DNA of 64,000 nucleotides. Origin: Alphaproteobacteria bacterium. GTDB taxonomy: Bacteria; Pseudomonadota; Alphaproteobacteria; Bin95. The stretch is taken from positions 1,120,001 to 1,184,000 of the forward strand of contig OZ219786.1 in assembly GCA_964291285.2 (NCBI GenBank), read 5' to 3'. The translations under genes and the position numbers were made by a program. Within the stretch, counting starts at the first letter, position 1. Each line of letters starts with the position of its first letter. Positions 1 through 64,000 of the stretch are shown here, in pieces. The notes below the pieces were generated by a model. The model ran no database searches, was not told where the DNA came from, and saw only the letters and a list, made by a program, of their open reading frames with translations.

Positions 1-2
1 GC

Positions 3-671
3 CCGCGCTACAACCAGCAGTCCATGATCCTGGTGCCGACCGACACGCCCGGCATCGAGGTCGTGCGGATGCTGAACGTGATGGGCTTCGACGACGCGCC
101 GCACGGCCACGGCGAGGTCGATTTCAAGGACGTGCGGGTGCCGGCCTCGAACATGCTGCTCGGCGAGGGGCGCGGTTTCGAGATCGCGCAGGGCCGCCTC
201 GGCCCCGGCCGCATCCACCACTGCATGCGGATCATCGGCGTGGCCGAGCGCGCGCTGGAGATGATGTGCCGGCGCGGCACCGAGCGGGTGACCTGGGGCA
301 CGCCGGTCGGCGACCGCGACAATTTCCGCGAGCGGGTGGCCGATGCGCGCATCAATATCGAGATGTGCCGCCTGCTGACGCTCAAGGCCGCCCACATGAT
401 GGACACGGTCGGCAACAAGGCCGCGCGCCAGGAAATCGCGATGATCAAGGTGGCGGCGCCGAACATGGCGCTGCAGGTCATCGACGACGCCATGCAGGCC
501 CATGGCGGCGGGGCGATGAGCCAGGCGTTCAAGCTGTCCTTCATGTGGTCGCGGATGCGGGCGCTGCGCTTCGCCGACGGCCCCGACGAGGTCCATCGCC
601 AGCAGATCGCGCGCCTTGAGATGCGCCGCCAGGTCGACTGGCCGCCCCGCGCCGCCCAGGCCGCGGAGTAG
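3..671 (+). CDS. Acyl-CoA dehydrogenase, C-terminal part (runs off window start)
   Basis: [23 protein letters not shown] and [11 protein letters not shown] motifs typical of acyl-CoA dehydrogenases; frame open from base 3. Confidence 0.9.
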
Positions 672-687
672 GGACCGGGGGCGGCGC

Positions 688-1497
688 ATGAGCATCCCGG
701 CGCCCCGGCCGCTGCATCCCTCGCTCGGCGCGGAAATCTGCGGCCTCGACCTCCGGGAGACATTGTCTCCGGAGGACCGGGCCGCGGTGGCCGCCACGCT
801 CGCCGAGCATATCGTGCTCGTGTTCCGCGACCAGACTTTCACGCCTGCCGAGTATCTGGCGGCCTGCTCGCAGCTCGGCGAACCGATGGCGCAGCATTAC
901 AGCCAGCACAACATGCCGGACCAGCCGATGATCGGGCGCATCTGGCACCGCAACGGCCAGCTCCCCGCCGAGCACTGGCACACGGACCACACCAACCGCG
1001 AGCGCCCGCCCAAGGCGACGATCCTATACGGCGTGGAAATCCCGCCCGAGGGCGGCGACACCAGCTTCGCCAACATGCGCGCGGCCTGGGCGGGGCTGGA
1101 CGCGGAAGAACAGGAGAGTCTCGCCGGGCTGAAGACGGTCAACGGCCTCGACCGGCACCTGACCGACACACGCAGCGAGGACCGGGAGAAATACGATATC
1201 CCGGCCGTCCACCCGGTGGTCCGCACCCATCCCGAGCACGGCTCCAGGGCACTCTATTTCCACATCACCAAGGCCCGCCGCATCGAGGGCATGACGCCGG
1301 AGGACACGCAGGCGCTGCTGCAGGACCTGCTGGACCGCACGATCCGGGACAGCAACGTCTATCGCCACAGCTGGCGGCAGGGCGACATGGTGGTCTGCGA
1401 CAACCGGGCCGCGATGCACCGCGCCCACGGCGACTACGACCGCCGGCACCCCCGGACGCTATGGCGCATCATCCTGGAGGGCGACCGTCCCGTGTGA
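688..1497 (+). CDS. TauD/TfdA family Fe(II)/2-oxoglutarate dioxygenase
   Basis: LGAEICGLDL N-terminus, WHTD (HxD) motif, WRQGDMVVCDNRAAMHR distal His; ATG at 688. Confidence 0.9.
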   Translation: MSIPAPRPLHPSLGAEICGLDLRETLSPEDRAAVAATLAEHIVLVFRDQTFTPAEYLAACSQLGEPMAQHYSQHNMPDQPMIGRIWHRNGQLPAEHWHTDHTNRERPPKATILYGVEIPPEGGDTSFANMRAAWAGLDAEEQESLAGLKTVNGLDRHLTDTRSEDREKYDIPAVHPVVRTHPEHGSRALYFHITKARRIEGMTPEDTQALLQDLLDRTIRDSNVYRHSWRQGDMVVCDNRAAMHRAHGDYDRRHPRTLWRIILEGDRPV

Positions 1498-1514
1498 CGC
1501 CGACGGGCTCTGCT

Positions 1515-2228
1515 CTATCGCGCCGCCGCCATGAAGTTCTCGTAGAGGGTGGCCGAGGCGCTCAGGAAGCCGGGCATTTCCCGCTCGGCCTCCGCGCGCA
1601 ACTCAGCGACGCCGTTTTCACCCATGACGGCGATCAGGTCCTCCAGATAGTCGGGGATCGTGGCCCAGTTCTCGACCGTGTCCGGCTCGACCTCGACATG
1701 GTACTGCATCGACCAGGCGTTCCCGTTCACCCGCATGGCCTGGATCGCGCATAGCGGGGACCGCGCGAGGACGGCGGCGCCCTCGGGGGCCTGGGCAACC
1801 CTGACGCCGTGCCATTGCAGACATTTCTGCCTGACCGGCAATCCCCTCATCAGCGGGTCGTTTCGCCCGTCCTCCGTCAGTTCGATGTCCAGAATGCCGA
1901 TCTCCGGCGGCGCCTGGGGACCGCAGGTGCCGCCAAGGGCGTCCGCCAGCAACTGGTGGCCGAGGCAGATGCCGAGAAAGGGTTTCCCCATCCCGCGCAC
2001 CCATTGGCGGATGGCCGTTTTCTCGGCCACCAGCCAGGGGTTGTCCTCGATATCCCAGACGTCCATCGGGCCGCCCATGACCCAAAGCGCATCATAGCCG
2101 TCAAGGTCGGGAATGGCGTCGCCCCGGTCGAGTTCGACCGCGTCCCAGCGGACGCCGTCCCGGGCCAGAAGCCGGCGCAGCGACCCGGGGTGTTCGCATT
2201 CCACATGCTGGAAAACAAGCAGCTTCAT
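1515..2228 (-). CDS. Type 1 glutamine amidotransferase-like protein
   Basis: MKLLVFQHVECEHPG start, GGPMDV, GICLGHQ (catalytic Cys), QYHVE; start overlaps stop of the permease. Confidence 0.9.
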   Translation of the reverse strand: MKLLVFQHVECEHPGSLRRLLARDGVRWDAVELDRGDAIPDLDGYDALWVMGGPMDVWDIEDNPWLVAEKTAIRQWVRGMGKPFLGICLGHQLLADALGGTCGPQAPPEIGILDIELTEDGRNDPLMRGLPVRQKCLQWHGVRVAQAPEGAAVLARSPLCAIQAMRVNGNAWSMQYHVEVEPDTVENWATIPDYLEDLIAVMGENGVAELRAEAEREMPGFLSASATLYENFMAAAR

Positions 2229-3118
2229 ACCTTGCCCTTCCAGGGGACAAGGGACCGTTCGATCCGGCGCATGATGAGGTCGAAGACGAACGCCACAGCG
2301 CCAATGACGATGATGCCGAGAAAGACGATGTCGGTGGCGAGGAACCGGGCGGCATTCAGCACCATCACGCCGATCCCGGCCTTGGCGGCCACCATCTCGG
2401 CAGCGACCAGCGTCGTCCATCCGAACGCAATCGCGACACGCATGCCCGTCAGGATTTCCGGAAGCGCGCCCTTCAGCACGACCTGGCGCAGCACCTGCCG
2501 GTGGCTCGCCCCCATCGAGTAGGCGGCGTGGATCTGCTCGATGGACACCGAGCGCACGCCCGCGCGGGCGTTTATGGCGATCGGCGCGAAACAGGCGAGG
2601 TAAATCAGGAACAGCTTGCCGGCCTCGCCGATCCCGAACCAGATAATCGTGAGCGGCAGGTAGGCGAGCGGCGGGATCGGACGATAGAACTCGATGGGCG
2701 GATCGAAAATGCCGCGCGCATGGCGGTTCATCCCCATCGCGATGCCGATCGGGACCGCGGTTACGGTCGCAAGCGCAAAGGCGCCGAACACGCGGTAGAG
2801 GCTCCAGAGAATGTGCTCGTGCAGCGCGTGGTCGCTGAAGCCGAAGCACTTCGCCTCGACCTTCTCCATGCCGCCGACCGTAACCAGCAGCCGCTCGAAA
2901 TAATGGTCGGTGCAGGCGATCTTGGCGAACTTCGAGATCACCATTTCGGGCGCAGGCAGGAATAGGGGCCTGATCAGCCCGAGCTGGGTGATCGCCCACC
3001 AGCCCCCGAGCAGCAGGACGATGGTGACCGCGCTGATGACGGTGGCGGAGCCTCGCCCCGGCGCGCCGTACTGCTCCACCGCCTGCGCCGCGCGCCGTCT
3101 GAAAATTCCGACCTTCAT
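2225..3118 (-). CDS. tauC: Taurine/sulfonate ABC transporter permease (TauC-like)
   Basis: YRPIPPLAYLPL, AAYSMGAS EAA-loop region, GWTTLVAAEMVAA, PWKGK end. Confidence 0.85.
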   Translation of the reverse strand: MKVGIFRRRAAQAVEQYGAPGRGSATVISAVTIVLLLGGWWAITQLGLIRPLFLPAPEMVISKFAKIACTDHYFERLLVTVGGMEKVEAKCFGFSDHALHEHILWSLYRVFGAFALATVTAVPIGIAMGMNRHARGIFDPPIEFYRPIPPLAYLPLTIIWFGIGEAGKLFLIYLACFAPIAINARAGVRSVSIEQIHAAYSMGASHRQVLRQVVLKGALPEILTGMRVAIAFGWTTLVAAEMVAAKAGIGVMVLNAARFLATDIVFLGIIVIGAVAFVFDLIMRRIERSLVPWKGKV

Positions 3119-3915
3119 GGCGGCCCGTTGCCGGTCTCTTCGCCGTAGATGATCGACAGCACTTCCTCGCGAAGCGCGATGAAGTCGGACGACGACTTGA
3201 CCGCCCTCGCATTGCCGGTCTCGAAGAAACGGTTGCAGAAGTCGATATCGTAGGTGTGCGTAATCCGGCCCGGCCTGGGCGACATCACGATCAGCCGCGT
3301 CGCCATGAACAGGGCTTCCTCGACACTGTGGGTGATGAAGAACACCACCTTCCCGGTCTTGCTCCAAGCGTCCAGCACGAGCTCCTGCATGTTCTCCCGC
3401 GTGAAGGCGTCGAGCGCTCCCAGCGGTTCGTCCATGAGCAGCATGTCCGGATTGCAGGTCAGTGCCCGGGCAAGGCCGACGCGCTGCTGCATGCCCCCGG
3501 AGAGCTGGTAGATCGGATAGCGTTCGAAGTCCGAGAGGCCCACCAGGGCCAGATATTCGCGCGCCCGGGAAAGGCGTTCCTCCTTCTGGACGCCCTGGAG
3601 CTTCAGCCCGAATTCGGTGTTCTCCAGCACGTTGAGCCAGGGCAGCAGGGCGTGTTTCTGGAAGACCACGCCGCGGTCCGGTCCGGGGCCGCGGATCGGC
3701 GTGTCCTTGTGAAGGACCTCGCCCGAGGTCGGCTGCAGGAAGCCCGCTATGACATTGAGCAATGTCGTCTTGCCGCAGCCCGACGCGCCGAGAGCCACGA
3801 CGAACTCGTTGTCGCGGAAGTCCAGGCTCACATTGTCGAGCGCCCGGACGACGCCCTCGCCCTCCACCGCCGGAAACTCGACGGTCACGCGATCGAGACT
3901 GACGACTGCGGTCAT
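3115..3915 (-). CDS. tauB: Taurine/sulfonate ABC transporter ATP-binding protein (TauB-like)
   Basis: Walker A GASGCGKT, LSGGMQQR signature, LLMDEP Walker B. Confidence 0.88.
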   Translation of the reverse strand: MTAVVSLDRVTVEFPAVEGEGVVRALDNVSLDFRDNEFVVALGASGCGKTTLLNVIAGFLQPTSGEVLHKDTPIRGPGPDRGVVFQKHALLPWLNVLENTEFGLKLQGVQKEERLSRAREYLALVGLSDFERYPIYQLSGGMQQRVGLARALTCNPDMLLMDEPLGALDAFTRENMQELVLDAWSKTGKVVFFITHSVEEALFMATRLIVMSPRPGRITHTYDIDFCNRFFETGNARAVKSSSDFIALREEVLSIIYGEETGNGPP

Positions 3916-4009
3916 CGGTAAGCGGGCTTCATGCGAGGCGGGAGGCCCTGGCCCCGGCGGCCGGGGCCTCCCTGCGCAGCGTCCGGCGCTATCGTCCGCC
4001 GGCAGCCGT

Positions 4010-5008
4010 TCAGCAGCCGCCGTCCATCACCATCTGGGCGAATTTGGGCGTGGCGGAAGCAGAGTAGTCGTCGAGGACGCTGTCCAGCTTGCCCTGCGAC
4101 ACCAGGAACTCCGAGGCCGCCATCAATGCGCTCTGCACGCCGCCGCCGAGCCAGGTGGCCGACACCTGTTCCTCAAGCGTCGGATAGTCGTAGAGCGCGA
4201 GCACGCCGCCGACCTGGTCCGCATTGCCGGAAACCGCGTTGGCGATGCCCATCGCATTGTCCGTGCCCGGTCCGTAGGCGCCAGGGTTCATGCGGTAGTC
4301 CGCGTCCGCCGACGAGACCATCTTGACCCACTGGCAGGCGAACTCCGGGTTCTCGTCGGTGAAGCCCTTGCGCGCCACCATGGCGTCGAAGGTGGCCTTG
4401 CCCCAATTGCTCAGGTCGCCCGAGGTCAGCAGCACCCGGCCCTTTTCCTTCATGCGGCCGAGGGCCGGGTCCCAGACGAACCCGCCATTGATGTCGCCGC
4501 GTTCCCAGGCCGCCACCATGTCCGGCGGCGACATGTCGAGAACTTCGAGGTCCCCGGTCGGGATGTTGAACTGCTCCAGCGCAAACATCATGTGGAAATG
4601 GGTCGTGGAGCCGAAGGGAACCGCGATGGTCTTCCCCTTGAGGTCCTGCGGGGCGGTGACGGAGTCGTCCACGACCAGCGCTTCGGCATTGTTGATGTTG
4701 TCGTAGATGTAGATGACCTGGAGATCGACGCCCCGGCTGTAGCCCGCCGCCGTCGGCGACGAACCGTTGAGCGAGATGTCCACAGAGCCCGACGCCATGG
4801 CGTTGATGACCTCGGTACCGGAGGTGAATTTCACGAACTCGATGCTCTTGCCGCCGAGGCCGTTCGCCTTGAGTTCCTCCATCTCGGCCTTCCACGGCCC
4901 ATAGACGAGCTGGTAGCCGACCGTGACATCGGCCGCATGCGCATTCGCAGCCATGCCGGCCAGCGCGCAAACGGCTATGGCCGCGACCGAACGCAGATAT
5001 CTTTTCAT
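4010..5008 (-). CDS. tauA: Taurine ABC transporter substrate-binding protein (TauA-like)
   Basis: Signal peptide ending AHA-A, VTVGYQ, DLKGKTIAVPFGSTTHF, AAWERGDINGGFVWDP; GGAGGA RBS before ATG 5008. Confidence 0.82.
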   Translation of the reverse strand: MKRYLRSVAAIAVCALAGMAANAHAADVTVGYQLVYGPWKAEMEELKANGLGGKSIEFVKFTSGTEVINAMASGSVDISLNGSSPTAAGYSRGVDLQVIYIYDNINNAEALVVDDSVTAPQDLKGKTIAVPFGSTTHFHMMFALEQFNIPTGDLEVLDMSPPDMVAAWERGDINGGFVWDPALGRMKEKGRVLLTSGDLSNWGKATFDAMVARKGFTDENPEFACQWVKMVSSADADYRMNPGAYGPGTDNAMGIANAVSGNADQVGGVLALYDYPTLEEQVSATWLGGGVQSALMAASEFLVSQGKLDSVLDDYSASATPKFAQMVMDGGC

Positions 5009-5289
5009 GGTTTGTCCTCCCGCGTCGATTGCTCCGTCACACTCCAATCGGACGGTGCTCCTGAACCCGATTCCACCGGGCCCCATCGGTCGAATTATCG
5101 TAGTCCAGTCATGGGACGATTGCAAAGTCCGCATCGGGCCGGAGACAAAGAAATTCCGCTTTCCTTCCGGACATCCACCCTTGGCCGACGCCCCGATTCA
5201 GTCCGGCTCCAATGTCGGCACCGGCATTGAGGTCCCGGCAGTGGAGCCCTGGCGCTTCGCAACGGCATGATTGGACCCGAGACGGAAGC

Positions 5290-5730
5290 AGCATGTTGTT
5301 AATTGAATCTTGGTAACAAATCCGTAAATGATTTGATTCCTGAAAATCAGATGCTACATTAGGCTGGACGGGGCGGCGTCCGGGGACCGCTTCGTGCTCC
5401 GCGGCGGCGATGCGAAAAAACCTGAGGAGCTGACAGGGCATATGCGCCCTGCGTTCGGGGTTTCGCGCACGCAGGCACAATCGGGCGCGCGATGCACGCG
5501 CCGCCGCGAAACGCGGGCGGGCACGCCCGCTCGCCCGCGCACATTACACGCAAAGTAGGGTCCCGCTGCTCGGACAAGCCGGCGGCGGAGATGGACGGAT
5601 CGAAACCGGGGCGACAGGAAGAACCTATGCCGAAGATAGAGGACCGCCGAAACCGGATGGAATACCCGCACCCCATGCCCAAACGGGCGACGGGATATGC
5701 GCCGCGCACACGCAGATCATGACATTTCCG
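5290..5730 (+). repeat. Dispersed intergenic element, copy A
   Basis: Shares ordered motifs with copies B-D: TTGATT-N16-TACATT, hairpin, AAAAAACC, GCACAATCGGGCGCGCGA, TACACGCAAAGTAGGGTCCCGCTGC, CATGCCCAAACGGGCGACGGGATATGC, CATGACATTTC; boundaries approximate. Confidence 0.75.
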
Positions 5731-5835
5731 GTGGAGTAGGTCCCTTGGGCCGGACAGTCCGATCGAGAAGACCTGTCAACTCGACAGGGATTGGAAGGAT
5801 CGCACCCATGAGGAAACACCGGGCGCCTCCTTCTC

Positions 5836-7116
5836 TCAGCCTTGCTGAACCTGCCTCGGGTTCGTCGATGCCGAACCCCGGTCCCCGAACTCCCGGCTCG
5901 CGGCGGCGAGCGCCGCCTCCCTGCCGGGGCCGGCGACCGCCTGCAGCGCGAAGGGCATGCCGTTCGCCATGCGTCCGCAGGGGAAGGCGAGCGCCGGCAG
6001 GCCGGTGAGATTGGCGAAGGCCAGCAATTCGGCCTGGTTGGCGGGCGCCTTGCGCGAGCGCGGGAACGGGCCGCAGGGGGCGACCGGCGCAATGATGACG
6101 GCGTCGCCGATGCGTTCGGCAGCATCCTCCCGGATACGCCGGAGCGTCTCCCGCGCCGCCGCCAGGCGCTCGGGCGCCAGCTTCGCGCCGTAGTGGAGGA
6201 AGCCGCGCAATTCGTCGGATGCGCCATCGGGCATGCCGAGCGCCGCGTAGGCTTCCGCCTCTATGACCAGCAGGCCCGCCTTGCGCGCCGCCGAAGGTTC
6301 GTAACCCGGCCAGTCCAGCGCCGGCAGGTCGAGCGCGGGCATGGCGTCCTCGACATCCGCTTCGAGCGGATATCCGTCGAAGGCGGAGAGCCTGACCGGA
6401 TGCCAGCTTCCCTCCGGCGCCGCCGGTTGCGCCGCCATGACCTCAAGCAGCGCCAGCGCGTCGTCGGCCGTGCGTGCAAGCGGCCCCGCATGGTCGAGGC
6501 TCGGCGCGAGCGGCGCCACGCCGTCCAGCGGCACCGCGCCCTGCGTCGGCTTCAGCCCGAAGCAGCCGCAATAGGCCGCCGGCAGGCGTATCGAGCCCAT
6601 GGTGTCGGAGCCGAGCGCGGCAGCCGCAAGTCCGGCCGCCACGGCCGCGCCCGAGCCGCCGCTCGACCCGCCCGCCGTCCAGCCCTCGCGGTGCGGATTG
6701 TGCGTCATGCCCCAATGCGGATTGAAGGTCGTCGTGCCGAAGGCCGCCTCATGCAGGTTAGTCTTGCCGAGCAGCACCGCGCCCGCGTCCCGGAGCCGCG
6801 CGATGACGGGCGCGTCCGCCTCTGCGCGCCTCCCGCCCGGCAGGCCGTTCGCGGTCACGGCGCCGACCATGTCGATATTGTCCTTGACCGCGACGGGCGC
6901 GCCGTCGATGGCGGAAGCCGGCCTGCCCGCCCGCCAGCGCGCCGCGGATGCCGCCGCCGCCTCGCGCGCGGCTTCGGCGGTGACGGCAACATAGGCGTTG
7001 AGCCGGGGGTTCTCGCGCGCGAGCCGGTCGAGATAGGCCTCGGTGACCGCGACGGGATCGAGACGTCCGGCGGCGTAGCCCTCTCGCAGTTCGGACAGTG
7101 AAAGCTCGGTGCTCAT
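5836..7116 (-). CDS. Amidase (amidase-signature family)
   Basis: VAVKDNID, GGSSGGS, GSDTMGSIRLPA. Confidence 0.9.
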   Translation of the reverse strand: MSTELSLSELREGYAAGRLDPVAVTEAYLDRLARENPRLNAYVAVTAEAAREAAAASAARWRAGRPASAIDGAPVAVKDNIDMVGAVTANGLPGGRRAEADAPVIARLRDAGAVLLGKTNLHEAAFGTTTFNPHWGMTHNPHREGWTAGGSSGGSGAAVAAGLAAAALGSDTMGSIRLPAAYCGCFGLKPTQGAVPLDGVAPLAPSLDHAGPLARTADDALALLEVMAAQPAAPEGSWHPVRLSAFDGYPLEADVEDAMPALDLPALDWPGYEPSAARKAGLLVIEAEAYAALGMPDGASDELRGFLHYGAKLAPERLAAARETLRRIREDAAERIGDAVIIAPVAPCGPFPRSRKAPANQAELLAFANLTGLPALAFPCGRMANGMPFALQAVAGPGREAALAAASREFGDRGSASTNPRQVQQG

Positions 7117-8375
7117 GGCGCAGCCTCGCGGCTTCGTTGGCGGCGACCGTGCCACAGGACCAGGAGGCCAGCCAGCAGGTGCAGCCCGGCGAGGCCCAGC
7201 AGCGGCCGGAAATAGGCGCCGGTTGCGTCGAAGAGCCACCCGGTCACGGCGGTCGCGAGGCTTGCCATGACGAACATGCCGGCCGCCGTGAGGCCGTAGG
7301 CCGTGCCATAGCCGTCCTGGCCGAAGCCGTCCACCAGCAGCAGCGGCGGCAGCATCACGATGCAGCCGATGACGAAGCCGGCGATGGCAGAGGCGATGAA
7401 CAGCAATGCAGGCGGCTCCCCGGCCAGCAGCAACAGCAACCCCAACGCCTGGACCAGGTAGCAGCCGGCGGCCAGAACCGGGAGCGGGAAGCGGGCGACC
7501 AGCGCTCCCAGCACGAACCGGCCCAGAGCCGCGCTCACCGACGCAATGCTGACCGCGAAGGCCGCGCCGGAAAGTCCGAGAGGGCCTTGCAGCAGGGGTA
7601 TCTGGTGCATCAGGAACCCCACCTGGGCGCCGAGCGAAAGGCTGCAGGCCGATGCAATGACCCAGAACCGCAGGTCGCCCAGGAACCGCGCCGGCGACGG
7701 CCGGCCCCGTGTGTCCGGCGCGGTCGCCGCGCCCGTTTCCCTCGCGGCCTCCTGTCCTTCGGGCGGCCGGACGAGCAAGAGCGCGACCGGCAGCACCGAG
7801 AGGATGAGCGCCGCGCCGATGCCCGTCATGGCGGCGTCGAAACCGTATCGGGCGGAAAGCCACGCCATCAGTGGCGGCATGACCGCGCCGCCGGCGCTCG
7901 CCCCGGTCAGCGCAATGCCGAGAGCAAGGCCGAGCCGGCGCCTGAACCACGGCACCAGCGCGGCGCTGACCGCCATGGCCGCCAGGCCCGGATAGGCGCT
8001 GCCCATGAGCGCGAAGATCACGAAAAGCTGCCAGCGAGCCTCGAAGAAGCCTGCTTCGAACGCCGCCAGCGCGAAGCAGCCCGCCGCCATGGCCAGCGTG
8101 CCGTACACCACCGTCGGCCGCGCGCCGAAACGGTCGGCAATCCGGCCCATTGCAAGGCTGGCAGCCACGTTCACGAGCCAGAACCCCGCCACGACGCTGG
8201 AAAGGAGAGAGGCCGGCCAGCCGGTCGAGCGGCCCAGCACGGCCATGTAGAACCCGTGGCCGTAAAACCCGACGCCCCAGGCGTAGAACGCCATGACGAA
8301 GCCGCCGGCCGCCACCCACCAGCCGCGGTAGATGCCGCAGGCCGCGCCGTCGTCCGAGTGCAGACCGGATGTCAC
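7113..8375 (-). CDS. MFS transporter
   Basis: About 12 hydrophobic segments, GRIADRFGAR motif A, WFRRRLGLALG. Confidence 0.88.
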   Translation of the reverse strand: MTSGLHSDDGAACGIYRGWWVAAGGFVMAFYAWGVGFYGHGFYMAVLGRSTGWPASLLSSVVAGFWLVNVAASLAMGRIADRFGARPTVVYGTLAMAAGCFALAAFEAGFFEARWQLFVIFALMGSAYPGLAAMAVSAALVPWFRRRLGLALGIALTGASAGGAVMPPLMAWLSARYGFDAAMTGIGAALILSVLPVALLLVRPPEGQEAARETGAATAPDTRGRPSPARFLGDLRFWVIASACSLSLGAQVGFLMHQIPLLQGPLGLSGAAFAVSIASVSAALGRFVLGALVARFPLPVLAAGCYLVQALGLLLLLAGEPPALLFIASAIAGFVIGCIVMLPPLLLVDGFGQDGYGTAYGLTAAGMFVMASLATAVTGWLFDATGAYFRPLLGLAGLHLLAGLLVLWHGRRQRSREAAP

Positions 8376-9724
8376 CGCTCGTCGATCAGTCTCAGCGGTT
8401 TCTGCCGTTCGCGGATTTGCGTGAGGGCGGCCGTTCCGCCAGGCCCGGCGAGCTCGACTGCGACCTGCACGCCGAGGCCCCGCTTCAGACGTTCGGCCAC
8501 CTCCTCCGCCAGCCTCTCGTCAGGCTTTCGCGTCTCTACCATGACCGCCATTTCCTCGCGCCCGGCGGCCCGGAACACGCGGCAGACATATTCCCCGGTC
8601 AGTGCCGCATGATCTGCGAGAAGCGCCCCGATGGCCGTCGGGTAAACATTGATGCCGCGCAGCTTCACCATATTGTCCGACCGGCCCTCGAAGCCCGACA
8701 TGCGGCGGAAGTTGATGCCGGAGGCCGTGTCCGGCGCGGAGAGCGTCGTCAGATCCTTGGTGTCGAAGCGGACGATGGGATAGATGCCGGTCTTGAAAAG
8801 CACGGTCGCGCAAAGATTGCCGGCATGGCCGTCCTCGACCGGCGCGCCGCTCTCCGGGTCGAGCGCTTCCACGAGGTGCGCATCCTCGAAGATGTGCAGG
8901 CCGCTCCGGCTCGGGCTTTCGGCGGCGATGACGCCGGTATCGCCGACCCCGTACCAGTCGTACACCGCCGCGCCGCCCCAGGCATCGGAAACCGCCTGCC
9001 GGTCGTCGCGGCCGAAATGGCCGAGGACCAGGCGGAGCGGAATCGTCAGGCCCTTCTTCTCAGCGGTTTCGGCGAGGTGGCGGACATAGTCGGCGAACCC
9101 GACCAGCACAGTCGCGCCGAGCCGCGCCATGGTCTCCACCTGCTGCTCGGACGGCATGTCGCGCCCGGTGCCGGCGGGAACCAGCAGCGCGTCCGTGAAA
9201 TGCGTCACCGCCTCGCGGACATAATGGCCGCCATTGACCGTGCCGAAGCCGTAAACGGAGTGAACGACATCGTCGTCCCTGAGCCCCATCAGGCGGTAGG
9301 CGCGGGCCAGCAGCAGGTTCTGGATTTCGCGGTCTTCGGCCCCGTAGAACAAAGGTTGCGGCACGCCCGTAGTGCCCGAAGTCGTATGGAAGACGGCGAA
9401 GGCGTTGGCGGCGTTGCGCCCAGCGAAGGTTCCGAAAGGCGGAGCTTCGGCCACGCTCGCCATCAGGTCGTCCTTGGAGAAGGACGGGACCCGCGGCAGG
9501 TCGTCGAGGCCGGCAATGTCGCCCGGCTCCAGCCCCGCCGCGGTCCACCGGTCGCGATAGAACGGCACCTGCCAGGCGCGTTCCATTACGCGGGCGAAGC
9601 GCCGCTCCTGCAGCGCCCGCAGCGCATCGCGCGAAAGCGCCGCCGGCCCGTCCAGGAACGCCCGGCCCATCGGGTAGTCGCCGAGCATGGCCGCGACATC
9701 GAGCCGGCTGAACAGGCCGCTCAC
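8372..9724 (-). CDS. Phenylacetate-CoA ligase (PaaK)-like AMP-forming ligase
   Basis: HTTSGTTG, YDWYGVGD, GRSDNMVKLRGINVYP; GTG start overlapping upstream TGA. Confidence 0.85.
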   Translation of the reverse strand: MSGLFSRLDVAAMLGDYPMGRAFLDGPAALSRDALRALQERRFARVMERAWQVPFYRDRWTAAGLEPGDIAGLDDLPRVPSFSKDDLMASVAEAPPFGTFAGRNAANAFAVFHTTSGTTGVPQPLFYGAEDREIQNLLLARAYRLMGLRDDDVVHSVYGFGTVNGGHYVREAVTHFTDALLVPAGTGRDMPSEQQVETMARLGATVLVGFADYVRHLAETAEKKGLTIPLRLVLGHFGRDDRQAVSDAWGGAAVYDWYGVGDTGVIAAESPSRSGLHIFEDAHLVEALDPESGAPVEDGHAGNLCATVLFKTGIYPIVRFDTKDLTTLSAPDTASGINFRRMSGFEGRSDNMVKLRGINVYPTAIGALLADHAALTGEYVCRVFRAAGREEMAVMVETRKPDERLAEEVAERLKRGLGVQVAVELAGPGGTAALTQIRERQKPLRLIDER

Positions 9725-10581
9725 GGCAGGCAGTCCGCTATGTCCCGCCTGAGCGCCACCCAGACGCCTTCGTGCCCCTCGGCATGGTCGAGGAAGCGCT
9801 CCAGCCAGCCGATGCGGCCGGGGCGCCCGATGATCCGCAGATGCACGCCGAGGCTCATCATTTTCGGCGCCCCCTCGACGCCCTCCCGGTAAAGCCGGTC
9901 GAAGCTCTCCCGCGAATAGTCGAACCATTGCGCCGGCGTATAGGCGGGGTCGGTCCACATCTTCATGTCGTTGGTATCGAGCGCATAGGGCACGACCGCA
10001 ATCCGGCCCGCGGGTTCTTCGTGCCAGAAAGGCAGGTCGTCCGAATAGTCGTCCATGTGGTAGGCGAAGCCTTCCTCGATCAGCAGCCGCCTCGTGTTGT
10101 CGGTGAGCAGATAGCGCGAGAGCCAGCCGCTCGGGCGCGCGCCGGTCGTCCGCTCGATCGAGGCGGCGGCGTCCCTTATGAAGGCGCGCTCCTGCTCCTC
10201 CTCCATGCGGAACTGGTGAACCCAGCGATGCCCGTGCGCGCAGACCTCATGCCCGCCCGCCGTAATCCGCGCGGCGAGATCCGGCGCACGCTCCAGCGCC
10301 ACCGCCGCTGCGGTGAAGGTCGCCTTCAGCCCGCGCTCTTCCAGCAGCCGCATAACCCTGGGCGCACCTGCCCTGATGCCGTAGGCGTAGTTGCTTTCGT
10401 TGCCGTAATTGCGGACCGCGCGCCTCGGGCTGGCGCCCAGCTCGTCTACGGGCTCCGGGAAGGGGTCGCCATCGTCGATGCGGGCCTCCGCGCCCTCCTC
10501 GACATTCACCACCAGGGAGAGCGCGATCCGTGCCCCGCCGGGCCAGGGCGCCCGGCGCCACTCGCTGTCGTTCATTCCCAT
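9721..10581 (-). CDS. Polysaccharide deacetylase family protein (PuuE allantoinase-like)
   Basis: WPGGARIALSLVVNVEEG, HEVCAHGHRW, PYALDTND, HLRIIGRPGR. Confidence 0.85.
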   Translation of the reverse strand: MGMNDSEWRRAPWPGGARIALSLVVNVEEGAEARIDDGDPFPEPVDELGASPRRAVRNYGNESNYAYGIRAGAPRVMRLLEERGLKATFTAAAVALERAPDLAARITAGGHEVCAHGHRWVHQFRMEEEQERAFIRDAAASIERTTGARPSGWLSRYLLTDNTRRLLIEEGFAYHMDDYSDDLPFWHEEPAGRIAVVPYALDTNDMKMWTDPAYTPAQWFDYSRESFDRLYREGVEGAPKMMSLGVHLRIIGRPGRIGWLERFLDHAEGHEGVWVALRRDIADCLP

Positions 10582-10669
10582 TGCCTCTCCGCCGCCCTCG
10601 CTTCCCGCGCCGGCCGTGCTAGGTTTCCGCTGGCGCGATGCCCGCGCAGCATAGAATAAATCGTCCCCG

Positions 10670-11737
10670 ATGGCCGAAGTTCCCCTCAAGAAGCGCCGCA
10701 GGCCTTACACCTACCTGCTGTTGGCCCTGCCGGTGGCGGTGATCGCCGTCGGCGTCAACGAGGCGATCCACTGGTGGCACAATGTCTATGAGCCGGACGC
10801 CCGGGTTGCGGCGGACTTCACCCTGCTCTCCTCCAGCGTCAATGCCCGCGTCGCGGCGATCCGCGTCCGGAAGGGTGACGTCGTCGAGAAGGGCGCGCCG
10901 CTCGCCGACATGGACGATGTCGTCGCCGGGCTCGACCTCCGCGCGCTTGAAGCGGAGCTGGAAAAGCAGAAGGCCCAGCGCGGCCAGGTGGAAGCGGAAC
11001 TCACGCTCTTCAAGGCGGAGCTGGCCGACAAGATCGCCACCGTCGAGGAGACCGTCCGGCTTCTGCGCCTTGAGCTGGCAACGCTGGAGCGCCGCAAGCA
11101 GATCGCGGAGGACAATCTCAAGCGGAACAGGAGACTCGGCCGCGATGTCGTGCCGCAAAGGCGGATCGACGAGGCGCGCGACGAGCTGCTGGAAATGGAG
11201 AGCAAGCTGCGGGATATCCAGACCCGAATCGCCATGAACCTGCGGGAAGCCGCAGAACTCGCCGGCACCGCCGGGCGGGAACGCCTCTTCCAGACCCGGC
11301 TTGCCGTCATCGACCGGGACATCGACAGGACCGCCGTCGAAGTCGAACAGGCGCGCCGCCGGCTGGAGGACATGCATATCCGCGCCCCGGTCCGCGCCGT
11401 CATCGACGAAGTCCATGTCAATCCGGGAGCCTATGTCGAGGACGGCGACCCGGTATTCCTTATCCACGCGCCCGACCGGGTCTGGATCGAGGCCGATATA
11501 GACGAGTCCGACATCCGCCATATAGAGCCCGGCCAGCCGGTCGCCATCGACTTCGACGCCTGGCCCGACGAGACGCTTGAGGGCCGCGTGCGGGCGATCG
11601 GGCGCACGACCGTCAATGGAAACGAGGCGAACGGCCGCAGCGGCGCGCGCAAGATCCCGGTATTCATCGACATTCCGCCGGTGGAGAAGACCGTCTGGCC
11701 GGGAATGCGCGCCACGGTCAACATCCGCATACGCTGA
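10670..11737 (+). CDS. HlyD/EmrA family efflux membrane-fusion protein
   Basis: N-terminal TM, lipoyl-like halves (VRKGDVVEKG, IRAPVRAVI) around a coiled coil, PGMRATV end. Confidence 0.85.
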   Translation: MAEVPLKKRRRPYTYLLLALPVAVIAVGVNEAIHWWHNVYEPDARVAADFTLLSSSVNARVAAIRVRKGDVVEKGAPLADMDDVVAGLDLRALEAELEKQKAQRGQVEAELTLFKAELADKIATVEETVRLLRLELATLERRKQIAEDNLKRNRRLGRDVVPQRRIDEARDELLEMESKLRDIQTRIAMNLREAAELAGTAGRERLFQTRLAVIDRDIDRTAVEVEQARRRLEDMHIRAPVRAVIDEVHVNPGAYVEDGDPVFLIHAPDRVWIEADIDESDIRHIEPGQPVAIDFDAWPDETLEGRVRAIGRTTVNGNEANGRSGARKIPVFIDIPPVEKTVWPGMRATVNIRIR

Positions 11738-13098
11738 TGGACCTCGCGCGCTTCAGTCCGCGCACGATCATGGCGGCGGCGACCGTGGCCATGCTGGTCC
11801 AGCAGGCCTTCTCCTATGTCTGCCAGATCGCGCTGCCGATCCTGGCCGACCGGATCGCCGAGGACTTCGGCATCTCGAGGGCCTGGCTCGGCTTCTACCT
11901 CTTCCTCCAGAATGTGGCCGCGATCATTGCGGCGGTCGGTTGCGGCGGCTTCATCCTGCGCTACGGGCCGCTCCGGGTAAGCCAGGTGGCCCTGCTGCTG
12001 ATGGGGTCGAGCCTTCTGGTGACGGCGTCGGCGCAACTGTGGCTGTTTCCGCTGGGCGCGCTGCTGCTGGGAGCCGCCTCCGTCTCGACGCCCGCAAGTT
12101 CGCACATCCTGGCGCGGGTGACGCCGCTGCGCCTCGCACCGCTGATCTTCTCGATCAAGCAGACGGGGGTGCCCGTCGGCGCGCTTATCGGCGGCCTGCT
12201 GGTGCCTTTCCTGCTGGCGCTGACCTTCTACTCGGACACGCTCGGCATATCGGTCCGGCTCGGACCTTACGGCGCCTCCTTCGTCACCTGCCTGGTCGTC
12301 TTCGCCGTTATGGTCTCGCTGGAGCCGGTGCGGAGCTTCTTCGACGCCGACCGGCGGCCCGACATGAAGATCGCGTTCGGCGACCTGCCGGCAACGCTCA
12401 GGACGGTGCTGGCGATCCGCCCGCTGCGCGACCTGTCATTCGCGGCCTTCGCCTTCGGCGGCCTGCAATCGCTCTTCTCCGGCTTCTTCATCCTCTTCCT
12501 CATCGACGGGCTGGATTACTCCGAGGCCCAGGCCGGCTCCGCCTTCGCCATCGCGTCCTTCTCCGCCGTCTGGGCGCGCATCCTCTGGGGCGCTCTCGGG
12601 GGCGCCGCCGTGTCGCCGCGCATTATCATGGCCGGCATCGGGCTCGTGGCCGGCCTCTCGGCAGTGGCGATCGCGCTCTACGACGTCAACTGGACCTTCT
12701 GGGAAATCACCGCCGTCGCCGTCGTCTTCAACATGACGGCGCTAAGCTGGCACGGCATCCTGCTGGCGGAGACCGCGCGGCTCGCGCCGGAAGGCCAGGT
12801 CGGCGGCGTCACCGGCGGCGTGCTGGCGTTCACCTCCATCGCCATGATGATCTATCCGGCGCTTTACGGCGGCCTGCTCGCCTGGACAGGCTCCTATGGC
12901 ATCGGCTTCATCCTGGGCGCGGTCCCCTCCTTCGCCGCCTTCGTCATCTTCGTCAATCCGCCGGTGGACGGCGCGTGGACCGGCCTTGCCGCACGGTTCG
13001 GCCGCCAGCTCCTCTCAAGGCGCGCGCTCGCCCGCGCCGGGGCCGTGACCGCGCTCGGCTCCGCACTTGGCGTCGCGCTCAACGCGGCGGGCTGGTAA
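11737..13098 (+). CDS. MFS transporter
   Basis: Multi-TM protein, IFSIKQTGVPVG motif; TGATG coupling with the upstream gene. Confidence 0.85.
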   Translation: MDLARFSPRTIMAAATVAMLVQQAFSYVCQIALPILADRIAEDFGISRAWLGFYLFLQNVAAIIAAVGCGGFILRYGPLRVSQVALLLMGSSLLVTASAQLWLFPLGALLLGAASVSTPASSHILARVTPLRLAPLIFSIKQTGVPVGALIGGLLVPFLLALTFYSDTLGISVRLGPYGASFVTCLVVFAVMVSLEPVRSFFDADRRPDMKIAFGDLPATLRTVLAIRPLRDLSFAAFAFGGLQSLFSGFFILFLIDGLDYSEAQAGSAFAIASFSAVWARILWGALGGAAVSPRIIMAGIGLVAGLSAVAIALYDVNWTFWEITAVAVVFNMTALSWHGILLAETARLAPEGQVGGVTGGVLAFTSIAMMIYPALYGGLLAWTGSYGIGFILGAVPSFAAFVIFVNPPVDGAWTGLAARFGRQLLSRRALARAGAVTALGSALGVALNAAGW

Positions 13099-13891
13099 CG
13101 CGGTCGAGGAAGGACAGCAGCGGCGCGTTGAAAGCCTCCGGCGCCTCGACATTCGAGAAATGGCGCAGCCCCGGCAGCATGACCAGCTCGGCCCCGGAAA
13201 TACCGTCGCGGAGCTCCTCCGCGCGCGCGGGCGGCGTCACCGGGTCGTCGCCCGCGCCCAGCACCAGGACCGGGCAGGAGATCCGGTCCAGCCGGTCCAG
13301 ATAGTCGAGCTCGGCGACGGCCGAGGTGCCCGCCAGATAGCCGGTAATGTCCGTCGCGTTGAAGACATCGCGAATGGCCGCGTAGTCCGGCCCGGCGGCG
13401 TCCGCATAGTCGTCGGAGAACCAGAGTTTGTGGGTCATGTCCCACACCGGCGCCATGCCCGACGCGCGCACGACCGCCTGGCGCTCGACCACCCACCGGC
13501 GGTACCAGGGCGTCGCGCGCGCCATCGTGTTGCAGAGCGCGGCGGCGCGCACGCGGTCGGGATGCCCGATGGCGACGCCCTGAGCGATCATGCCGCCGGT
13601 GGAAATGCCGACGAATGTCACCTGCCCGATCCCGAGCGCGTCCATGACGCCCACGGCATCGGCGACGAAGCCGTCCAGCGAATAGGGCCCTTCCGGGGCA
13701 GCGCTGGCGCCGTGGCCGCGCCAGTCGTAGAGCAGCAGCCGGTAGCGGCCGGAAAGCGCCGGCGCCTGCCGGTCCCATATGCGGTGGCTGGTGCCCATGG
13801 CGTGCGCCATCATCACGACGGGGCCGTCCACCGGTCCTTCCCAGCGATAGAAGAAGCGGTTCCCGCCGGTCTCGACATACCCCTCCGTCAC
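13079..13891 (-). CDS. Alpha/beta hydrolase (3-oxoadipate enol-lactonase-like)
   Basis: YDWRGHGAS, GISTGG nucleophile elbow, HFSNVEAP. Confidence 0.82.
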   Translation of the reverse strand: MTEGYVETGGNRFFYRWEGPVDGPVVMMAHAMGTSHRIWDRQAPALSGRYRLLLYDWRGHGASAAPEGPYSLDGFVADAVGVMDALGIGQVTFVGISTGGMIAQGVAIGHPDRVRAAALCNTMARATPWYRRWVVERQAVVRASGMAPVWDMTHKLWFSDDYADAAGPDYAAIRDVFNATDITGYLAGTSAVAELDYLDRLDRISCPVLVLGAGDDPVTPPARAEELRDGISGAELVMLPGLRHFSNVEAPEAFNAPLLSFLDRVTSPPR

Positions 13892-15003
13892 CGGTCGATC
13901 CTGTAGGCTTCGACTCTGTCCGGGTCGAGGCGGATGCCGAAGCCTGGCCGGTCCGGCACATGCAGGCGGCCGTCCCTGAGTTCGGGCGGGTCGAGCCACA
14001 TGCCGGGCCAGATCGGGTCGCGCTCCGGATCCGCAAAGCACTCGACAGCAAAGCTGTTGGAGGCGCCGGCCAGCAGGTGGAGCGCGATCTGCGGCTCCTC
14101 ATGGTGGGTCATCCGCACATCGTGCAGCCGGCAGACCGCAGCCGCATCCAGCCACGCCGTCGGCCCGCCCGCTTCCGAAGCGTCGATATTGACCATATCG
14201 ACGGCCCCCGCCTCCACCAGCCGGCGCGCGCCGTGCGCGGTGATTTCGCTCTGGCCGGCATTGACGGGAATGGACGTCTTGTTGCGCAGGGCCGCCATTG
14301 CCGACACGTCGTCGAACCAGTGGCACGGTTCCTCGAACCAGGCGATGTCGAGCGGCTCCACCAGCCGCGCAAAGCGTTCGGCATCGCGCAGGTCCCAGCC
14401 CCGGTTCGCGTCCACTGCCAGCATGAAGTCCGGTCCGGCGCCCTCCCGGCAGACCGTCACGCGCTCCGCGTCCTCCTCGGGCGAAAGGCCGCCCACCTTC
14501 ACCTTGCAGCCCGCCATGCCCCATTCCTGCAACTGGCGCATTTCCCGGCCCAGATCGTCCAGCGTCTTGCCCTCCTCGTAGTAGCCTCCGATGGAGAAGA
14601 TCGGGAGCGAGTCGCGCGCGCCGCCCATCAGGCGCGCGACGCTGACGCCGTAGATGCGCCCAAGGCCGTCCCAGACCGCGCTGTCCACGCAGGCAATCGC
14701 CTCCAGCAGCAGCTTGGGAGCCATGGCCGCGCCGGGCACGCGGGCGAACATCCCGTCATAGTGCCGGCGCCAGTCGCGCAGGTCCCTGCCCACCACCAGC
14801 GGCGCCAGGACGTCTTCCACCAGCCGCGCGACCTCGCGGCCTTCGGAGCGGTTGTCGCCGTTATAGACTTCCGCAGTCGGTCCGTCCCTGACCGTCAGCC
14901 GGGTGACGACCGTGCAGCGGGTCGGCACTGCATAGGTGCTGCCGCCGAAGACCCGCGACAGCGGAATTTCTATCGGTATCGCTTCGATTCGCTCGACGAT
15001 CAT
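13888..15003 (-). CDS. Mandelate racemase/muconate lactonizing enzyme family protein
   Basis: KVKVG (KxK), VDANRGW, WFEEP, GQSE metal ligands, PDRPGFGI. Confidence 0.9.
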   Translation of the reverse strand: MIVERIEAIPIEIPLSRVFGGSTYAVPTRCTVVTRLTVRDGPTAEVYNGDNRSEGREVARLVEDVLAPLVVGRDLRDWRRHYDGMFARVPGAAMAPKLLLEAIACVDSAVWDGLGRIYGVSVARLMGGARDSLPIFSIGGYYEEGKTLDDLGREMRQLQEWGMAGCKVKVGGLSPEEDAERVTVCREGAGPDFMLAVDANRGWDLRDAERFARLVEPLDIAWFEEPCHWFDDVSAMAALRNKTSIPVNAGQSEITAHGARRLVEAGAVDMVNIDASEAGGPTAWLDAAAVCRLHDVRMTHHEEPQIALHLLAGASNSFAVECFADPERDPIWPGMWLDPPELRDGRLHVPDRPGFGIRLDPDRVEAYRIDR

Positions 15004-15074
15004 GCAGGCCGCCTCCGGCAGACAGGGAACGGAGCGGAGTTTGCAAGCTTGCATCCCCCCTGTCTAATGGCCGC

Positions 15075-16370
15075 ATGAGCGGGGCGGCCAAAGCGGGGAT
15101 CGATCTGGGGACCTGCTACCGGTTTTTCATTCCGCTCATCTTCATGACCGAACTCAACATGATCTCGAAATCGGTCATCAATGCGTTCCTCGCGCGAATG
15201 GACGACAGCAGCATCGTGCTGGCGGCCTTCCACAGCGCCTTCACGCTCTACTACTCGATCGCCAGCGGCACCGAGGTCTGCTCCCTCCTGACGCTCTCCT
15301 ACATGCGCACCCGCCGGGCCCTCGGCCACCTGCTGCGGTTCATGGTCGTCATTGTCGCGATTCCCTGGGCCGTGGCACAATTGCTGGCTTTCACGCCGCT
15401 CGGCGACCTCGCATTCCGGATATTGTTCGGCATCAGCGACGCCGCGGTCGCCGAGGCGAAGACGGCAACCTTCCTGCTGTCGTTGAGCGCGCCGATCCTG
15501 ATTTGCCGGTCGATCGCCTTCGGCCTGCTGATGATCGGCCAGAAAACGATCTTCATCACCTGGGCGACGGTCGCGCGGCTGGGTTCGCTCGCCGGCTCGC
15601 TCGTCGTGCTGCCGCTCGTGCTGGAAGGCGCCGCGGTCGGCGCCGGAGCGCTGGTCTTCGCCATGTTCAGCGAGACAGTCGTCGCCGTCTTCTTCGCCCG
15701 GCGCATCTATGCCGGCCTGCCCGAGCACGGCGAACGGCCGCCGAGCGTCAGGGCGCAATGGCGGTTTTCCTGGCCGCTCATGCTGAACTCCTCGGCCGAG
15801 ATGGGCATGGTCTTCGCCATCAGCGTGTTTCTCGGCCGCCTTCCCGATCCCGACCTGGCGCTCGCCGCATTCGCAATCGTGTACGGTCTGGCGGGTCTGA
15901 TGCTGAGCCCGCTGCGCAACCTTGTGCAGAGCGCCCAGACGCTTGTGCGCCACGCGGACGACCGGCGGGTGATCCTGAAATTCGCCGGGCAGCAGATGCT
16001 GTTCTTCGGGGCCGTGGCCGTGGTCCTGTTTCACACGCCGCTGGACCGCCTGGTGCTTTCCGAAGCCATGGGCCTCGAACCGGTGCTCGAGGCTTATTGC
16101 GCGCCAGCCATGCATATCGCCTTCGTCATGGCCGCCTTCTGGGGCCTGTCTGCTGTCTTCCGCGGCCTTCTGGCGGGTGCGAGGGTCACGCGCGCACTCG
16201 CTGTATCGGGCGTCGCCCGCGTGGCCGCCGCGGCACTCGTCGCAGCAGCGGGGCTTCTGATGCCCGGTGGCAACGGCGCCGTCATCGGCCTTGCCGCCTG
16301 GATGGCTGGCTATGGCGCGGAGGCCGCCATTCTGGCGCTCCGGGTGCGCCGGCTCGGACCGCCGGGCTAG
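15075..16370 (+). CDS. MATE/ANKH-like (MOP superfamily) membrane transporter
   Basis: About 12 TM in two related halves (FFIPL...LAAF and FSWPL...LAAF). Confidence 0.6.
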   Translation: MSGAAKAGIDLGTCYRFFIPLIFMTELNMISKSVINAFLARMDDSSIVLAAFHSAFTLYYSIASGTEVCSLLTLSYMRTRRALGHLLRFMVVIVAIPWAVAQLLAFTPLGDLAFRILFGISDAAVAEAKTATFLLSLSAPILICRSIAFGLLMIGQKTIFITWATVARLGSLAGSLVVLPLVLEGAAVGAGALVFAMFSETVVAVFFARRIYAGLPEHGERPPSVRAQWRFSWPLMLNSSAEMGMVFAISVFLGRLPDPDLALAAFAIVYGLAGLMLSPLRNLVQSAQTLVRHADDRRVILKFAGQQMLFFGAVAVVLFHTPLDRLVLSEAMGLEPVLEAYCAPAMHIAFVMAAFWGLSAVFRGLLAGARVTRALAVSGVARVAAAALVAAAGLLMPGGNGAVIGLAAWMAGYGAEAAILALRVRRLGPPG

Positions 16371-16494
16371 ATGTGGAGCGTAGTCGGCACCGATGGTGCC
16401 GCCTTCCGGTGCGGGCCGGAAACCGCCGCCCCGGCAGGCGGCCGCTATCCGCATCCCGGCCTCGCACCCGCCGCCGGAACGGGAACACCCATCG

Positions 16495-17060
16495 AACATG
16501 TCATCAGATGTCATGTTTTGTCATGCGGGCCCGGCAGGACACCCTGCAATGTGTCATGAGATGTCATGATCTGCATGCGCACGGTGCATATCCCGTAGCC
16601 TGTTCGGGCATGAGCTCCGGCCCTCCTTCACTCTCCTTCACTTGTGAGGGAGACCCTCTCTCGATCCGGCAAGGTCTTTTCGAGCCGCACGGCCGCTGGC
16701 CCTCTCCCGGCCTCTCCTGGAGGCGGGAGAGGCGAGTTCGAGCGTCCTGCCGACTTTCTCGAAGCCGCATCCGTCAGCGCCCCGCATATTGTTCCCTCAT
16801 TCCGTTTCGTTCCACTCCGTTCCGTTCTTCCCGCCGTCCGGTTGCCGAAGCGGCAGGACCCTGATTCGCGCATATCCTGCGCGGGCGCGCCCGCGTGGCC
16901 GCCGGCGTGCGTTTCTCAGGGGTTTTTTCACGCCGGCGCGACAGGCGAAACGAAACGGCTTCGCGAATGCCGCTTCCTTCCTCCTGCTACCTATAATAAT
17001 ACAATTTTCCTTAGATCAATTCATTATGAGAAATATTACCAAAAAATCAGGAATTGAGAT
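16495..17060 (-). repeat. Dispersed intergenic element, copy B
   Basis: Minus strand: TTGATC-N15-TATTAT, hairpin, AAAAAACCCC, GATATGCGCGAATCAGGGTCCTGCCGC, CATGCCCGAACAGGCTACGGGATATGC, two clusters of CATGACA boxes; boundaries approximate. Confidence 0.78.
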
Positions 17061-17227
17061 CCGGCTTCATTGCGCGATTCAATCTGCAAGGCTCGAATGC
17101 AGGGCCCAGCCTCCGTTCCAGCGGCAGCTTCAGCGGTTGAGCCTGCTCTCCACCGGCTGCGGCAGTGGCGCGAGTCAGGGCCGGACCCCGATCAAGTCCG
17201 GGGCGACGAGCGCTTGCGCCGGCCGCC

Positions 17228-19108
17228 CTATCCCTCCGGGTGGAAGTGGTCGTAGAGGCGTTTTGCGACCGTCTTCGAGATGCCCGGCACGGCCAGCAGG
17301 TCCTCGAAGCCCGCGCCCTCGACGCCGCGCGCGGAGCCGAAATGGTGCAGGAGGGCCCGTTTCCGCGCCGCGCCGATGCCGGCCACCTCGTCCAGCGGCG
17401 ACTGCCGGACGGCCTTCGCGCGCCGGGCGCGGTGGGTGCCGATGGCAAAACGGTGCGCCTCGTCGCGCAGGCGCTGCAGGAAATGCAGCGCGGGGTCGTG
17501 CTCCGGCAGCGAGAAGGGCGGCTTCTCCGCGGTGAAGAAGCGCTCGCGCCCGGCATTGCGGTCCGGCCCCTTGGCGATGGCGGCGAGCGGCAGGTCCTCG
17601 ATGCCGAGCTCGGCGAGCACGCTCTGCGCGGAGGAAAGCTGGCCCGCGCCGCCGTCGATCAGCACGAGGTCCGGCCATGAGCCGCCGGCGCGCTCCGGGT
17701 CCTCCTTCAGCGCGCGCGAGAAGCGCCGGCGGAGCACCTCGCGCATCATGGCGAAATCGTCGCCGGGCGCGGCGTCGCCCTTGATGTTGAACTTGCGGTA
17801 GGCGTTGCGGACGAGGCCTTCCGGTCCGGCGACGATCATGCCGCCGACCGCGTTCCGGCCCTGGATATGGCTGTTGTCATAGACCTCGATCCGCTCCGGC
17901 GGGCCTTCGAGGTCGAAGAGCCCGGCCACGCGCCCGAGCAGGTCGCGCTGGGTCGCGTTCTCGGCCGAGCGGCGGGTGAGCGCGTCGCGGGCGTTGGCGA
18001 GCGCATGGTCGACCAGCTTGCGCTTGGCCCCGCGCATCGGCCAGCGCAGATCGATGCGGCGGCCCGCCTTGAGGCTCAGCGCCTCGGCGAGCAGCGCGTC
18101 TTCTGCCGGGCGCGCGCTCAGCAGGATGCGGCGCGGCGGCGGCTTGTTGGAGTAGAACTGCCCGACGAACGCCGCGAGGAACTGGGGCGGGTCGTAGTGG
18201 CGGCTGCCGGTCGGGAAGTAGGCGCGGTTGCCGAAATTCTGCCCGGCGCGGAAGAAGAACACCTGGATGCAGGCCTGCCCGCCGTCGAAATGGGCCGCGA
18301 TCACGTCCGCGTCTCCGACCCCCTCCACATTGATGTCCTGGTGCGCCTGCACGCGGGTCAGCGCCCGGATGCGGTCCCGGTAGAGCGCCGCCGTCTCGAA
18401 CTCCAGCGCGTCGCTCGCCGCCTGCATCCGCTCCGAGAACGCCTGCTGGACGGACTGGCTCCGGCCGGAGAGGAAAGCGCGCGCCTCGGCGATGGCCGCC
18501 TCGTAGTCCTCCGGCGACACGCGCCCGACGCAGGGCGCCGAGCAGCGCTTGATCTGGTAGAGCAGGCAGGGCCGGGTGCGGCTGCGGAACACGGCGTCGG
18601 AACAGGACCTGAGCAGGAAGGCGCGCTGGAGCGCTGTCAGGGTCCGGTTCACCGCGCCCGCCGAGGCGAACGGGCCGAAATACTCCCCCGGCCGCGAGCG
18701 CGCGCCCCGGTGCTTGAGGATGCGCGGCCATTCGTGGTCCCGCGCGATCAGGATATGCGGGAAGCTCTTGTCGTCCCGCAGCAGCACATTGTAGCGGGGG
18801 CGCAACTCCTTGATGAGATTGATCTCCAGGAGCAGCGCCTCGACCTCCGTGTGCGTGGTCACCACCTCCATGGAGGCGGTCTCGGAGATCATGCGGCGGA
18901 TGCGGTAGGGCTGGTTGTCGGGCCGGACATAGGCCGTGACGCGCCGGCGCAGCGACCGCGCCTTGCCGACATAGAGCACCTGCCCGCGCCGGTCGATCAT
19001 GCGGTAGACGCCGGGCGTGAGCGGCATGACGCGCAGATGCCGGCGGATGGCCTCTACGCCTCCGGCCAGCCGCTGCGGAGCCTCCGGTTCGCTCTGTTCT
19101 TCCGCCAT
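17228..19108 (-). CDS. uvrC: Excinuclease ABC subunit C
   Basis: PGVYRM...[42 protein letters not shown]-terminal HhH. Confidence 0.97.
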
Positions 19109-19112
19109 GCGC

Positions 19113-20057
19113 CTATCCCGCGCCGGCCGACGGTCCATACTCGACGAGAACATAGGCGGCATAGACCGCCAGGAACAGGAGGCCCGCCGGACGCCCGAAC
19201 CGGCCCCGGAACATCAGCCAGGAGACGAGCGCAACCGTCGCGGCCAGCATCACCCACACGGCGATGTCGAGCAGATGCCCCGGAATGTCGAGCGGGTGGA
19301 CGGTCGCGACCACGCCGCCAATGGCCAGCAGGTTGAAGATATTGGCGCCCAGCACGTTGCCCACCGCAACCTCGGGATGGCGGCGATAGGCGGAGACGAC
19401 CGCCGTGGCGAGCTCCGGCAGCGAGGTGCCGACGGCAACCACGGTGACGCCGATCACGGCTTCCGAAACGCCGATCACGCGGGCGAGGCCGATGGCGCCC
19501 TCGACCAGCAGGTTCGAGCCCGCAATGACGCAGCCGAGGCCGATGGCGAGCGTGCCGAGCACCATCCAGAGCGGCTTGTCCGTCGCCGTCTCCTCCACCT
19601 CGGGCGCGCCGTGGCCGCTCCGGGCGCGCCGGTAGGAGACCACGGTGAACGCTGCGAGGCACACCAGCAGCAGCACCCCGTCGAACAGGCTCAGGCTGCC
19701 GGTCAATGCGAGCCCAAGAAACAGGAGCGTCACACCCATGACCACGCAGCCCTCGAAGCGGACTTCGCGCGGCTCCACCGCCAGCGGATAGACGCAGGCC
19801 GCCGCGCCCAGGATCAGGAGCAGGTTGCAGATATTGCTGCCGACGATGTTGCCGATGGCGATGCCCGGCGCGCCACGGAACGCCGCCTCGAGGCTCACGA
19901 ACAGCTCCGGCATGGTCGTGCAATAGGCGACCACGGTAAGCCCGACGATCAGCGGCGAGACCCCCAGCCGGGCCGCAAGCTGCACCGCGCCCCGCACCAG
20001 GAATTCCGCCCCGCCGAGGAGAAGCACGAAGCCGCCGAGCAGTTGAAGGTAGATCAT
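19113..20057 (-). CDS. Calcium/sodium antiporter (YrbG/CaCA family)
   Basis: TTMPEL and GTSLPEL alpha repeats, [10 protein letters not shown] and [10 protein letters not shown]. Confidence 0.92.
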
Positions 20058-20185
20058 GAAGGGGTCTGCTTGGCCTGAAACGGGGAAGGAAGAAGCGCGG
20101 ACACAGCGGCCGGCCACTACGCCGCGTCGCGGACAGGGTTTATCATGGCGTCGGGCGTCACGCGAATGACGCGGACGAGGAGGGA

Positions 20186-21130
20186 ATGACGACGATGAGC
20201 CTGCCGCTGGACGACCGGACGCGCTTCGGGCTGATGACGCGCCTGCCGACGCCGGAGCTTGCCCGCAAGACGGTCGGGCTGCTGGACCGGCTGGAATTCG
20301 ACTCGATCTGGGTCGGCGATCATCTGGCCTTCACCTCGCCGATCCTGGACCCGTTCGTGCAGCTTTCCTATGCGGCCGCCCTGTCTTCGCGGCTCACCGT
20401 CGGAAGCGCCGTCTATCTGTTGCCGATGCGCCATCCGGCGGGGGTGGCGAAACAGGCGGCCTCGCTCGACCATCTGGCAGAAGGCCGGTTCGTCTTCGGC
20501 ATCGGCGTCGGGGGTGAGTTTCCGCCCGAATGGGAGCTTGCCGGCGTGCCGCACGGCGAGCGCGGCGCGCGCATGACCGAGTCCATCGAGGTGCTGCGCA
20601 AGCTCTGGACGGGCGAGCCGGTTGCCCATGAAGGCCGGTTCTTCCCCTTTTCGGAAGTCCACATGCAGCCGGCGGCGTTCACGCCCGGCGGGCCGCCAAT
20701 CTGGTGCGGCGGGCGCCAGCCGGCGGCGCTCAGGCGCGCCGGCCGGATGGCCGACGGCTACATGTCCTACGTCATCACGCCGGAGATGTTCTCGGACGCG
20801 CTCGACACCATCGCCACGGCGGCCGAAGAGGCTGGCCGCCAGGTCGGGACCTTCGGCACGTCCCACCTGCTCTTCTGCTGCATCGACGAGACCTATGAGA
20901 AGGCGCTCGACCGGGCGGCGGACCTGCTCTCGAAGCGCTATGCGATGGACTTCCGCAGGCCGGCCCGGCGCTATGCGGCGCTCGGCACGCCCGCCGACAT
21001 CGCGGAGAAGATCGCCGCCTTCCACAAGGCGGGCGTGCGCCACTTCAACCTCGACTTCATCGGCGACCAGCCCATGCGCATCGAGGGCCTGCACCGCTTC
21101 GCCGAAGAGGTCCGCCCGCTCATCGCCTGA
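20186..21130 (+). CDS. LLM class flavin-dependent oxidoreductase
   Basis: FDSIWVGDH, AKQAASLDHLAEGRFVFGIGVG, PIWCGG. Confidence 0.9.
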   Translation: MTTMSLPLDDRTRFGLMTRLPTPELARKTVGLLDRLEFDSIWVGDHLAFTSPILDPFVQLSYAAALSSRLTVGSAVYLLPMRHPAGVAKQAASLDHLAEGRFVFGIGVGGEFPPEWELAGVPHGERGARMTESIEVLRKLWTGEPVAHEGRFFPFSEVHMQPAAFTPGGPPIWCGGRQPAALRRAGRMADGYMSYVITPEMFSDALDTIATAAEEAGRQVGTFGTSHLLFCCIDETYEKALDRAADLLSKRYAMDFRRPARRYAALGTPADIAEKIAAFHKAGVRHFNLDFIGDQPMRIEGLHRFAEEVRPLIA

Positions 21131-21944
21131 GCGAAGCGGCGGCTTCCCGCGCGGCCCGTTGCCCGTCCGCCGCGGCCTCGGCAAGCGAACCGGCGCGGCG
21201 GACGGCGCCGGCGGCGAACACGCCCTCGCCCGCCAGCGCCGTTACGGGCTCGAGGCCGATGAAGACGAACACGCCCGAGACCTCCAGCCGCCGCCCGCCT
21301 GCGAGCGTGACGCCCTCGACGCCGTTCCCGCCGTCTATGGAAGCGACCTCGCTGTTCCAGTGGAAGCTGAACTTCGGGTCGGCCGCCGCCCGCGCCCCGT
21401 AGCCAGGCCTGGCCCGGAGCCGCCCGCCGCGCACGATCATCGCAATCGAGCGCGCATAGCCGGCCAGGTGCAGCGCCTCCTGCAGGGCCGCGTCGCCGCC
21501 GCCCACCACGGCCACGTCGGCATCCCTGAAGAAGCCGGCGTCGCAGAAGGCGCATTGCGACACGCCGCGCCCGGTCAGCGCCTCCTCGCCCGGCACGCCC
21601 AGCCGGCGGAGCCGCGCGCCAGTCGCCGCCACGACCGCCTTCGCCCGGTACCGCCCGCCGCCGGCCGTCTCGACGATCCGGCGGCGGCCCTGCGCGTGGA
21701 CGGCCTCCACATGCTCCTCGTGGAAGCGCACGCCCGCCGCCGCCAGCCGGTCCTTCCAGCCATGGGCCAGCTCGGAGCCGCCAACGGCAGCCGGCCAGCC
21801 GTCGAGCGCGCCCACATTGGAAACGAGGCCGCCATAGAGCCCCGACTCGAACAGCGCCACCGCGAGCCCCTGCGAAACCGCCTCGTCCGCCGCCGCGAGC
21901 CCCGCAACGCCGCCGCCGACCACGACAAGGTCAAGCGGCCTCAC
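21120..21944 (-). CDS. Thioredoxin reductase-like FAD/NAD(P)H oxidoreductase
   Basis: GGGVAG FAD motif, GVSQCAFCD redox CxxC, GGGDAALQEA NADPH motif; GTGA overlap with the upstream gene. Confidence 0.85.
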   Translation of the reverse strand: MRPLDLVVVGGGVAGLAAADEAVSQGLAVALFESGLYGGLVSNVGALDGWPAAVGGSELAHGWKDRLAAAGVRFHEEHVEAVHAQGRRRIVETAGGGRYRAKAVVAATGARLRRLGVPGEEALTGRGVSQCAFCDAGFFRDADVAVVGGGDAALQEALHLAGYARSIAMIVRGGRLRARPGYGARAAADPKFSFHWNSEVASIDGGNGVEGVTLAGGRRLEVSGVFVFIGLEPVTALAGEGVFAAGAVRRAGSLAEAAADGQRAAREAAASLRR

Positions 21945-23083
21945 GCGGCGATCTCCTTCACGATGCAGCAGGGCGGGAAGCCCCAGGACGGGAACCAGGC
22001 GCATTGCGGGATCGGGATGTCGCCGCCCGCAACGATCAGCACGATGTCCTCCGGCCGCGCGACGGCCGGCACGGCGTCTCCGCCCTCGGTCCATTCCGGC
22101 CAGCGCTCGCCGCCGATGAGGCGGGTGCGCAGCCAGAGCCTGTCGAAATCGGCGCGCGGCATCCGGCCCCGTCGCCAGAGCGCCTCCTTTGCGTCCACCT
22201 TCGACCAGCCCTGCCCCGCCAGCTCCTGCGCAACGAAGGGCGCCATCACCACCGCCGCCTTGCCCTCCCAAGCCATGTTGAAGGCCGAGGCGGCGGAGCC
22301 CATGACGCTTGCGAGGTCGTCCAGCCCGCCGGTGACATTGACCGCGGTCTCCGCCCGCATCAGCACCAGCACGTTCCCGCCGCCCAGCTCCTCATGCAGC
22401 GGCTCCCAGGGGTTGGCGGCTGCGTTCTCGGCCAGCACCATGGTGTAGCGCCCCGGCTGGCCGAGCCCGGCGAAGGAGACGGCCTCCGGCCAGCCGCCGC
22501 CGATATTGTTCATCACGAACCGGACCGCGCGCCCGATGGCGGCATTGGCCTGCCAGCCCGGCCCCAGCATGCCGAAGCCGGCATTCACCTCCAGCCTCTC
22601 GACGACCGGTCCGCTCAGCAGGATGAGCGGCGCCACGTTCTCGTCCGTCGTCTGCACGCCGCGCAGGTTGAAAACGGGGTCCGCGAGCGCCTCCACGGCA
22701 GCCACGACGACCGGGAAATGCTCCGGCGCACAGCCCGCCATGACGGCGTTGGCGGCCACGCGCTCCACCACCGCCACCCCCTTCAGCGGGTCGAGCTCGC
22801 CCAGGCTTTCGTTCCGCCCGCGCGCGCATCCGCGCAGCATGGCGTCCACCCGGTCCAAGGTCGGCGGCACGATGGGCAGGCCGTCTGTCCAGCCCCGCCG
22901 GTAGTAGAGCGCGCCCGCGTCCCCGCCGCGCAGCACCTCCACCCGCTGCCGGGGGAAGCGCCCGGCCTCTGTCAGCCGGGCGGTCATGCCCTTCTCGCGC
23001 GCCCGGCGGACGAGCGTGTCGTCGATCCACGCCCCGTTCGCCCGCTGCCCCGCCGGAATCAGCAGCCAGAGCGCCTCACCCAC
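21941..23083 (-). CDS. Paralog of the C-terminal domain of the UGSC protein (function unknown)
   Basis: GWTDGLPIVPPT, AANAVMAGCAPEHFPV, ANAAIGRA, LAEN motifs shared with 23091-24488; true start may be ATG 22987. Confidence 0.75.
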   Translation of the reverse strand: MGEALWLLIPAGQRANGAWIDDTLVRRAREKGMTARLTEAGRFPRQRVEVLRGGDAGALYYRRGWTDGLPIVPPTLDRVDAMLRGCARGRNESLGELDPLKGVAVVERVAANAVMAGCAPEHFPVVVAAVEALADPVFNLRGVQTTDENVAPLILLSGPVVERLEVNAGFGMLGPGWQANAAIGRAVRFVMNNIGGGWPEAVSFAGLGQPGRYTMVLAENAAANPWEPLHEELGGGNVLVLMRAETAVNVTGGLDDLASVMGSAASAFNMAWEGKAAVVMAPFVAQELAGQGWSKVDAKEALWRRGRMPRADFDRLWLRTRLIGGERWPEWTEGGDAVPAVARPEDIVLIVAGGDIPIPQCAWFPSWGFPPCCIVKEIAA

Positions 23084-23090
23084 GCCGCGT

Positions 23091-24812
23091 TCAGCCGGCG
23101 GCCAGCCGGGCTTCCCAGTCCGCCGGGAGTTCGATCTCGCGGGTCACCGGGAAGCCGAGAATGCCGTTATGCGCGAACACATAGGCGTTGGTGCACAGCG
23201 GGTCGCCCGCGACCGCAATCCCGAAATCGTCGGGCTCGCAGACGATGGGCACCATCCGGTCCGGGTCGTCGGACTCGGCGAAGACCTCCGGCGCCCTGCC
23301 GAGCGCCACCAGCTCCGTCAGCGAGCGGTGGCCCGGCACCAGGTTGGTCCAGCCCGAGATATACCGCTCGAACTTCCGGGCCGGCATCCGCGCATGCTCG
23401 TAGAGCCAGTCGCGCATGTCGTCCTTGGAGAGCCCCGAACCGGCGATGGTCTCGGCCAGGATCGGCGAGTGCACCAGCAGCGGCCGGTAGGTGCCGGTCG
23501 CCATGCCGACGGTGAAGACCAGCTCCCAGCCCGACTGCTTGACCAGCGCGTCGGCCAGATAGGGCAGCATCTCCTCCGCCCGGCGGCCGAAGACGGACGT
23601 CACCACATCGCCGCCGGTATAGCGGGAGACGGTGACGGCGTTGGCGCCTTCCGGCAGGCCCATGTCGGTCGCCGTGTTCGGCCAGCCGATGCGCTTCAGC
23701 ACGTCCTCGTTCTCGGCGAGCGCCACCCGCCAGGTGTTGCCGAAGGTGCCCTTGTCGGTCTCGTGCGGGATGAAGCCCGCGACATTGCGCAGATAGAGCC
23801 GCCAGAAGCGCCCGACCGAGGTGTTGGCCTGGAACCCGTCCCTGAGCGCGCCCTGCTCGTAGTTGAAGCCGAGCGCCTTCGCGATCGGGCCGTTGACGGT
23901 AATCAGCGTCTCCGCCCCCGGCGTGTTGCCGGAATGCTCGACGCCGTATTCCGGGTCCGCCATCGCCTCGGCCAGCGCCACCAGCACCGGCATGTATTCC
24001 GGCCGGCAGCCGGCCATGACGCCGTTTGCGGCCACATTCCAGACCGTCGCCGCGCGGTTGTCCGGCGGCAGCTTGCCGAGCACGGTGTCCGCAGGCCGGT
24101 CCGAGAAGGCCAGGAAACGCTCGATCTTCTCCACCGAGGGCGGCACCACCGGCAGCCCGTCCGACCAGCGGTTCTCGTAGAAGAGGCGGTTCACCTCCTC
24201 GAAACTGCCCTCGAACACGATGTCGCGCGCCTCGGGCTCGACGGTCTCCACGGCCTCGTCCGGCGGCTCGGTCAGGTTCGCGATCACCGCGTCCAGGGTC
24301 TCGCCCAGCACGTTGGAGCGGAGCTCGTTGTCGGTCTGCGTATCGACATGGCCGGCCACCGGCGCGAGCGGCAGGTTCGGCATGCCGAGCCCGACGGCCG
24401 TGGTGCCCGCCTGGCCGACAAAGCCCTCGCAGACCAGCGATGAGGACGGCACGCCCGCCGCTTCGGCCACTGCGCTCACCCGCAACACGGCGGGAGTGCA
24501 GGAGCCTCAGCAGCCCATCCCGGAGATGACGGCGTCGGCCTTGAGTTCCTTCAGCCGGTCCGGCAGCGAGGCGATGATCTCGCGCTCCTCGTCGCCGTGC
24601 GTGGAGCCGAAGACGTCGTAGCCGATGAAATCGACGCCCGGATAGCGTTCCGCCAGCCCGTCGGCCAGCATCGGGAAGATTTCGTCGCCCCGGAACAGGT
24701 AGTCCCAGAGGAAGGCGACGCGCTTGCCCTCCAGATTGTCGAGGCGCGGCGCCAGCGCCTGCAGTTCCTGCGCCTTTTCGCCCCGGGGCCAGACGACCGC
24801 ATAGTCGGCCAT
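23091..24812 (-). CDS. UGSC-family selenoprotein (about 573 aa, Sec at codon 102)
   Basis: ORFs 24507-24812 and 23091-24488 are in one frame, separated only by TGA at 24507-24509, reading ISGMGC-U-GSCTPAVLR; SECIS-like hairpin follows. Confidence 0.8.
24471..24500 (-). promoter_or_regulatory. Putative bacterial SECIS element
   Basis: UGCACUCCCGC-CGUGUU-GCGGGUGAGCGCA hairpin starting 6 nt after the UGA, with G as second loop base; folded by hand. Confidence 0.6.
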
Positions 24813-24914
24813 GGGTTCGTTCTCCCGCTTGAATTGCCGTCGCCGCGAGGCTGCGACCGGAGGCCTCCCGCGTCAAGGCTGCCGCAGGCGCACATCTCCG
24901 GAAGCCCCCTGCGA

Positions 24915-25192
24915 CGTGTCATGGAATGTCATGTTTTGTCATGTTCCGGGGGCGGAATGTCATGTTCTGTCACGGTCCGGTCTGCGCTCCGGTCGCCTGG
25001 GTTGCTTCGGATCGTTCGTTCCCGGGGCATCTCGGCCTCCTTTCCGTTGCCGGTTTCCACCGCCGGTTCGTCCCTTGCGGCGGGACCCTAGTTTCGCGCG
25101 TATCGCGCCCGCCTGTCCGCGCGCGTCGCCGCCGGCGCGGTTCGCGCGCCTGATTGCGCCCGTGCGCGCGACGCGGGCGCACAGGCGCACCT
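24915..25192 (-). repeat. Dispersed intergenic element, copy C, distal part (interrupted by IS110)
   Basis: Minus strand: GCGCAATCAGGCGCGCGAACCGCGCCGGCG, GATACGCGCGAAACTAGGGTCCCGCCGC, CATGACAAAACATGACATTCCATGACA; close match to copy D. Confidence 0.82.
24929..25030 (-). CDS. Putative 33-aa peptide inside repeat copy C (MPRERTIRSNPGDRSADRTVTEHDIPPPEHDKT)
   Basis: AAGGAGG Shine-Dalgarno 5 nt before ATG; same EHDKT-stop ending as the copy D ORF. Confidence 0.35.
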   Translation of the reverse strand: MPRERTIRSNPGDRSADRTVTEHDIPPPEHDKT

Positions 25193-25408
25193 TGTATCTC
25201 TCCGGATCGTTGTTGCAGCTATAGTCGCAACAGCGGGAGCGGACGGGAGACCGCTAGCCCGACTTCCGCAACTCGGCTTGAGAATCGACTGATTTGACGG
25301 TTTTCCGGCGCGAGAAGTGTCGGATTTCGGTGCAGTACCTCTCGGGACCGGCTTGTAGTGCCGACCTACCCCCTTGATCGGGCTGGCGAAGATCCGGACG
25401 CTGCGCTG

Positions 25409-27157
25409 ATGTTCGTGCGCTGCAAGAGACGCTTCAAGGACGGCAAGGAGCACCGCTACTGGAGCGTTGTGGAGAACGTCCGGGTCCACGGCGGTCGGGT
25501 TGTTCAGCGTCAGGTGCTCTATCTCGGGGAGATCAACGACAGCCAGCGAGCGGCGTGGTGCCGCTCGATCGAGGTGGTGGAGGGCAAGTCGCGATCACGG
25601 CAGATGGCGCTGTTTCCCGAGGACCGGGAGGCGCCGGCGCTGACTTGCGAAGTGGTGAAGATCGACCTCTCGCAGGTGGCGCTTCACGACCCGCGCCAGT
25701 GGGGGGCGTGCTGGCTGGCGCTGTCCTTGTGGGACCGCCTGGACCTGGACCGCTTCTGGGAAGAGCGGCTGCCGGCGAGCCGGCAAGGCACGCGGTGGCT
25801 GGACATCCTGAAGATCCAGGTCTGCTACCGGCTGATCGACCCGGGCAGCGAGTGGCGCCTTCACCGTCACTGGTATGAGCACAGCGCGCTTCGCGATCTT
25901 CTGGGTGGCGAGCGGGCGATCGCCGACGACACACTCTATCGCTGTCTCGACAAGCTGCTGGCGCACAAGCAGGGCTTCTTCTCGTTTCTGCGCGACCGCT
26001 GGGCGACGCTGTTCGAGGCGCGCTTCGACGTGCTGCTCTACGACCTGACCTCGACCTACTTCGAGAGCGATCCGCCGTTCGATGACAAGCGCCGCTTCGG
26101 CTACAGCCGGGACAAGCGGCCCGACTGCGTGCAGGTGGTGATCGCCCTGATCGTTACGCCGCAGGGCTTTCCGCTGGCCTATGAGGTGATGCCGGGCAAC
26201 ACCTCCGACGACACCACGCTGGCGGCGTTCCTCAAGAAGATCGAGGATCAGTATGGCCGCTCCGAGCGGGTGTGGATCATGGACCGCGGCATCCCCACCG
26301 AGGAGACGCTGGCCGCGATGCGCGAGGGCGAGGCGCCGGTGCGCTACCTGGTGGGCACGCCCAAGGGCCGGCTGACGCGGCTCGAGAAGGTGTTCCTGGG
26401 CCTGCCCTGGCAGGAGGTGCGCCAGTCCGTGACTGTCAAGCTTCTGGTCGAGGATGGCGAGCTCTACGTCCTGGTGCGCAGCGAGGGGCGGCAGGTGAAG
26501 GAACGCGGCATGCGCCGGCGCCGGCTGAAGAGGCTGTGGCGTCGATTGGCCGAGTTGCAAGGGCAGTCGAACAGCCGGGATCAGTTGTTGCTCAAGCTCG
26601 GCGCCGCCAGGAAGGAGGCCGGCCGGGCCTGGAGCCTGGTCGACATCACCGTGCCCGGGACCGACAGCGAACTCGCCGCCAACGGCTTCTCATTCCGCCT
26701 GCAGCGCGACCGGCTGCGCCAGGTCCGCCGCCGCGAGGGCCGTTACCTGCTGCGATCCAACATGGTCGCCGAAGACCCCGCCACGCTGTGGCATCTGTAC
26801 ATGCAGCTCGTCGAGATCGAGCAGGCGTTCAAGGAACTCAAGCACGACCTCGCGATCCGCCCCATCTTCCATCAGCGCCAAGAGCGCATCGAGGCGCATA
26901 TCTTCGTCTCGTTCATCGCCTACTGCCTGCTGGTGACCCTGAAGAACCTCGCCCGGCCGCGCGCCCCGGGCCTCACCCCACGCGCCATCCTTGAGGCCTT
27001 CGCCACCATCCAGATGGTGGACGTCCATCTGCCAACCACCGACGGCCGGCACCTCGTCCTGCCGCGCCACACCCGGCCGAACAAGGAGCACGAGCTACTG
27101 CTGCAACAGCTCGGCATGACCTGGCCGCAGCAACCCGCACCCCGGATCTCCGCCTGA
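25409..27157 (+). CDS. IS1634 family DDE transposase
   Basis: LYDLTSTYFE, FGYSRDKRPD, IMDRG, IEQAFKELK, RIEAHIF. Confidence 0.93.
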   Translation: MFVRCKRRFKDGKEHRYWSVVENVRVHGGRVVQRQVLYLGEINDSQRAAWCRSIEVVEGKSRSRQMALFPEDREAPALTCEVVKIDLSQVALHDPRQWGACWLALSLWDRLDLDRFWEERLPASRQGTRWLDILKIQVCYRLIDPGSEWRLHRHWYEHSALRDLLGGERAIADDTLYRCLDKLLAHKQGFFSFLRDRWATLFEARFDVLLYDLTSTYFESDPPFDDKRRFGYSRDKRPDCVQVVIALIVTPQGFPLAYEVMPGNTSDDTTLAAFLKKIEDQYGRSERVWIMDRGIPTEETLAAMREGEAPVRYLVGTPKGRLTRLEKVFLGLPWQEVRQSVTVKLLVEDGELYVLVRSEGRQVKERGMRRRRLKRLWRRLAELQGQSNSRDQLLLKLGAARKEAGRAWSLVDITVPGTDSELAANGFSFRLQRDRLRQVRRREGRYLLRSNMVAEDPATLWHLYMQLVEIEQAFKELKHDLAIRPIFHQRQERIEAHIFVSFIAYCLLVTLKNLARPRAPGLTPRAILEAFATIQMVDVHLPTTDGRHLVLPRHTRPNKEHELLLQQLGMTWPQQPAPRISA

Positions 27158-27237
27158 CGGCACACGGCGCCGCCTCTCCGTTCGCCGCCTTGTAGTGCCG
27201 ACCCTCGGGGAGACGATCAAGGCTATTCAATGAGTTA

Positions 27238-27369
27238 TACCAACGGTCGTTGATTGGAACCTATAGCAGAGCCTCCCTCCGCAGCTCGCCCCCTGAGCCG
27301 AGGCCTCCTACTGCAAGAGGTAATCTCCGCCGAGAGAGGCTAATCGGTTCTTATCTGTGGCCGGTGGTA
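27238..27369. mobile_element. 132-bp MITE, copy 1
   Basis: Ends TACCAACGGTC and GGCCGGTGGTA, TTA on both sides; the empty site GAGTTAGCATCC is present in IS1634 copy 2. Confidence 0.9.
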
Positions 27370-27384
27370 TTAGCATCCTCATGA

Positions 27385-28452
<1,068 letters not shown>

Positions 28453-28469
28453 CCGACAACACAGTCGCT

Positions 28470-28650
28470 CTCCTGTCCGCTCTCGCCGGGGGTTTTGCGG
28501 CCCCCCAGCCATGCTTCCCTGCGCAGAAAAGCGGAAAGGCGGCCCCGGGAGCCGCCTTTCTCTCATGCCTATTCTACACCATTTCGCTGAAAGTCAAGCT
28601 CATGAGGGAACAAAAGATGGAAATATCGGGTGATTTTCTTACAACCCGTT
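28470..28650 (-). repeat. Dispersed intergenic element, copy C, promoter-proximal part
   Basis: Minus strand: TTGACT-N15-TAGAAT, hairpin GAAAGGCGG...CCGCCTTTC, AAAACCCC; collinear with the heads of copies A, B and D. Confidence 0.72.
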
Positions 28651-28789
28651 GAACCGGCGGGACAATCTCATGCCGGCGGCCCCGATTTGGGCTCATGTCC
28701 TATTCTCGTCATGCCCGGCCCCGGAACAGGTCCGACGATATGGGGACGGGCATGACGGACGACGCCCGCGCCACCCTCCCCGGAACGGC

Positions 28790-30172
28790 TCAGGCGGCGT
28801 ATTTCCGGACCAGCTCGCGCGCTCGCGCGGCCGCGTCTTCGGGAATCGTATGGCGGGGCGGGAAGTCGCCGGCGGGCCTGGTCGCGTCGATCATCATCTT
28901 GGCTGTCAGCCCGTCATGGTTGGACGGGTCGAGGATCGCGCCCATGCAGTTCTTCAGGATGTCCACATCCCGGTCCGCCTGCATGCGGGTGCAGACGGCC
29001 CACATCACGTCCCGGTCGCTCGCGATATCGACATCGTCATCGACGACGATGGCCAGTTTCAGGCTGAGGTCTTCGCCGAGCGCAGCCGCGGCCGCGTTCT
29101 TCGCCTGGCCGGGGGCGGGATTCTTCATGGCGATATAGACATGCATCCGGCAGGTGCCGGATTTCGGCATCGCGACGCCGGTGACATTGGGATAGTTCTG
29201 GCGCAGCACCTTGAGCAGCCGCGCCTCCATCGGCACCGCCAGAAGGCCGGTATGCTCGTCGGAAATGCCCGGCACGATATCCTGGTAGATCGCGTCCTCG
29301 CGGTGCAGGATCGCCGAGACCTCGATGACATGGCGGGTCGAGCGCGCCGAGGCATAGCCGGTGAACTCGGCGAACGGCCCCTCGTCCGCCTCCTCGCCGG
29401 GGACGATACGGCCCTCGATGACGAACTCGGCGAAGGCCGGCGCCTCGACCGGCACTGTCACGCCCCGGACCAACTCAAGAGGCCGCCCCATGAAGCCGCC
29501 GGCGACGGCGTATTCGTCGGCGTCCATGGGCCCCTTCCAGAGGCCGCTGCCAAAGGCGAACAGCGGATGGTGCCCGATGACGATGGACACCGGGATCGAC
29601 TCGCCCCGTTCGGCGGCGCGCTGCGCATAGTTCCAGAGATGCCGGCGGCTGTGCAGGCTGGTGCCGAAACGGGTCCGGCCCATGACCTGCAGCCGGTGGT
29701 AGCTGGCATTGCGCACCCCGCTGTCGGGGTCTCGCGCAACGACGATGCCGTTGGTGACATAGCGGCCGCCGTCCTCCGCGAAATGGTTCATGATCGGCAG
29801 CGCGCCGAGATCGACATCGCCTCCCGTTACCACCCTGTCCAGAACGGGGCCCGTTTCCAGGACCACCGGCTCGATGGTCCCGTCGCCGAGCCCGCTCCAG
29901 GTCCCGATCAGCTCCGTCTCGCCGACGCCGAGCGCCCGGGCGTAGCGGCGGCGGTCGCCGAAAAGGTTGGCGACGACGGGGAAGGGCGAGTCCCCGACCC
30001 TGTCGAAGCGGATCACCGGCGCGCGGCCCTGCCTCTCCAGTTCCATCGCCACTGCCGTTGCGTCGAAGTCGAGGGCGACCGGCTCCGGAATGCGCAGGAT
30101 GCTTGCCGGGTCCGCCGCTTCCAGGTCTTCCAGGAAGGATCTGAGGTCGAGCGTTCTTTCGTTCGGTCGCAT
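28790..30172 (-). CDS. UbiD family prFMN-dependent decarboxylase (divergent paralog)
   Basis: DLRSFL start, NASYHRLQV, EFVIEG, EGPFAEFTGY, IVVDDDVD. Confidence 0.9.
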   Translation of the reverse strand: MRPNERTLDLRSFLEDLEAADPASILRIPEPVALDFDATAVAMELERQGRAPVIRFDRVGDSPFPVVANLFGDRRRYARALGVGETELIGTWSGLGDGTIEPVVLETGPVLDRVVTGGDVDLGALPIMNHFAEDGGRYVTNGIVVARDPDSGVRNASYHRLQVMGRTRFGTSLHSRRHLWNYAQRAAERGESIPVSIVIGHHPLFAFGSGLWKGPMDADEYAVAGGFMGRPLELVRGVTVPVEAPAFAEFVIEGRIVPGEEADEGPFAEFTGYASARSTRHVIEVSAILHREDAIYQDIVPGISDEHTGLLAVPMEARLLKVLRQNYPNVTGVAMPKSGTCRMHVYIAMKNPAPGQAKNAAAAALGEDLSLKLAIVVDDDVDIASDRDVMWAVCTRMQADRDVDILKNCMGAILDPSNHDGLTAKMMIDATRPAGDFPPRHTIPEDAAARARELVRKYAA

Positions 30173-30283
30173 GGGCTGGCTCCCCTGCCGGCTTCCCGTC
30201 CGTTCTTCCGACGGCGAAGGCGGTTGCTATACACTATGCGCGCCCGGCAGGGGCGTTGAACCTTAGCGATCCGGAGACCTCTC

Positions 30284-30679
30284 ATGCCGCTCACCCTTCA
30301 GGAAGCCAACCGTGTCGCCGCGGCCGCCATCGCGCATGCGGAGAGTCTCGGCATCCTCATTTGCGTTTCGGTCTCGGATGCCGGTGGGCGTCTCGTCGCC
30401 TTCCAGCGCATGGACGGCGCGATCTGGGCCGCCGTCTATGGCTCGCAGGGCAAGGCCGCCGCATCAGCCGCCTTCGGCCGGCCGAGCGGCGACCTGACCG
30501 AACGCGCGGACCACCCGACCTTCCGGGGGATCGCTGCGGCCGACGGCGGGCGCATGATTTTCGGACAGGGCGGCGTGCCGATCCTCCGCGACGGACAGGT
30601 CATCGGCGCCTGCGGCGTCGGCGGCGGCACCGGGGAGGAGGACGAGGACTGCGCGCGCGCCGGCGCGGCCTGCCTCTGA
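30284..30679 (+). CDS. GlcG/HbpS family heme-binding protein
   Basis: VSDAGGRLVAFQRMDGA, GGVPI, IGACGVGG, DEDCA. Confidence 0.9.
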   Translation: MPLTLQEANRVAAAAIAHAESLGILICVSVSDAGGRLVAFQRMDGAIWAAVYGSQGKAAASAAFGRPSGDLTERADHPTFRGIAAADGGRMIFGQGGVPILRDGQVIGACGVGGGTGEEDEDCARAGAACL

Positions 30680-30740
30680 ACGCCGGTCCGCATCCGGGGG
30701 GCCGGCGAAGCGTTCGGGCGGGACATGCCGGAACGAAAGA

Positions 30741-30828
30741 TGGTGCCCAGGAGAAGACTCGAACTTCCACGGCCTTGCGGCCACAGGTACCTGAAACCTG
30801 CGCGTCTACCAAATTCCGCCACCTGGGC
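30741..30828 (-). tRNA. tRNA-Leu(CAG)
   Basis: GCCCAGG acceptor stem, anticodon loop TTCAGGT, long variable arm, GTTCGAGT T-loop, encoded CCA. Confidence 0.96.
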
Positions 30829-30901
30829 ATGGGGCCGGCGGGAGACGGCGTGATAAGAGGAAGGCGCACATCTGTCAACGACCGGACAGGACAATCATCC
30901 C

Positions 30902-32386
30902 GTGACCGATCGTTCCCTTCGGGACTTCGTCGCCCGGCTGGAAAATGCGGGCCGGCTCCGGCGCATATCCGCTCCCGTGTCGCCCGAACTGGAGGTGACC
31001 GAAATTCACCGCCGCGTGCTGCAGGCGGGCGGGCCGGCACTCCTTTTCGAGAACCTGCGCCGCCCCGACGGCAGCCCCTGGGGCATGCCCGCGCTCGCCA
31101 ACCTGTTCGGCACGGTGGAGCGCGTCGCCTGGGGCATGGGGCGCGAGCCGGAGGGGCTGCGCGAAATCGGTGAAACCCTGGCCTTCCTCCGCCAGCCGGA
31201 GCCCCCGGGCGGCTGGCGCGAGGCGGTGGGCATGCTGCCGCTGCTCAGGACCATGCTGTCCATGGCGCCGCGCACCGTCCGGCGCGGGCCCGTGCAGGAA
31301 ACCGTGCTGGAGGGGGGCGACATCGACCTCGGGCGCTTCCCGGTCCAGACCTGCTGGCCGGACGAGCCCGCGCCTCTCATCACATGGCCGCTGGTGGTCA
31401 CAAAGGGGCCGGGGCGCACGGCCGAGGACGATTTCAACCTCGGCATCTACCGGATGCAGGTGACGGGCCGGAACACGACGCTGATGCGCTGGCTGAAGCA
31501 TCGCGGCGGCGCCGGCCACCATGCGCGCTGGGCGGCAGAGAAGCGCGAGCCGCTGCCGGCCGCCGCCGTGATCGGCGCCGACCCGGCCACCATTCTGGCG
31601 GCCGTCACGCCCTTGCCCGAAACGCTCTCGGAATACCGCTTCTCCGGCCTCCTGGCGGGCCGGCGCCTCGACCTCGTCGATTGCCGCACCGTGCCCCTCA
31701 AGGTGCCGGCCGAGGCCGAGATCGTGCTGGAGGGCCATGTCTCGCTCGACGACTATGGCGACGAGGGGCCTTACGGGGACCACACCGGCTACTACAACGC
31801 GGTCGAGCGCTTCCCCGTCTTCACCGTCTCGGCGGTCACCATGCGCCGCGAGCCGATCTACCTCACCACCTATACCGGCCGGCCGCCGGACGAGCCGTCC
31901 GTGCTGGGCGAGGCGCTGAACGAGGTCTTCATCCCGCTGCTGCAGGCGCAGTTCCCGGAAATCCGCGACTTCTGGCTGCCGCCGGAGGGCTGCTCCTACC
32001 GCGTGGCCGTGGTCTCGATCCGCAAGGCCTATCCCGGCCACGCCAAGCGGGTCATGTTCGGCGTCTGGTCCTATCTGCGCCAGTTCATGTACACCAAGTG
32101 GGTGATCGTCGTGGACGACGACATCGACGCGCGCGACTGGAAGGACGTCGTCTGGGCCGTTTCCACCCGCATGGACCCCGCCCGCGACATAGTGCTCGTC
32201 GAGAACACGCCCATCGACTATCTCGACTTCGCCAGCCCCGAGAGCGGCCTCGGCTCCAAGATCGGCCTCGACGCCACCGACAAGTGGCCGCCCGAGACCC
32301 GGCGCGAATGGGGCCGCAGGCTCGCCATGAGCGAGGAGGTCAGCGCGCGCATTGCCGCGAGGTGGGAGGAGTTCGGGCTGGATTGA
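30902..32386 (+). CDS. ubiD: UbiD 4-hydroxy-3-polyprenylbenzoate decarboxylase
   Basis: [56 protein letters not shown]. Confidence 0.93.
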
Positions 32387-32430
32387 GCGGCCCGGCGGCG
32401 CTAATTAGCCGTTCCTGGGCCGGGCCCTGT

Positions 32431-32517
32431 GCCTCTGTGGCGGAATCGGTAGACGCGGCAGACTCAAAATCTGTTGCCCGCAAGGGCGTGGGAGTTCGAG
32501 TCTCCCCGGGGGCACCA
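32431..32517 (+). tRNA. tRNA-Leu(CAA)
   Basis: GGTAGACGC D-arm, anticodon loop CTCAAAA, long variable arm, encoded CCA. Confidence 0.96.
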
Positions 32518-32573
32518 TTCTTCCCGCTCAGGCCCGGCCACGACTCGACCGTTGTCCCTGGGAGCTGTCTCGC

Positions 32574-33338
32574 ATGAAACCCGTTTGCCTCGTCATCGGC
32601 GCCGGCGCCGGAATCGGAGGAACCGTCGGAAGCCGCTTCGCAAGGGAGGGCTATCACGCCGTCCTTTGCCGCCGCAGCGACGAGGAGGGCCTGAACCGGC
32701 TGGTCGAGGGCATCCGCGGCGAAGGCGGCGATGCCACCGGCTACCTGCTCAACGCCGTCGAGCCCGACAGCATCGAGGACCGGGTCGCCGCCGTGGAGGC
32801 GGATATCGGGCCCGTCCAGGTGGTCCTCTACAATCTCGGCTCGCAGGTCGGCAACCGGAGCCTGGAGGCGACCAGCTACAAGGTCTTCGAGCTGGGCTGG
32901 CGCATGGCGACCTTCGGCCTGTTCCGCACGGCCTCGGCCGTCTGCCCCCGCATGGTCGAACGCGGCGGCGGCGCCATCCTCGTCACCTCATCGACGGCGG
33001 CGGTGCGCGGCAACAAAGGCCAGCATTCGCATGCGGCCTCCATGGCGGGCCGGCGCATGCTGTGCCAGACGCTGAACGCCGAGTTCGGGCCGAGCGGCGT
33101 CCATATCGTCCATATCCTGATCGACGGCGCGGTCGATGCCCCGGACACGCTCGGCAAGATGCTCGGGCCCGAGAAATACCGGGCGCTGCGCGAGACCCGC
33201 GGCATGGAGCATGACGGCCTCATGCTGCCCGAGAAGATTGCGGACACCTATGTCCACCTCGCGCACCAGCACCGTTCCACCTGGACGAACGAAATCGACC
33301 TGCGCTCCTTCAACGACATGCCGTGGTGGAACACTTAG
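32574..33338 (+). CDS. Short-chain dehydrogenase/reductase (atypical active site)
   Basis: VIGAGAGIG Rossmann motif; canonical YxxxK replaced by HAASM. Confidence 0.85.
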   Translation: MKPVCLVIGAGAGIGGTVGSRFAREGYHAVLCRRSDEEGLNRLVEGIRGEGGDATGYLLNAVEPDSIEDRVAAVEADIGPVQVVLYNLGSQVGNRSLEATSYKVFELGWRMATFGLFRTASAVCPRMVERGGGAILVTSSTAAVRGNKGQHSHAASMAGRRMLCQTLNAEFGPSGVHIVHILIDGAVDAPDTLGKMLGPEKYRALRETRGMEHDGLMLPEKIADTYVHLAHQHRSTWTNEIDLRSFNDMPWWNT

Positions 33339-33349
33339 CCTGAGCCTGT

Positions 33350-34066
33350 TCACGCCGCATAGGCGCAGTCGCGGAGCCTCGGCGCCGCATCGTCGCTGTT
33401 CAACTCCGACGCGATTGCAACATCGTCCTCGAATCCCCTGCCGGCCAGCTCCTTGCCTGAAACGCTGTTCCGGAGCGCTTCCGGAAGATGCGCCCTTGCG
33501 CTCTCGAAGACGCTGACTGCGGCAGCCGCCTCGGGCGACATCACGCCGTCGAGATGAGCCAGGATGGCCCCGGCGCCGATATGGTCTTCCAGGGACGGCC
33601 GCAGGGCACCGTTCGGCCAGCGCTCCCCGCATGCGATTACAGTGACGCAAGGACCGCAGGACTGCGCCGCTCGAGAGACTGCGGCTGCGTTGCGAAGACA
33701 TCCGGCGAAGGTGGGCGTCGCGCCGGTGACGAGCGAAAGGGTCGCGCCGTTGGGAGACGGCAGCACGATGCGGCTGCCCTCGGGCAAGCCCGTCAACGAC
33801 CCGGGCGAGAGCGAGTATCCGGCCTCGCGCCGCGGGCCCGCAAGCAGGGCGCCCAGGGACATGGCGTATTCGGCGGCGGTGTCGTCGGCCCATCGGTAGG
33901 GGAACACCGTTGCCCCTCTTGCCGCCGCTACGACGACGGCGGTCGAAAAGGAGAGCACATCCACGATCACGACGGCGTCGCTTCCGGGAGCGAGACTGGC
34001 AACTCCCTGCGGACCCCATTCGAACCGAAGCTGGAACTCGCGCTGGCCCTGCATCGCGCCGATCAC
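33350..34066 (-). CDS. 2-phosphosulfolactate phosphatase (ComB)-like protein
   Basis: VVIVDVLSFST, SLSP, LPSPNG, GCLRNA, ACGERW, EDHIGAG. Confidence 0.85.
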   Translation of the reverse strand: MIGAMQGQREFQLRFEWGPQGVASLAPGSDAVVIVDVLSFSTAVVVAAARGATVFPYRWADDTAAEYAMSLGALLAGPRREAGYSLSPGSLTGLPEGSRIVLPSPNGATLSLVTGATPTFAGCLRNAAAVSRAAQSCGPCVTVIACGERWPNGALRPSLEDHIGAGAILAHLDGVMSPEAAAAVSVFESARAHLPEALRNSVSGKELAGRGFEDDVAIASELNSDDAAPRLRDCAYAA

Positions 34067-35082
34067 GCGTTCGCCGTGGAGACGCGGTCGAGCCGGTCCA
34101 GATGCACCCTTTTCGCCGGCTCGTCGAGGAATGAGGCTTCGATCGAATTCCGGGCGAGCGTTGCCATGTCCGCCGGCCCCAGGCCGAGCGCTTCGGCGAC
34201 CGCAACGAAATTGTCCAGCAGGTAGCCGCCGAAATAGGCCGGGTCGTCCGAGTTGACCGTGGCCTTGAGCCCGGCGTCCAGCATGCGCTTCAACGGATGT
34301 TGCCTGAGATCGGCCACGCCGCCGAGCCTGAGGTTGGAAAGCGGGCACACGGTAAGCGGAATGCCCAGCCCGGCAAGGCGGCGGACCAGGGCCGGGTCGT
34401 CGAGCGCGCGGTTGCCGTGGTCGATCCGGTCCACCCCCAGCCGGTCAACCGCCTCGGCGACATAGGATGCCGGCCCCTCCTCGCCGGCATGGGCGACGAG
34501 CCTGAGGCCCGCTTCCCGCGCCGCGGCGAAGAGGCGCTCGAACTTCGCGGGCGGATTGTCCCTCTCGGTCGAATCGAGGCCGAGGCCGGCGATCCGCCCG
34601 TCGGCGACATAGGGCTCGGCATCGCGAAAGGCGGCGAACCCGTCCTCTTCGTCCAGATGCCTGAGGACGCACATGATGAGCAGCGAGGTGATGCCGAGCC
34701 GCTCGCGCCCATTCGTGAGCGCGGCCAGGATGCCGTCCGCCGCGACCGCGAAGGGAACGCCGCGCCCGGTGTGGCCCTGGGGATCGAAGAACAGCTCGAC
34801 ATGCACCGCCCCGTCGGCGGCGGCGCGCTCCAGATAGGCCGCGGTGAGATCGTAAAAATCCTCTTCGGCGCGCAGCACGTCCATGCCCTGGTAGTAGATG
34901 TCCAGGAAGTCCTGCAACTCGGAGAAGCGATAGGCGGCCCGGATCTCCTCCACCGAGCGGAACGGGATGTCGACCCCGTTCCTGCGGGCCAGCCGCATCA
35001 TCAATTCCGGCTCGAGCGCGCCCTCCAGATGAAGGTGCAGCTCGGCCTTGGGCAGCGCCCGGACAAACGACCTCACATCCAT
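34063..35082 (-). CDS. Adenosine/adenine deaminase
   Basis: LPKAELHLHLEG, AHAGEEG, RIDHG, CPLSN, NSDDPAYFGG. Confidence 0.93.
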   Translation of the reverse strand: MDVRSFVRALPKAELHLHLEGALEPELMMRLARRNGVDIPFRSVEEIRAAYRFSELQDFLDIYYQGMDVLRAEEDFYDLTAAYLERAAADGAVHVELFFDPQGHTGRGVPFAVAADGILAALTNGRERLGITSLLIMCVLRHLDEEDGFAAFRDAEPYVADGRIAGLGLDSTERDNPPAKFERLFAAAREAGLRLVAHAGEEGPASYVAEAVDRLGVDRIDHGNRALDDPALVRRLAGLGIPLTVCPLSNLRLGGVADLRQHPLKRMLDAGLKATVNSDDPAYFGGYLLDNFVAVAEALGLGPADMATLARNSIEASFLDEPAKRVHLDRLDRVSTANA

Positions 35083-35149
35083 TCCGGCCTCCGTTGCGAT
35101 CCCTTGGCAGTTTGCGCCGGGACGGCAAGCGCACGATAGTCCCTTCCCT

Positions 35150-36643
35150 ATGGACGTGCCGAAAGAAGCCTCGATCGTCGACCTCGCCCGCCTGATGGCG
35201 TCAGGCGCGCTCACCTCGACCGGCCTTGTCGAGTCGTTCCGGCAGCGGATCGCAGCCGGGGACGGGCCCTTCCGGTCCATCGCCTTCCTCAATCCCGACG
35301 CCGAGCGGATCGCGCTGGAGCGCGACCGCGAGCGGGCCGCCGGCCGCGTGCGCGGCCCCATGCACGGCGTGCCGGTGCTGCTGAAGGACAATATCGCGAC
35401 CGGCGACGCCATGACGACCTCGGCCGGCTCGCTGGCGCTCGACGGGGTGAGAGTGGGGACGGACAGCCATGTCGCCCGGCGCCTGCGCGAGTCCGGCGCG
35501 GTGCTGCTCGGCAAGACCAATCTCAGCGAATGGGCCAATTTCCGTTCCACCCGCTCGTCCAGCGGCTGGTCGAGCCGGGGCGGCCAGGTCCGCAACGCCT
35601 ATGCGACCGACCGCTCGCCCGGCGGCTCCAGTTCCGGCTCCGGCGTGGCCGTCGCGCGCGATTTCGCGCCGGCCGCCATCGGCACGGAAACCGACGGCTC
35701 CATCGTCGGGCCTTCGGCAATGAACTCCGTCACCGGCATCAAGCCGACCCTGGGCCTGGTCTCCCGCACCGGAATCATTCCCATCGCGGCGAGCCAGGAC
35801 ACGGCGGGCCCGATGGCGCGCACGGTCGCCGACGCGGCGGTCCTGCTCGGCGCGCTGGCCGGTCCCGACCCGGACGACCCGGCCACCCGGCCGCCGCCGG
35901 AGGAGGAATTCACCCGTTTCCTCGACTCCGGCGCGCTGCGGGGGGCGAGGATCGGCGTCGTCCGCAATTATTGCGGCTTCCACGAAGCCGTGGACCGGGT
36001 ATTCGACGGCGCGCTCGAAGTGCTGGCGGATGCCGGCGCCGTCATCGTCGACGAGGTGGCCATGCCCTCGCGCGAGGCCATCCGGCCCCACGAAATCCTG
36101 GTGATGCGGACCGAGTTCAAGGTCGGGCTGAACGCCTGGCTCTCGGCGCTCGGGCCCGAATGCCCGGTCCATTCCCTCGCCGATCTGATCCGGTTCAATC
36201 TCGACAATGCCGACCGGGTCATGCCCTGGTTCGGGCAGGAACAGCTGATCGCTGCCGAGGAGACGGGCGGAGCGGATGATCCGGCCTATCTGAAGGCGCT
36301 CGCCGCATGCCGCTGCCTCACCCGGGAGAACGGCATCGACCGGGCCATCGGCGAGTTCCGGCTCGACGCCCTGGTCGCGCCGACCTCGCCTGTGCCCTGG
36401 GCCATCGACCTCGTGAACGGCGACAACCGGCTCGGCGGCAGTTCGGGCCTCGCCGCCGTCTCCGGCTATCCGAGCATCACCGTGCCCGCCGGCTATGTCG
36501 CCGGCCTGCCGGTCGGGCTTTCCTTCATCGCCGCCGCGTGGCGGGACGGGCCGCTGATCGGCTATGCCCATGCCTTCGAGCAGGCGGCCCGGGCCCGTGT
36601 TCCGCCCGGTCCGGCCCGCCCCTGGCAGCCCGGCTCCGCCTGA
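35150..36643 (+). CDS. Amidase (amidase-signature family)
   Basis: [34 protein letters not shown]. Confidence 0.92.
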
Positions 36644-36740
36644 CCGGGAGTGCACTCCCTCCGCCTCCCGGCCCGCAGGGCGTATGCTGGCCCGCCCGGC
36701 GCGGTATTCTGACTTCGGACCCGAGAGAGGATTTCACCAA

Positions 36741-37370
36741 ATGGGCAATGTCACGGTCGTCGATCATCCGCTGGTGCAGCACAAGCTGTCCCTCATGCGA
36801 CGGCGGGACACCGACACCGCCAAGTTCCGGGTGCTGCTGCGCGAGATCTCGCTCCTGCTCGGCTATGAGGTCACCCGCGACCTCGCGACCGAGACCCGCA
36901 GCATCCGGACGCCGCTCGCGGAGACCGGCGCGCCGTTCCTCACCGGCAAGAAGCTCGTCCTCATCTCCATCCTGAGAGCCGGGAACGGGCTGCTGGAAGG
37001 GTTGCTCGACCTCATCCCGTCGGCCCGCGTCGGGCATGTGGGACTCTACCGCGACCCGGAAACGCTGGTAGCCGTGGAATACTACTTCAAGGTGCCTGAA
37101 GACTTGGGCGACCGCCCGGTGATCGTTCTCGACCCCATGCTGGCGACGGGGAACTCGGCGGCGGCGGCCGTCTCCAGGCTCAAGGAGGCAAATGCGCGCG
37201 AGATCAAGATGCTGTGCCTGCTGGCGGCCCCGGAGGGCATCGAGGCGTTTCACGCCGCCCACCCCGAAGTGGCGGTCTTCACCGCCGCCGTCGATGAGCG
37301 GCTCGACGACCACGGCTATATCGTGCCGGGCCTCGGAGACGCCGGCGACAGGCTCTACGGCAACAAGTGA
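36741..37370 (+). CDS. upp: Uracil phosphoribosyltransferase
   Basis: [37 protein letters not shown]. Confidence 0.97.
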
Positions 37371-37427
37371 GCAGCCTGCAGGACCTTCCCGGCCGGCCCG
37401 CCTGAAACGCGCCGGCGCACCGCCGCA

Positions 37428-38621
37428 TCAGGACGCGCCCGCCCCCGCCGCGCCGCTGGCTATGGCGGCGTCGATCTCGCCTTCCTCCACGCCGGCCTCC
37501 GCCAGCACCTCGCGCGTGTCGGCGCCGAGTTCGGAGCCGCCGCGCCTGACGCTCGAGGGCGAGCCCTCGAAGCGGATGGCGGGCCGCGCCTGCCGGACCC
37601 GCCCGGCAAGCGGGTGGTCGTATTCCGTGAGCGTGCCGTTGGCCGCGACCTGGGGGTGTCGGACCATCTCTCCGCGGGTCAGCACCGGCGCCGAAGGCAC
37701 ATGGGCGGCGTCGAAGGCGGCCGTCCACTCCGCCGTGCTGCGCTTGCGCAGCTCCTCCTGCACCTGCTCCAGGCGCGCATCGATATTCTCGTCGCGCAGC
37801 GCCCCGGTGGCGAAACGCGGGTCCTTTGCGAGATCGTCGCGCCCGGTGACCTCGCAGAAACCCAGCCATTGCCGGTCGGTCATCAGCGAGACGCTCATAA
37901 AGCCGTCGGCGGTCTCGTAGATGAGGTCGATGAAGCTCGCCGCGCGCTGGATCGATGTCGGCGCGTCCACGAAGGTCTGCGAGCCCATGTCCGAGTTCCA
38001 GAGGAAGGCGACGACGGAGTCCAGCATGGAGACGCGCACATGCTGGCCCTCGCCGGTCGCCGCGCGGTGCAGCAGCGCGGCCGTCACCGCCTGGGCGGCG
38101 GTGAGCGCCGTCACCTTGTCCGGCAGGATGGTGCGCACCAGGCGGGGCCGCTCCTCGTCGGAGCCCGCCTGCACGGTGGTGAGGCCCGAGATCGCCTGCA
38201 CGATGGGGTCGTAGGTGGGCTTGGAAGCGAACGGTCCCTTCTCGCCGAAACCGCTGAGCGAGACATAGACGATGTCGGGCCTGACGGCGCGGATATCCGC
38301 CTCGCCGACGCCGAGCCGCTCCACCACGCCGGGACGGAAATTCTGGATGAACACGTCCGCCGTCGCGGCGAGCCGCTTCAGCAGCGCCACGCCCCCGGGC
38401 TGCTTGAGGTCGAGCACGATGGAGCGCTTGTTGCGGTTGTTGTTCAGGAACGCCGCCGAGAGGCCGCCCTGCCGGTTGCCGCCGCCGCGCGTCAGGTCCC
38501 CGCCCCGCGCCTCGACCTTGATGACGTCGGCGCCCTGGTCGCCGAGGATCTGGGTCGCCATCGGCCCCGAAATCACATTGGTGAGATCGACCACCCGAAA
38601 CCCCGACAACGGCCCGCTCAT
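37428..38621 (-). CDS. CoA-transferase family III (CaiB/BaiF)
   Basis: GPLSGFRVVDL, GADVIKVE, NRNKRSIVLDLK, NFRPG, YDPIVQAISG. Confidence 0.92.
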   Translation of the reverse strand: MSGPLSGFRVVDLTNVISGPMATQILGDQGADVIKVEARGGDLTRGGGNRQGGLSAAFLNNNRNKRSIVLDLKQPGGVALLKRLAATADVFIQNFRPGVVERLGVGEADIRAVRPDIVYVSLSGFGEKGPFASKPTYDPIVQAISGLTTVQAGSDEERPRLVRTILPDKVTALTAAQAVTAALLHRAATGEGQHVRVSMLDSVVAFLWNSDMGSQTFVDAPTSIQRAASFIDLIYETADGFMSVSLMTDRQWLGFCEVTGRDDLAKDPRFATGALRDENIDARLEQVQEELRKRSTAEWTAAFDAAHVPSAPVLTRGEMVRHPQVAANGTLTEYDHPLAGRVRQARPAIRFEGSPSSVRRGGSELGADTREVLAEAGVEEGEIDAAIASGAAGAGAS

Positions 38622-39664
38622 GGCACTCTGCCTCCCCGAATCCGGCGCAGACATTAGAGGCATTGCCCCATCGTTCCAAACCCGTGCCGGCCGCATCAGG
38701 GCGAGGCGGCCTTCGCCGGAGAACCGCCCCAACGGTAGAGCGGCGGTGCGGACCGCTGAGGCGGTCGGTCTTTCCACGCCCTTCAGGCGGCTTCGCGTTG
38801 CTCGGCCTGCCGCATGAATTCGATCAACAGGAAAAATACCAGTTCGACGATATTGGTGATCCTGAGAAGGCCGGACCGTTCCTCCCGGCTGAGTCCGGCG
38901 TTGTCCCGCAGATACATGTCCCGGACATCCCGCATGAACCCGCCCCGGTCGACGATCCGGGCCGCATAGAACGGGTGTTCCGCCGCGTCTCCGGCGGCCT
39001 GCGCTTCCTGGACGATGACGAGGAGCACCGCATCGAGTCCCTCGACGACGCTGCTCTTCAGCCCCGTCAGGCCGGAGCGGTCCGGCACCGAGTTCAACAT
39101 CTTGCACAGATCGACGACCTGTTCATCGAGCCAGACGAGGATTCTCTGCCGGACGAGCACCGAATTGAGATGCTCCGTCCACTCCGCGGGATGATGCGTT
39201 TTCGCTTCTTCCAGAAATTCCTCGATCTGCGATATCAGAAGACCGTTGGCCCGGTTCAACTCCGAGACTGCCTCGTTGCTGCGCACCGCGCCGAGATATT
39301 CGGACAGTCCCGCAAGAACGCGGTACTGCTCCAGTTCGGCAAGTATCAGCGCCATATCGAGATCGTTGAACGCCCGGTCGTGAATGTAGCGGGTCTGCGA
39401 CATCCGCTCCAGCCGGGTCATCGGCCAGAGCTTTTCGTACAGCCGCACCGCCGGGTCCAGCACCAGGAAAAGGAGGGCGGCCGGAATGATGTTGGTCAGG
39501 ACGATGAACAGTCCCATCTGCCGGCCGACCTCCATGTCGGTCGCCAGCAACGCCGCCTTCATCAACGGAATGTCCGAGTGGATTTCGACAAAATGAACCG
39601 GCATGAAAATCGCCAGGGACACGATGTTCACCAACACCTGATCTCGACTTTGTACAAAATTACC

Positions 39665-39952
39665 TCACGTCCATGTCCAGAAGATCTCGTTTTTGGCGAT
39701 TTCGTCGAGGGCCTGTTCGAGCGGGAGCACGATGCCCCCCATGTCTCCGACGTCCTGCCAGGACTGGCGCCAGGACCAGTAGCGCACCCTCATCTTGTCA
39801 CCTGAGCCTTTCGGCTGGAGCCTTGCGATCGGTGCCTGCGTGGCCGTGAGATACAGATTGTAGCCGCCGCGCACCCTGGTGACCGTCACGCCCCCGCCCC
39901 TGGATTTGTTGAACGCTTCGATGCGCGCCAGACAGGGGTCGGATGCGGCCAT
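39665..39952 (-). CDS. 95-aa passenger protein inside the IS (DUF3024-like by recalled motifs)
   Basis: PIARL...RYWSWRQSW...LEQALDEI...IFW pattern; fills the left part of the IS, divergent from the transposase. Confidence 0.55.
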   Translation of the reverse strand: MAASDPCLARIEAFNKSRGGGVTVTRVRGGYNLYLTATQAPIARLQPKGSGDKMRVRYWSWRQSWQDVGDMGGIVLPLEQALDEIAKNEIFWTWT

Positions 39953-40061
39953 GAAGCAGTGATATCGGATTGGATGGCTTCTGTCGCTGCAGCGATGCTG
40001 ATTCACCCGGTCGCATGCGGGCGCCCTTGCATGCCGGATGCTTCTGGATTCGAAGGTCGTC

Positions 40062-41444
40062 ATGACACATTTCGACGACCCTTCGAGCGCCATCGGCGAT
40101 CCGGTTCCGCCGTTCCTGATCGACTGGCTGGAGCCCTTTCGAGGCGCCTTCTCATCCCCGACCTGGCGGCTGGTGGCGGTTCTGGTCATGGGAGCGTTGC
40201 TGGCGCCGGGCAAGAGAACCGTGTCGGCCTGCCTGCGGGTGACCGGGCGGGCGATGTGCGAGACATTCTCGTCCTACCATCAGGTTCTCAATCGCGCCCG
40301 CTGGGACCCGCGTGACCTTTCACGCCGGCTCGTGCTCGTGCTGGTGGCGCGGCTTGCCGGGCAGGGACCGATCATCATCGGGCTCGATGACACCATCGAG
40401 CGCCGCTGGGGCGCGCGTATCAAGGCGCGCGGCATCTATCGCGACCCGGTGCGTTCCAGCCATGGCCATTTCGTCAAGACCAGCGGGCTGCGCTGGCTCA
40501 GCTTCATGCTGCTTGTCCCGCTGCCCTGGTCGCCGGGCATCAGGGCCCTGCCCTTCCTGACCATCCTGGCCCCGTCCGAACGCTTCGCCGCCAGGCAAGG
40601 CCGGCGTCACAAGCAACTCACCGACTGGGCGCGACAGGGCATGCTTCAAATCCTTCGCTGGGTCCCGCAACGCGCGATCGTCTTCGTCGCCGACAGCAGT
40701 TTCGGAACCCACGAACTCGCCTGGCGCATCGGACAGCGCGCAACCCTCATCAGCAGGCTGAGGCTCGATGCCAACCTCTTCGCGCCCCCGCCGCCGCGCG
40801 ACCCGAACAAACGCGGTCGACCCCGGCAAAAGGGGCCGCCCCTGCCCAAGCTCCAGACCCGCCTTGACGACCCCGATGCCCGCTGGACAAGCATCACGCT
40901 TCCGCGCTGGTACGGAAGTTCGAAGGAAAAGACACTCCAGATCATCTCCGATACCGCGCTCTGGTATCGTCCCGGCACACCTCCCAAGGCCATCCGATGG
41001 GTGCTGGTGCGAGACCCGGAAGGCGAGCGGGACCCGCAGGCGTTCTTCTGCACCGACACCAACATGGAGCCGGCCAAGATCATCGCCACCTTCGTGCGGC
41101 GCTGGCAGGTCGAGGTCACCTTCCAGGAACTGCGCGCCCATCTCGGGCTCGAAACACAACGCCAGTGGTCACACGCGGCGATCGCACGAACCACCCCCGT
41201 CCTCTGCGGGCTCTACAGCCTCGTCTGCCTCTGGGCCACAGACGTGCTCTCGACAAACCACCTGTCCTACGCCGCCGCCTGGTACCAGAAAACCAGCGTC
41301 ACATTCTCCGATGCAATCGCGGCCATACGATGCCAACTCTGGCTTGGAAACAATTTATCGCGCTCCCCGCCACACCGGGAACCAAACATAATTCCGCCCG
41401 ACAAGATAAGGCGGATGCAGTACGCCCTCTGCTTCGCAGCATAA
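40062..41444 (+). CDS. IS701-like DDE transposase
   Basis: GLDDTIERR, VADSSF, RRWQVEVTFQELRAHLG. Confidence 0.88.
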   Translation: MTHFDDPSSAIGDPVPPFLIDWLEPFRGAFSSPTWRLVAVLVMGALLAPGKRTVSACLRVTGRAMCETFSSYHQVLNRARWDPRDLSRRLVLVLVARLAGQGPIIIGLDDTIERRWGARIKARGIYRDPVRSSHGHFVKTSGLRWLSFMLLVPLPWSPGIRALPFLTILAPSERFAARQGRRHKQLTDWARQGMLQILRWVPQRAIVFVADSSFGTHELAWRIGQRATLISRLRLDANLFAPPPPRDPNKRGRPRQKGPPLPKLQTRLDDPDARWTSITLPRWYGSSKEKTLQIISDTALWYRPGTPPKAIRWVLVRDPEGERDPQAFFCTDTNMEPAKIIATFVRRWQVEVTFQELRAHLGLETQRQWSHAAIARTTPVLCGLYSLVCLWATDVLSTNHLSYAAAWYQKTSVTFSDAIAAIRCQLWLGNNLSRSPPHREPNIIPPDKIRRMQYALCFAA

Positions 41445-42313
41445 TGCACAAAGTCGAGCTGATAGGCGGCGACCTGGCGCGACGCGCTCGTGAAATTCGC
41501 CGACAGCGCAAGAAGAAGAAAACTCGACCCGGTCCATGCGCCGTAGGCGATCATCAGCAGCTGGTCGACGGAAATGACGTCGATCGCGGTCATGCCGATT
41601 CCCAGGATGATGACCGGCATGACCGACTGCATGACGAAGGCGAGCAGGGCGGCGCCCGCGAAGGCAAACCACAGGGAATAGCTCATCCATTCCGCCAGAT
41701 CGCCGACCCAGACATGATCGGCGAAGGGGGCTGCGGCCTCCTTGGCGAGGAAGAGGCCGACAAAGACCGCCGCGAGCCCGAACAGCAATGTCGCATGATT
41801 GCGGTATCTGCCCGTCCATCCGCTTGCCATGGCCGCGCCGGCCGCTCCGAGGACGCACAGAGCGGCCACCTCCAGATCGAACGCCACGATCAGCACCAGG
41901 AGCGATGTGCCTATATTGCCGCCGAGGACGATGGAAAACGACCGGTCCGCGGAAATCAGCCCGGCCTGCCGCGCGCTGCCCGCAACGAAGGTCAGGGTGG
42001 TCATGCTCTGGACGACCGAACCCGCCAGCATGCCCCAGCCGAACGCCGCGAACCGGCCGGGAATCCAGCGGGTGGCGAGGATGCGAAGCCGATAGCCGGC
42101 CAGGACTTTCAGATTTTCGGACAACAGCCACATGCCGGCGAAAAAGAGGCCGAGTCCGCCCAGTATTCCCCCGACTCCGTCGACCATTGCCCCTCCAGGC
42201 CGATTATGGAAATTTCCTATACTGAAACTTCTTGATATTATTATATTCGACAGAGCCCCTGCCTGAAAGACCGGACGGTCACAAGCGGCCGGCTCCGTGC
42301 TATATGCCGCGCC

Positions 42314-43558
42314 ATGAGCGAGGCGCAACATATCGCCGTCATCGGGGCCGGAATCGTCGGCACGGCGACGGCCTGCTACCTGCGGCGCGACGGCCATGAA
42401 GTGACGCTGATCGACCCTGAGCCGCCCGGCACCATGACCTCCTTCGGCAATGCCGGCGCGATCAGTTCCCACTCCTGCCTGCCGCAGACGGGGCCCGGCC
42501 TCATGTTCAAGGCGCCCCGCTGGCTGCTGGACCCGATGGGGCCGCTCTTCATCCGCTGGCGCCACCTGCCGGAGTTCCTGCCCTGGCTCATCCGCTTCGT
42601 GCGCGCCGGCCGGCCCGAGCCGATGCGCCGGCAGATGGACGCCATGGCCGCTCTCCACCGCCTGGCCCTCGACGCCCACAAGGACCTCGCCGCCGAGGCC
42701 GGCACGACCGGCCTCATCCGGGAGAACGGGACGCTCACCGTCTATGAGAGCGAGCGCAGCTTCCGGGCGGCGGCGGGCGACCGGGAGGGCCAGCGGCAGC
42801 GGGGCTTCGAGGTCGAGGAGCTCTCCGGCGACGAGCTCCGCCAGCTCGAACCGGGGCTGGCGCCGATCTTCCCTCATGCGGTCTTCTTCCCCAGGGGCGC
42901 CCATACGGTCAATCCGGGCGCGCTCACCGCCGGCCTGGCGGAAGCCTTCGCGCGCGGGGGCGGCCGGGTGCTGGCGGCCCGGGTCGCCGGCTTCGATTTC
43001 GACGACGACCGGCCCGCGGCGGTCCGCACCTCCAGGGGCCGTCTGGCGGCGGACGGTTTCGTTGTCGCGGCCGGGGCCTGGTCCGCGGGCCTTGCCGAAA
43101 TGCTGGGCGAGAAGGCGGTGCTCGAATCCGAGCGCGGCTACCACCTGACCCTGCCGGACCCCGGCGTCGAGACGCGCCACCCGATCTCCTTCTACGACCG
43201 CAAGTTCATGGCGACGCCGATGGAGATGGGCCTCCGTCTCGCCGGCACCGCCGAGTTCGCCGGCCTCGACGCGCCGCCCGAGTGGAAGCGCATCGAGCCG
43301 CTCCGGGCCCATGCGCGCAGGGCGTTCCGGGACATCGACGCCTCGGACGGCTCGCCCTGGATGGGCAACCGGCCCGCCACGCCGGACTCGCTGCCGGTTC
43401 TTGGCGCCTCCAGGCTGCACCGGAACGTCTGGTACGGCTTCGGCCACGGCCATCTGGGGCTGACGGCCGGGCCGATCAGCGGCCGGCATATCGCCGACCT
43501 TGCCGCCGGACGCACGCCCGCGATCGACCTCGCCCCCTACAGCATCGGGCGGTTCTAG
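42314..43558 (+). CDS. FAD-dependent D-amino acid dehydrogenase-like oxidoreductase
   Basis: GAGIVG, TSFGNAG, WMGNRPATPDSLPVLG, FGHGHLGLT. Confidence 0.9.
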   Translation: MSEAQHIAVIGAGIVGTATACYLRRDGHEVTLIDPEPPGTMTSFGNAGAISSHSCLPQTGPGLMFKAPRWLLDPMGPLFIRWRHLPEFLPWLIRFVRAGRPEPMRRQMDAMAALHRLALDAHKDLAAEAGTTGLIRENGTLTVYESERSFRAAAGDREGQRQRGFEVEELSGDELRQLEPGLAPIFPHAVFFPRGAHTVNPGALTAGLAEAFARGGGRVLAARVAGFDFDDDRPAAVRTSRGRLAADGFVVAAGAWSAGLAEMLGEKAVLESERGYHLTLPDPGVETRHPISFYDRKFMATPMEMGLRLAGTAEFAGLDAPPEWKRIEPLRAHARRAFRDIDASDGSPWMGNRPATPDSLPVLGASRLHRNVWYGFGHGHLGLTAGPISGRHIADLAAGRTPAIDLAPYSIGRF

Positions 43559-43569
43559 AGCGCGCCGCC

Positions 43570-44325
43570 ATGCTGACCGACGCACAGCTCGACCGCTATG
43601 CCCGCCACCTGATCCTGCCGGAAGTGGGCGGCGCGGGGCAGCAGAAGCTGCTGGCCTCGCGCGTGCTGGCGGTGGGGGCGGGCGGCCTCGGCGCGCCGGT
43701 CCTGCTTTATCTCGCCGCCGCCGGGGTCGGCACGCTCGGCATCATCGACGACGACGATGTCGATGTCTCCAACCTCCAGCGCCAGGTGGTCCACAGCACG
43801 GACCGCATCGGCCGGCCCAAGGCCGAGAGCGCCGCCGCCGCCATCTGGGCGCTCGACCCCGCCATCGGCGTGGAGACCCACAATGAGCGGCTGACGGAGG
43901 CCAATGCCGCCCGGCTCTTCCGTGACTATGACCTCATCCTCGACGGCAGCGACAATTTCGCCACCCGCTATCTCGTCAACAAGGCCGCCATTGCTGCCGG
44001 ACGGACGCTCGTCTCGGGCGCGGTGCTGCGCTTCGACGGCCAGGTCTCCACCTTCAAGCCCCATGCCGGGCCGGAGCATCCCTGCTACCGGTGCCTGTTC
44101 CCGGAGCCGCCGCCGCCGGGCGCGGTGCCGGCCTGCTCGGAAGCCGGCATCCTCGGCGCGGTCGCCGGCGTCGTCGGCACGCTCATGGCGGTAGAGGCGT
44201 TGAAGGAACTGATCGGCATCGGCGACGGCCTCTCCGGGCGTCTGCAGCTCTACGATGCGCTCAACGCCTCGATGCGGACGATCCGCTTCAAGCGCCGCGC
44301 CGGCTGCCCCGCCTGCGGCGGCTGA
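43570..44325 (+). CDS. moeB: MoeB/ThiF family adenylyltransferase
   Basis: RYARHLIL, GAGGLG, SNLQRQ, CYRC and C-terminal CPAC zinc motifs. Confidence 0.88.
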   Translation: MLTDAQLDRYARHLILPEVGGAGQQKLLASRVLAVGAGGLGAPVLLYLAAAGVGTLGIIDDDDVDVSNLQRQVVHSTDRIGRPKAESAAAAIWALDPAIGVETHNERLTEANAARLFRDYDLILDGSDNFATRYLVNKAAIAAGRTLVSGAVLRFDGQVSTFKPHAGPEHPCYRCLFPEPPPPGAVPACSEAGILGAVAGVVGTLMAVEALKELIGIGDGLSGRLQLYDALNASMRTIRFKRRAGCPACGG

Positions 44326-45048
44326 CCTCGCCCCGTTACCGGCGTCAGGGGCCGCGACGCGCCCCCGGCGTCGGTCCTTTACTGAAAATTGTCCCTCATA
44401 TGTCGTATCGGTTTGTCAGATGTAATCGGAGATTTCTTTACATCAGCCAATCCATACGGCGGAATGCCCCGCGGGGGAGCGGCCCCGTCAGCGAGGCCGC
44501 CATGCTTCGGCATGCAGGGGGGAACCGCACTTGTTTTCGAGGCCGGCCGGCGCAGCAGCTCCGCGTGCGGGAGCGCGACGGCCCGCGATACGGCGATGCT
44601 GCCGCTGGATGTCCACGGCCCTCCTGCTGGTCTGCGCTGCAGCGACGCCGGCGGACCGGTCTTTCGCGCAATCCGCTCCGGCAAAACCGACCGGGCTGAC
44701 GGCCGAAGACGGAAATACCCAGGTGCGCCTGCGCTGGACCGGCCCGCAGGATTCGACGATCACGCTTTGGCAATATTCCTGGAAGCTGGAACCGCTTTCC
44801 TTGCAGGACACCGCTTCCTTTGGTCCATGGACGGACATGCCGGAAAGCGACTCGGCCACCAGGCGCTATACGGTAACCGGGCTGACGAACAACCGGACCT
44901 ACAAGTTCAAGATCCGGGCTGTGAATGCTGTCGACCACGGTCGCGAGTCCGATGAGGCGACCGGCGAGCCCTATCCGGTCTTTCCGGCCAAACCTGCCGG
45001 CTTTCAGGCACTTCCGGGAGACCGGAAAGTCGTTCTCATATGGGACCA

Positions 45049-46500
45049 GGTCGTGTCCCCAGGGGTGGTGTAGGAGCTGAAGCTTCCGGTGGTAGCTGTG
45101 GGTAAGTGGCCCGCCGCCGCGACCGTCTGGAGTCAGGCGGCGGCGGGCCACTTACCCACAGCGGAGGCCATCGCGGTGCCGGTTAGGGTTGGGCTGTCAC
45201 AGTCCACCTGACCGGAGGAGTACCACGATGACCACCACCGACATGATGACCCTGCGGGCGCTGTTGGAGAAGAGTTCCGACGCCGACCTGCTTCGCGAGA
45301 TGATCGGGTTCACGGCCGCGCGTCTGATGGCGCTTGAGGTTGAGGGCCTTGCGGGCGCCGCGCACGGCGAGCGCTCGCCGGACCGGATCACGCAGCGCAA
45401 CGGCTACCGGGACCGGGTCTGGGAGACGCGGGCCGGCACGGTCGAACTGAAGATCCCGAAGCTGCGCAAGGGGAGCTACTTCCCGGGCTTCCTTGAACCG
45501 CGGCGGATGGCGGAGAAGGCGCTGACGGCGGTGATCCAGGAGGCCTACATCAAGGGCGTATCGACCCGCTCGGTGGACGACCTGGTGCAGGCGATGGGCA
45601 TGTCGGGCATCTCCAAGAGCCAGGTGTCGCGGCTGTGCGGCGAGATCGACGACAAGATCCGCGACTTCCTCGACCGGCCGCTGGAGGGCGACTGGCCGTA
45701 TCTCTGGCTTGACGCGACCTATGTGAAGATGCGCGAGGCCGGGCGCGTCGTCTCGGTCGCGGTCACCATCGCGGTGGCGGTCAACGATCAGGGCCGGCGC
45801 GAGGTGCTCGGCATGGCGATCGGCGCGTCCGAGGCCGAGACCTTCTGGACCGACTTCCTGCGCTCGCTCGCCCGCCGCGGCCTGCGCGGCGTCAAGCTGG
45901 TGATCTCCGACGACCACAAGGGCCTGAAGGCCGCCGCCACCCGCATCTTCGGCGCCACCTGGCAGAGATGCCGCGTCCACTTCATGCGCAACCTGCTCGC
46001 CCATGCCGGCAAGCAGGGCCGGCGCGTCGTCTCCGCCTTCGTCACTACCGCCTTCGCCCAGGAGGATGCAGACAGCGCCTCCGCCCAGTGGCGCCAGGTC
46101 GCCGACCAGCTCAGGCCCAAGGCGCCAAAGCTCGCCGCCATCATGGACGAGGCCGAGCACGATGTTCTCGCCTACATGACCTTCCCGGCCGCGCACCGCG
46201 CCAAGCTGCACTCGACAAACCCGCTCGAACGCCTCCACGGCGAGATCAAGCGGCGCACAAACACCGTCGGCATCTTCCCCAACGAGGACGCCATCACCCG
46301 GCTGATCGGCGCAATCCTGCTCGAGCAGAACGATGAATGGGCAGTCCAGAGAGCCAGATACATGACGCTGGAATCCATCGCTCCCGTGAGCGACAATACA
46401 ACCGTCAAGTTGCCCGCCGTGGCAGCCTGAGCGTTCCGGCCCTACCCGCCGGACACCGCTACGGACGCCAGGCTCTTACACCACCCGCGGGGGCACGATC
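45049..46500 (+). mobile_element. IS256-family insertion sequence (1452 bp)
   Basis: IRs GGTCGTGTCCCCAGGGGTGGTGTA and GATCGTGCCCCCGCGGGTGGTGTA; 8-bp duplication TGGGACCA at 45041-45048 and 46501-46508. Confidence 0.93.
45228..46430 (+). CDS. IS256 family transposase
   Basis: [40 protein letters not shown]; GGAGG RBS. Confidence 0.95.
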
Positions 46501-46616
46501 TGGGACCATGCGGACGATGTCAGCATATACGACTGGCAATACAGGTGGAAGGAGTCCGATGGCCCATACGGAAGCTGGCAGTCTATTCCCGCTTCCGATG
46601 AGAATACGACAACTTA

Positions 46617-46748
46617 TACCAACGGTCGTTGATTGGAACCTATAGCAGAGCCGCCCTCCGCAGCTCGCCTCCTGAGCCGAGGCCTCCTACTGCAAGAGGT
46701 AATCTCCGCCGAGAGAGGCTAATCGGTTCTTATCTGTGGCCGGTGGTA
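46617..46748. mobile_element. 132-bp MITE, copy 2
   Basis: Differs from 27238-27369 at 2 positions; TTA at 46614-46616 and 46749-46751; interrupts the FN3 frame ...TTTY-TVTGL. Confidence 0.92.
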
Positions 46749-46851
46749 TTATACCGTCACCGGCCTTAAAAACGGCACCGAATATACCTTCCAAATTCGA
46801 GCATCTAACGGCCCGAACGGGCCTTGGTCGGATGAAAAATCCGCGACTCCC

Positions 46852-49800
46852 ATGCCAACGGCTCCCGAAAAGCCGACAGGTTTCTCGGTAGAATCCGGGA
46901 ACCTGAAGGTGACGCTGACATGGAATGATCCGGGAAACGACACGATCTCGAAATGGCAATACAAATACAAGACAACGGGAGATTACGGCTCTTGGATCGA
47001 CATACCCGGAAGCACGGCCGGCACAACCCGCCATATCGTCTCCATGCCGGTAAACGATACGGTTCATACATTCAGGATCCGGGCGGTAAATGACATCGGG
47101 GAAGGCGCGGAGTCCGACGAAGCCTCGGCGACGCCCGAGGCGAGAGCGCCGGAAGAACCGTCGGGGCTGATCGCGCTGACGGGCGATGCGCAGATTACTC
47201 TGGAATGGACAGACCCTTCCGACGCTTCGATCCTGAAGTGGCAATACGCCTACAGGACTGCCGGAAATTACGGGGACTGGGCCGACATTCCCGGCAGCGG
47301 CGCGGCCACGACGCGCCATACCATCGGCGAACTGGTCAACGGAACGACCTATACGATCAAAATACGGGCGGTAAACGATGTCGGCGACGGTCCGGAGTCG
47401 GACGGGGTATCCGCAACGCCGCTTTCCGTCCCGGCAAAGCCGGCAGGCTTCGCCGTCACCGCGGGAGACGCCCTTGCCGTCCTCGAATGGGACAACCCGC
47501 TGAACCCGACGATTACCGGCTGGGAGTATTCCTACAGAACCACGGGCAGCTACAGCGGCTGGACAGGCATTCCCGGCAGCGATGCGGCCACGACCGCCCA
47601 TACCGTTCCCGACCTTGAGAACGGCGTCGAACACACCTTCAGGTTGCGCGCGGTCAATGCCAGCGGCCCCGGCGCCGAGTCCGGCGGCATGGCGGCCACG
47701 CCCCGGCCGGTCCCGGCGAAACCCGCCGGGCTTCAGGCGGAGGCGGGCAATACGCAGGCAAGGCTGTCCTGGACCGACCCGGGCAACGACAGCATCTCCG
47801 GCTGGCAATACAGCTTGAAGACGACGGGGGATTACGGCGCCTGGACGAACATCCCCGGCAGCGGCCCCTCGACGGTCCGCTACACGGTGACGGGGCTCGC
47901 CAACAACGTTCTCCATGCCTTCCGGATTCGCGCTGTGAACGGCAGCGGCGCCGGGACCGAATCCGATGAGGCGTCCGCCACGCCCCGTGAGGGGCTGCCC
48001 GGAAAGCCGACGGGCTTCGAGGCCGAGGCCGGCGACGGGGAGGTCGTGCTGACCTGGGACGACCCCGACGATTCCAGCATCCAAGGCTGGCAGTACAGGA
48101 GCGGGGAGGCGAGCGGAGACTACAGCCGACATCCGGTCAATATCCCCGGCAGCGGCGCGAAGACCGTCCGGCATGTCGTGACCGGCCTGGAGAACGGCAA
48201 GACCTATTTCTTCATCCTCCGCGCTACAAACGCCGCCAACGGCAAGTGGTCCGACGAGCGCTCGGCCGCGCCCCGCTCGCTGCGCCCGGCCGCGCCGACC
48301 GGGCTGAAGGCCGCCCCGGGAGATGCGAGCGTCGCGCTGAGATGGGACGACCCGGGCGACGCGACGATCACGGGCTGGCAATACGCCGTGAAAACAATGG
48401 CCGGCTTCGGTGCATGGATGGACATTTCGGGCAGCGACGCAGCCACGACCGCCTATACGGCGACCGGGCTCGACAACGGCGAGAAGCACGTCTTCAAGCT
48501 GCGCGCCGTGAACGGCCATGGCGCCGGGGCGGAGTCGGCGGAGGTCTCCGCCACGCCGGTCCCCGTTCCGGTCAAGCCGGCAGGTTTCGAGGCGGCGCCC
48601 CGCGACGGGAAAGTCGCGCTGACCTGGAACGACCCGGGCGACGCGACGATTACGGGCTGGCAATACGCCGTAAAGACAACGGGCGCTTACGGCCCCTGGA
48701 CCGGTATCGCCGGCAGCGGTGCGGAAACGACTGCGCATACGGTGTCCCCGCTCGACAACGGCACGCCTTACGCCTTCAAGCTCCGCGCCGTAAATGCCAG
48801 CGGCAACGGCGCGGAATCGGATGAGGCGACAGCAACCCCGCTCGCGGTGCCGGCCAAGCCAACGGGCTTCACTGCCACGGCGGGAGATGGCGAGGTCTCG
48901 CTGACATGGACCGACCCGGGCAACAGCAGCATCATCGGCTGGGAATACAGCATCGGGGAGGCCGGCGTTTACAGAGACTGGACCGGCATCACCGGCAGCG
49001 GCGCGTCCACGATGAGCTATACGGTCCCCGACCTCGACAACGGCGCGCCCTACGCCTTCAGGGTCCGCGCAGTAAATCCCAGCGGCAACGGAGCGGAATC
49101 GGATGAGGCGACCGCAACCCCGCTCGCGGTCCCGGCCAAACCGGCGGGCTTCACCGCCACGGCGGGCGACGGGCAGGTCTCGCTGCAATGGGCCGACCCG
49201 ATGGATGCGACCATCACCGGCTGGCAATACGCCGTGGAGACAGCGGATGGCTTCGGCCCCTGGACCGGCATTCCCGACAGCGATGCGGAAACGGCAGCCT
49301 ACACGGTGGCCCCGCTCGACAACGGCACGCCTTACGCCTTCAAAGTACGCGCGGTAAATCTCAGCGGCAACGGAGCGGAATCGGACGAGGCGACTGCAAC
49401 GCCGATCCCGGTTCCGGCCAAGCCGGCGGGCTTCACCGCGACGGTGGGCGACGGGCAGGTCTCGCTGAGTTGGACCGATCCGGGCAACAGCAGCATCGTC
49501 AGCTGGGAATACAGCATTGGGGAGGCCGGCGTTTACAGAGACTGGACCGGCATCCCCGCCAGTGGCGCGTCCACGACGAGCTATACGGTGCCCGGCCTCG
49601 ACAACGGCACGCCCTACACCTTCAAAGTGCGCGCGGTAAATCCCAGTGGCAACGGAGCGGAATCGGACGAGGCGACCGCAACCCCGCTCGCGGTCCCGGC
49701 CAAACCGGCGGACCTGACCGCAACGGCCGGCGATGGGGAGATCACGCTGAGTTGGACCGATCCGGGCAACAGCAGCATCATCGGCTGGGAATACAGCATC

Positions 49801-52800
49801 GGGGAGGCCGGCGTTTACAGAGACTGGACCGGCATCCCCGGCAGCGGCGCGTCCACTATGAGCTATACGGTGCCCGGCCTCGACAACGGCACGCCCTACG
49901 CCTTCAAAGTTCGCGCCGTGAACGCCAGCGGCAACGGCACGGAGTCCGATGAGGCGACCGCCACGCCGCTGGCGGTTCCGGCAAAGCCGGCGGGCTTCGC
50001 CGCGACGGCGGGCGCCGGGGAAGTCGTGCTGTCATGGGACGACCCGGACGACCCCACAATCACCGGCTGGGAATACAACCAGCGGCGCGCAGGCGGGGAA
50101 TTCGAGGTGGACTGGACCCTTATCCTCGGCAGCGGCGCCGCCACGACGAGCTACAGGGTCACCGGCCTCGAAACCGGCGCGACCTACGGCTTCAAGGTCC
50201 GCGCCGTCGCCGGCGGACTTGCGGGCGCGGAGTCGGACGAGGAGACCGTAACCGTCACGCTGCCGCCGGTCCCGGCCAAACCGGCGGACCTGACGGCGAC
50301 GGCGGGCGACCGGGAGGTTACGCTGACATGGGACGATCCGGGCGACCCGTCGATCTCCGGCTGGCAATACCGCTATGGGCCGGCGGGCGAGTTCGGCGAC
50401 TGGACCGGCATTCCCGACAGCGATGCGGGCACGACCGGCTACACGGTGACCGGCCTCAAATACGGCGCAAGCTACGTATTCAGGGTCCGCGCCCTCAATG
50501 CCGGCGGCAACGGCAAGCAGTCCGAGGACGCAACCGCAACCTCGCTTCCGGCGATGCCGACGGGCTTCACCGCGACGGCGGGAGACGGGAAAGTGCTGCT
50601 GGAATGGGACGATCCCGGCGACCCGTCGGTTACCCACTGGGAATACAGGCAGCGGCAAGCCGATGAGCCGTTCGGAAACGATTGGACGGTTCTCCCGCAG
50701 GACGCCACGCCGACCCGCTTCACCGTTCCGGGCCTCGAAATCGGCGCGTCATACGCTTTCAAGCTTCGCGCTGTGAATGCCAGCGGCGCAGGCGCCGAGA
50801 CGGACGAGGTTGCCGCGACCCTGCTGCAGGTTCCCGCCAAGCCGGAGGAATTTACGGTCATACCGGGCGACGGGCTGGCGGCATTGCGATGGCAGAGCCC
50901 GGAAAACCCGGCCGCCGGCTGGCAATACCGGCACAGGACCGAGGGCGGCGAGTTCGGAGACTGGACCGATATGCCGCAAACCGCCGACGATGACGGATTT
51001 ACCGGCTACACCGTGACCGGGCTCGAAAATGGCGTCACCTATTTCTTCCAGGTTCGCGCGGTGGGTGCATCCGGCGCCGGCCCGCCCTCCGAAACGGCAA
51101 GAGCGTCACTGGAACCGGCGCTGGAGCGACCCACCGGCCTCAGGGCGACCCCCGGTTACGGGCAGGTCGTTCTGACTTGGGAAGCCGCGCGCGATCCGAA
51201 CGTCCGCTGGCAGTATGCCTGCTGGATCAACGGCGAGGATATGTGCAATCCCAGAATCGATGATTCTCCGATGGAAAATATACCGAATCCCTGCCGCAAG
51301 TTGCCTTGGATCGATATTCCCGGCAGCAGCGCGGCGACCGTCCGGCACACGGTACCGGGCCTTGCCAGCGGAATCGCTCACACGTTCCAGATTCGAACGG
51401 CTGTGGGCGACAAGTGCAGCGACGAATCGAATGTCGCTTACGCAACGCCGAAAGCGGCAGCGACACCGGCGGAGCGGACGACGGTCAAGGCTGTTCTGGC
51501 GGGCCTCGCGGGCCATGTGGCGGTGGGCGCGAACGCCGTGATCGGGGCGCGCTTCTCCGCCGGTCCGGCTCAGTCGAGTGTCGTTCTCGCCGGGCGGGAG
51601 GTTCCTCTGTTCGCGCGCGGCGGCGAAGAACGGATGCGAGTGCCGCCCGGCGGCGCACCGAAGGCAACCGTCCGGGGCATAAGCGGCCGGGAATTGCTGC
51701 AAGACAGCTCGTTCCAGGTCGCGCTCGGCCCGCCCGGAGGGGAAGGCTTCCCGCAATGGTCGCTCTGGCACCGGGGCGACCTGACGCGTTTCGAGGGCTC
51801 CGCCGGCGCCGGGTCGCGCTACGGAGGCCGCCTGTTGTCGGCCTGGTACGGCGTCGATATGCGGTGGGACGGGCGGTGGCTGGCGGGCGCGGCGCTGGCC
51901 CGCAGCAAAGCGGAAGTGGACTATGCCGGCGGCGGCGGCTCCGGTTTGCTGAGGACCGTCCTCGACAGCGTGCATCCCTATCTGCTGCGGCAGTTCGAGG
52001 AGGGCGGAACGGCCTGGGTTACGGTCGGCAGCGGACGGGGAACGATCGGGAACGAGACGGCGGGCCGGGATATCGAGACCGCGGATGCCGAACTGGCGAC
52101 GGCCTCCACCGGTTTCCGCGCCCCGCTGCCGGCGTTCCGCGGCCTGAAACTGTCCGCCTCCGGAGCGGCCGGCTTCGCACGGTTCGAAGCCGACGGGGAC
52201 GCGCAGACTGCTATCGGCTCGCTTTCCGCCTCCACGAACCGCCAGAGCCTCGGCGCCGAGGCCGCGCTGGAAGATGGGGACACCGCCTACCGCGCATCCC
52301 TGTCGCTGCGCCGCGACGGCGGCGACGGCGCGAACGGCATCGGCCTCGAATTGGCGAAAGGCGTCGAAGCGGCGCTGCCGTCGCTGTCCGGACACGCGGC
52401 GGTCCGTACACGGTGGCTGGTCTGGAATTCCAACGGCGAATACCGGGAATTCGGCGTTGCGGCCGCAGTTCGCCGCCCGGCCGGACCGGACGGCCGCGGC
52501 CTTTCATGGTCGTTGTCGGTTGCGCAGGGGACGGCGGACGGCGCGGCCGGAGGGCCCGAGTCGTTCTGGCGCGAGGACGCTCCGGAACGGGGCGGAGGCG
52601 AGGACGCGTTCTCGCTGGATTTGAGCGCCGGCTGGGGGCTCGTTTCCCGCGGGAGCACGTTTACGCCGCGCGCCGCATTCGGCCTCGCCGGCACGAATGA
52701 CCGAAGGCTCGCGCTCGGACTCGATATCGGGCCGCTGTCCGGCCCCAGGCTGAAACTCGGCGCCGAGCGCCGCATTCCGCATGCGGGCAGTCCCGAAAGC

Positions 52801-52833
52801 CGCATTACCGCCGCCGTGCAGTTCAGATTCTAG
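46852..52833 (+). CDS. Intact 3' remnant ORF of the FN3 protein (16 FN3 domains plus barrel, no signal peptide)
   Basis: PxKPxG...LxW...WQY...YTVxGLxNGxxYxFxxRAVN repeated 16 times. Confidence 0.8.
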   Translation: MPTAPEKPTGFSVESGNLKVTLTWNDPGNDTISKWQYKYKTTGDYGSWIDIPGSTAGTTRHIVSMPVNDTVHTFRIRAVNDIGEGAESDEASATPEARAPEEPSGLIALTGDAQITLEWTDPSDASILKWQYAYRTAGNYGDWADIPGSGAATTRHTIGELVNGTTYTIKIRAVNDVGDGPESDGVSATPLSVPAKPAGFAVTAGDALAVLEWDNPLNPTITGWEYSYRTTGSYSGWTGIPGSDAATTAHTVPDLENGVEHTFRLRAVNASGPGAESGGMAATPRPVPAKPAGLQAEAGNTQARLSWTDPGNDSISGWQYSLKTTGDYGAWTNIPGSGPSTVRYTVTGLANNVLHAFRIRAVNGSGAGTESDEASATPREGLPGKPTGFEAEAGDGEVVLTWDDPDDSSIQGWQYRSGEASGDYSRHPVNIPGSGAKTVRHVVTGLENGKTYFFILRATNAANGKWSDERSAAPRSLRPAAPTGLKAAPGDASVALRWDDPGDATITGWQYAVKTMAGFGAWMDISGSDAATTAYTATGLDNGEKHVFKLRAVNGHGAGAESAEVSATPVPVPVKPAGFEAAPRDGKVALTWNDPGDATITGWQYAVKTTGAYGPWTGIAGSGAETTAHTVSPLDNGTPYAFKLRAVNASGNGAESDEATATPLAVPAKPTGFTATAGDGEVSLTWTDPGNSSIIGWEYSIGEAGVYRDWTGITGSGASTMSYTVPDLDNGAPYAFRVRAVNPSGNGAESDEATATPLAVPAKPAGFTATAGDGQVSLQWADPMDATITGWQYAVETADGFGPWTGIPDSDAETAAYTVAPLDNGTPYAFKVRAVNLSGNGAESDEATATPIPVPAKPAGFTATVGDGQVSLSWTDPGNSSIVSWEYSIGEAGVYRDWTGIPASGASTTSYTVPGLDNGTPYTFKVRAVNPSGNGAESDEATATPLAVPAKPADLTATAGDGEITLSWTDPGNSSIIGWEYSIGEAGVYRDWTGIPGSGASTMSYTVPGLDNGTPYAFKVRAVNASGNGTESDEATATPLAVPAKPAGFAATAGAGEVVLSWDDPDDPTITGWEYNQRRAGGEFEVDWTLILGSGAATTSYRVTGLETGATYGFKVRAVAGGLAGAESDEETVTVTLPPVPAKPADLTATAGDREVTLTWDDPGDPSISGWQYRYGPAGEFGDWTGIPDSDAGTTGYTVTGLKYGASYVFRVRALNAGGNGKQSEDATATSLPAMPTGFTATAGDGKVLLEWDDPGDPSVTHWEYRQRQADEPFGNDWTVLPQDATPTRFTVPGLEIGASYAFKLRAVNASGAGAETDEVAATLLQVPAKPEEFTVIPGDGLAALRWQSPENPAAGWQYRHRTEGGEFGDWTDMPQTADDDGFTGYTVTGLENGVTYFFQVRAVGASGAGPPSETARASLEPALERPTGLRATPGYGQVVLTWEAARDPNVRWQYACWINGEDMCNPRIDDSPMENIPNPCRKLPWIDIPGSSAATVRHTVPGLASGIAHTFQIRTAVGDKCSDESNVAYATPKAAATPAERTTVKAVLAGLAGHVAVGANAVIGARFSAGPAQSSVVLAGREVPLFARGGEERMRVPPGGAPKATVRGISGRELLQDSSFQVALGPPGGEGFPQWSLWHRGDLTRFEGSAGAGSRYGGRLLSAWYGVDMRWDGRWLAGAALARSKAEVDYAGGGGSGLLRTVLDSVHPYLLRQFEEGGTAWVTVGSGRGTIGNETAGRDIETADAELATASTGFRAPLPAFRGLKLSASGAAGFARFEADGDAQTAIGSLSASTNRQSLGAEAALEDGDTAYRASLSLRRDGGDGANGIGLELAKGVEAALPSLSGHAAVRTRWLVWNSNGEYREFGVAAAVRRPAGPDGRGLSWSLSVAQGTADGAAGGPESFWREDAPERGGGEDAFSLDLSAGWGLVSRGSTFTPRAAFGLAGTNDRRLALGLDIGPLSGPRLKLGAERRIPHAGSPESRITAAVQFRF
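48560..49980 (+). repeat. Near-identical 282-bp tandem FN3 coding repeats
   Basis: DPGNSSI(I/V)xWEYSIGEAGVYRDWTGI occurs three times at spacings of 564 and 282 bp, interleaved with a second unit type. Confidence 0.85.
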
Positions 52834-52843
52834 GGAACGGAGT

Positions 52844-53317
52844 CTACCCCGCCCTCAGATCCGCGACCCTGGCGCCGGCGGCATCGCGCAGTCTTTCCGG
52901 CTCGATGGCGAACACGGAAAACGGGCTGCCCGCCGCCGCCCAGACCCGCGCAAACCGGAAGAGGCCCCTGTCCATGAACAGGGCGACGGGCCCCGCATGG
53001 CCGAGAGGGGGCACGCCGCCGATCGCGAATCCGGTCGCGGCGCGCACGAACCCGGCATCCGCCCGGCCGACCTCGGCGCCGACGGCCTCCGACAGCCTGG
53101 CCGTGTCGATCCGGTCGCCGCCGCTGACGACGGCAACCACGGCGCGGTCCCCGGCGCGGAATACCAGCGACTTCGCGATCTCGCCCACCGAGCAGCCGAC
53201 CGCCTCTGCCGCCTCCTCGGCCGTCCGGGTCGAGCCGGGCAGGGTCAGGACCTCGCAATCCAGCGAAAGCGCCTCAAGGGCGGCTTTCACCCGATCCGGC
53301 CCTCGCATCTTCGGCAT
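52844..53317 (-). CDS. YbaK/EbsC family aminoacyl-tRNA deacylase
   Basis: STRTAEEAA, IAKSLVF, TGFAIGGVPPLGH, WAAAG. Confidence 0.9.
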   Translation of the reverse strand: MPKMRGPDRVKAALEALSLDCEVLTLPGSTRTAEEAAEAVGCSVGEIAKSLVFRAGDRAVVAVVSGGDRIDTARLSEAVGAEVGRADAGFVRAATGFAIGGVPPLGHAGPVALFMDRGLFRFARVWAAAGSPFSVFAIEPERLRDAAGARVADLRAG

Positions 53318-53336
53318 CTCGGCTGCCTGAACGCCG

Positions 53337-53864
53337 TCAGGCGGGCTTTCCGAAGGTGGCGATCCGGTCGATGCGGCAGACGAACAGCACCCGCTTCTCG
53401 TCGATCTCGGGGTCGCGCAGGCCGTAGGGCGGCTCGGCGCCGGTATATTTCGACCAGATCTTGTCGAGCTGCCGCGTGACGCGCTCGCCGCCATCCTCCC
53501 ATTCCCGCAACTCCTCCTCCACGGTGCAGCGGATCTGCACCCAGTGATAGGGATTGTCGGGGTTGACGATGAGCACCGTCATTTCGGGATTGGCGCGTAT
53601 CCAGCCGCATTTGGAGCGGTGGGACGCGGTGTTCACCAGGATCCTGTCACCCTCATAGTCGAACCACATCGGCGTGAGCCCGATGCGGCCGTCCGGCGTC
53701 ATCACGCCGAGCGAGACCGTGATCGGCCGGTCGAGCAGGTCCCTGTGGATGGGGTCGAGATCGTCGAGGCTGCTTGCCTTGCGCCGCTCGCCGACGGCGA
53801 ACTGGCCCGCCTGCAGGCCGTCCGCGACATCCCTGAATTTCGTGATCGTGAACCCGTCCGCCAT
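53337..53864 (-). CDS. Pyridoxamine 5'-phosphate oxidase-like (PPOX class) protein
   Basis: TPDGRIGLTPMWFD, INPDNPY-like segment, KY...RVLF; GGAGAG RBS. Confidence 0.75.
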   Translation of the reverse strand: MADGFTITKFRDVADGLQAGQFAVGERRKASSLDDLDPIHRDLLDRPITVSLGVMTPDGRIGLTPMWFDYEGDRILVNTASHRSKCGWIRANPEMTVLIVNPDNPYHWVQIRCTVEEELREWEDGGERVTRQLDKIWSKYTGAEPPYGLRDPEIDEKRVLFVCRIDRIATFGKPA

Positions 53865-53933
53865 GCCCTCTCTCCTTGCCCGGCCGTTGTTCGGGGCGCC
53901 AGTGTGGCGGGCGCGGCGGCGGGCGGCAAGGCG

Positions 53934-54950
53934 TCAGCCGGCCCTGAGGCGCGGCAGCACTTCCCCGGCGAGGCGCTCCATCAGCCGGTCGGGCCGGGTC
54001 CAGGTCGCCTCGTCGCGCCACCAGATCGCGTCGATGTCGAGCGCCGCCAGCGCCCTCACGCGCTCCGCCACCTCTCCGGCCGGCCCGAGCGCGACGCAGG
54101 CCTCGACCGCGGCGTCGGGCACATAGGATGTCACCCGCTTCGCCTCCTCCCAGTCCACCGCATGGCCGAGGTCCGGATAGGGCTCCTCATAGTCCGCCGG
54201 CCGGGCCGGTATCTCTATGCCGGGGAAGAAGACATCCGCATGGCGGTGCCGGCAGAGGCCCGCCGCGCAGGGGCGCATACGGTCGATTGCGCGCTCGCGG
54301 TCGTCGTCGATGCAGGCGGTGACCACGACGATGCGCCGGACGTCCTCTCTGGCACGGCCCGCGGCTGCCATGCCGGCGTCGACCCGCTCCAGCGCCCAGG
54401 CGACGGCCCCGGGCGCGGCGCCGACATGGATGAGCACGCCGTCCGCGATCTCGCCCGCGAGCGCCAGCATCCGGGGGCCGGTCGCGGCGAGCAGGATGGG
54501 CACATGGGCGTAGGCCGGGTCGAGCACGGTCTCCGAGCCGCCCGGATCGGTCGGCCGGCCGCCGAGCAGGCCGCGCCAGAGGGCGGTGGCCTCGCGCATG
54601 CCGGCCAGGGTGGCCGCCTTGCGGCCGATGATATAGGCGGAGCTGAAGCCCGTGCCCGCGACGAGGTCTGCCCGGCCGCCGGATGCGTCATCCAGGGTCG
54701 CGATGGCGCTTGCCGTGGTCAGCGGATGGCGGGTCAGCGGGTTGGTGACGCCGGGACCGAGGCGCATCCGGCCTGTCGAGCCGGCGGCGGCTCCCAGATG
54801 CATATAGACGTCGCGCCAGCGCCCGGCGAGCAGCGGCGTGTCCGGCACCCACATGAAGTCGAAGCCGGCGGCCTCGACCTCGGCGGCATAGGCGGCGGTG
54901 TCCCGGGGCGCGCCCACCGTGGGCACGCGAAGGCCGAATTGCAGTGTCAC
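53934..54950 (-). CDS. LLM class oxidoreductase (Mer-like)
   Basis: GFDFMWVPD, LGPGVTNPLTRHP, AATGPRMLALAGEIADG. Confidence 0.88.
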   Translation of the reverse strand: MTLQFGLRVPTVGAPRDTAAYAAEVEAAGFDFMWVPDTPLLAGRWRDVYMHLGAAAGSTGRMRLGPGVTNPLTRHPLTTASAIATLDDASGGRADLVAGTGFSSAYIIGRKAATLAGMREATALWRGLLGGRPTDPGGSETVLDPAYAHVPILLAATGPRMLALAGEIADGVLIHVGAAPGAVAWALERVDAGMAAAGRAREDVRRIVVVTACIDDDRERAIDRMRPCAAGLCRHRHADVFFPGIEIPARPADYEEPYPDLGHAVDWEEAKRVTSYVPDAAVEACVALGPAGEVAERVRALAALDIDAIWWRDEATWTRPDRLMERLAGEVLPRLRAG

Positions 54951-55063
54951 GGATTTGCTCCCCCCTCTGCCGCCGCGAGACTCCGAAGGCGGCCTTCTTG
55001 ACCCGGAAGGCCCGGCCGGCGAACACTCCGCCGGATTCCCGCCACGGCTTCAGGATGCACCCC

Positions 55064-55849
55064 ATGACCGCGACCGGCAACAGGCTCGAATGGCACGAAA
55101 CGGAGCGGCATGACGGCGCCTCGGTGCGCGAATTCACCATCCACACGGGCGCGCGGCCGGTGACGGGGGTGCTCTGGTCCGGCGACGGCTCGAAGCCCGG
55201 CGCGCCGCTCGTCTGCTACGGCCACGGCGCTTCCGGCACCCGGCACCAGCGCCCGATCCCCGATATCGCCGCCGGTCTCTGCCGCAGCCACGGTTATTTC
55301 GGCCTGTCCCTCGACGGACCGGTTCACGGCCGCCGCCAGGTTGGCCCCGGCGGGCGCGAGTCCTTCTGGCCGGAATGGCAGCGCGAGGGGACGGCCGACG
55401 ACATGGTGCGCGACTGGCGGCTTGCGCTGGAGACGGTCTCCGGGCTGGAGGAGGTCGGCGCCGGCCCCGTCGGCTATTGGGGCCTGTCGATGGGCACGAT
55501 CTACGGCGCGCCCTTCGTCGCCGCCGAGCCGCGCATTTCGGTCGCCGTGCTGGGGCTGATGGGCCTCGTCTCCGAGCCCGCGCACTACAAGCCGGTCATC
55601 GAGGCGGCGGCGAGGGCGATCACCTGTCCCGTGCTGTTCATCTGGCAGCTCGAGGACAAGCTCTTCACCCGCGAGCAGTGCCTGGCCATGTTCGATGCGC
55701 TCGGCTCCGCCGACAAGCGCCTCCACGCCAATCCCGGCCTGCATCCCGCCGTGCCGCCCGAGGAGCTCGAATTCTGCGGGGCGTTCCTCACCCGCTATCT
55801 CAGCGGCACGCCCCTCGGCCGCGACCCCGTCTTCCGGGTCAGCGAATAG
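55064..55849 (+). CDS. Alpha/beta fold hydrolase
   Basis: GHGA, GYWGLSMG nucleophile motif, HANPGLH. Confidence 0.8.
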   Translation: MTATGNRLEWHETERHDGASVREFTIHTGARPVTGVLWSGDGSKPGAPLVCYGHGASGTRHQRPIPDIAAGLCRSHGYFGLSLDGPVHGRRQVGPGGRESFWPEWQREGTADDMVRDWRLALETVSGLEEVGAGPVGYWGLSMGTIYGAPFVAAEPRISVAVLGLMGLVSEPAHYKPVIEAAARAITCPVLFIWQLEDKLFTREQCLAMFDALGSADKRLHANPGLHPAVPPEELEFCGAFLTRYLSGTPLGRDPVFRVSE

Positions 55850-55935
55850 GCGGCGCCCGTGGACCTTGGGCCGGGTGCAGCTTGACGCTGCCGTCCCTGC
55901 AGTTAGGTTGAACCTGCGTCTCAAGGTAAGCGGTC

Positions 55936-56199
55936 ATGTCCACCGTCAACATCGGCGAGGCGAGGGCCCGTTTGTCCTCGCTGGTCTCTCGGGCCGAACG
56001 CGGCGAGGAAGTTGTGATTGCCCGTCGGGGCAAGCCGGCCGTTCGTCTTGTGGCCTGTGCCTCGCCCGCGACCGGCAGACCGAAGGGACGCCGGCAACCG
56101 GGCGCCCTGAAGGGCAGGCTCAGGATTCCGGACAGTGCGTTGTTCGATCCTCTGCCGGAAGAAGAACTGAAAGACTGGGAAGGGCGTTCGGAAGACTGA
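55936..56199 (+). CDS. Phd/YefM family antitoxin
   Basis: VNIGEARARLSSLV...GEEVVIARRGKP, FDPLPEEEL. Confidence 0.9.
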   Translation: MSTVNIGEARARLSSLVSRAERGEEVVIARRGKPAVRLVACASPATGRPKGRRQPGALKGRLRIPDSALFDPLPEEELKDWEGRSED

Positions 56200-56205
56200 C
56201 TGCCG

Positions 56206-56583
56206 GTGCGCATATTATTGGATACCCACGCCTTTCTCTGGTGGTTGACGGACGATGCCCGTTTGTCGGGCGCCGCTCACCGTATGATCGGTGATCGGGC
56301 GAACGACGTAGCGGTGAGCGCCGCTTCCGCTTGGGAAATAGCAACCAAAGCCCGGCTTGGCAGACTTCCGGATATCGGTGTCGATATCGCCGGCTCCATT
56401 GCCGGGGCAGGGTTCGAGCAGATTTCGATCACCGTCGCCGATGCCGAGCGAGCGGGGCGGCTGCCGGGTCCGCATCGCGATCCGTTCGACCGGATGCCCA
56501 TCGCGCAGGCCATGGGCCGCGACATTCCGATTGTGTCCATCGACGCCGTATTCGACCGCTACGAAGTCCGTCGCCTCTGGTAA
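56206..56583 (+). CDS. vapC: VapC/PIN domain toxin
   Basis: LLDTHAFLW, SAWEI, HRDPFDR. Confidence 0.92.
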   Translation: MRILLDTHAFLWWLTDDARLSGAAHRMIGDRANDVAVSAASAWEIATKARLGRLPDIGVDIAGSIAGAGFEQISITVADAERAGRLPGPHRDPFDRMPIAQAMGRDIPIVSIDAVFDRYEVRRLW

Positions 56584-56679
56584 ACGGTTCGATCTCCCCG
56601 GGGCGGCATTGGCAAAGGGTCCGCTGCCGGACTAGGATTCCTTGAGCGACGAAGAGCCGGAAGGCCGGGGGCAAGCGCG

Positions 56680-58953
56680 ATGGTTGACAACGACACGCTC
56701 GGGCGCGAGGCGCTGCGGATGCACGCCGCCGGGCGGCCCGGCAAGGTTGAGGTGACGCCGACCAAGCCGCTCACCACCCAGTACCAGCTCTCGCTCGCCT
56801 ATTCGCCGGGCGTGGCCGCGCCCTGCCTCGAGATCGAGAAGGACCCGGGCCTTGCCTACGACTACACCGCCAAGGGCAACATGGTGGCGGTGATCTCGAA
56901 CGGCACCGCCGTGCTCGGCCTCGGCAATATCGGCGCGCTCGCCTCCAAGCCCGTCATGGAAGGAAAGGCGGTTCTCTTCAAGCGCTTCGCCGACGTGGAC
57001 GGCATCGACCTGGAGGTGGACACCGAAGACGTCGACGCCTTCATCGAATGCGTGCGCTACCTCGGCAAGAGCTTCGGCGGCATCAACCTGGAGGACATCA
57101 AGGCGCCCGAATGCTTCATCGTCGAGGAGCGCCTGCGCGAACTGCTCGACATCCCGGTCTTCCACGACGACCAGCACGGCACGGCGATCATCTCCGCCGC
57201 CGGCCTCATCAACGCGCTGCACCTGACGGGACGGCGCATCCGGGACTGCCGCATGGTGGTGAACGGCGCGGGCGCGTCCGGCATCGCCTGCGTGGACCTG
57301 TTCAAGGCGCTCGGCCTGCCGGCGGAAAACGTCGTGCTCTGCGACACGCGCGGCGTCATCTACCGCGGCCGCACCGAAGGCATGAACCAGTGGAAGTCGG
57401 CGCATGCGGTCGAGACGCCGATGCGTACGCTCGAAGAGGCGATGAAGGGCGCCGACATTGCGTTCGGCCTCTCGGTCAAGGGCGCCTTCACCCGCGAGAT
57501 GGTCGCGTCGATGGCGGACAAGCCGATCATCTTCGCGCTCGCCAATCCCGATCCCGAAATCACGCCGGAAGAGGTGCGCGAGGTGCGCGACGACGCGATC
57601 GTCTGCACCGGGCGGTCGGACTACCCGAACCAGGTCAACAATGTGCTGGGCTTCCCCTACATCTTCCGGGGCGCGCTGGATGTGCGCGCGACGACCGTCA
57701 ACGACGCGATGAAGATCGCCGCGGCGGATGCGCTGGCGGCGCTCGCGCGGGAGGACGTGCCCGACGAGGCGGCGGCGGCCTATCCCGGCAAGCGCCTGCA
57801 ATACGGGCCCGACTATGTCATTCCCGTTCCCTTCGACCCGCGCCTGATCGTCAATGTGCCGGAGGCGGTGGCGCGCGCCGCCATCGACACGGGCGTGGCG
57901 CAGAAGCCGATCGAGGACTGGCCCGCCTACCGGGCTGCGCTCGCCGCCCGCCTCGATTCCACCTCGGGCAGCCTCCAGCGCATCTATGCCGAAGTGCAGG
58001 CCGCGCCGCGCCGCGTCGTGTTCGCCGAGGGCGAGGAGGAGCGCGCCATCCGCGCCGCGCTCGCCTTCCGCGCGCAAGGCTTCGGCACGCCGGTGCTGGT
58101 CGGGCGCGAGACCATTATCCGGGGCCAGATGGAGCGGCTCGGCATCGCTTCCGGCGAACCGCTGGAAATCCATAACGCCGCCCTCTCGGAAGACAACGCG
58201 CAATACATCGCCATGCTCTATGAGCGGCTCCAGCGCCAGGGCCACCTGCAGCGCGACGTGCAGCGCATGGTGCATCAGGACCGCAATTGCTTCGCCGCCT
58301 GCATGGTGGCGGCCGGAGCGGCCGACGCCATGGTGACCGGCCTCACCCGGTCCTTCCAGGTGAGCTTCGGCGGCGTGCGCCATGTGTTGCCGCCCACCGC
58401 CGATTCGACGCCCTGCGGGGTGACGCTCTATGTGAGCCGCAACCAGACCGTTTTCGTCGCCGATACCACGGTGAACGAGCGGCCGGGGCCGGAACAGCTT
58501 GCCGACATCGCGGCGGCGGCGGCCGGCATGGCGCGAAACATGGGCGCGGAGCCGCGCGTCGCCCTGCTCTCCTTCTCCAATTTCGGCAATCCGCCCTTCG
58601 GCGAGGCGGCCCATGTGCGCGAGGCGGTGTCCGTGCTCGACGCCCGCGGCGTCGATTTCGAGTATGAGGGCGAGATGTCGGCGGACGCCGCGCTCGACGA
58701 GGAGCTGATGCGCCAGCTCTATCCCTTCGCGCGGCTTTCCGGGCCGGCCAACGTGCTCGTCATGCCGAGCCTGCACGCCGCCAACATCTCGGCCAAGATG
58801 CTGCAGATGCTGGGGGGCGGGGCCGTGATCGGCCCGGTGCTGCTCGGGCTTTCCAAGCCGGTCCAGATCGTCCAGATGGGCGCCAAGGTCTCCGAGGTCG
58901 TCAACATGGCCGTCTTCGCCGCCCACGCGGCGGGGAACAACCGGCGTCAGTAA
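56680..58953 (+). CDS. maeB: NADP-dependent malic enzyme with phosphotransacetylase-like C-terminal domain
   Basis: AYSPGVA, KPVMEGK, NLEDIK, FHDDQHGT, GRSDYPNQVNN, VVFAEGEE. Confidence 0.95.
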   Translation: MVDNDTLGREALRMHAAGRPGKVEVTPTKPLTTQYQLSLAYSPGVAAPCLEIEKDPGLAYDYTAKGNMVAVISNGTAVLGLGNIGALASKPVMEGKAVLFKRFADVDGIDLEVDTEDVDAFIECVRYLGKSFGGINLEDIKAPECFIVEERLRELLDIPVFHDDQHGTAIISAAGLINALHLTGRRIRDCRMVVNGAGASGIACVDLFKALGLPAENVVLCDTRGVIYRGRTEGMNQWKSAHAVETPMRTLEEAMKGADIAFGLSVKGAFTREMVASMADKPIIFALANPDPEITPEEVREVRDDAIVCTGRSDYPNQVNNVLGFPYIFRGALDVRATTVNDAMKIAAADALAALAREDVPDEAAAAYPGKRLQYGPDYVIPVPFDPRLIVNVPEAVARAAIDTGVAQKPIEDWPAYRAALAARLDSTSGSLQRIYAEVQAAPRRVVFAEGEEERAIRAALAFRAQGFGTPVLVGRETIIRGQMERLGIASGEPLEIHNAALSEDNAQYIAMLYERLQRQGHLQRDVQRMVHQDRNCFAACMVAAGAADAMVTGLTRSFQVSFGGVRHVLPPTADSTPCGVTLYVSRNQTVFVADTTVNERPGPEQLADIAAAAAGMARNMGAEPRVALLSFSNFGNPPFGEAAHVREAVSVLDARGVDFEYEGEMSADAALDEELMRQLYPFARLSGPANVLVMPSLHAANISAKMLQMLGGGAVIGPVLLGLSKPVQIVQMGAKVSEVVNMAVFAAHAAGNNRRQ

Positions 58954-59615
58954 CCCCGCCCCGGCAGCGTCTCGTGCAGGGGGCGCACGCGGGGGTCCAG
59001 TTGCCGCTCGGTATAGTAGTCGCCCGCGGGCTTCCAGGCGTCGAACACGCGCCTGAGTTCGCCCACCGGCTCCTCGTGGATATCGACGCGCAGATCGACG
59101 AGGGGGAAGTCGTGCGCGCCCCAGGTGACGAGGGCCGCCGAGTTCTGCCCGCCATGCTGGCCGCCGGCGTCGCGGCCGGCTTCGAGCGCGGCGAGCAGGC
59201 GTTCCGCGAGCGTGCCGCCCTGGAAGCCTCCCTCTATGGCGTCGAGCACATGCTCGCCGGTCAGCACGTTGCCGAGCGCGATCAGCCCGTCGCGCAGATG
59301 GTGGCCGGCGAAGTCCCGGTTCTCCCCGCCGGTGCGCGCGGCCGCCCGGCCTTCCGCATCGATAATCCCCAATTGCCGGTATTCGGGGTGCGGGTCGGCG
59401 GCGACGAGCGCATCGACCGCCGCCTGGGCCGGGCACCCGTTGGCCAGCAGGTCCTGCGCCAGCCGGCCGAGGCGGTAATCGGCAATCGCCATGATGGCGA
59501 CCGCGCCGAGGCGCGAGACATGCGGCACACGCACCCCGACCGCAAGCGAGCGCGTCGCCGTCGCGATGCCGAGTTCGCCCGTGGCCGCGTCGCGCGCAAT
59601 GCAGGTGAAGGTCAT
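58947..59615 (-). CDS. DUF1028 family (Ntn-hydrolase-like) protein
   Basis: MTFTCIARD...LAVG, RQLG, GNVL, AGG...SAAL, DLRVD. Confidence 0.85.
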   Translation of the reverse strand: MTFTCIARDAATGELGIATATRSLAVGVRVPHVSRLGAVAIMAIADYRLGRLAQDLLANGCPAQAAVDALVAADPHPEYRQLGIIDAEGRAAARTGGENRDFAGHHLRDGLIALGNVLTGEHVLDAIEGGFQGGTLAERLLAALEAGRDAGGQHGGQNSAALVTWGAHDFPLVDLRVDIHEEPVGELRRVFDAWKPAGDYYTERQLDPRVRPLHETLPGRGY

Positions 59616-59653
59616 CGGTTTCCCCTCCTGTTCCGCCCCGGCGAACGGGTCTG

Positions 59654-60841
59654 TTAACGCAGGCCGCCGAAGAAGGACGAAATGTCGGCGGCGAGCCGGT
59701 CCGGGTCTTCCAGGGCCGCGAAATGGCCGCCGCTGTCCCTGATCGTCCAGCGCCGGATGTTGGTGTACATGGTCTCGGCGAGCGAGCGCGGCGGGGTCAG
59801 GATCTCGAAAGGATGCTCGACATAGGCGGTGGGCACCGTCACCGGTTCGTCTTCCGATATGATCCAGGGCTCCCGAGTCCGCTGGTAGTAGGGCCATGCC
59901 GAGGAGCCGATCGCGCCGGTGATCCAGTAGATCATGATGTTCGTGAGCAGCGTGTCGCGGCCGAAACAGGCATCGACATCGCCGCCGCAATCGCTCCAGG
60001 AGCGCCACTTCTCGACGATCCACGACGCCAGCCCGGCCGGCGAATCGGTGAGCCCGAAGGCGAGGGTCTGCGGCTTGGTCCCCATGATCTGGACATAGCC
60101 GGTCTCTTCGGTGAGCCAGTGCGCCAGCTGCGCCCGGTAGCGCTCCTCCTCCCCGGTCGGCTCGGCGAGTTCGGGCAGGACCCGCGGCAGCGCCATCAGC
60201 GTGATGTGGATGCCCCGCGTCCTGTCGGTGTGGGCGTTGCCGAGATGGGCCGCGACATAGGAGCCGAAATCCTGGCCGTGGGCGAAGAACCGGTCGTGGC
60301 CCAGCACGTCGGTCATCAGCACCGCGAGGATGTCCGTGGCGTCCCTGAGGCCGAAGCGGCGCTGGCCCGGCGTGAAGGAAAATCCGTAACCGGGCAGCGA
60401 CGGCACGACGACGGTGAAGGAGTCTTCCGCGCGGCCGCCAAAGTCCGACGGCCGGGTCAGGCGCGGGATCAGCCTGTGATACTCGTAGAAGGAGCCGGGC
60501 CAGCCGTGGACGAGCAGCAGCGGCGGCGCATCCGGCGCCTCTCCCGGCACATGGGCATAGTGCAGGTCGTGGCCCCCGATGGTGACCTTGCGGTTGTTCA
60601 GCCTGTTGAGCGCCGCCTCCTGGGCCCGCCAGTCATAGTCCTCGGCCCAGTAGGCGCACAGCGCTTCGAGATAGGCGACATCGGTGCCGAACTGCCAGGG
60701 GTCGCCGGGCGCCCGGTCGGGCCAGCGGGTGGCGCGGAGCCGGCGGCGCAGGTCGTCGAGCGCCTCGTCCCCGACGGCGATCTCGAAGGCCCGCGGCGCG
60801 CGCCCGTCCCAGACGAGCGTGCTGTCGTTCTGCGATGACAT
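59654..60841 (-). CDS. Epoxide hydrolase (microsomal type)
   Basis: YDWRAQE, HGWPGS, GQDFGS, GGHFAALE. Confidence 0.92.
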   Translation of the reverse strand: MSSQNDSTLVWDGRAPRAFEIAVGDEALDDLRRRLRATRWPDRAPGDPWQFGTDVAYLEALCAYWAEDYDWRAQEAALNRLNNRKVTIGGHDLHYAHVPGEAPDAPPLLLVHGWPGSFYEYHRLIPRLTRPSDFGGRAEDSFTVVVPSLPGYGFSFTPGQRRFGLRDATDILAVLMTDVLGHDRFFAHGQDFGSYVAAHLGNAHTDRTRGIHITLMALPRVLPELAEPTGEEERYRAQLAHWLTEETGYVQIMGTKPQTLAFGLTDSPAGLASWIVEKWRSWSDCGGDVDACFGRDTLLTNIMIYWITGAIGSSAWPYYQRTREPWIISEDEPVTVPTAYVEHPFEILTPPRSLAETMYTNIRRWTIRDSGGHFAALEDPDRLAADISSFFGGLR

Positions 60842-60969
60842 GTCCCCTCCGCAATATGCCCCGGCATACTATCCCGCATGTCACGCCGGGGTCACGGCCT
60901 GCACCGCGTCCAGGCCTTCGGTCCATGCAGGTTGGATCGTGCAACAACCTGTTGAAATATAGGAAAAGA

Positions 60970-61044
60970 TGGCTCCGCGGGTAGGATTCGAACCTACGAC
61001 CAATCGGTTAACAGCCGACCGCTCTACCACTGAGCTACCGCGGA
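60970..61044 (-). tRNA. tRNA-Asn(GTT)
   Basis: TCCGCGG acceptor stem, anticodon loop CTGTTAA, GTTCGAATC, encoded CCA. Confidence 0.96.
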
Positions 61045-61097
61045 ACAGGCCCGAACGGGCGCCCTTATAGCGGCCCTTTGCGGGCTTGGCGAGGGGC

Positions 61098-61171
61098 TGG
61101 AGGCGCGGACCGGATTCGAACCGGTGTAAGCGGATTTGCAGTCCGATGGATAGCCACTCTCCCACCGCGCC
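61098..61171 (-). tRNA. tRNA-Cys(GCA)
   Basis: GGCGCGG acceptor stem, anticodon loop CTGCAAA, GTTCGAATC, encoded CCA. Confidence 0.96.
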
Positions 61172-61401
61172 GCCGGGGCTCCCACATAGGCCGGCAGCCG
61201 GGCGCGGTCAATGCGCGCCGGGCGGCGCCCGCCTCGAATGCCGGAACGCGGGACATGCCGGCCATGCCCGCCGACCGGATGCGGCCAAAAACCCCGCAGC
61301 GAAATTTTCTCAAAGTGGAACGGGAGGTTGTGCGTATGTAAGTTACATTATATCATAACATAAGCGGCTCGGCCGGAACCGGATCCTGGGGAGACAAGGC
61401 A

Positions 61402-62406
61402 ATGCAAGATCTGACACTCACCCGACGCAATGTCCTGCTGGGCGGCGCAGCACTGGCCGGCGCATCGGCTGTCGGCCTGACCGCGGGGCGTGCCCTGGCC
61501 AAGGCGCCGATGGCCACCGACCAGGTGCCGTATTTCTACCGCTTCAGGCACGGGTCCATGCAGGGCACGGTGATCTCGGACGGCATCCTGCCGCTCGGCG
61601 ACCCCTCGGGCGCCTTCCTCGGCGTGTCGAAAGAGGAAGTCGGGCAGATGCTCACCAACAACTTCCTCGATCCGCGCAATGTCATCCTGGAGCAGAACAT
61701 TCTGGTGCTGAACACCGGCTCGCACCTCGTGCTGTTCGACACCGGCATGGGCGAATCGCAGATGTTCGGCCCCACGACCGGCAAGATGATGAGCAATCTG
61801 GAAGTGGCCGGCATCGACCCGGCATCGATCGATGCGGTCCTCTGCACGCACGGCCATTGCGACCACGTCTGGGGCATCATGCGCGACGACGGCACGCGCA
61901 ACTTCCCGAATGCGCAGATCTACATCTCGCAGGCGGATTTCGACTTCTGGACCGACGAGGCCAAGCTGTCGATGACCGATCCGGCCTTCATGAAACCCTT
62001 CGTGGAAGGCGCCAGGAAAAACCTGCTGCCGAACCGCGACCGCATCGTGTTCCTGAAGGACGGCGAGGAGTTCCTGCCGGGCATCCAGGCCATGTCGGCG
62101 CCCGGCCACACGGTAGGCCACACCATGTTCCTGCTGACCTCGGAGGGGCAGACGATGGCGGCCATCGGCGATACGACCCATCACCAGGTGCTGCTGATGG
62201 AAAGGCCGCTGATGGAGTTCGCCTACGATACCGATCCGACGCAGTCGGCGCAGACGCGCTACCGGGTGCTCGACATGATCGCCTCCGAGCGGATGCCGCT
62301 GATCGCCTACCACTTCCCGTGGCCCGGCATCGGCAACATCGCGAAGCGCGGCGAGGGCTTCGAATATTTCCCGGCCCCCATGGTGTTGCAGGAACTGCCC
62401 GGCTGA
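61402..62406 (+). CDS. Tat-exported MBL-fold metallo-hydrolase
   Basis: TRRNVL twin-arginine signal, THGHCDH, PGHTVGH, YHFPWPG. Confidence 0.9.
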   Translation: MQDLTLTRRNVLLGGAALAGASAVGLTAGRALAKAPMATDQVPYFYRFRHGSMQGTVISDGILPLGDPSGAFLGVSKEEVGQMLTNNFLDPRNVILEQNILVLNTGSHLVLFDTGMGESQMFGPTTGKMMSNLEVAGIDPASIDAVLCTHGHCDHVWGIMRDDGTRNFPNAQIYISQADFDFWTDEAKLSMTDPAFMKPFVEGARKNLLPNRDRIVFLKDGEEFLPGIQAMSAPGHTVGHTMFLLTSEGQTMAAIGDTTHHQVLLMERPLMEFAYDTDPTQSAQTRYRVLDMIASERMPLIAYHFPWPGIGNIAKRGEGFEYFPAPMVLQELPG

Positions 62407-62653
62407 CGGTTTCCGTCAGCGACCGGCCGCCGGGTGCTTTTCAGTGTCCGGCGCATTGCAGAGGGCCGGTGTCATCCGGCCCTCTGTCCAGGGGCGTTGC
62501 CTGAACGGCAGCAGTGCTTTCGCAACGCTCACCGCCCGCCTCCCCGCCATGCCGTAACCTGTCACCCGTCTATCCGGTCCGTACCCTTCTGACCCCCCTC
62601 CCGCCGGGGGTTTCCGGGCGTGCGCGGCCTCTTCCGTTCGCTCTTCCTCCTGC

Positions 62654-62733
62654 GAGCAAAACATGAACAATTTCCAATATTTTTGACTTTCGTTCGTATT
62701 TTGATCTTGACATCTGGCGGATTGTGGTATGAT
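62654..62733 (+). promoter_or_regulatory. Putative sigma70-like promoter with two LexA-like boxes
   Basis: TTGACA 62707-62712, TATGAT 62728-62733; GAGC-N7-GAAC 62654-62668 and GTTC-N7-GATC 62692-62706. Confidence 0.5.
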
Positions 62734-62954
62734 GGTCCCCGGGGAAGCGGACTCCGGAGCCGCGTCCCCGGGTGCCGCGCGGCCGGCGGCGCCGCCTTCG
62801 AAAAAATACCCGCAATACCGACGGGAGGGGTGCGCCCTCTGCCTCGCGCGCGCAATCAGGCGTGCGAACCGCGCCGGCGCCGACGCGCAGGCGCAGGTGC
62901 GCACGATACGCGCGAAAAAGGGACCCGCCGCTCCCGGACCGGAAGGAGACAGGA

Positions 62955-63149
62955 ATGACCGCAACCGACCCCCGACCCGCACTGGCGGCGATGCTGGCCG
63001 CCAGGCTCGCGCCCGCCGCCGAAGCCCTCGCCGCTGCCTATGCCGAAGACCTGAACCCGGAGCCCCCGCCCCCCGACGACCGCGCCTGCGCCGAATGCCA
63101 CCGCCCCCTGCCCGACAGCGCCCGAAGCACGGAACATGACAAAACATGA
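62955..63149 (+). CDS. Putative 64-aa protein inside repeat copy D (CxxC, ends EHDKT)
   Basis: AAGGAG/AGGA RBS, Ala-rich helix, Pro tract, CAECH. Confidence 0.45.
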   Translation: MTATDPRPALAAMLAARLAPAAEALAAAYAEDLNPEPPPPDDRACAECHRPLPDSARSTEHDKT

Positions 63150-63198
63150 CATTCCATGACATGCAGGGACCCCTCGATACGCGGCTGGCGCCGCTACC

Positions 63199-64000
63199 CC
63201 GACTTCCGCAACTCGGGGGTCATGAGGATGCTAACTCATTGAATAGCCTTGATCGTCTCCCCGAGGGTCGGCACTACAAGGCGGCGAACGGAGAGGCGGC
63301 GCCGTGTGCCGTCAGGCGGAGATCCGGGGTGCGGGTTGCTGCGGCCAGGTCATGCCGAGCTGTTGCAGCAGTAGCTCGTGCTCCTTGTTCGGCCGGGTGT
63401 GGCGCGGCAGGACGAGGTGCCGGCCGTCGGTGGTTGGCAGATGGACGTCCACCATCTGGATGGTGGCGAAGGCCTCAAGGATGGCGCGTGGGGTGAGGCC
63501 CGGGGCGCGCGGCCGGGCGAGGTTCTTCAGGGTCACCAGCAGGCAGTAGGCGATGAACGAGACGAAGATATGCGCCTCGATGCGCTCTTGGCGCTGATGG
63601 AAGATGGGGCGGATCGCGAGGTCGTGCTTGAGTTCCTTGAACGCCTGCTCGATCTCGACGAGCTGCATGTACAGATGCCACAGCGTGGCGGGGTCTTCGG
63701 CGACCATGTTGGATCGCAGCAGGTAACGGCCCTCGCGGCGGCGGACCTGGCGCAGCCGGTCGCGCTGCAGGCGGAATGAGAAGCCGTTGGCGGCGAGTTC
63801 GCTGTCGGTCCCGGGCACGGTGATGTCGACCAGGCTCCAGGCCCGGCCGGCCTCCTTCCTGGCGGCGCCGAGCTTGAGCAACAACTGATCCCGGCTGTTC
63901 GACTGCCCTTGCAACTCGGCCAATCGACGCCACAGCCTCTTCAGCCGGCGCCGGCGCATGCCGCGTTCCTTCACCTGCCGCCCCTCGCTGCGCACCAGGA
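63199..64000 (-). mobile_element. IS1634-family element, copy 2 (right end; runs off window)
   Basis: IR CCGACTTCCGCAACTCGG at 63199; appears identical to copy 1 apart from lacking the MITE. Confidence 0.92.
63312..64000 (-). CDS. IS1634 transposase, C-terminal part
   Basis: Translation identical to the C-terminus of 25409-27157. Confidence 0.93.
   Translation of the reverse strand, partial: LVRSEGRQVKERGMRRRRLKRLWRRLAELQGQSNSRDQLLLKLGAARKEAGRAWSLVDITVPGTDSELAANGFSFRLQRDRLRQVRRREGRYLLRSNMVAEDPATLWHLYMQLVEIEQAFKELKHDLAIRPIFHQRQERIEAHIFVSFIAYCLLVTLKNLARPRAPGLTPRAILEAFATIQMVDVHLPTTDGRHLVLPRHTRPNKEHELLLQQLGMTWPQQPAPRISA

Follow-up and report, generated by a model that had tools for sequence, protein, structure and literature searches.

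A genus-restricted family of dispersed cassettes with a small-terminase-like gene and phased CATGACA arrays in an alphaproteobacterial genome

Four copies of a dispersed intergenic element, here denoted A to D, lie in the window (the whole 64-kb stretch of alphaproteobacterial DNA analysed here) at the positions given by an earlier note, as confirmed by reading the sequence at each place. In copies A, C, and D, the motifs follow the claimed order: an AT-rich head; a GC hairpin; an A-run followed by CC; a GC(G/A)CAATC(A/G)GGCG block; GATACGCGCGAA..AGGGTCCCGCCGC; a variable middle; and CATGACA boxes. The CAATC block is missing from copy B, as first noted (alignment A1). The boxes are plural in B, C, and D, but contrary to the original description, copy A has a single box (5718-5724). 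The count of four is accurate for the window but represents merely a sample of the family, with about 100 related loci detected by genome-wide blastn. CATGACA occurs 14 times in the window, compared to 4.5 +/- 1.9 expected occurrences (0 of 100 shuffles reached 14), and 12 of these 14 boxes fall inside the four copies.

Copy A (5290..5724, + strand), delineated by its sequence, box position, match to copy B, and blastn matches to about 60 loci in the genome, is a probable decayed cassette. Its head contains TTGATT (5333-5338) and TACATT (5355-5360) and is followed by a hairpin around 5366-5400, an A-run (5414-5422), CAATCGGGCG (5477-5486), TAGGGTCCCGCTGC, which ends at 5569, and, from 5674, the tail motif that A was reported to share with B; the two tails match over 63 nt (5666-5728 vs 16558-16620, 83% identity). 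Starting 7 nt past the box, there is a solo end, the inverted-repeat remnant of an IS3-like element (5732..5789, + strand; TGGAGTAGGTCCCTTGGGCCGGACAGTCC...). The same end occurs in complete copies of 1.25 kb, whose terminal inverted repeats measure 29-33 nt; the size, TG...CA ends, and 3-bp duplication of the complete element suggest its assignment to the IS3 family.

Copy B (16371..17060, - strand; delineated by sequence and boxes) has its head around 17060-16990 and boxes at 16568-16562, 16558-16552, 16525-16519, and 16515-16509, along with a degenerate GATGACA. Past the boxes, it carries an extra 3' tail of about 135 nt that extends to 16371, at the stop codon of the convergent ORF 15075-16370. 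Shortly past the boxes lies a GTTC-N7-GTTC element (16483..16497, - strand; GTTCGATGGGTGTTC), which takes the same form as the direct repeat that precedes lexA in this genome (GAAC-N7-GAAC; the upstream regions of lexA and recA were read). The same element follows the boxes in four B-type copies, and is not enriched genome-wide (111 found, 107 expected). As described originally, copies A and B are each directed at the 3' end of a convergent gene: for A, an amidase-like ORF whose end is at 5836; for B, the ORF 15075-16370.

Copy C is a single copy whose two parts, with breakpoints at 25190/25191 and 28467/28468, are separated by an IS110-family element (25191..28467; transposase ORF 27421-28452, + strand; Pfam DEDD_Tnp_IS110, 4.5e-24, and Transposase_20, 5.3e-20), which itself contains an IS5-family element (25258-27406; DDE ORF 25358-27157; DDE_Tnp_1, 1.9e-13) with IS5-type ends and CTAG on both sides. 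The 3' part of copy C (24917..25190, - strand), identified by its sequence, boxes, and 86% match to copy D, consists of the leader remainder (the CAATCAGGCG block and GATACGCGCGAAACTAGGGTCCCGCCGC), a 33-codon remnant ORF, and boxes at 24964-24958, 24943-24937, 24933-24927, and 24923-24917. The 5' part (28468..28660, - strand) contains the head (TTGACT ... TAGAAT), the 5' hairpin, and the leader up to GGACAGGAGAG, and shares 98% identity with the head of a copy elsewhere in the genome that is not interrupted (G000:C3:2018664-2018855). The IS110-family end ...CCGGAGAGATACAAG was found 12 times in the genome, five of these at the same leader position, GAGAG^GTGCG.

Copy D (62640..63161, + strand; sequence, boxes) is the most complete short cassette of the window. 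Its head contains TTGACA (62707-62712) and TGgTATGAT, with a -10-like element at 62728-62733 and a 15-nt spacer; the hairpin (62738-62775), the A-run (at about 62803), CAATCAGGCG (at about 62853), GATACGCGCGAAAAAGGGACCCGCCGC (ending at about 62932), and boxes at 63135, 63145, and 63155 follow on the same strand. Copy D matches copy C in two segments (25092-25162 vs 62847-62917, 71 nt, 86%; 24917-24948 vs 63130-63161, 32 nt, 100%) and is 80-91% identical to more than 20 other copies over 380-484 nt. It encompasses a 64-codon remnant ORF (62955..63149, + strand) that terminates at the TGA of the second box. Past the last box, at a distance of 37 nt, begins a second IS5-family copy (63198..64000; end motif at 63198; DDE_Tnp_1 remnant 63312-63995), which is inverted relative to the one in copy C (26469-27237 vs 63232-64000, 100%) and runs off the window.

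The 6.1-Mb genome (G000) contains 102 leader cores of this family, 90 of which are followed by a box cluster within 3 kb downstream. The repeated unit is a cassette of 0.4-1.5 kb. In order, it comprises an AT-rich head that resembles a promoter, a conserved leader about 230 nt in length, a single ORF with variable cargo, and CATGACA boxes spaced by 10 bp. Clusters of two or more boxes number 121, with 252 of the 324 neighbour spacings equal to exactly 10 bp; in B-type cassettes, 2 + 3 boxes flank a spacer of about 26 nt. The loci, roughly 100 in all, lie scattered over the genome (median gap, 33 kb). In the alignment of ten long copies, homology starts at the AT-rich head and stops at the last box, the flanks differ between copies, and no inverted match was found between the AT-rich 5' end and the CATGACA 3' end. 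The longer relatives encode no transposase, their cargo being a terminase-like protein, an acidic protein or, once, a DNA methyltransferase-like ORF, and any transposase inside a cassette comes from a separate insertion sequence; three insertion-sequence families have repeatedly used the cassettes as landing sites. These observations bear out the description of a self-contained unit lacking terminal inverted repeats and a transposase of its own. The claim that the copies are not simple promoters of neighbouring genes is supported as well, by the random orientation of 90 units (39 with a co-directional downstream gene, 40 with a convergent one, and 11 with none).

A canonical sigma-70 scan yielded no sites in copies B and D. 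A relaxed pattern, TTGnnn-N14-18-TAnnnT, was detected in 27 of 92 heads and in 4 of 2000 random windows; among these 27 heads, 23 have an unusual 15-nt spacer and 24 have an extended -10 TGn. The head is a putative promoter. The leader blocks downstream are strongly conserved across species (alignment A1).

The earlier note suggested a search for longer copies carrying a gene, and such copies were found: ten have a gene for a 329-aa small-terminase-like protein, and a second cargo occurs in others. Matches to the 329-aa ORF comprise Pfam Terminase_2 (PF03592; 1.2e-10, 42.6 bits, cut-off 26.1) over residues 11-70, phrog_51 (4.4e-12), and the solved small-terminase DNA-binding domains 4zc3, 2cmp, and 3zqp (E 0.009-0.018). 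The family match is limited to the N-terminal third, with the Terminase_2 profile match stopping at position 61 of 141, and the acidic C-terminal two thirds match nothing. The ten genes of this genome are intact and nearly identical, and 2-12 are present in eleven sister genomes. The dN/dS is 0.28 among the copies of this genome and, in the comparison with the copy that occupies the same site in G007, 0.35 overall and 0.16 within residues 1-110; thus, the intact cargo is under purifying selection. The dS is 0.10 among the copies of G000 and about 0.6 between each of these and the G007 copy at the same site, a pattern of concerted evolution that shows frequent recombination between copies. The second cargo of the longer copies is an acidic 'MTATD...' protein of 193-219 aa, which, at full length (L113 516-1097, L114 598-1257), has no match in Pfam or PHROG and no link to packaging. 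Short copies retain the first codons of the cargo genes, followed by a deletion; in particular, the first 48 or so residues of the copy D remnant ORF correspond to the N-terminus of the MTATD... protein. The suggestion of a leader plus a small ORF accordingly fits copies C and D, where the small ORFs represent vestiges of cargo genes.

None of the ten terminase-like copies has a large-terminase, portal, or capsid gene next to it, and integrase, repressor, or replication genes were not found within the repeated unit. The sole TerL found in G000 (by PHROG; one locus by tblastn) belongs to a T7-like cluster on contig C1, at least about 600 kb away from the terminase-like copies or on another contig; PF03237 and PF03354 had no match in this genome. 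Among the ORFs scanned, the T7-like cluster includes a large terminase but no recognisable small one.

CATGACA arrays were detected in 13 of the 16 sister genomes of the same genus compared to none of 24 genomes outside the genus; the box does not vary in sequence among 13 species, and the arrays are missing from three species of the genus. Terminase_2 matches were found in 12 of the 17 genomes of the genus, which are related, so that the counts are not independent, and are absent from the three array-less genomes and from G008, which has just seven arrays. In G014 (31 arrays, 460 contigs), no Terminase_2 was detected by Pfam, but fragments of the gene are present at contig ends. Two orthologous positions were found in both filled and pristine empty states. 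The site of copy B is filled in G000 and G006 and empty, with abutting stop codons, in G007, G010, G011, G015, G013, and G014; one terminase cassette has the same junction in G000 and G007, and the pristine site is present in G009, G012, G016, G002, and G005. Neither comparison revealed a clear target duplication, the exact ends being blurred by other small repeats in which the junctions are embedded. A search covering 80 cassettes found no paralogous empty site, and the approximately 100 intergenic sites lack duplicated flanks.

Homologues of the terminase-like gene occur outside the genus. G293, from another family of the class, encodes four such genes (about 33% identity); in all three that were read, AAAGCC[CG]ACA decamers with 10-bp phasing come after the stop codon, and about 22 dispersed arrays of this motif were found in the genome (0 for the reversed control). 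G033 contains seven dispersed terminase-like units with no visible array. In G110, a single homologue directly precedes a large-terminase gene, which points to a phage origin.

By a narrow balance of probability, we favour the reading that the stretches in the window are decayed, internally deleted members of a genus-restricted cassette family whose small-terminase-like protein likely binds the phased CATGACA array, which would resemble a pac site. The earlier proposal of a non-autonomous element of an unrecognised class is best read in this sense, the copies being internally deleted members of such a class. The link between protein and array, made from their co-occurrence and relative position, is likely: the protein encoded by complete copies would recognise the array at the end of its own cassette, as a small terminase does at pac. 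The family presumably persists as selfish DNA, recombination between copies would be a likely contributor to homogenisation within a genome, and passage to other cells could plausibly occur by packaging and recombining in, rather than by classical transposition. No published match to the cassette family was found in the literature and sequence libraries searched.

A bolder version of this scenario, which we deem unlikely although not negligible, is that the approximately 100 pac-like arrays, served in trans by the ten cassette-borne small terminases, mark the chromosome for packaging into domesticated T7-like particles, the cassettes spreading by transduction and homologous recombination. If true, such packaging beacons would represent, for transduction, the counterpart of DNA uptake sequences and would give selfish DNA a new, transposase-free means of propagating, and the parallel pairing in G293 would make the strategy widespread.

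It is more doubtful still that a transposase encoded at another locus mobilises the cassettes in trans, as non-autonomous transposable elements. The best candidate is the 1.25-kb IS3-like element, its terminal repeat (TGGAGTGGGCCCC...) resembling a post-box motif. In many copies, the last box is followed by an N6 spacer and then by (T/G)GGAG(T)GGGCC or AGGGGGTCCCGCC; the IS3-like element lies exactly 6 nt past the last box in at least ten cassettes, with a 3-bp duplication; mini-modules of about 200 bp that open with this motif are stacked there as well; and the presence or absence of cassettes is polymorphic. However, there is no inverted copy of the motif at the 5' end, where homology starts in the AT-rich head, target duplication is not seen at the cassette ends, and a paralogous empty site was found for none of the 80 cassettes. 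The simpler reading would be that the IS is attracted to a cassette sequence similar to its own end, as IS3-type elements can be.

Two further explanations appear slightly less probable again, and equally so. Under the first, the cassettes are host regulatory modules in which the phased TGTCATG/CATGACA arrays are sites for a host transcription factor, and the head and leader produce small regulatory RNAs or peptides. The 10-bp phasing puts the sites on one face of the helix, the box is invariant in 13 species, the leader hairpins are maintained, and the reverse strand of the box resembles the direct-repeat sites of OmpR/PhoB-type regulators (Pho boxes). Nevertheless, Pho boxes are spaced by 11 bp rather than 10 bp, orientation to neighbours is random with many copies facing gene 3' ends, orthologous sites in sister species are empty, truncation or insertion sequences have affected many copies, and three species of the same genus lack arrays. 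Under the second, the cassettes are inert prophage or phage-satellite debris multiplied by recombination and segmental duplication, with no present activity. Truncation affects most copies, among them the four in the window, rearrangement breakpoints coincide with arrays (in G007, the flanks of copy A are found at two different loci, each ending at the box), and concerted evolution implies frequent recombination between copies. These features have to be set against the ten intact terminase-like genes under purifying selection in one genome and their counterparts in eleven sisters, the conservation of box sequence and head architecture across species, the separate intergenic sites without duplicated flanks, and the parallel system in G293.

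A structured non-coding RNA gene family with incidental ORFs, as the earlier note contemplated, is highly improbable: the leader blocks are conserved and three hand-drawn leader hairpins are paired in 87% of cells (38-53% in slid controls), but Rfam returned only three tRNAs at gathering score in the window and no matches at E <= 1 for L112, L113, L114, and L117, the RNAalifold consensus (alignment A1) has 7 weak pairs at -3.8 kcal/mol, both-side changes in the hairpins occur in 10 cells, a number reached by 19 of 500 shuffles, and the cargo ORF clearly matches a protein family and evolves under purifying selection.

Among known systems, the SPP1/SF6-type small terminases (Terminase_2; 4zc3, 2cmp, 3zqp) are similar to the cassette protein in the N-terminal helix-turn-helix domain and in the cluster of short repeated sites beside the gene, pac sites being located in or next to terS; moreover, the distant single-copy relative in G110 directly precedes a large terminase. 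The cassette gene differs in being an orphan outside a packaging operon, in the long conserved leader ahead of it, and in the acidic C-terminal two thirds that match nothing, and the cassettes differ in comprising 10 gene copies and about 90 gene-less derivatives at separate chromosomal sites.

In PMC11260489, small terminase is described as binding pac, P22 packaging as being directed by chromosomal pac-like sites, and the P1 pac site as containing seven hexanucleotide repeats. The cassette arrays are similar to P1 pac in that a motif of 6-7 nt recurs several times, in one or two groups, and to the P22 sites in that dispersed arrays could start packaging, but nine chance look-alikes are reported for P22 (PMC11260489), compared to about 100 cassette-borne sites per genome here.

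Like SaPI/PICI, the cassettes are chromosomal, non-phage elements with a terS-like gene, by which the packaging motor of a helper could be redirected. PICIs exceed 5 kb and are present in one or a few copies, whereas the cassettes, at 0.4-1.5 kb, number about 100 and lack integrase, repressor, and replication genes. With MITEs, REP/BIME, and RIME-type repeats, the cassettes share high copy number, intergenic location, random orientation, decayed copies, and a role as IS landing pads, but they are much longer, with a promoter-like head, an ORF, and no terminal inverted repeats, and the full-length ones encode a predicted DNA-binding protein rather than a transposase. Identity with integron gene cassettes was rejected, given that the 3' end is a direct, 10-bp-phased repeat rather than an attC-type imperfect inverted repeat and the loci are dispersed. 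Finally, the DUS/USS of Neisseria and Haemophilus are many dispersed short signals that bias the DNA entering gene exchange, and under the boldest reading, the arrays would be their functional analogues only: DUS are single 9-12-nt motifs read by the uptake machinery, whereas the array would be read at packaging, by a protein that the cassettes themselves encode.

Four copies of an intergenic element, for which the earlier note had claimed a common motif order, are present in the window: A (5290-5724, plus strand), B (16371-17060, minus), C (24917-25190 and 28468-28660, minus) and D (62640-63161, plus). Reading of the sequences bore out this order, which consists of an AT-rich head, a leader (the core), a variable middle (the cargo ORF in longer copies) and an array of CATGACA boxes. 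The four copies contain 12 of the 14 CATGACA boxes of the window, where 4.5 +/- 1.9 are expected and none of 100 shuffles reaches 14. Without gaps, copies C and D match each other over 71 nt (86%) and over 32 nt (100%), and copies A and B over 63 nt (83%). As had been claimed, the CAATC block is missing from copy B in the leader alignment, and copies A and B are aimed at the 3' ends of convergent genes. Copy A has one box left. Copy C is a single copy split by an IS110-family element (25191-28467), itself broken by an IS5-family element (25258-27406), and the ORF of copy D consists of the first ~48 codons of a cargo gene starting MTATD, followed by a deletion. On the minus strand, the A-runs of the copy D leader (62809-62825 and 62922-62940) are terminator-like sites with a hairpin and a T-run (2 found vs 0.6 +/- 0.8 in shuffles), where transcription entering the cassette from behind could be stopped. 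Contigs of four DNA runs were compared with window positions 3000-20000; those of X1-X3 represent the same strain and break at the boxes; no trustworthy cassette-skipping joints were found in this interval, the sides being shorter than 35 nt in all listed joints.

A scan of the whole genome had been proposed in the earlier note; blastn with modules of copies B and D identified 102 leader cores in the source genome of the window (G000; 6.13 Mb, 68% GC, five contigs). All five contigs carry cores (22, 28, 42, 8 and 2), which divide 50 to 52 between the strands; their median gap is 33 kb. A box cluster lies at most 3 kb downstream on the same strand of 90 cores, mostly 55-640 nt away; 12 cores have no boxes, and 17 box clusters occur without a core. 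CATGACA occurs 901 times in this genome, compared with ~316 expected, and forms 121 clusters of at least two boxes, with a box-to-box spacing of exactly 10 bp in 252 of 324 neighbour pairs.

Unit anatomy was derived from alignments of 92 heads and ten long copies. The head, comprising TTGTTC, an AT-rich stretch with GAAATAATTC, and TTGaca-N15-TGnTAtgAT, is followed by a GC hairpin, CGCGCCGGCGCG with a subsequent A-run, GACGGGAGAcGTGCGCCCTGCG, CGCGCGCGCAATCAGGCGCGCGAACCGCGCCGGCG, a variable GC-rich spacer, GATACGCGCGAAAcAGGGTCCCGCCGC, a ribosome-binding site with the ORF, and finally the CATGACA boxes. Homology between copies extends from the AT-rich head to the last box and, in many copies, stops ~20 nt beyond it, at N6-(T/G)GGAG(T)GGGCC. 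With three boxes spaced by 10 nt, each reading frame contains ATGA, in which a start overlaps a stop, and therefore every cargo ORF terminates within the array. At ~10 loci, extra modules of ~200 bp are stacked behind the first array; each has a 12-codon ORF with a strong ribosome-binding site, and boxes of its own.

The family accounts for roughly 1% of the genome across a whole genus. A triple-box pattern has 91 occurrences in G000 and, in 13 of the 16 other genomes of the genus, between 7 and 129; it is absent from the remaining three and from all 24 genomes of other genera; the reversed control of the pattern yielded no matches anywhere. In a scan of one genome per species, the pattern was found, among the matches listed, almost only in uncultured Alphaproteobacteria MAGs. 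Viral contigs were rejected as carriers, given that none of their 12 triple-box stretches comes with the leader motif and 11 are at 26-57% GC. In one viral contig of 65.5% GC (L182:2830-3040), a small ORF carries a 10-bp-phased triple box of the ACATGACAAG type at its 3' end; by eye, this ORF resembles an excisionase-type helix-turn-helix protein, and the next ORF looks ParB-like or methylase-like.

The longer, gene-carrying copies that the earlier note had suggested looking for do exist: ten copies have ~1.05 kb between leader and boxes and encode a 329-aa protein (336 aa in one; one copy is frameshifted); one such ORF is at 1364044-1365030 of contig C2. Residues 11-70 of this protein match Pfam Terminase_2 (1.2e-10) and phrog_51 (4.4e-12), and the DNA-binding domains of SF6/SPP1-type small terminases with solved structures match it at E ~0.01; the remainder, beyond the terminase match, is acidic and has no family match. 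A search of viral contigs with the 329-aa protein retrieved only three distant relatives, at 34% identity. Terminase_2 matches were detected in 12 of the 17 genomes of the genus, counts that are not independent because sister genomes are kin, and were not detected in the three array-less genomes, in G008 (7 arrays) or in the fragmented G014, although in G014 pieces of the terminase-like gene lie at contig ends. A second cargo, of 193-219 aa and starting MTATD, is not related to the first and has no Pfam or PHROG match, and at one locus a methyltransferase-like ORF takes the place of the usual cargo. In many other short copies, too, the ORF starts as one of the two cargo genes does, with the same first codons, a pattern typical of internal-deletion derivatives.

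Among the nine intact terminase-like copies of G000, median dN/dS is 0.28 at dS 0.10. Comparison with the copy at the same site in G007, another genome of the genus, gave dN/dS ~0.35; residues 1-110 have 0.16 and the remaining residues 0.48. By these dN/dS values, the terminase-like gene is functional. The G007 copy shows dS of 0.57 to its same-site counterpart and 0.57-0.67 to the other G000 copies; being no nearer to its counterpart, it indicates that copies within a genome evolve in concert, by gene conversion or turnover.

Empty sites, which the earlier note had proposed to look for, were found at two orthologous loci. Copy B is flanked by a transporter-like gene (15075-16370) and, in the ancestral arrangement, by an NfeD-like gene convergent with it. 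This site is empty, with abutting stop codons, in G007, G010, G011, G015, G013 and G014; it holds an orthologue of copy B plus ~250 nt of other repeats in G006, and other inserted DNA in G016, G012, G003 and G008. The second site is that of a terminase cassette between two convergent genes on contig C2 of G000 (1363.6-1365.0 kb), which has the same left junction in G007 and of which at least the start is present in G014. Only 7-21 nt separate the stop codons there in G009, G012, G016, G002 and G005, and ~50 nt in G008 and G010; G006 carries other repeats. Thus, units were gained at places that are empty in relatives. A repeat of ~110 nt (17102-17209) between uvrC and the head of copy B, with many copies in G004 and G009, belongs to another intergenic repeat family, which has GTCACCCCGGAC...GGGGTCC hairpins and occupies the same places between genes.

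Classical transposition would be one route of gain, and every hallmark of it that was tested is missing. No exact ends or target duplication could be defined at the two filled sites, where the junctions lie amid other small repeats, and no paralogous empty sites were found in G000 when the flanks of 80 cassettes were blasted against the genome. As TTGTTC borders the heads, an IS91-type rolling-circle insertion beside GTTC would be a speculative alternative. Recombination between cassette copies is evident. In G007, the two flanks of copy A are located at two separate loci, each ending at the box, so that arrays also mark rearrangement breakpoints.

The structured RNA that the earlier note had entertained was not supported. 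An Rfam search gave no match, and a single global structure failed: RNAalifold on 31 leaders from several species produced 7 pairs and -3.8 kcal/mol. Three hand-drawn leader hairpins are paired in 87% of 414 cells, compared with 38-53% when slid, with both-side changes in only 10 cells, a number attained in 19 of 500 shuffles. Leader conservation is strong at the level of primary sequence, which suits a protein-binding or DNA-level role equally with an RNA role. For the head, a canonical sigma-70-type scan of copies B and D yielded no sites; a relaxed promoter pattern was found in 27 of 92 heads vs 4 of 2000 random windows, with a 15-nt spacer in 23 of these 27 and an extended -10 TGn in 24. 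The head is at most a candidate promoter. A mobile promoter as the general function was rejected on a codon-position GC test on the 200-650 nt past the last array (validated on 8 of 8 known window genes): among 90 units, the DNA beyond the array is co-directional coding in 39, convergent in 40 and neither in 11, in agreement with the earlier view that copies A and B are not simple gene promoters. An exception is the cassette at 989789-990095 of contig C1 (L173:5790-6100, minus strand), whose last box supplies the ATG at which a 924-aa gene of phrog_28604, a family without assigned function, is predicted to start. SOS control was discarded: GTTC-N7-GTTC stands behind the boxes in no more than 4 copies, all of B type, the motif shows no genome-wide enrichment, and the TTGTTC in the heads is not accompanied by a second half-site at N7.

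Insertion sequences repeatedly use the cassettes as targets. A 1.25-kb IS3-like element, which ends in inverted repeats of 29-33 nt (TGGAGTGGGCCCC...GGACAGTTT) and is accompanied by a 3-bp duplication, sits exactly 6 nt past the last box in at least 10 cassettes (for example, L174:49-1298 and L175:46-1295); a solo end of it lies behind copy A (5732-5789), and its terminal repeat is similar to the native post-box motif of the cassettes. Members of the IS110 family are known for sequence-guided targeting. The IS110-family element has 12 copies in G000 with a fixed end, ...CCGGAGAGATACAAG, and 5 of the 12, including the one in copy C, occupy the same leader position, GAGAG^GTGCG, which fits such targeting. 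The IS5-family element, with ~50 copies in G000, a YTAR target and two representatives in the window (25258-27406 and 63198-64000), has hit the rare leader site ..GCGCGAA(T/C)TAG^GGTCCC at least 15 times, in either orientation, truncating cassettes; most cores without boxes are due to these leader insertions. A 138-nt segment of the IS5-family region (27235-27372) is repeated at 46614-46751. Elsewhere in the window, an ORF of 1993 aa (46852-52833) with ~15 tandem 282-bp (94-aa) repeats, 60-90% alike, probably encodes a giant repetitive surface protein, and of two adjacent minus-strand ORFs within 23091-24812, one (24507-24812) matches the beginning and the other (23091-24488) the end of the same Pfam family, UGSC, so that the gene is split or frameshifted, or two genes are arranged side by side.

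Contig C1 of G000 carries a T7-like particle gene cluster encoding an S24-type repressor, portal, major head protein, tail protein and large terminase (TerL), the first ~127 residues of the TerL ORF being probably spurious. This is the sole TerL locus found in G000 among the TerL families searched. We scanned 15 ORFs of the surrounding 20 kb, 13 of them within or directly beside the cluster; none of the scanned ORFs matched a small terminase, and two, at L173:8461-8829 and L173:8826-9218 (122 and 130 aa), are without assignment. The T7-like portal family is represented in 16 of the 17 genomes of the genus, including the array-less G003 and G013, and hence the particle cluster is independent of the cassettes. 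The C1 cassette preceding the 924-aa gene lies 3.5 kb from the portal gene.

Distant homologues of the terminase-like protein were detected in 8 of 300 other genomes of the class that were sampled, with 26-35% identity over the N-terminal third. In one of these (G110), the homologue directly precedes a large terminase, as in an ordinary phage operon. Another (G033) contains seven dispersed units of ~0.95 kb (L217, L219-L223), 93-99% identical, each combining a promoter-like palindrome site (TAGTCCTAGGACTA...TATAAG) with a terminase-like ORF of 292 aa; a phased array is not visible in these units. In G293, from another alphaproteobacterial family, the terminase-like gene has four dispersed copies, and all three that are readable are followed, a few nt past the stop, by AAAGCC[CG]ACA decamers at 10-bp spacing (3, 3 and 2 decamers; the loci are L224-L226, ~1870-1960 in gene orientation). 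A two-decamer pattern occurs 29 times in G293, in ~22 arrays on at least 14 contigs, with no matches to the reversed control. Arrays outnumber terminase-like genes in both lineages.

Taken together, these observations suggest that the family is selfish DNA derived from a phage packaging module, in which a small-terminase-like protein would travel with its own phased binding-site array; most copies would have lost the gene and kept head, leader and array. Binding of the CATGACA array by the terminase-like protein seems slightly more probable than not. If the pairing is true, these cassettes are a class of dispersed element built on a phage packaging module rather than on a transposase, would offer a testable route by which chromosomal DNA is selected for particle-mediated gene transfer, and would explain the rearrangement breakpoints and insertion-sequence hot spots of these genomes. 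On a more modest reading, the family matters for annotation: assemblies are broken at its units, at least three insertion-sequence families are seeded by them, and gene callers will be misled by their many promoter-like sites and short ORFs.

In the literature outside subscription journals, we found no account of the array, of CATGACAAAACATGACA or of multicopy orphan small-terminase cassettes. A parallel exists in G293, in which the array has the same position and phase as in the CATGACA cassettes, whereas the protein has diverged and the decamer is different. Of the indirect evidence found, this pairing speaks most strongly for a protein and its cognate site, and the different decamer provides a natural experiment in which protein-site covariation can probe binding without cultures. 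In a speculative and rather improbable extension, compatible with the data, the arrays would be pac-like beacons that serve the T7-like particles, and transduction would spread them. According to PMC11260489, small terminases bind pac sites, transduction by P22 is steered by chromosomal pac-like sites, and the P1 pac site has seven hexanucleotide repeats.

Follow-up and report, generated by a model that had tools for sequence, protein, structure and literature searches.

The locus lies within a 64-kb window, the whole stretch of DNA that we analysed. Three consecutive genes occupy the minus strand. The first (23091..24812) encodes a predicted selenoprotein of 573 codons followed by a TGA stop, with its ATG at 24812 and the sequence GGGAGA 8 nt upstream. 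The second (21941..23083, minus strand) starts with a GTG 7 nt after the selenoprotein stop and encodes a 380-residue stand-alone paralogue of the selenoprotein's C-terminal domain. The third (21120..21944, minus strand) encodes a 274-residue flavoprotein that resembles thioredoxin reductase (TrxR) and carries a CAFC motif; its GTG at 21944 overlaps the TGA of the paralogue (GTGA). As described in an earlier reading of this DNA, which we call the initial annotation, an LLM-class oxidoreductase gene converges on the operon. This gene (20186..21130, plus strand) matches an F420-type model and overlaps the reductase gene by 11 nt.

In a mechanical list of open reading frames (ORFs), the selenoprotein gene appears as two entries in the same frame: 24812..24507, which encodes 101 residues and ends in GMGC, and 24488..23091, which encodes 465 residues from a GTG start. 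The initial annotation had read these as one frame broken by a single TGA in GMGC-TGA-GSCT, and we confirmed that one frame runs from 24812 to 23091. When TGA is read as selenocysteine (Sec, U), the frame yields a single 573-residue product with one internal TGA (24507..24509, minus strand; residue 102) in the context ISGMGC-U-GSCTPAV, which contains the motif C-U-G-S-C. Homologue alignments span 98-99% of this read-through product.

To follow the TGA across relatives, we used a comparison set of 80 related loci from Alpha-, Beta-, and Gammaproteobacteria, Dehalococcoidia, Acidimicrobiia, Methylomirabilota, Nitrospinota, and others. The TGA site is contained in 79 of these loci, and the TGA is in frame in every one. 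The N-terminal 100 residues are on the contig at 77 loci and are conserved in the same frame in all 77. A Cys directly precedes the Sec in all 79 Sec-form loci. Alignment of homologues at the TGA position, proposed in the initial annotation as a check, revealed Cys at this position in 12 of 12 full-length homologues; these Cys forms mostly carry A-C-G-S-C instead. Since TGA ends the selenoprotein, paralogue, and reductase genes, the organism otherwise reads TGA as stop. When we scanned the window for other in-frame TGAs with coding signal on both sides, we found only adjacent genes that share a frame by chance. Among the best 120 database entries for the read-through protein, 107 are annotated as proteins of 432-469 residues that start after the TGA.

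A SECIS-like hairpin (24465..24506, minus strand) follows the TGA, with a conserved core at 24479..24494. An outer helix, GGCU/GGCC, begins immediately after the TGA. As described in the initial annotation, a helix (CUGC/GCAG) begins 6 nt past the TGA and the loop has G at its second position. The 5-bp upper stem, CCCGC/GCGGG (24494..24490 with 24483..24479), begins 12 nt past the TGA and is capped by the 6-nt loop CGUGUU (24489..24484). Folding of the window sequence alone gave -41.9 kcal/mol (z = -2.1), and 6 of 200 shuffled sequences folded equally well, a result modestly above chance. The case for the hairpin rests on comparative evidence and less on the single-sequence fold. Among 74 distinct sequences, the five upper-stem pairs are invariant, while the closing pair covaries (GC in 44, AU in 20, GU in 2, and unpaired in 8). 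The proposed structure pairs in 85.6% of cells, compared to 26-48% when the partners are slid. We also measured third-position entropy in 62 conserved codon columns, using amino acids with four or more codons. Entropy was zero only at +5, +6, +7, and +9, which fall in the stem, and ranged from 0.5 to 1.9 bits in the other 58 columns. These alignments indicate that the SECIS-like stem-loop is under RNA-level selection. Its placement just past the UGA and its conservation beyond coding needs are those of a bacterial SECIS; no Rfam SECIS family matched the hairpin, either at gathering thresholds or at E <= 10. Judging from the comparative evidence, UGA-102 is almost certainly decoded as Sec, and the ribosome would be directed to do so by the stem-loop that starts just downstream.

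The N-terminal part of the protein is a UGSC domain (residues 6-181; 24270..24797, minus strand) that matches Pfam PF24696 with 98.2 bits against a cut-off of 25. The match covers model positions 2-171 of 172 and spans the TGA, which aligns with the Cys of the U/C-G-S-C motif that marks the family. With TGA in all 79 loci, Cys in all 12 homologues, a hairpin under selection, and a Pfam domain that runs across the codon, the selenoprotein call of the initial annotation is well founded. The NCBIfam model for the short stand-alone UGSC form (NF041046; profile of 147 positions) scored 41.6 bits, below its cut-off of 125. By its sequence, the window selenoprotein is a member of the fused, longer UGSC subfamily. 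In the predicted structure, the UGSC domain forms five beta-alpha units, and the Sec lies where the third helix begins. A fold search with the full-length model returned no PDB match at E <= 0.001. High-probability matches (0.97-0.99) were flavodoxin-like proteins, such as quinone reductase 2, with target-normalised TM scores of 0.37-0.43; in the model, these appear to cover the N-terminal domain. The nearest ESM Atlas clusters are unnamed or automatically named, and the names include "thioredoxin family protein".

The initial annotation had called this selenoprotein hidden. That is true for gene callers but not for the literature, as text by Zhang and Gladyshev (2008; PMC2398784) already notes the fusion of UGSC to a conserved domain as "UGSC/Unknown_1". 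The same text counts 255 Sec and 21 Cys forms of UGSC in the GOS survey, and in the updated GOS data set, UGSC-containing proteins account for 8.2% of selenoprotein genes (PMC9402790). A passage in a 2026 review places UGSC among the selenoprotein families whose functions are largely uncharacterised (PMC13188914). The earlier description of UGSC as a selenoprotein family without known function agrees with this review and with passages in PMC2398784, PMC1976440, and PMC9312934. In passages from several papers on UGSC selenoproteins, we found no mention of a conserved paralogue, of a neighbouring TrxR-like gene, or of the other fusions described below.

The C-terminal domain, the "Unknown_1" of the 2008 GOS paper, comprises about 380 residues (residues ~193-573; 23094..24236, minus strand) and contains the motifs W-x-D-G-L-P-x-x-P-P and N-G-V-M-A-G-C. 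Neither this domain nor the paralogue belongs to a family in Pfam (E <= 10) or NCBIfam, and sequence searches with the single protein and two profiles found no meaningful solved homologue of the domain. The paralogue aligns with selenoprotein residues ~193-536 at 32% identity (E = 2e-34) and does not contain the N-terminal redox domain, in agreement with the initial annotation. Its structure was predicted with a pLDDT of 87 and a pTM of 0.90. The best fold match of the paralogue was a class I fumarate hydratase subunit, which we rejected as a relative (E = 1.2e-3, TM 0.25-0.30). Between the fused copy and the paralogue, 39 columns are conserved at 95% or more, including polar D, N, R, E, T, and C residues, and about 6,000 representative clusters retain the C-terminal domain.

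To survey fusions, we examined the C-terminal domain family in its 150 best representatives, scoring UGSC domains by Pfam scans. A near-full N-terminal UGSC domain was present in 13, and 29 start just past the Sec position. In four, the UGSC domain is at the C terminus and the ORF ends at model position 92, where the Sec falls. The C-terminal domain is duplicated in tandem in four representatives and fused to FeThRed_B (PF02943), the catalytic domain of ferredoxin:thioredoxin reductase (FTR), in two. In one protein of 861 residues (P0019), the part of the selenoprotein that follows the TGA is joined to the paralogue. The CxxC was missing from the UGSC domain in 5 of 13 full-length representatives, and the M-A-G-C cysteine is replaced by Ala or Gly in P0208, P0273, and the second copy in L059. 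In the sequences surveyed, then, neither redox site (the UGSC CxxC or the M-A-G-C Cys) is universal in the superfamily.

The product of the third gene matches the Pyr_redox_2 and TrxR models. The initial annotation had described an FAD reductase with a CAFC motif coupled by GTGA, and these features stand; its length is 274 residues from the GTGA start, not the 383 residues of the ORF in the mechanical list. The protein shares with low-molecular-weight TrxB (TIGR01292) a redox-active CxxC in the pyridine-nucleotide domain, where CAFC aligns with the TrxR CATC, as well as both dinucleotide-binding GxGxxG/A motifs, and its best PDB matches are TrxRs (E = 6e-44). However, it scores 191.3 bits against TIGR01292 (thioredoxin-disulfide reductase), below the cut-off of 343.45. 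A second difference concerns the FAD-contacting G-D motif that is a defining feature of TrxR: the window reductase has G-A-V-R instead, and all 38 linked TrxR-like homologues have, by eye, a motif of the G-A/S/G-x-R type. The window lineage's reductase also carries a deletion of ~29 residues relative to most of its relatives, and in the genome it is paired with the UGSC protein, not with a thioredoxin. All 38 linked homologues retain the single CxxC. Of the 80 loci, 37 have a TrxR-like gene within 5 kb, and its placement varies across several phyla: it may follow the paralogue, come immediately behind the selenoprotein gene, lie upstream, or occupy the opposite strand. The pair of selenoprotein and TrxR-like genes also occurs in a cultured bacterium, Steroidobacter flavus CGMCC 1.10759 (L070), in which the TrxR-like gene lies immediately upstream.

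We next considered how often the three genes occur together. Of the 71 loci with at least 1400 nt of downstream sequence, 41 have the paralogue on the same strand, no more than 800 nt downstream. The order selenoprotein, paralogue, TrxR-like gene occurs in 21 of the 68 loci with at least 2600 nt downstream, and in 7 more of the same 68 the paralogue is absent and the TrxR-like gene comes immediately after the selenoprotein gene. Where 5 kb was available on both sides (47 loci), the paralogue or the TrxR-like gene was present in 36 and neither was nearby in 11. It is likely that the selenoprotein, the paralogue, and the TrxR-like protein work together. Beyond these three core genes, neighbour clustering across the 80 loci found no family indicative of a substrate in more than 9 loci; the variable neighbours include TauD, ABC ATPase, 2-hydroxyacid dehydrogenase, TctC, hydantoinase A and B, and CoA-transferase III families, among others. 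Some of these variable neighbours (TauD, hydantoinase, CoA-transferase, and transporters) hint at organic compounds of nitrogen or sulfur and at carboxylates.

The convergent LLM gene scores above the cut-off of TIGR03619, the LLM class F420-dependent oxidoreductase model (178.6 versus 166.9 bits), and its cofactor use is predicted from this match. In 13 of 47 loci, other LLM-class genes (25-42% identity) occur within 5 kb, and their positions vary. As its orthologue is confined to six near relatives (L001-L005 and L053; 93-96% identity), we rejected the LLM gene as a part of the system; it is probably a neighbour and not a member of the unit.

Taken as a whole, the explanation we favour, and consider reasonably probable, is that the two ORFs are one gene for a fused-form UGSC-family selenoprotein that belongs to a three-gene redox unit. 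The protein would consist of an N-terminal alpha/beta redox domain, with C101-U102-G-S-C105 at a helix start, and the 380-residue C-terminal domain, and would share a translationally coupled operon with the paralogue and a specialised TrxR-like flavoprotein. Electrons from NAD(P)H would pass through FAD to the CxxC of the flavoprotein, which would then reduce a selenenylsulfide in the UGSC domain. The resulting selenolate/thiol pair could pass electrons to a substrate, or act on it directly, with two C-terminal-type domains holding the substrate. In this lineage, the N-G-V-M-A-G-C motif supplies an invariant Cys as a candidate redox partner. Whether the relay runs in this order, from reductase to UGSC domain to substrate, seems to us evenly balanced on sequence data. 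The initial annotation had proposed such a relay from the reductase to a UxxC motif, feeding a heteromeric enzyme. The relay gains indirect support from the conserved gene order and from the fusions found elsewhere; the heteromer is not obligatory, because the paralogue is absent in the seven loci in which the TrxR-like gene follows directly.

More tentatively, the selenoprotein, the paralogue, and the dedicated flavoprotein may constitute a previously unrecognised NAD(P)H-driven selenoenzyme, in which the Sec is the nucleophile of catalysis and a small-molecule substrate is held by paired domains that have no solved fold relative. Rather less probable is that the unit is an antioxidant system acting on protein thiols or peroxide, with UGSC as the catalytic redoxin or peroxidase that the TrxR-like protein recycles, and with the C-terminal domains as a scaffold or regulator and not as a small-molecule enzyme. 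Passages in two papers describe most bacterial UxxC selenoproteins as redoxin-like (PMC2398784, PMC13188914), a short stand-alone UGSC form exists as NF041046, and the automatic Atlas name "thioredoxin family protein" points the same way. However, the 39 highly conserved columns, polar residues included, form a pattern typical of an active site; the C-terminal domain has been retained across its many clusters; and its duplication, whether in tandem or as a neighbouring paralogue, is easier to reconcile with an oligomeric enzyme than with a scaffold.

It is also unlikely, and slightly more so, that the TrxR-like flavoprotein is not the reductant of UGSC but acts on the same substrate or on another carrier, with general thioredoxin or glutathione reducing UGSC. 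The absence of a TrxR-like gene within 5 kb in 43 of 80 loci would fit this possibility, as would the flavoprotein's departure from the G-D motif and its score below the TIGR01292 cut-off. Nevertheless, the linkage is kept in several arrangements and several phyla, the CxxC is kept in every linked homologue, and the fusion of an FTR-beta-like disulfide-reductase module to the same domain elsewhere points to a dedicated reductant. Finally, it is highly improbable that the TGA is a true stop, giving either a 101-residue peptide and a separate 465-residue protein from GTG 24488 or a nonsense-mutated pseudogene: mechanical ORF calling does yield exactly two ORFs, most of the nearest database entries begin after the TGA, and no selA, selB, selD, or tRNA-Sec gene lies within the 64-kb window, but a nonsense mutation would not be retained in frame at all 79 loci while the protein sequence on either side stays conserved, a stop would cut the Pfam UGSC domain in two, the Cys-form homologues are single polypeptides, the downstream stem is constrained at the RNA level, and entries that begin after the TGA are the usual output of automatic gene calling at Sec codons (in the text on the Olavius dataset, every selenoprotein gene identified there had been misannotated; PMC1976440).

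As a selenoprotein, the window gene is nothing new, but a member of the known fused UGSC family. It has in common with that family (PF24696, UGSC/Unknown_1) the U-G-S-C motif, the domain itself (98 bits), and the fusion to a conserved domain of unknown function, and we found no essential difference between it and UGSC/Unknown_1. The family's strong preference for Sec over Cys is also seen in the nearest loci here, where all 79 that contain the site have TGA. The comparative picture, with a dedicated TrxR-like partner, a paralogous partner domain, and alternative fusions, makes the function of UGSC testable. It singles out three proteins for co-expression and a single redox step for assay. In practical terms, the locus also serves as a reminder that, of the nearest 120 database entries, 107 are cut off at the Sec codon.

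The glycine and D-proline reductase selenoenzymes (GrdB/PrdB) have thioredoxin-system genes in the same operon. Like the unit proposed here, they combine a UxxC selenoprotein subunit, a multi-subunit substrate-binding part, and an adjoining thioredoxin-reductase gene. Unlike them, the window unit has neither a separate thioredoxin gene nor a pyruvoyl proprotein, and its hosts, judged by record title, belong for the most part to lineages of aerobic heterotrophs. The GOS table gives PrdB as UxxC (PMC2398784); the N-terminal domain of the window protein did not match GRDB (PF07355) even at E <= 10. We regard the parallel as an analogy of design only. If the unit is indeed an NAD(P)H-driven selenoenzyme, this design would recur in widespread aerobic marine and soil heterotrophs, ferredoxin would power the same chemistry in lineages with the FTR-beta-like fusion, and one of the most abundant marine selenoprotein families would acquire a function. 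A second comparison is with animal thioredoxin reductase, which has a C-terminal Gly-Cys-Sec-Gly redox centre. The window protein similarly has G-C-U-G, with Cys directly before Sec, although its motif is internal, lies at a helix start, and is followed by a third redox candidate, C105. The likeness does not imply homology.

Two same-frame ORFs on the minus strand, 24812..24507 (101 aa, ending in GMGC) and 24488..23091 (465 aa, GTG start), had been read in the initial annotation as one frame broken by a single TGA in GMGC-TGA-GSCT, encoding a hidden selenoprotein. Translating through this TGA (24509..24507) as selenocysteine (Sec, U) confirmed the single frame, yielding a 573-residue product with no other internal TGA and the context AVISGMGC-U-GSCTPAVLRV. 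The gene starts with the ATG at 24812, with GGGAGA 8 nt upstream. The Pfam UGSC model (PF24696) spans the TGA, matching residues 6-181 and scoring 98 bits (cut-off 25).

We compared this product with its relatives. Among the best 120 database proteins, 107 were 432-469 aa long and covered the post-TGA part alone, 12 were 578-607 aa with 98-99% query coverage, and the remaining one was 861 aa. All 12 full-length homologues carry Cys at the TGA position. To extend the comparison to genomic DNA, we scanned one genome per species; 605 stretches matched, 495 were confirmed as relatives and the best 80 were kept, and the set is therefore skewed to close relatives of a Sec form. Within these best 80 of 495, the codon was TGA in each of the 79 loci in which the site is present (the 80th, L073, ends before it and was left out of the count), and the N-terminal 100 residues were kept in the same frame in 77/77 loci with that part on the contig. 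Going by their record titles, the loci span Alpha-, Beta- and Gammaproteobacteria, Dehalococcoidia, Acidimicrobiia, Methylomirabilota, Nitrospinota, Dormibacterota, Myxococcota and Verrucomicrobiia. As TGA also terminates the selenoprotein gene and the two genes downstream of it, for the paralogue and the reductase, the organism reads TGA as stop elsewhere. We found no selA, selB, selD or tRNA-Sec within the 64-kb window.

The hairpin that follows the TGA, also part of the initial annotation, is only modestly better than shuffled sequence when folded from the window alone (-41.9 kcal/mol, z = -2.1). Comparison across 75 sequences (74 distinct) gave much stronger support for the predicted structure: neither the 5-bp upper stem (CCCGC/GCGGG) nor the CGUGNU loop consensus varies, and at the closing position 44 sequences have G-C, 20 have A-U, 2 have G-U and 8 have no pair. 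Pairing was possible in 85.6% of cells in the proposed structure versus 26-48% when the 3′ partners were slid by 1-3 columns. We also examined synonymous variation at 62 codon columns, from -80 to +200 codons around Sec, in which an amino acid with at least four codons is at least 95% conserved. Third-position entropy was zero in only four columns, the stem-forming Pro+5, Ala+6, Val+7 and Arg+9, and 0.5-1.9 bits in the other 58. Thus, selection acts on the RNA and not on the protein. The hairpin matches no Rfam family. Together, the conserved TGA, the Cys homologues, the UGSC domain that crosses the TGA and the constraint on the RNA uphold the selenoprotein assignment, and the UGA is almost certainly decoded as Sec. 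We also noted two adjacent same-frame ORFs at 38786-40273 (-) with a single TGA (39667..39665) between them and sequence of coding-like composition to either side of it. Pfam gave no match for the read-through product, whose upstream part overlaps an opposite-strand transposase gene; we took this to be chance adjacency.

Downstream of the selenoprotein gene, the genes are arranged as had been described. The paralogue (23083..21941, minus strand, 380 residues) begins with a GTG 7 nt past the selenoprotein stop, aligns with selenoprotein residues ~193-536 (32% identity, E = 2e-34) and lacks a counterpart of the first 190 residues, which include the redox N terminus. The GTG of the thioredoxin reductase (TrxR)-like ORF (21944..21120, minus strand) overlaps the paralogue TGA (GTGA, 21944..21941). 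Both this overlap and the CAFC motif stood, but the protein is 274 residues long rather than the 383 of the longest ORF. The LLM gene (20186..21130, plus strand) does converge on the reductase gene, with an 11-nt overlap.

Synteny with near relatives breaks 65-140 nt upstream of the selenoprotein start and returns at 28470-28673 (loci L053 and L004). The intervening ~3.5 kb (24880-28470) holds two plus-strand transposase genes (25358..27157 and 27385..28449), one DDE_Tnp_1 and one of the IS110 type; therefore, insertion sequences occupy the upstream region of the operon and may have displaced its promoter. Beyond this region, at 28790-32386, an HbpS-like gene and a tRNA-Leu(cag) are flanked by two UbiD-family decarboxylase genes, one on each strand (28790..30226, minus; 30857..32386, plus). 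Further along, a 2036-residue ORF (46723-52833, plus strand) consists mostly of fibronectin type III repeats, matched in 10 stretches with a score of 493 bits.

We next considered the gene neighborhood in relatives. A paralogue lies within 800 nt downstream on the same strand in 41 of the 71 loci with at least 1400 nt of downstream sequence. Where at least 2600 nt are available, 21/68 loci have the order selenoprotein, paralogue, TrxR-like gene, and in 7/68 the TrxR-like gene directly follows the selenoprotein gene with no paralogue between. A TrxR-like gene occurs within 5 kb on either side or strand in 37/80 loci; it is just upstream in three, including that of the cultured Steroidobacter flavus, and on the opposite strand in two. 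Of the 47 loci that have 5 kb of sequence to either side, a paralogue is present in 26, and 26 have a TrxR-like gene within 5 kb; 36 have one or both and 11 have neither. The selenoprotein and paralogue genes are 7 nt apart in the window, ~20 nt apart in L001 and L053, and 378-925 nt apart in the near relatives L002, L004 and L005, where some sequence has been inserted. No other neighbor family occurs in more than 9/80 loci. Orthologues of the LLM gene (93-96% identity) were confined to six near relatives, and other LLM-class genes (25-42% identity) were within 5 kb in 13/47 loci at varying positions; we therefore rejected the LLM gene as part of the unit. One locus, L059, contains a second, distant gene of the UGSC plus C-terminal-domain type (2874-4403, minus strand, 30% identity) with an in-frame TGA in GVGH-TGA-STCAP. 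Its motif is H-U-S-T-C, M-A-G-A replaces M-A-G-C, and it looks like a member of another Sec-containing subfamily.

The 38 TrxR-like genes in these loci are of one recognizable type. Each protein contains one CxxC (CAWC, CAFC, CAYC, CDWC and others), and all 38, judged by eye, have G-A/S/G-x-R at the position of the TrxR motif G-D. For the window's protein, the best PDB matches are TrxRs (E = 6e-44), and it scores 191 bits against TIGR01292, below the cut-off of 343. Most (32/38) are ~296-309 residues long. The other six (L001-L005 and L053) have 273-288 residues and, like the window's protein, lack ~29 residues between GLEP and GVFAAGAVR; since these relatives share the gap at 89-95% identity, the deletion was inherited rather than caused by a recent break.

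A search with a paralogue profile recovered 6,166 representative clusters (E <= 0.001), and we scanned the best 150 against Pfam. Thirteen have a near-full N-terminal UGSC domain, and 29 start inside this domain just past the Sec position (model 98-126 onwards), where ORFs called after a TGA are expected to begin. In four (P0136, P0147, P0265 and P0273), the UGSC domain is C-terminal and the ORF stops at model position 92, the position of Sec; their protein sequences terminate in ...G-D or ...A-D. Four more are tandem duplications of the C-terminal domain (P0137, P0160, P0200 and P0221; 709-741 aa). Two, P0163 (also one of the 29 post-Sec starts) and P0208, end in a FeThRed_B domain, which represents the family of the ferredoxin:thioredoxin reductase catalytic subunit; CPC and CHC motifs are present in both. 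With P0229, a partial UGSC match (model 70-170), 52 of the best 150 have one of these features, and Pfam detected no domain in the remaining 98. In addition, in the 861-aa P0019, the part of the selenoprotein that follows the TGA is fused to a paralogue. These fusions argue that the UGSC and C-terminal domains probably act together, whichever end holds UGSC; that C-terminal-type domains would function in pairs; and that a disulfide-reductase module, which is flavin-based here but uses iron-sulfur elsewhere, may supply the unit with electrons.

A full-length structural model, built from 13 sequences (pLDDT 80, pTM 0.81), predicts five consecutive beta-alpha units in the UGSC domain, with Sec opening the third helix. 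This predicted topology reads as flavodoxin-like rather than as the thioredoxin fold proposed for the domain in 2008 (PMC2398784). For the C-terminal domain and paralogue, searches of Pfam and NCBIfam gave no family, sequence comparison gave no solved homologue and no PDB fold matched at E <= 0.001. The best match of the confident paralogue model (pLDDT 87, pTM 0.90) was a class I fumarate hydratase subunit (E = 1.2e-3, TM 0.25-0.30). The fused copy and paralogue share 39 columns that are at least 95% conserved, among them W-x-D-G-L-P and N-x-V-M-A-G-C along with a number of Asn, Arg, Glu and Thr residues, a pattern that looks like an active site retained in both.

At the level of sequence, comparison across loci showed one predicted Sec polypeptide, a constrained RNA element and a conserved linkage of three genes. 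In the proposed scheme, the flavoprotein would use FAD and then its CxxC motif to hand electrons of NAD(P)H to the C-U-x-x-C center, which would reduce, or itself act on, a substrate held by the C-terminal-type domains. The relay from NAD(P)H through the reductase to UxxC put forward in the initial annotation is plausible: gene order and fusions across many lineages favor it, although it is still a working model. The CxxC is missing from the UGSC domain in 5/13 full-length representatives, and Ala or Gly replaces the M-A-G-C cysteine in some relatives (P0208, P0273 and the second L059 copy). Because the preference for Sec is strong and this cysteine can be lost, we lean towards Sec itself acting on the substrate rather than only relaying electrons.

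In the accessible sections of the open literature on UGSC selenoproteins, we found no TrxR-like partner, paralogue or alternative fusions; within the same scope, no paper linked a UxxC selenoprotein of unknown function with a thioredoxin reductase gene neighborhood. The parts of these sources available to us agree with the initial annotation that the family has no known function: the UGSC-containing protein was reported from Hyphomonas neptunium and metagenomes as a selenoprotein with no known function (PMC1976440), and reviews from 2022 and 2026 still list UGSC proteins without one (PMC9312934, PMC13188914). A later study found that they make up 8.2% of marine selenoprotein genes (PMC9402790). 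The window's selenoprotein, which scores 41.6 bits against the NCBIfam short-form model (cut-off 125), is the fused form of the family, and a "UGSC/Unknown_1" fusion appears in Figure S1A of the 2008 paper (PMC2398784). With high probability it is a real selenoprotein, and it adds a member to an established family, in the form described in 2008.
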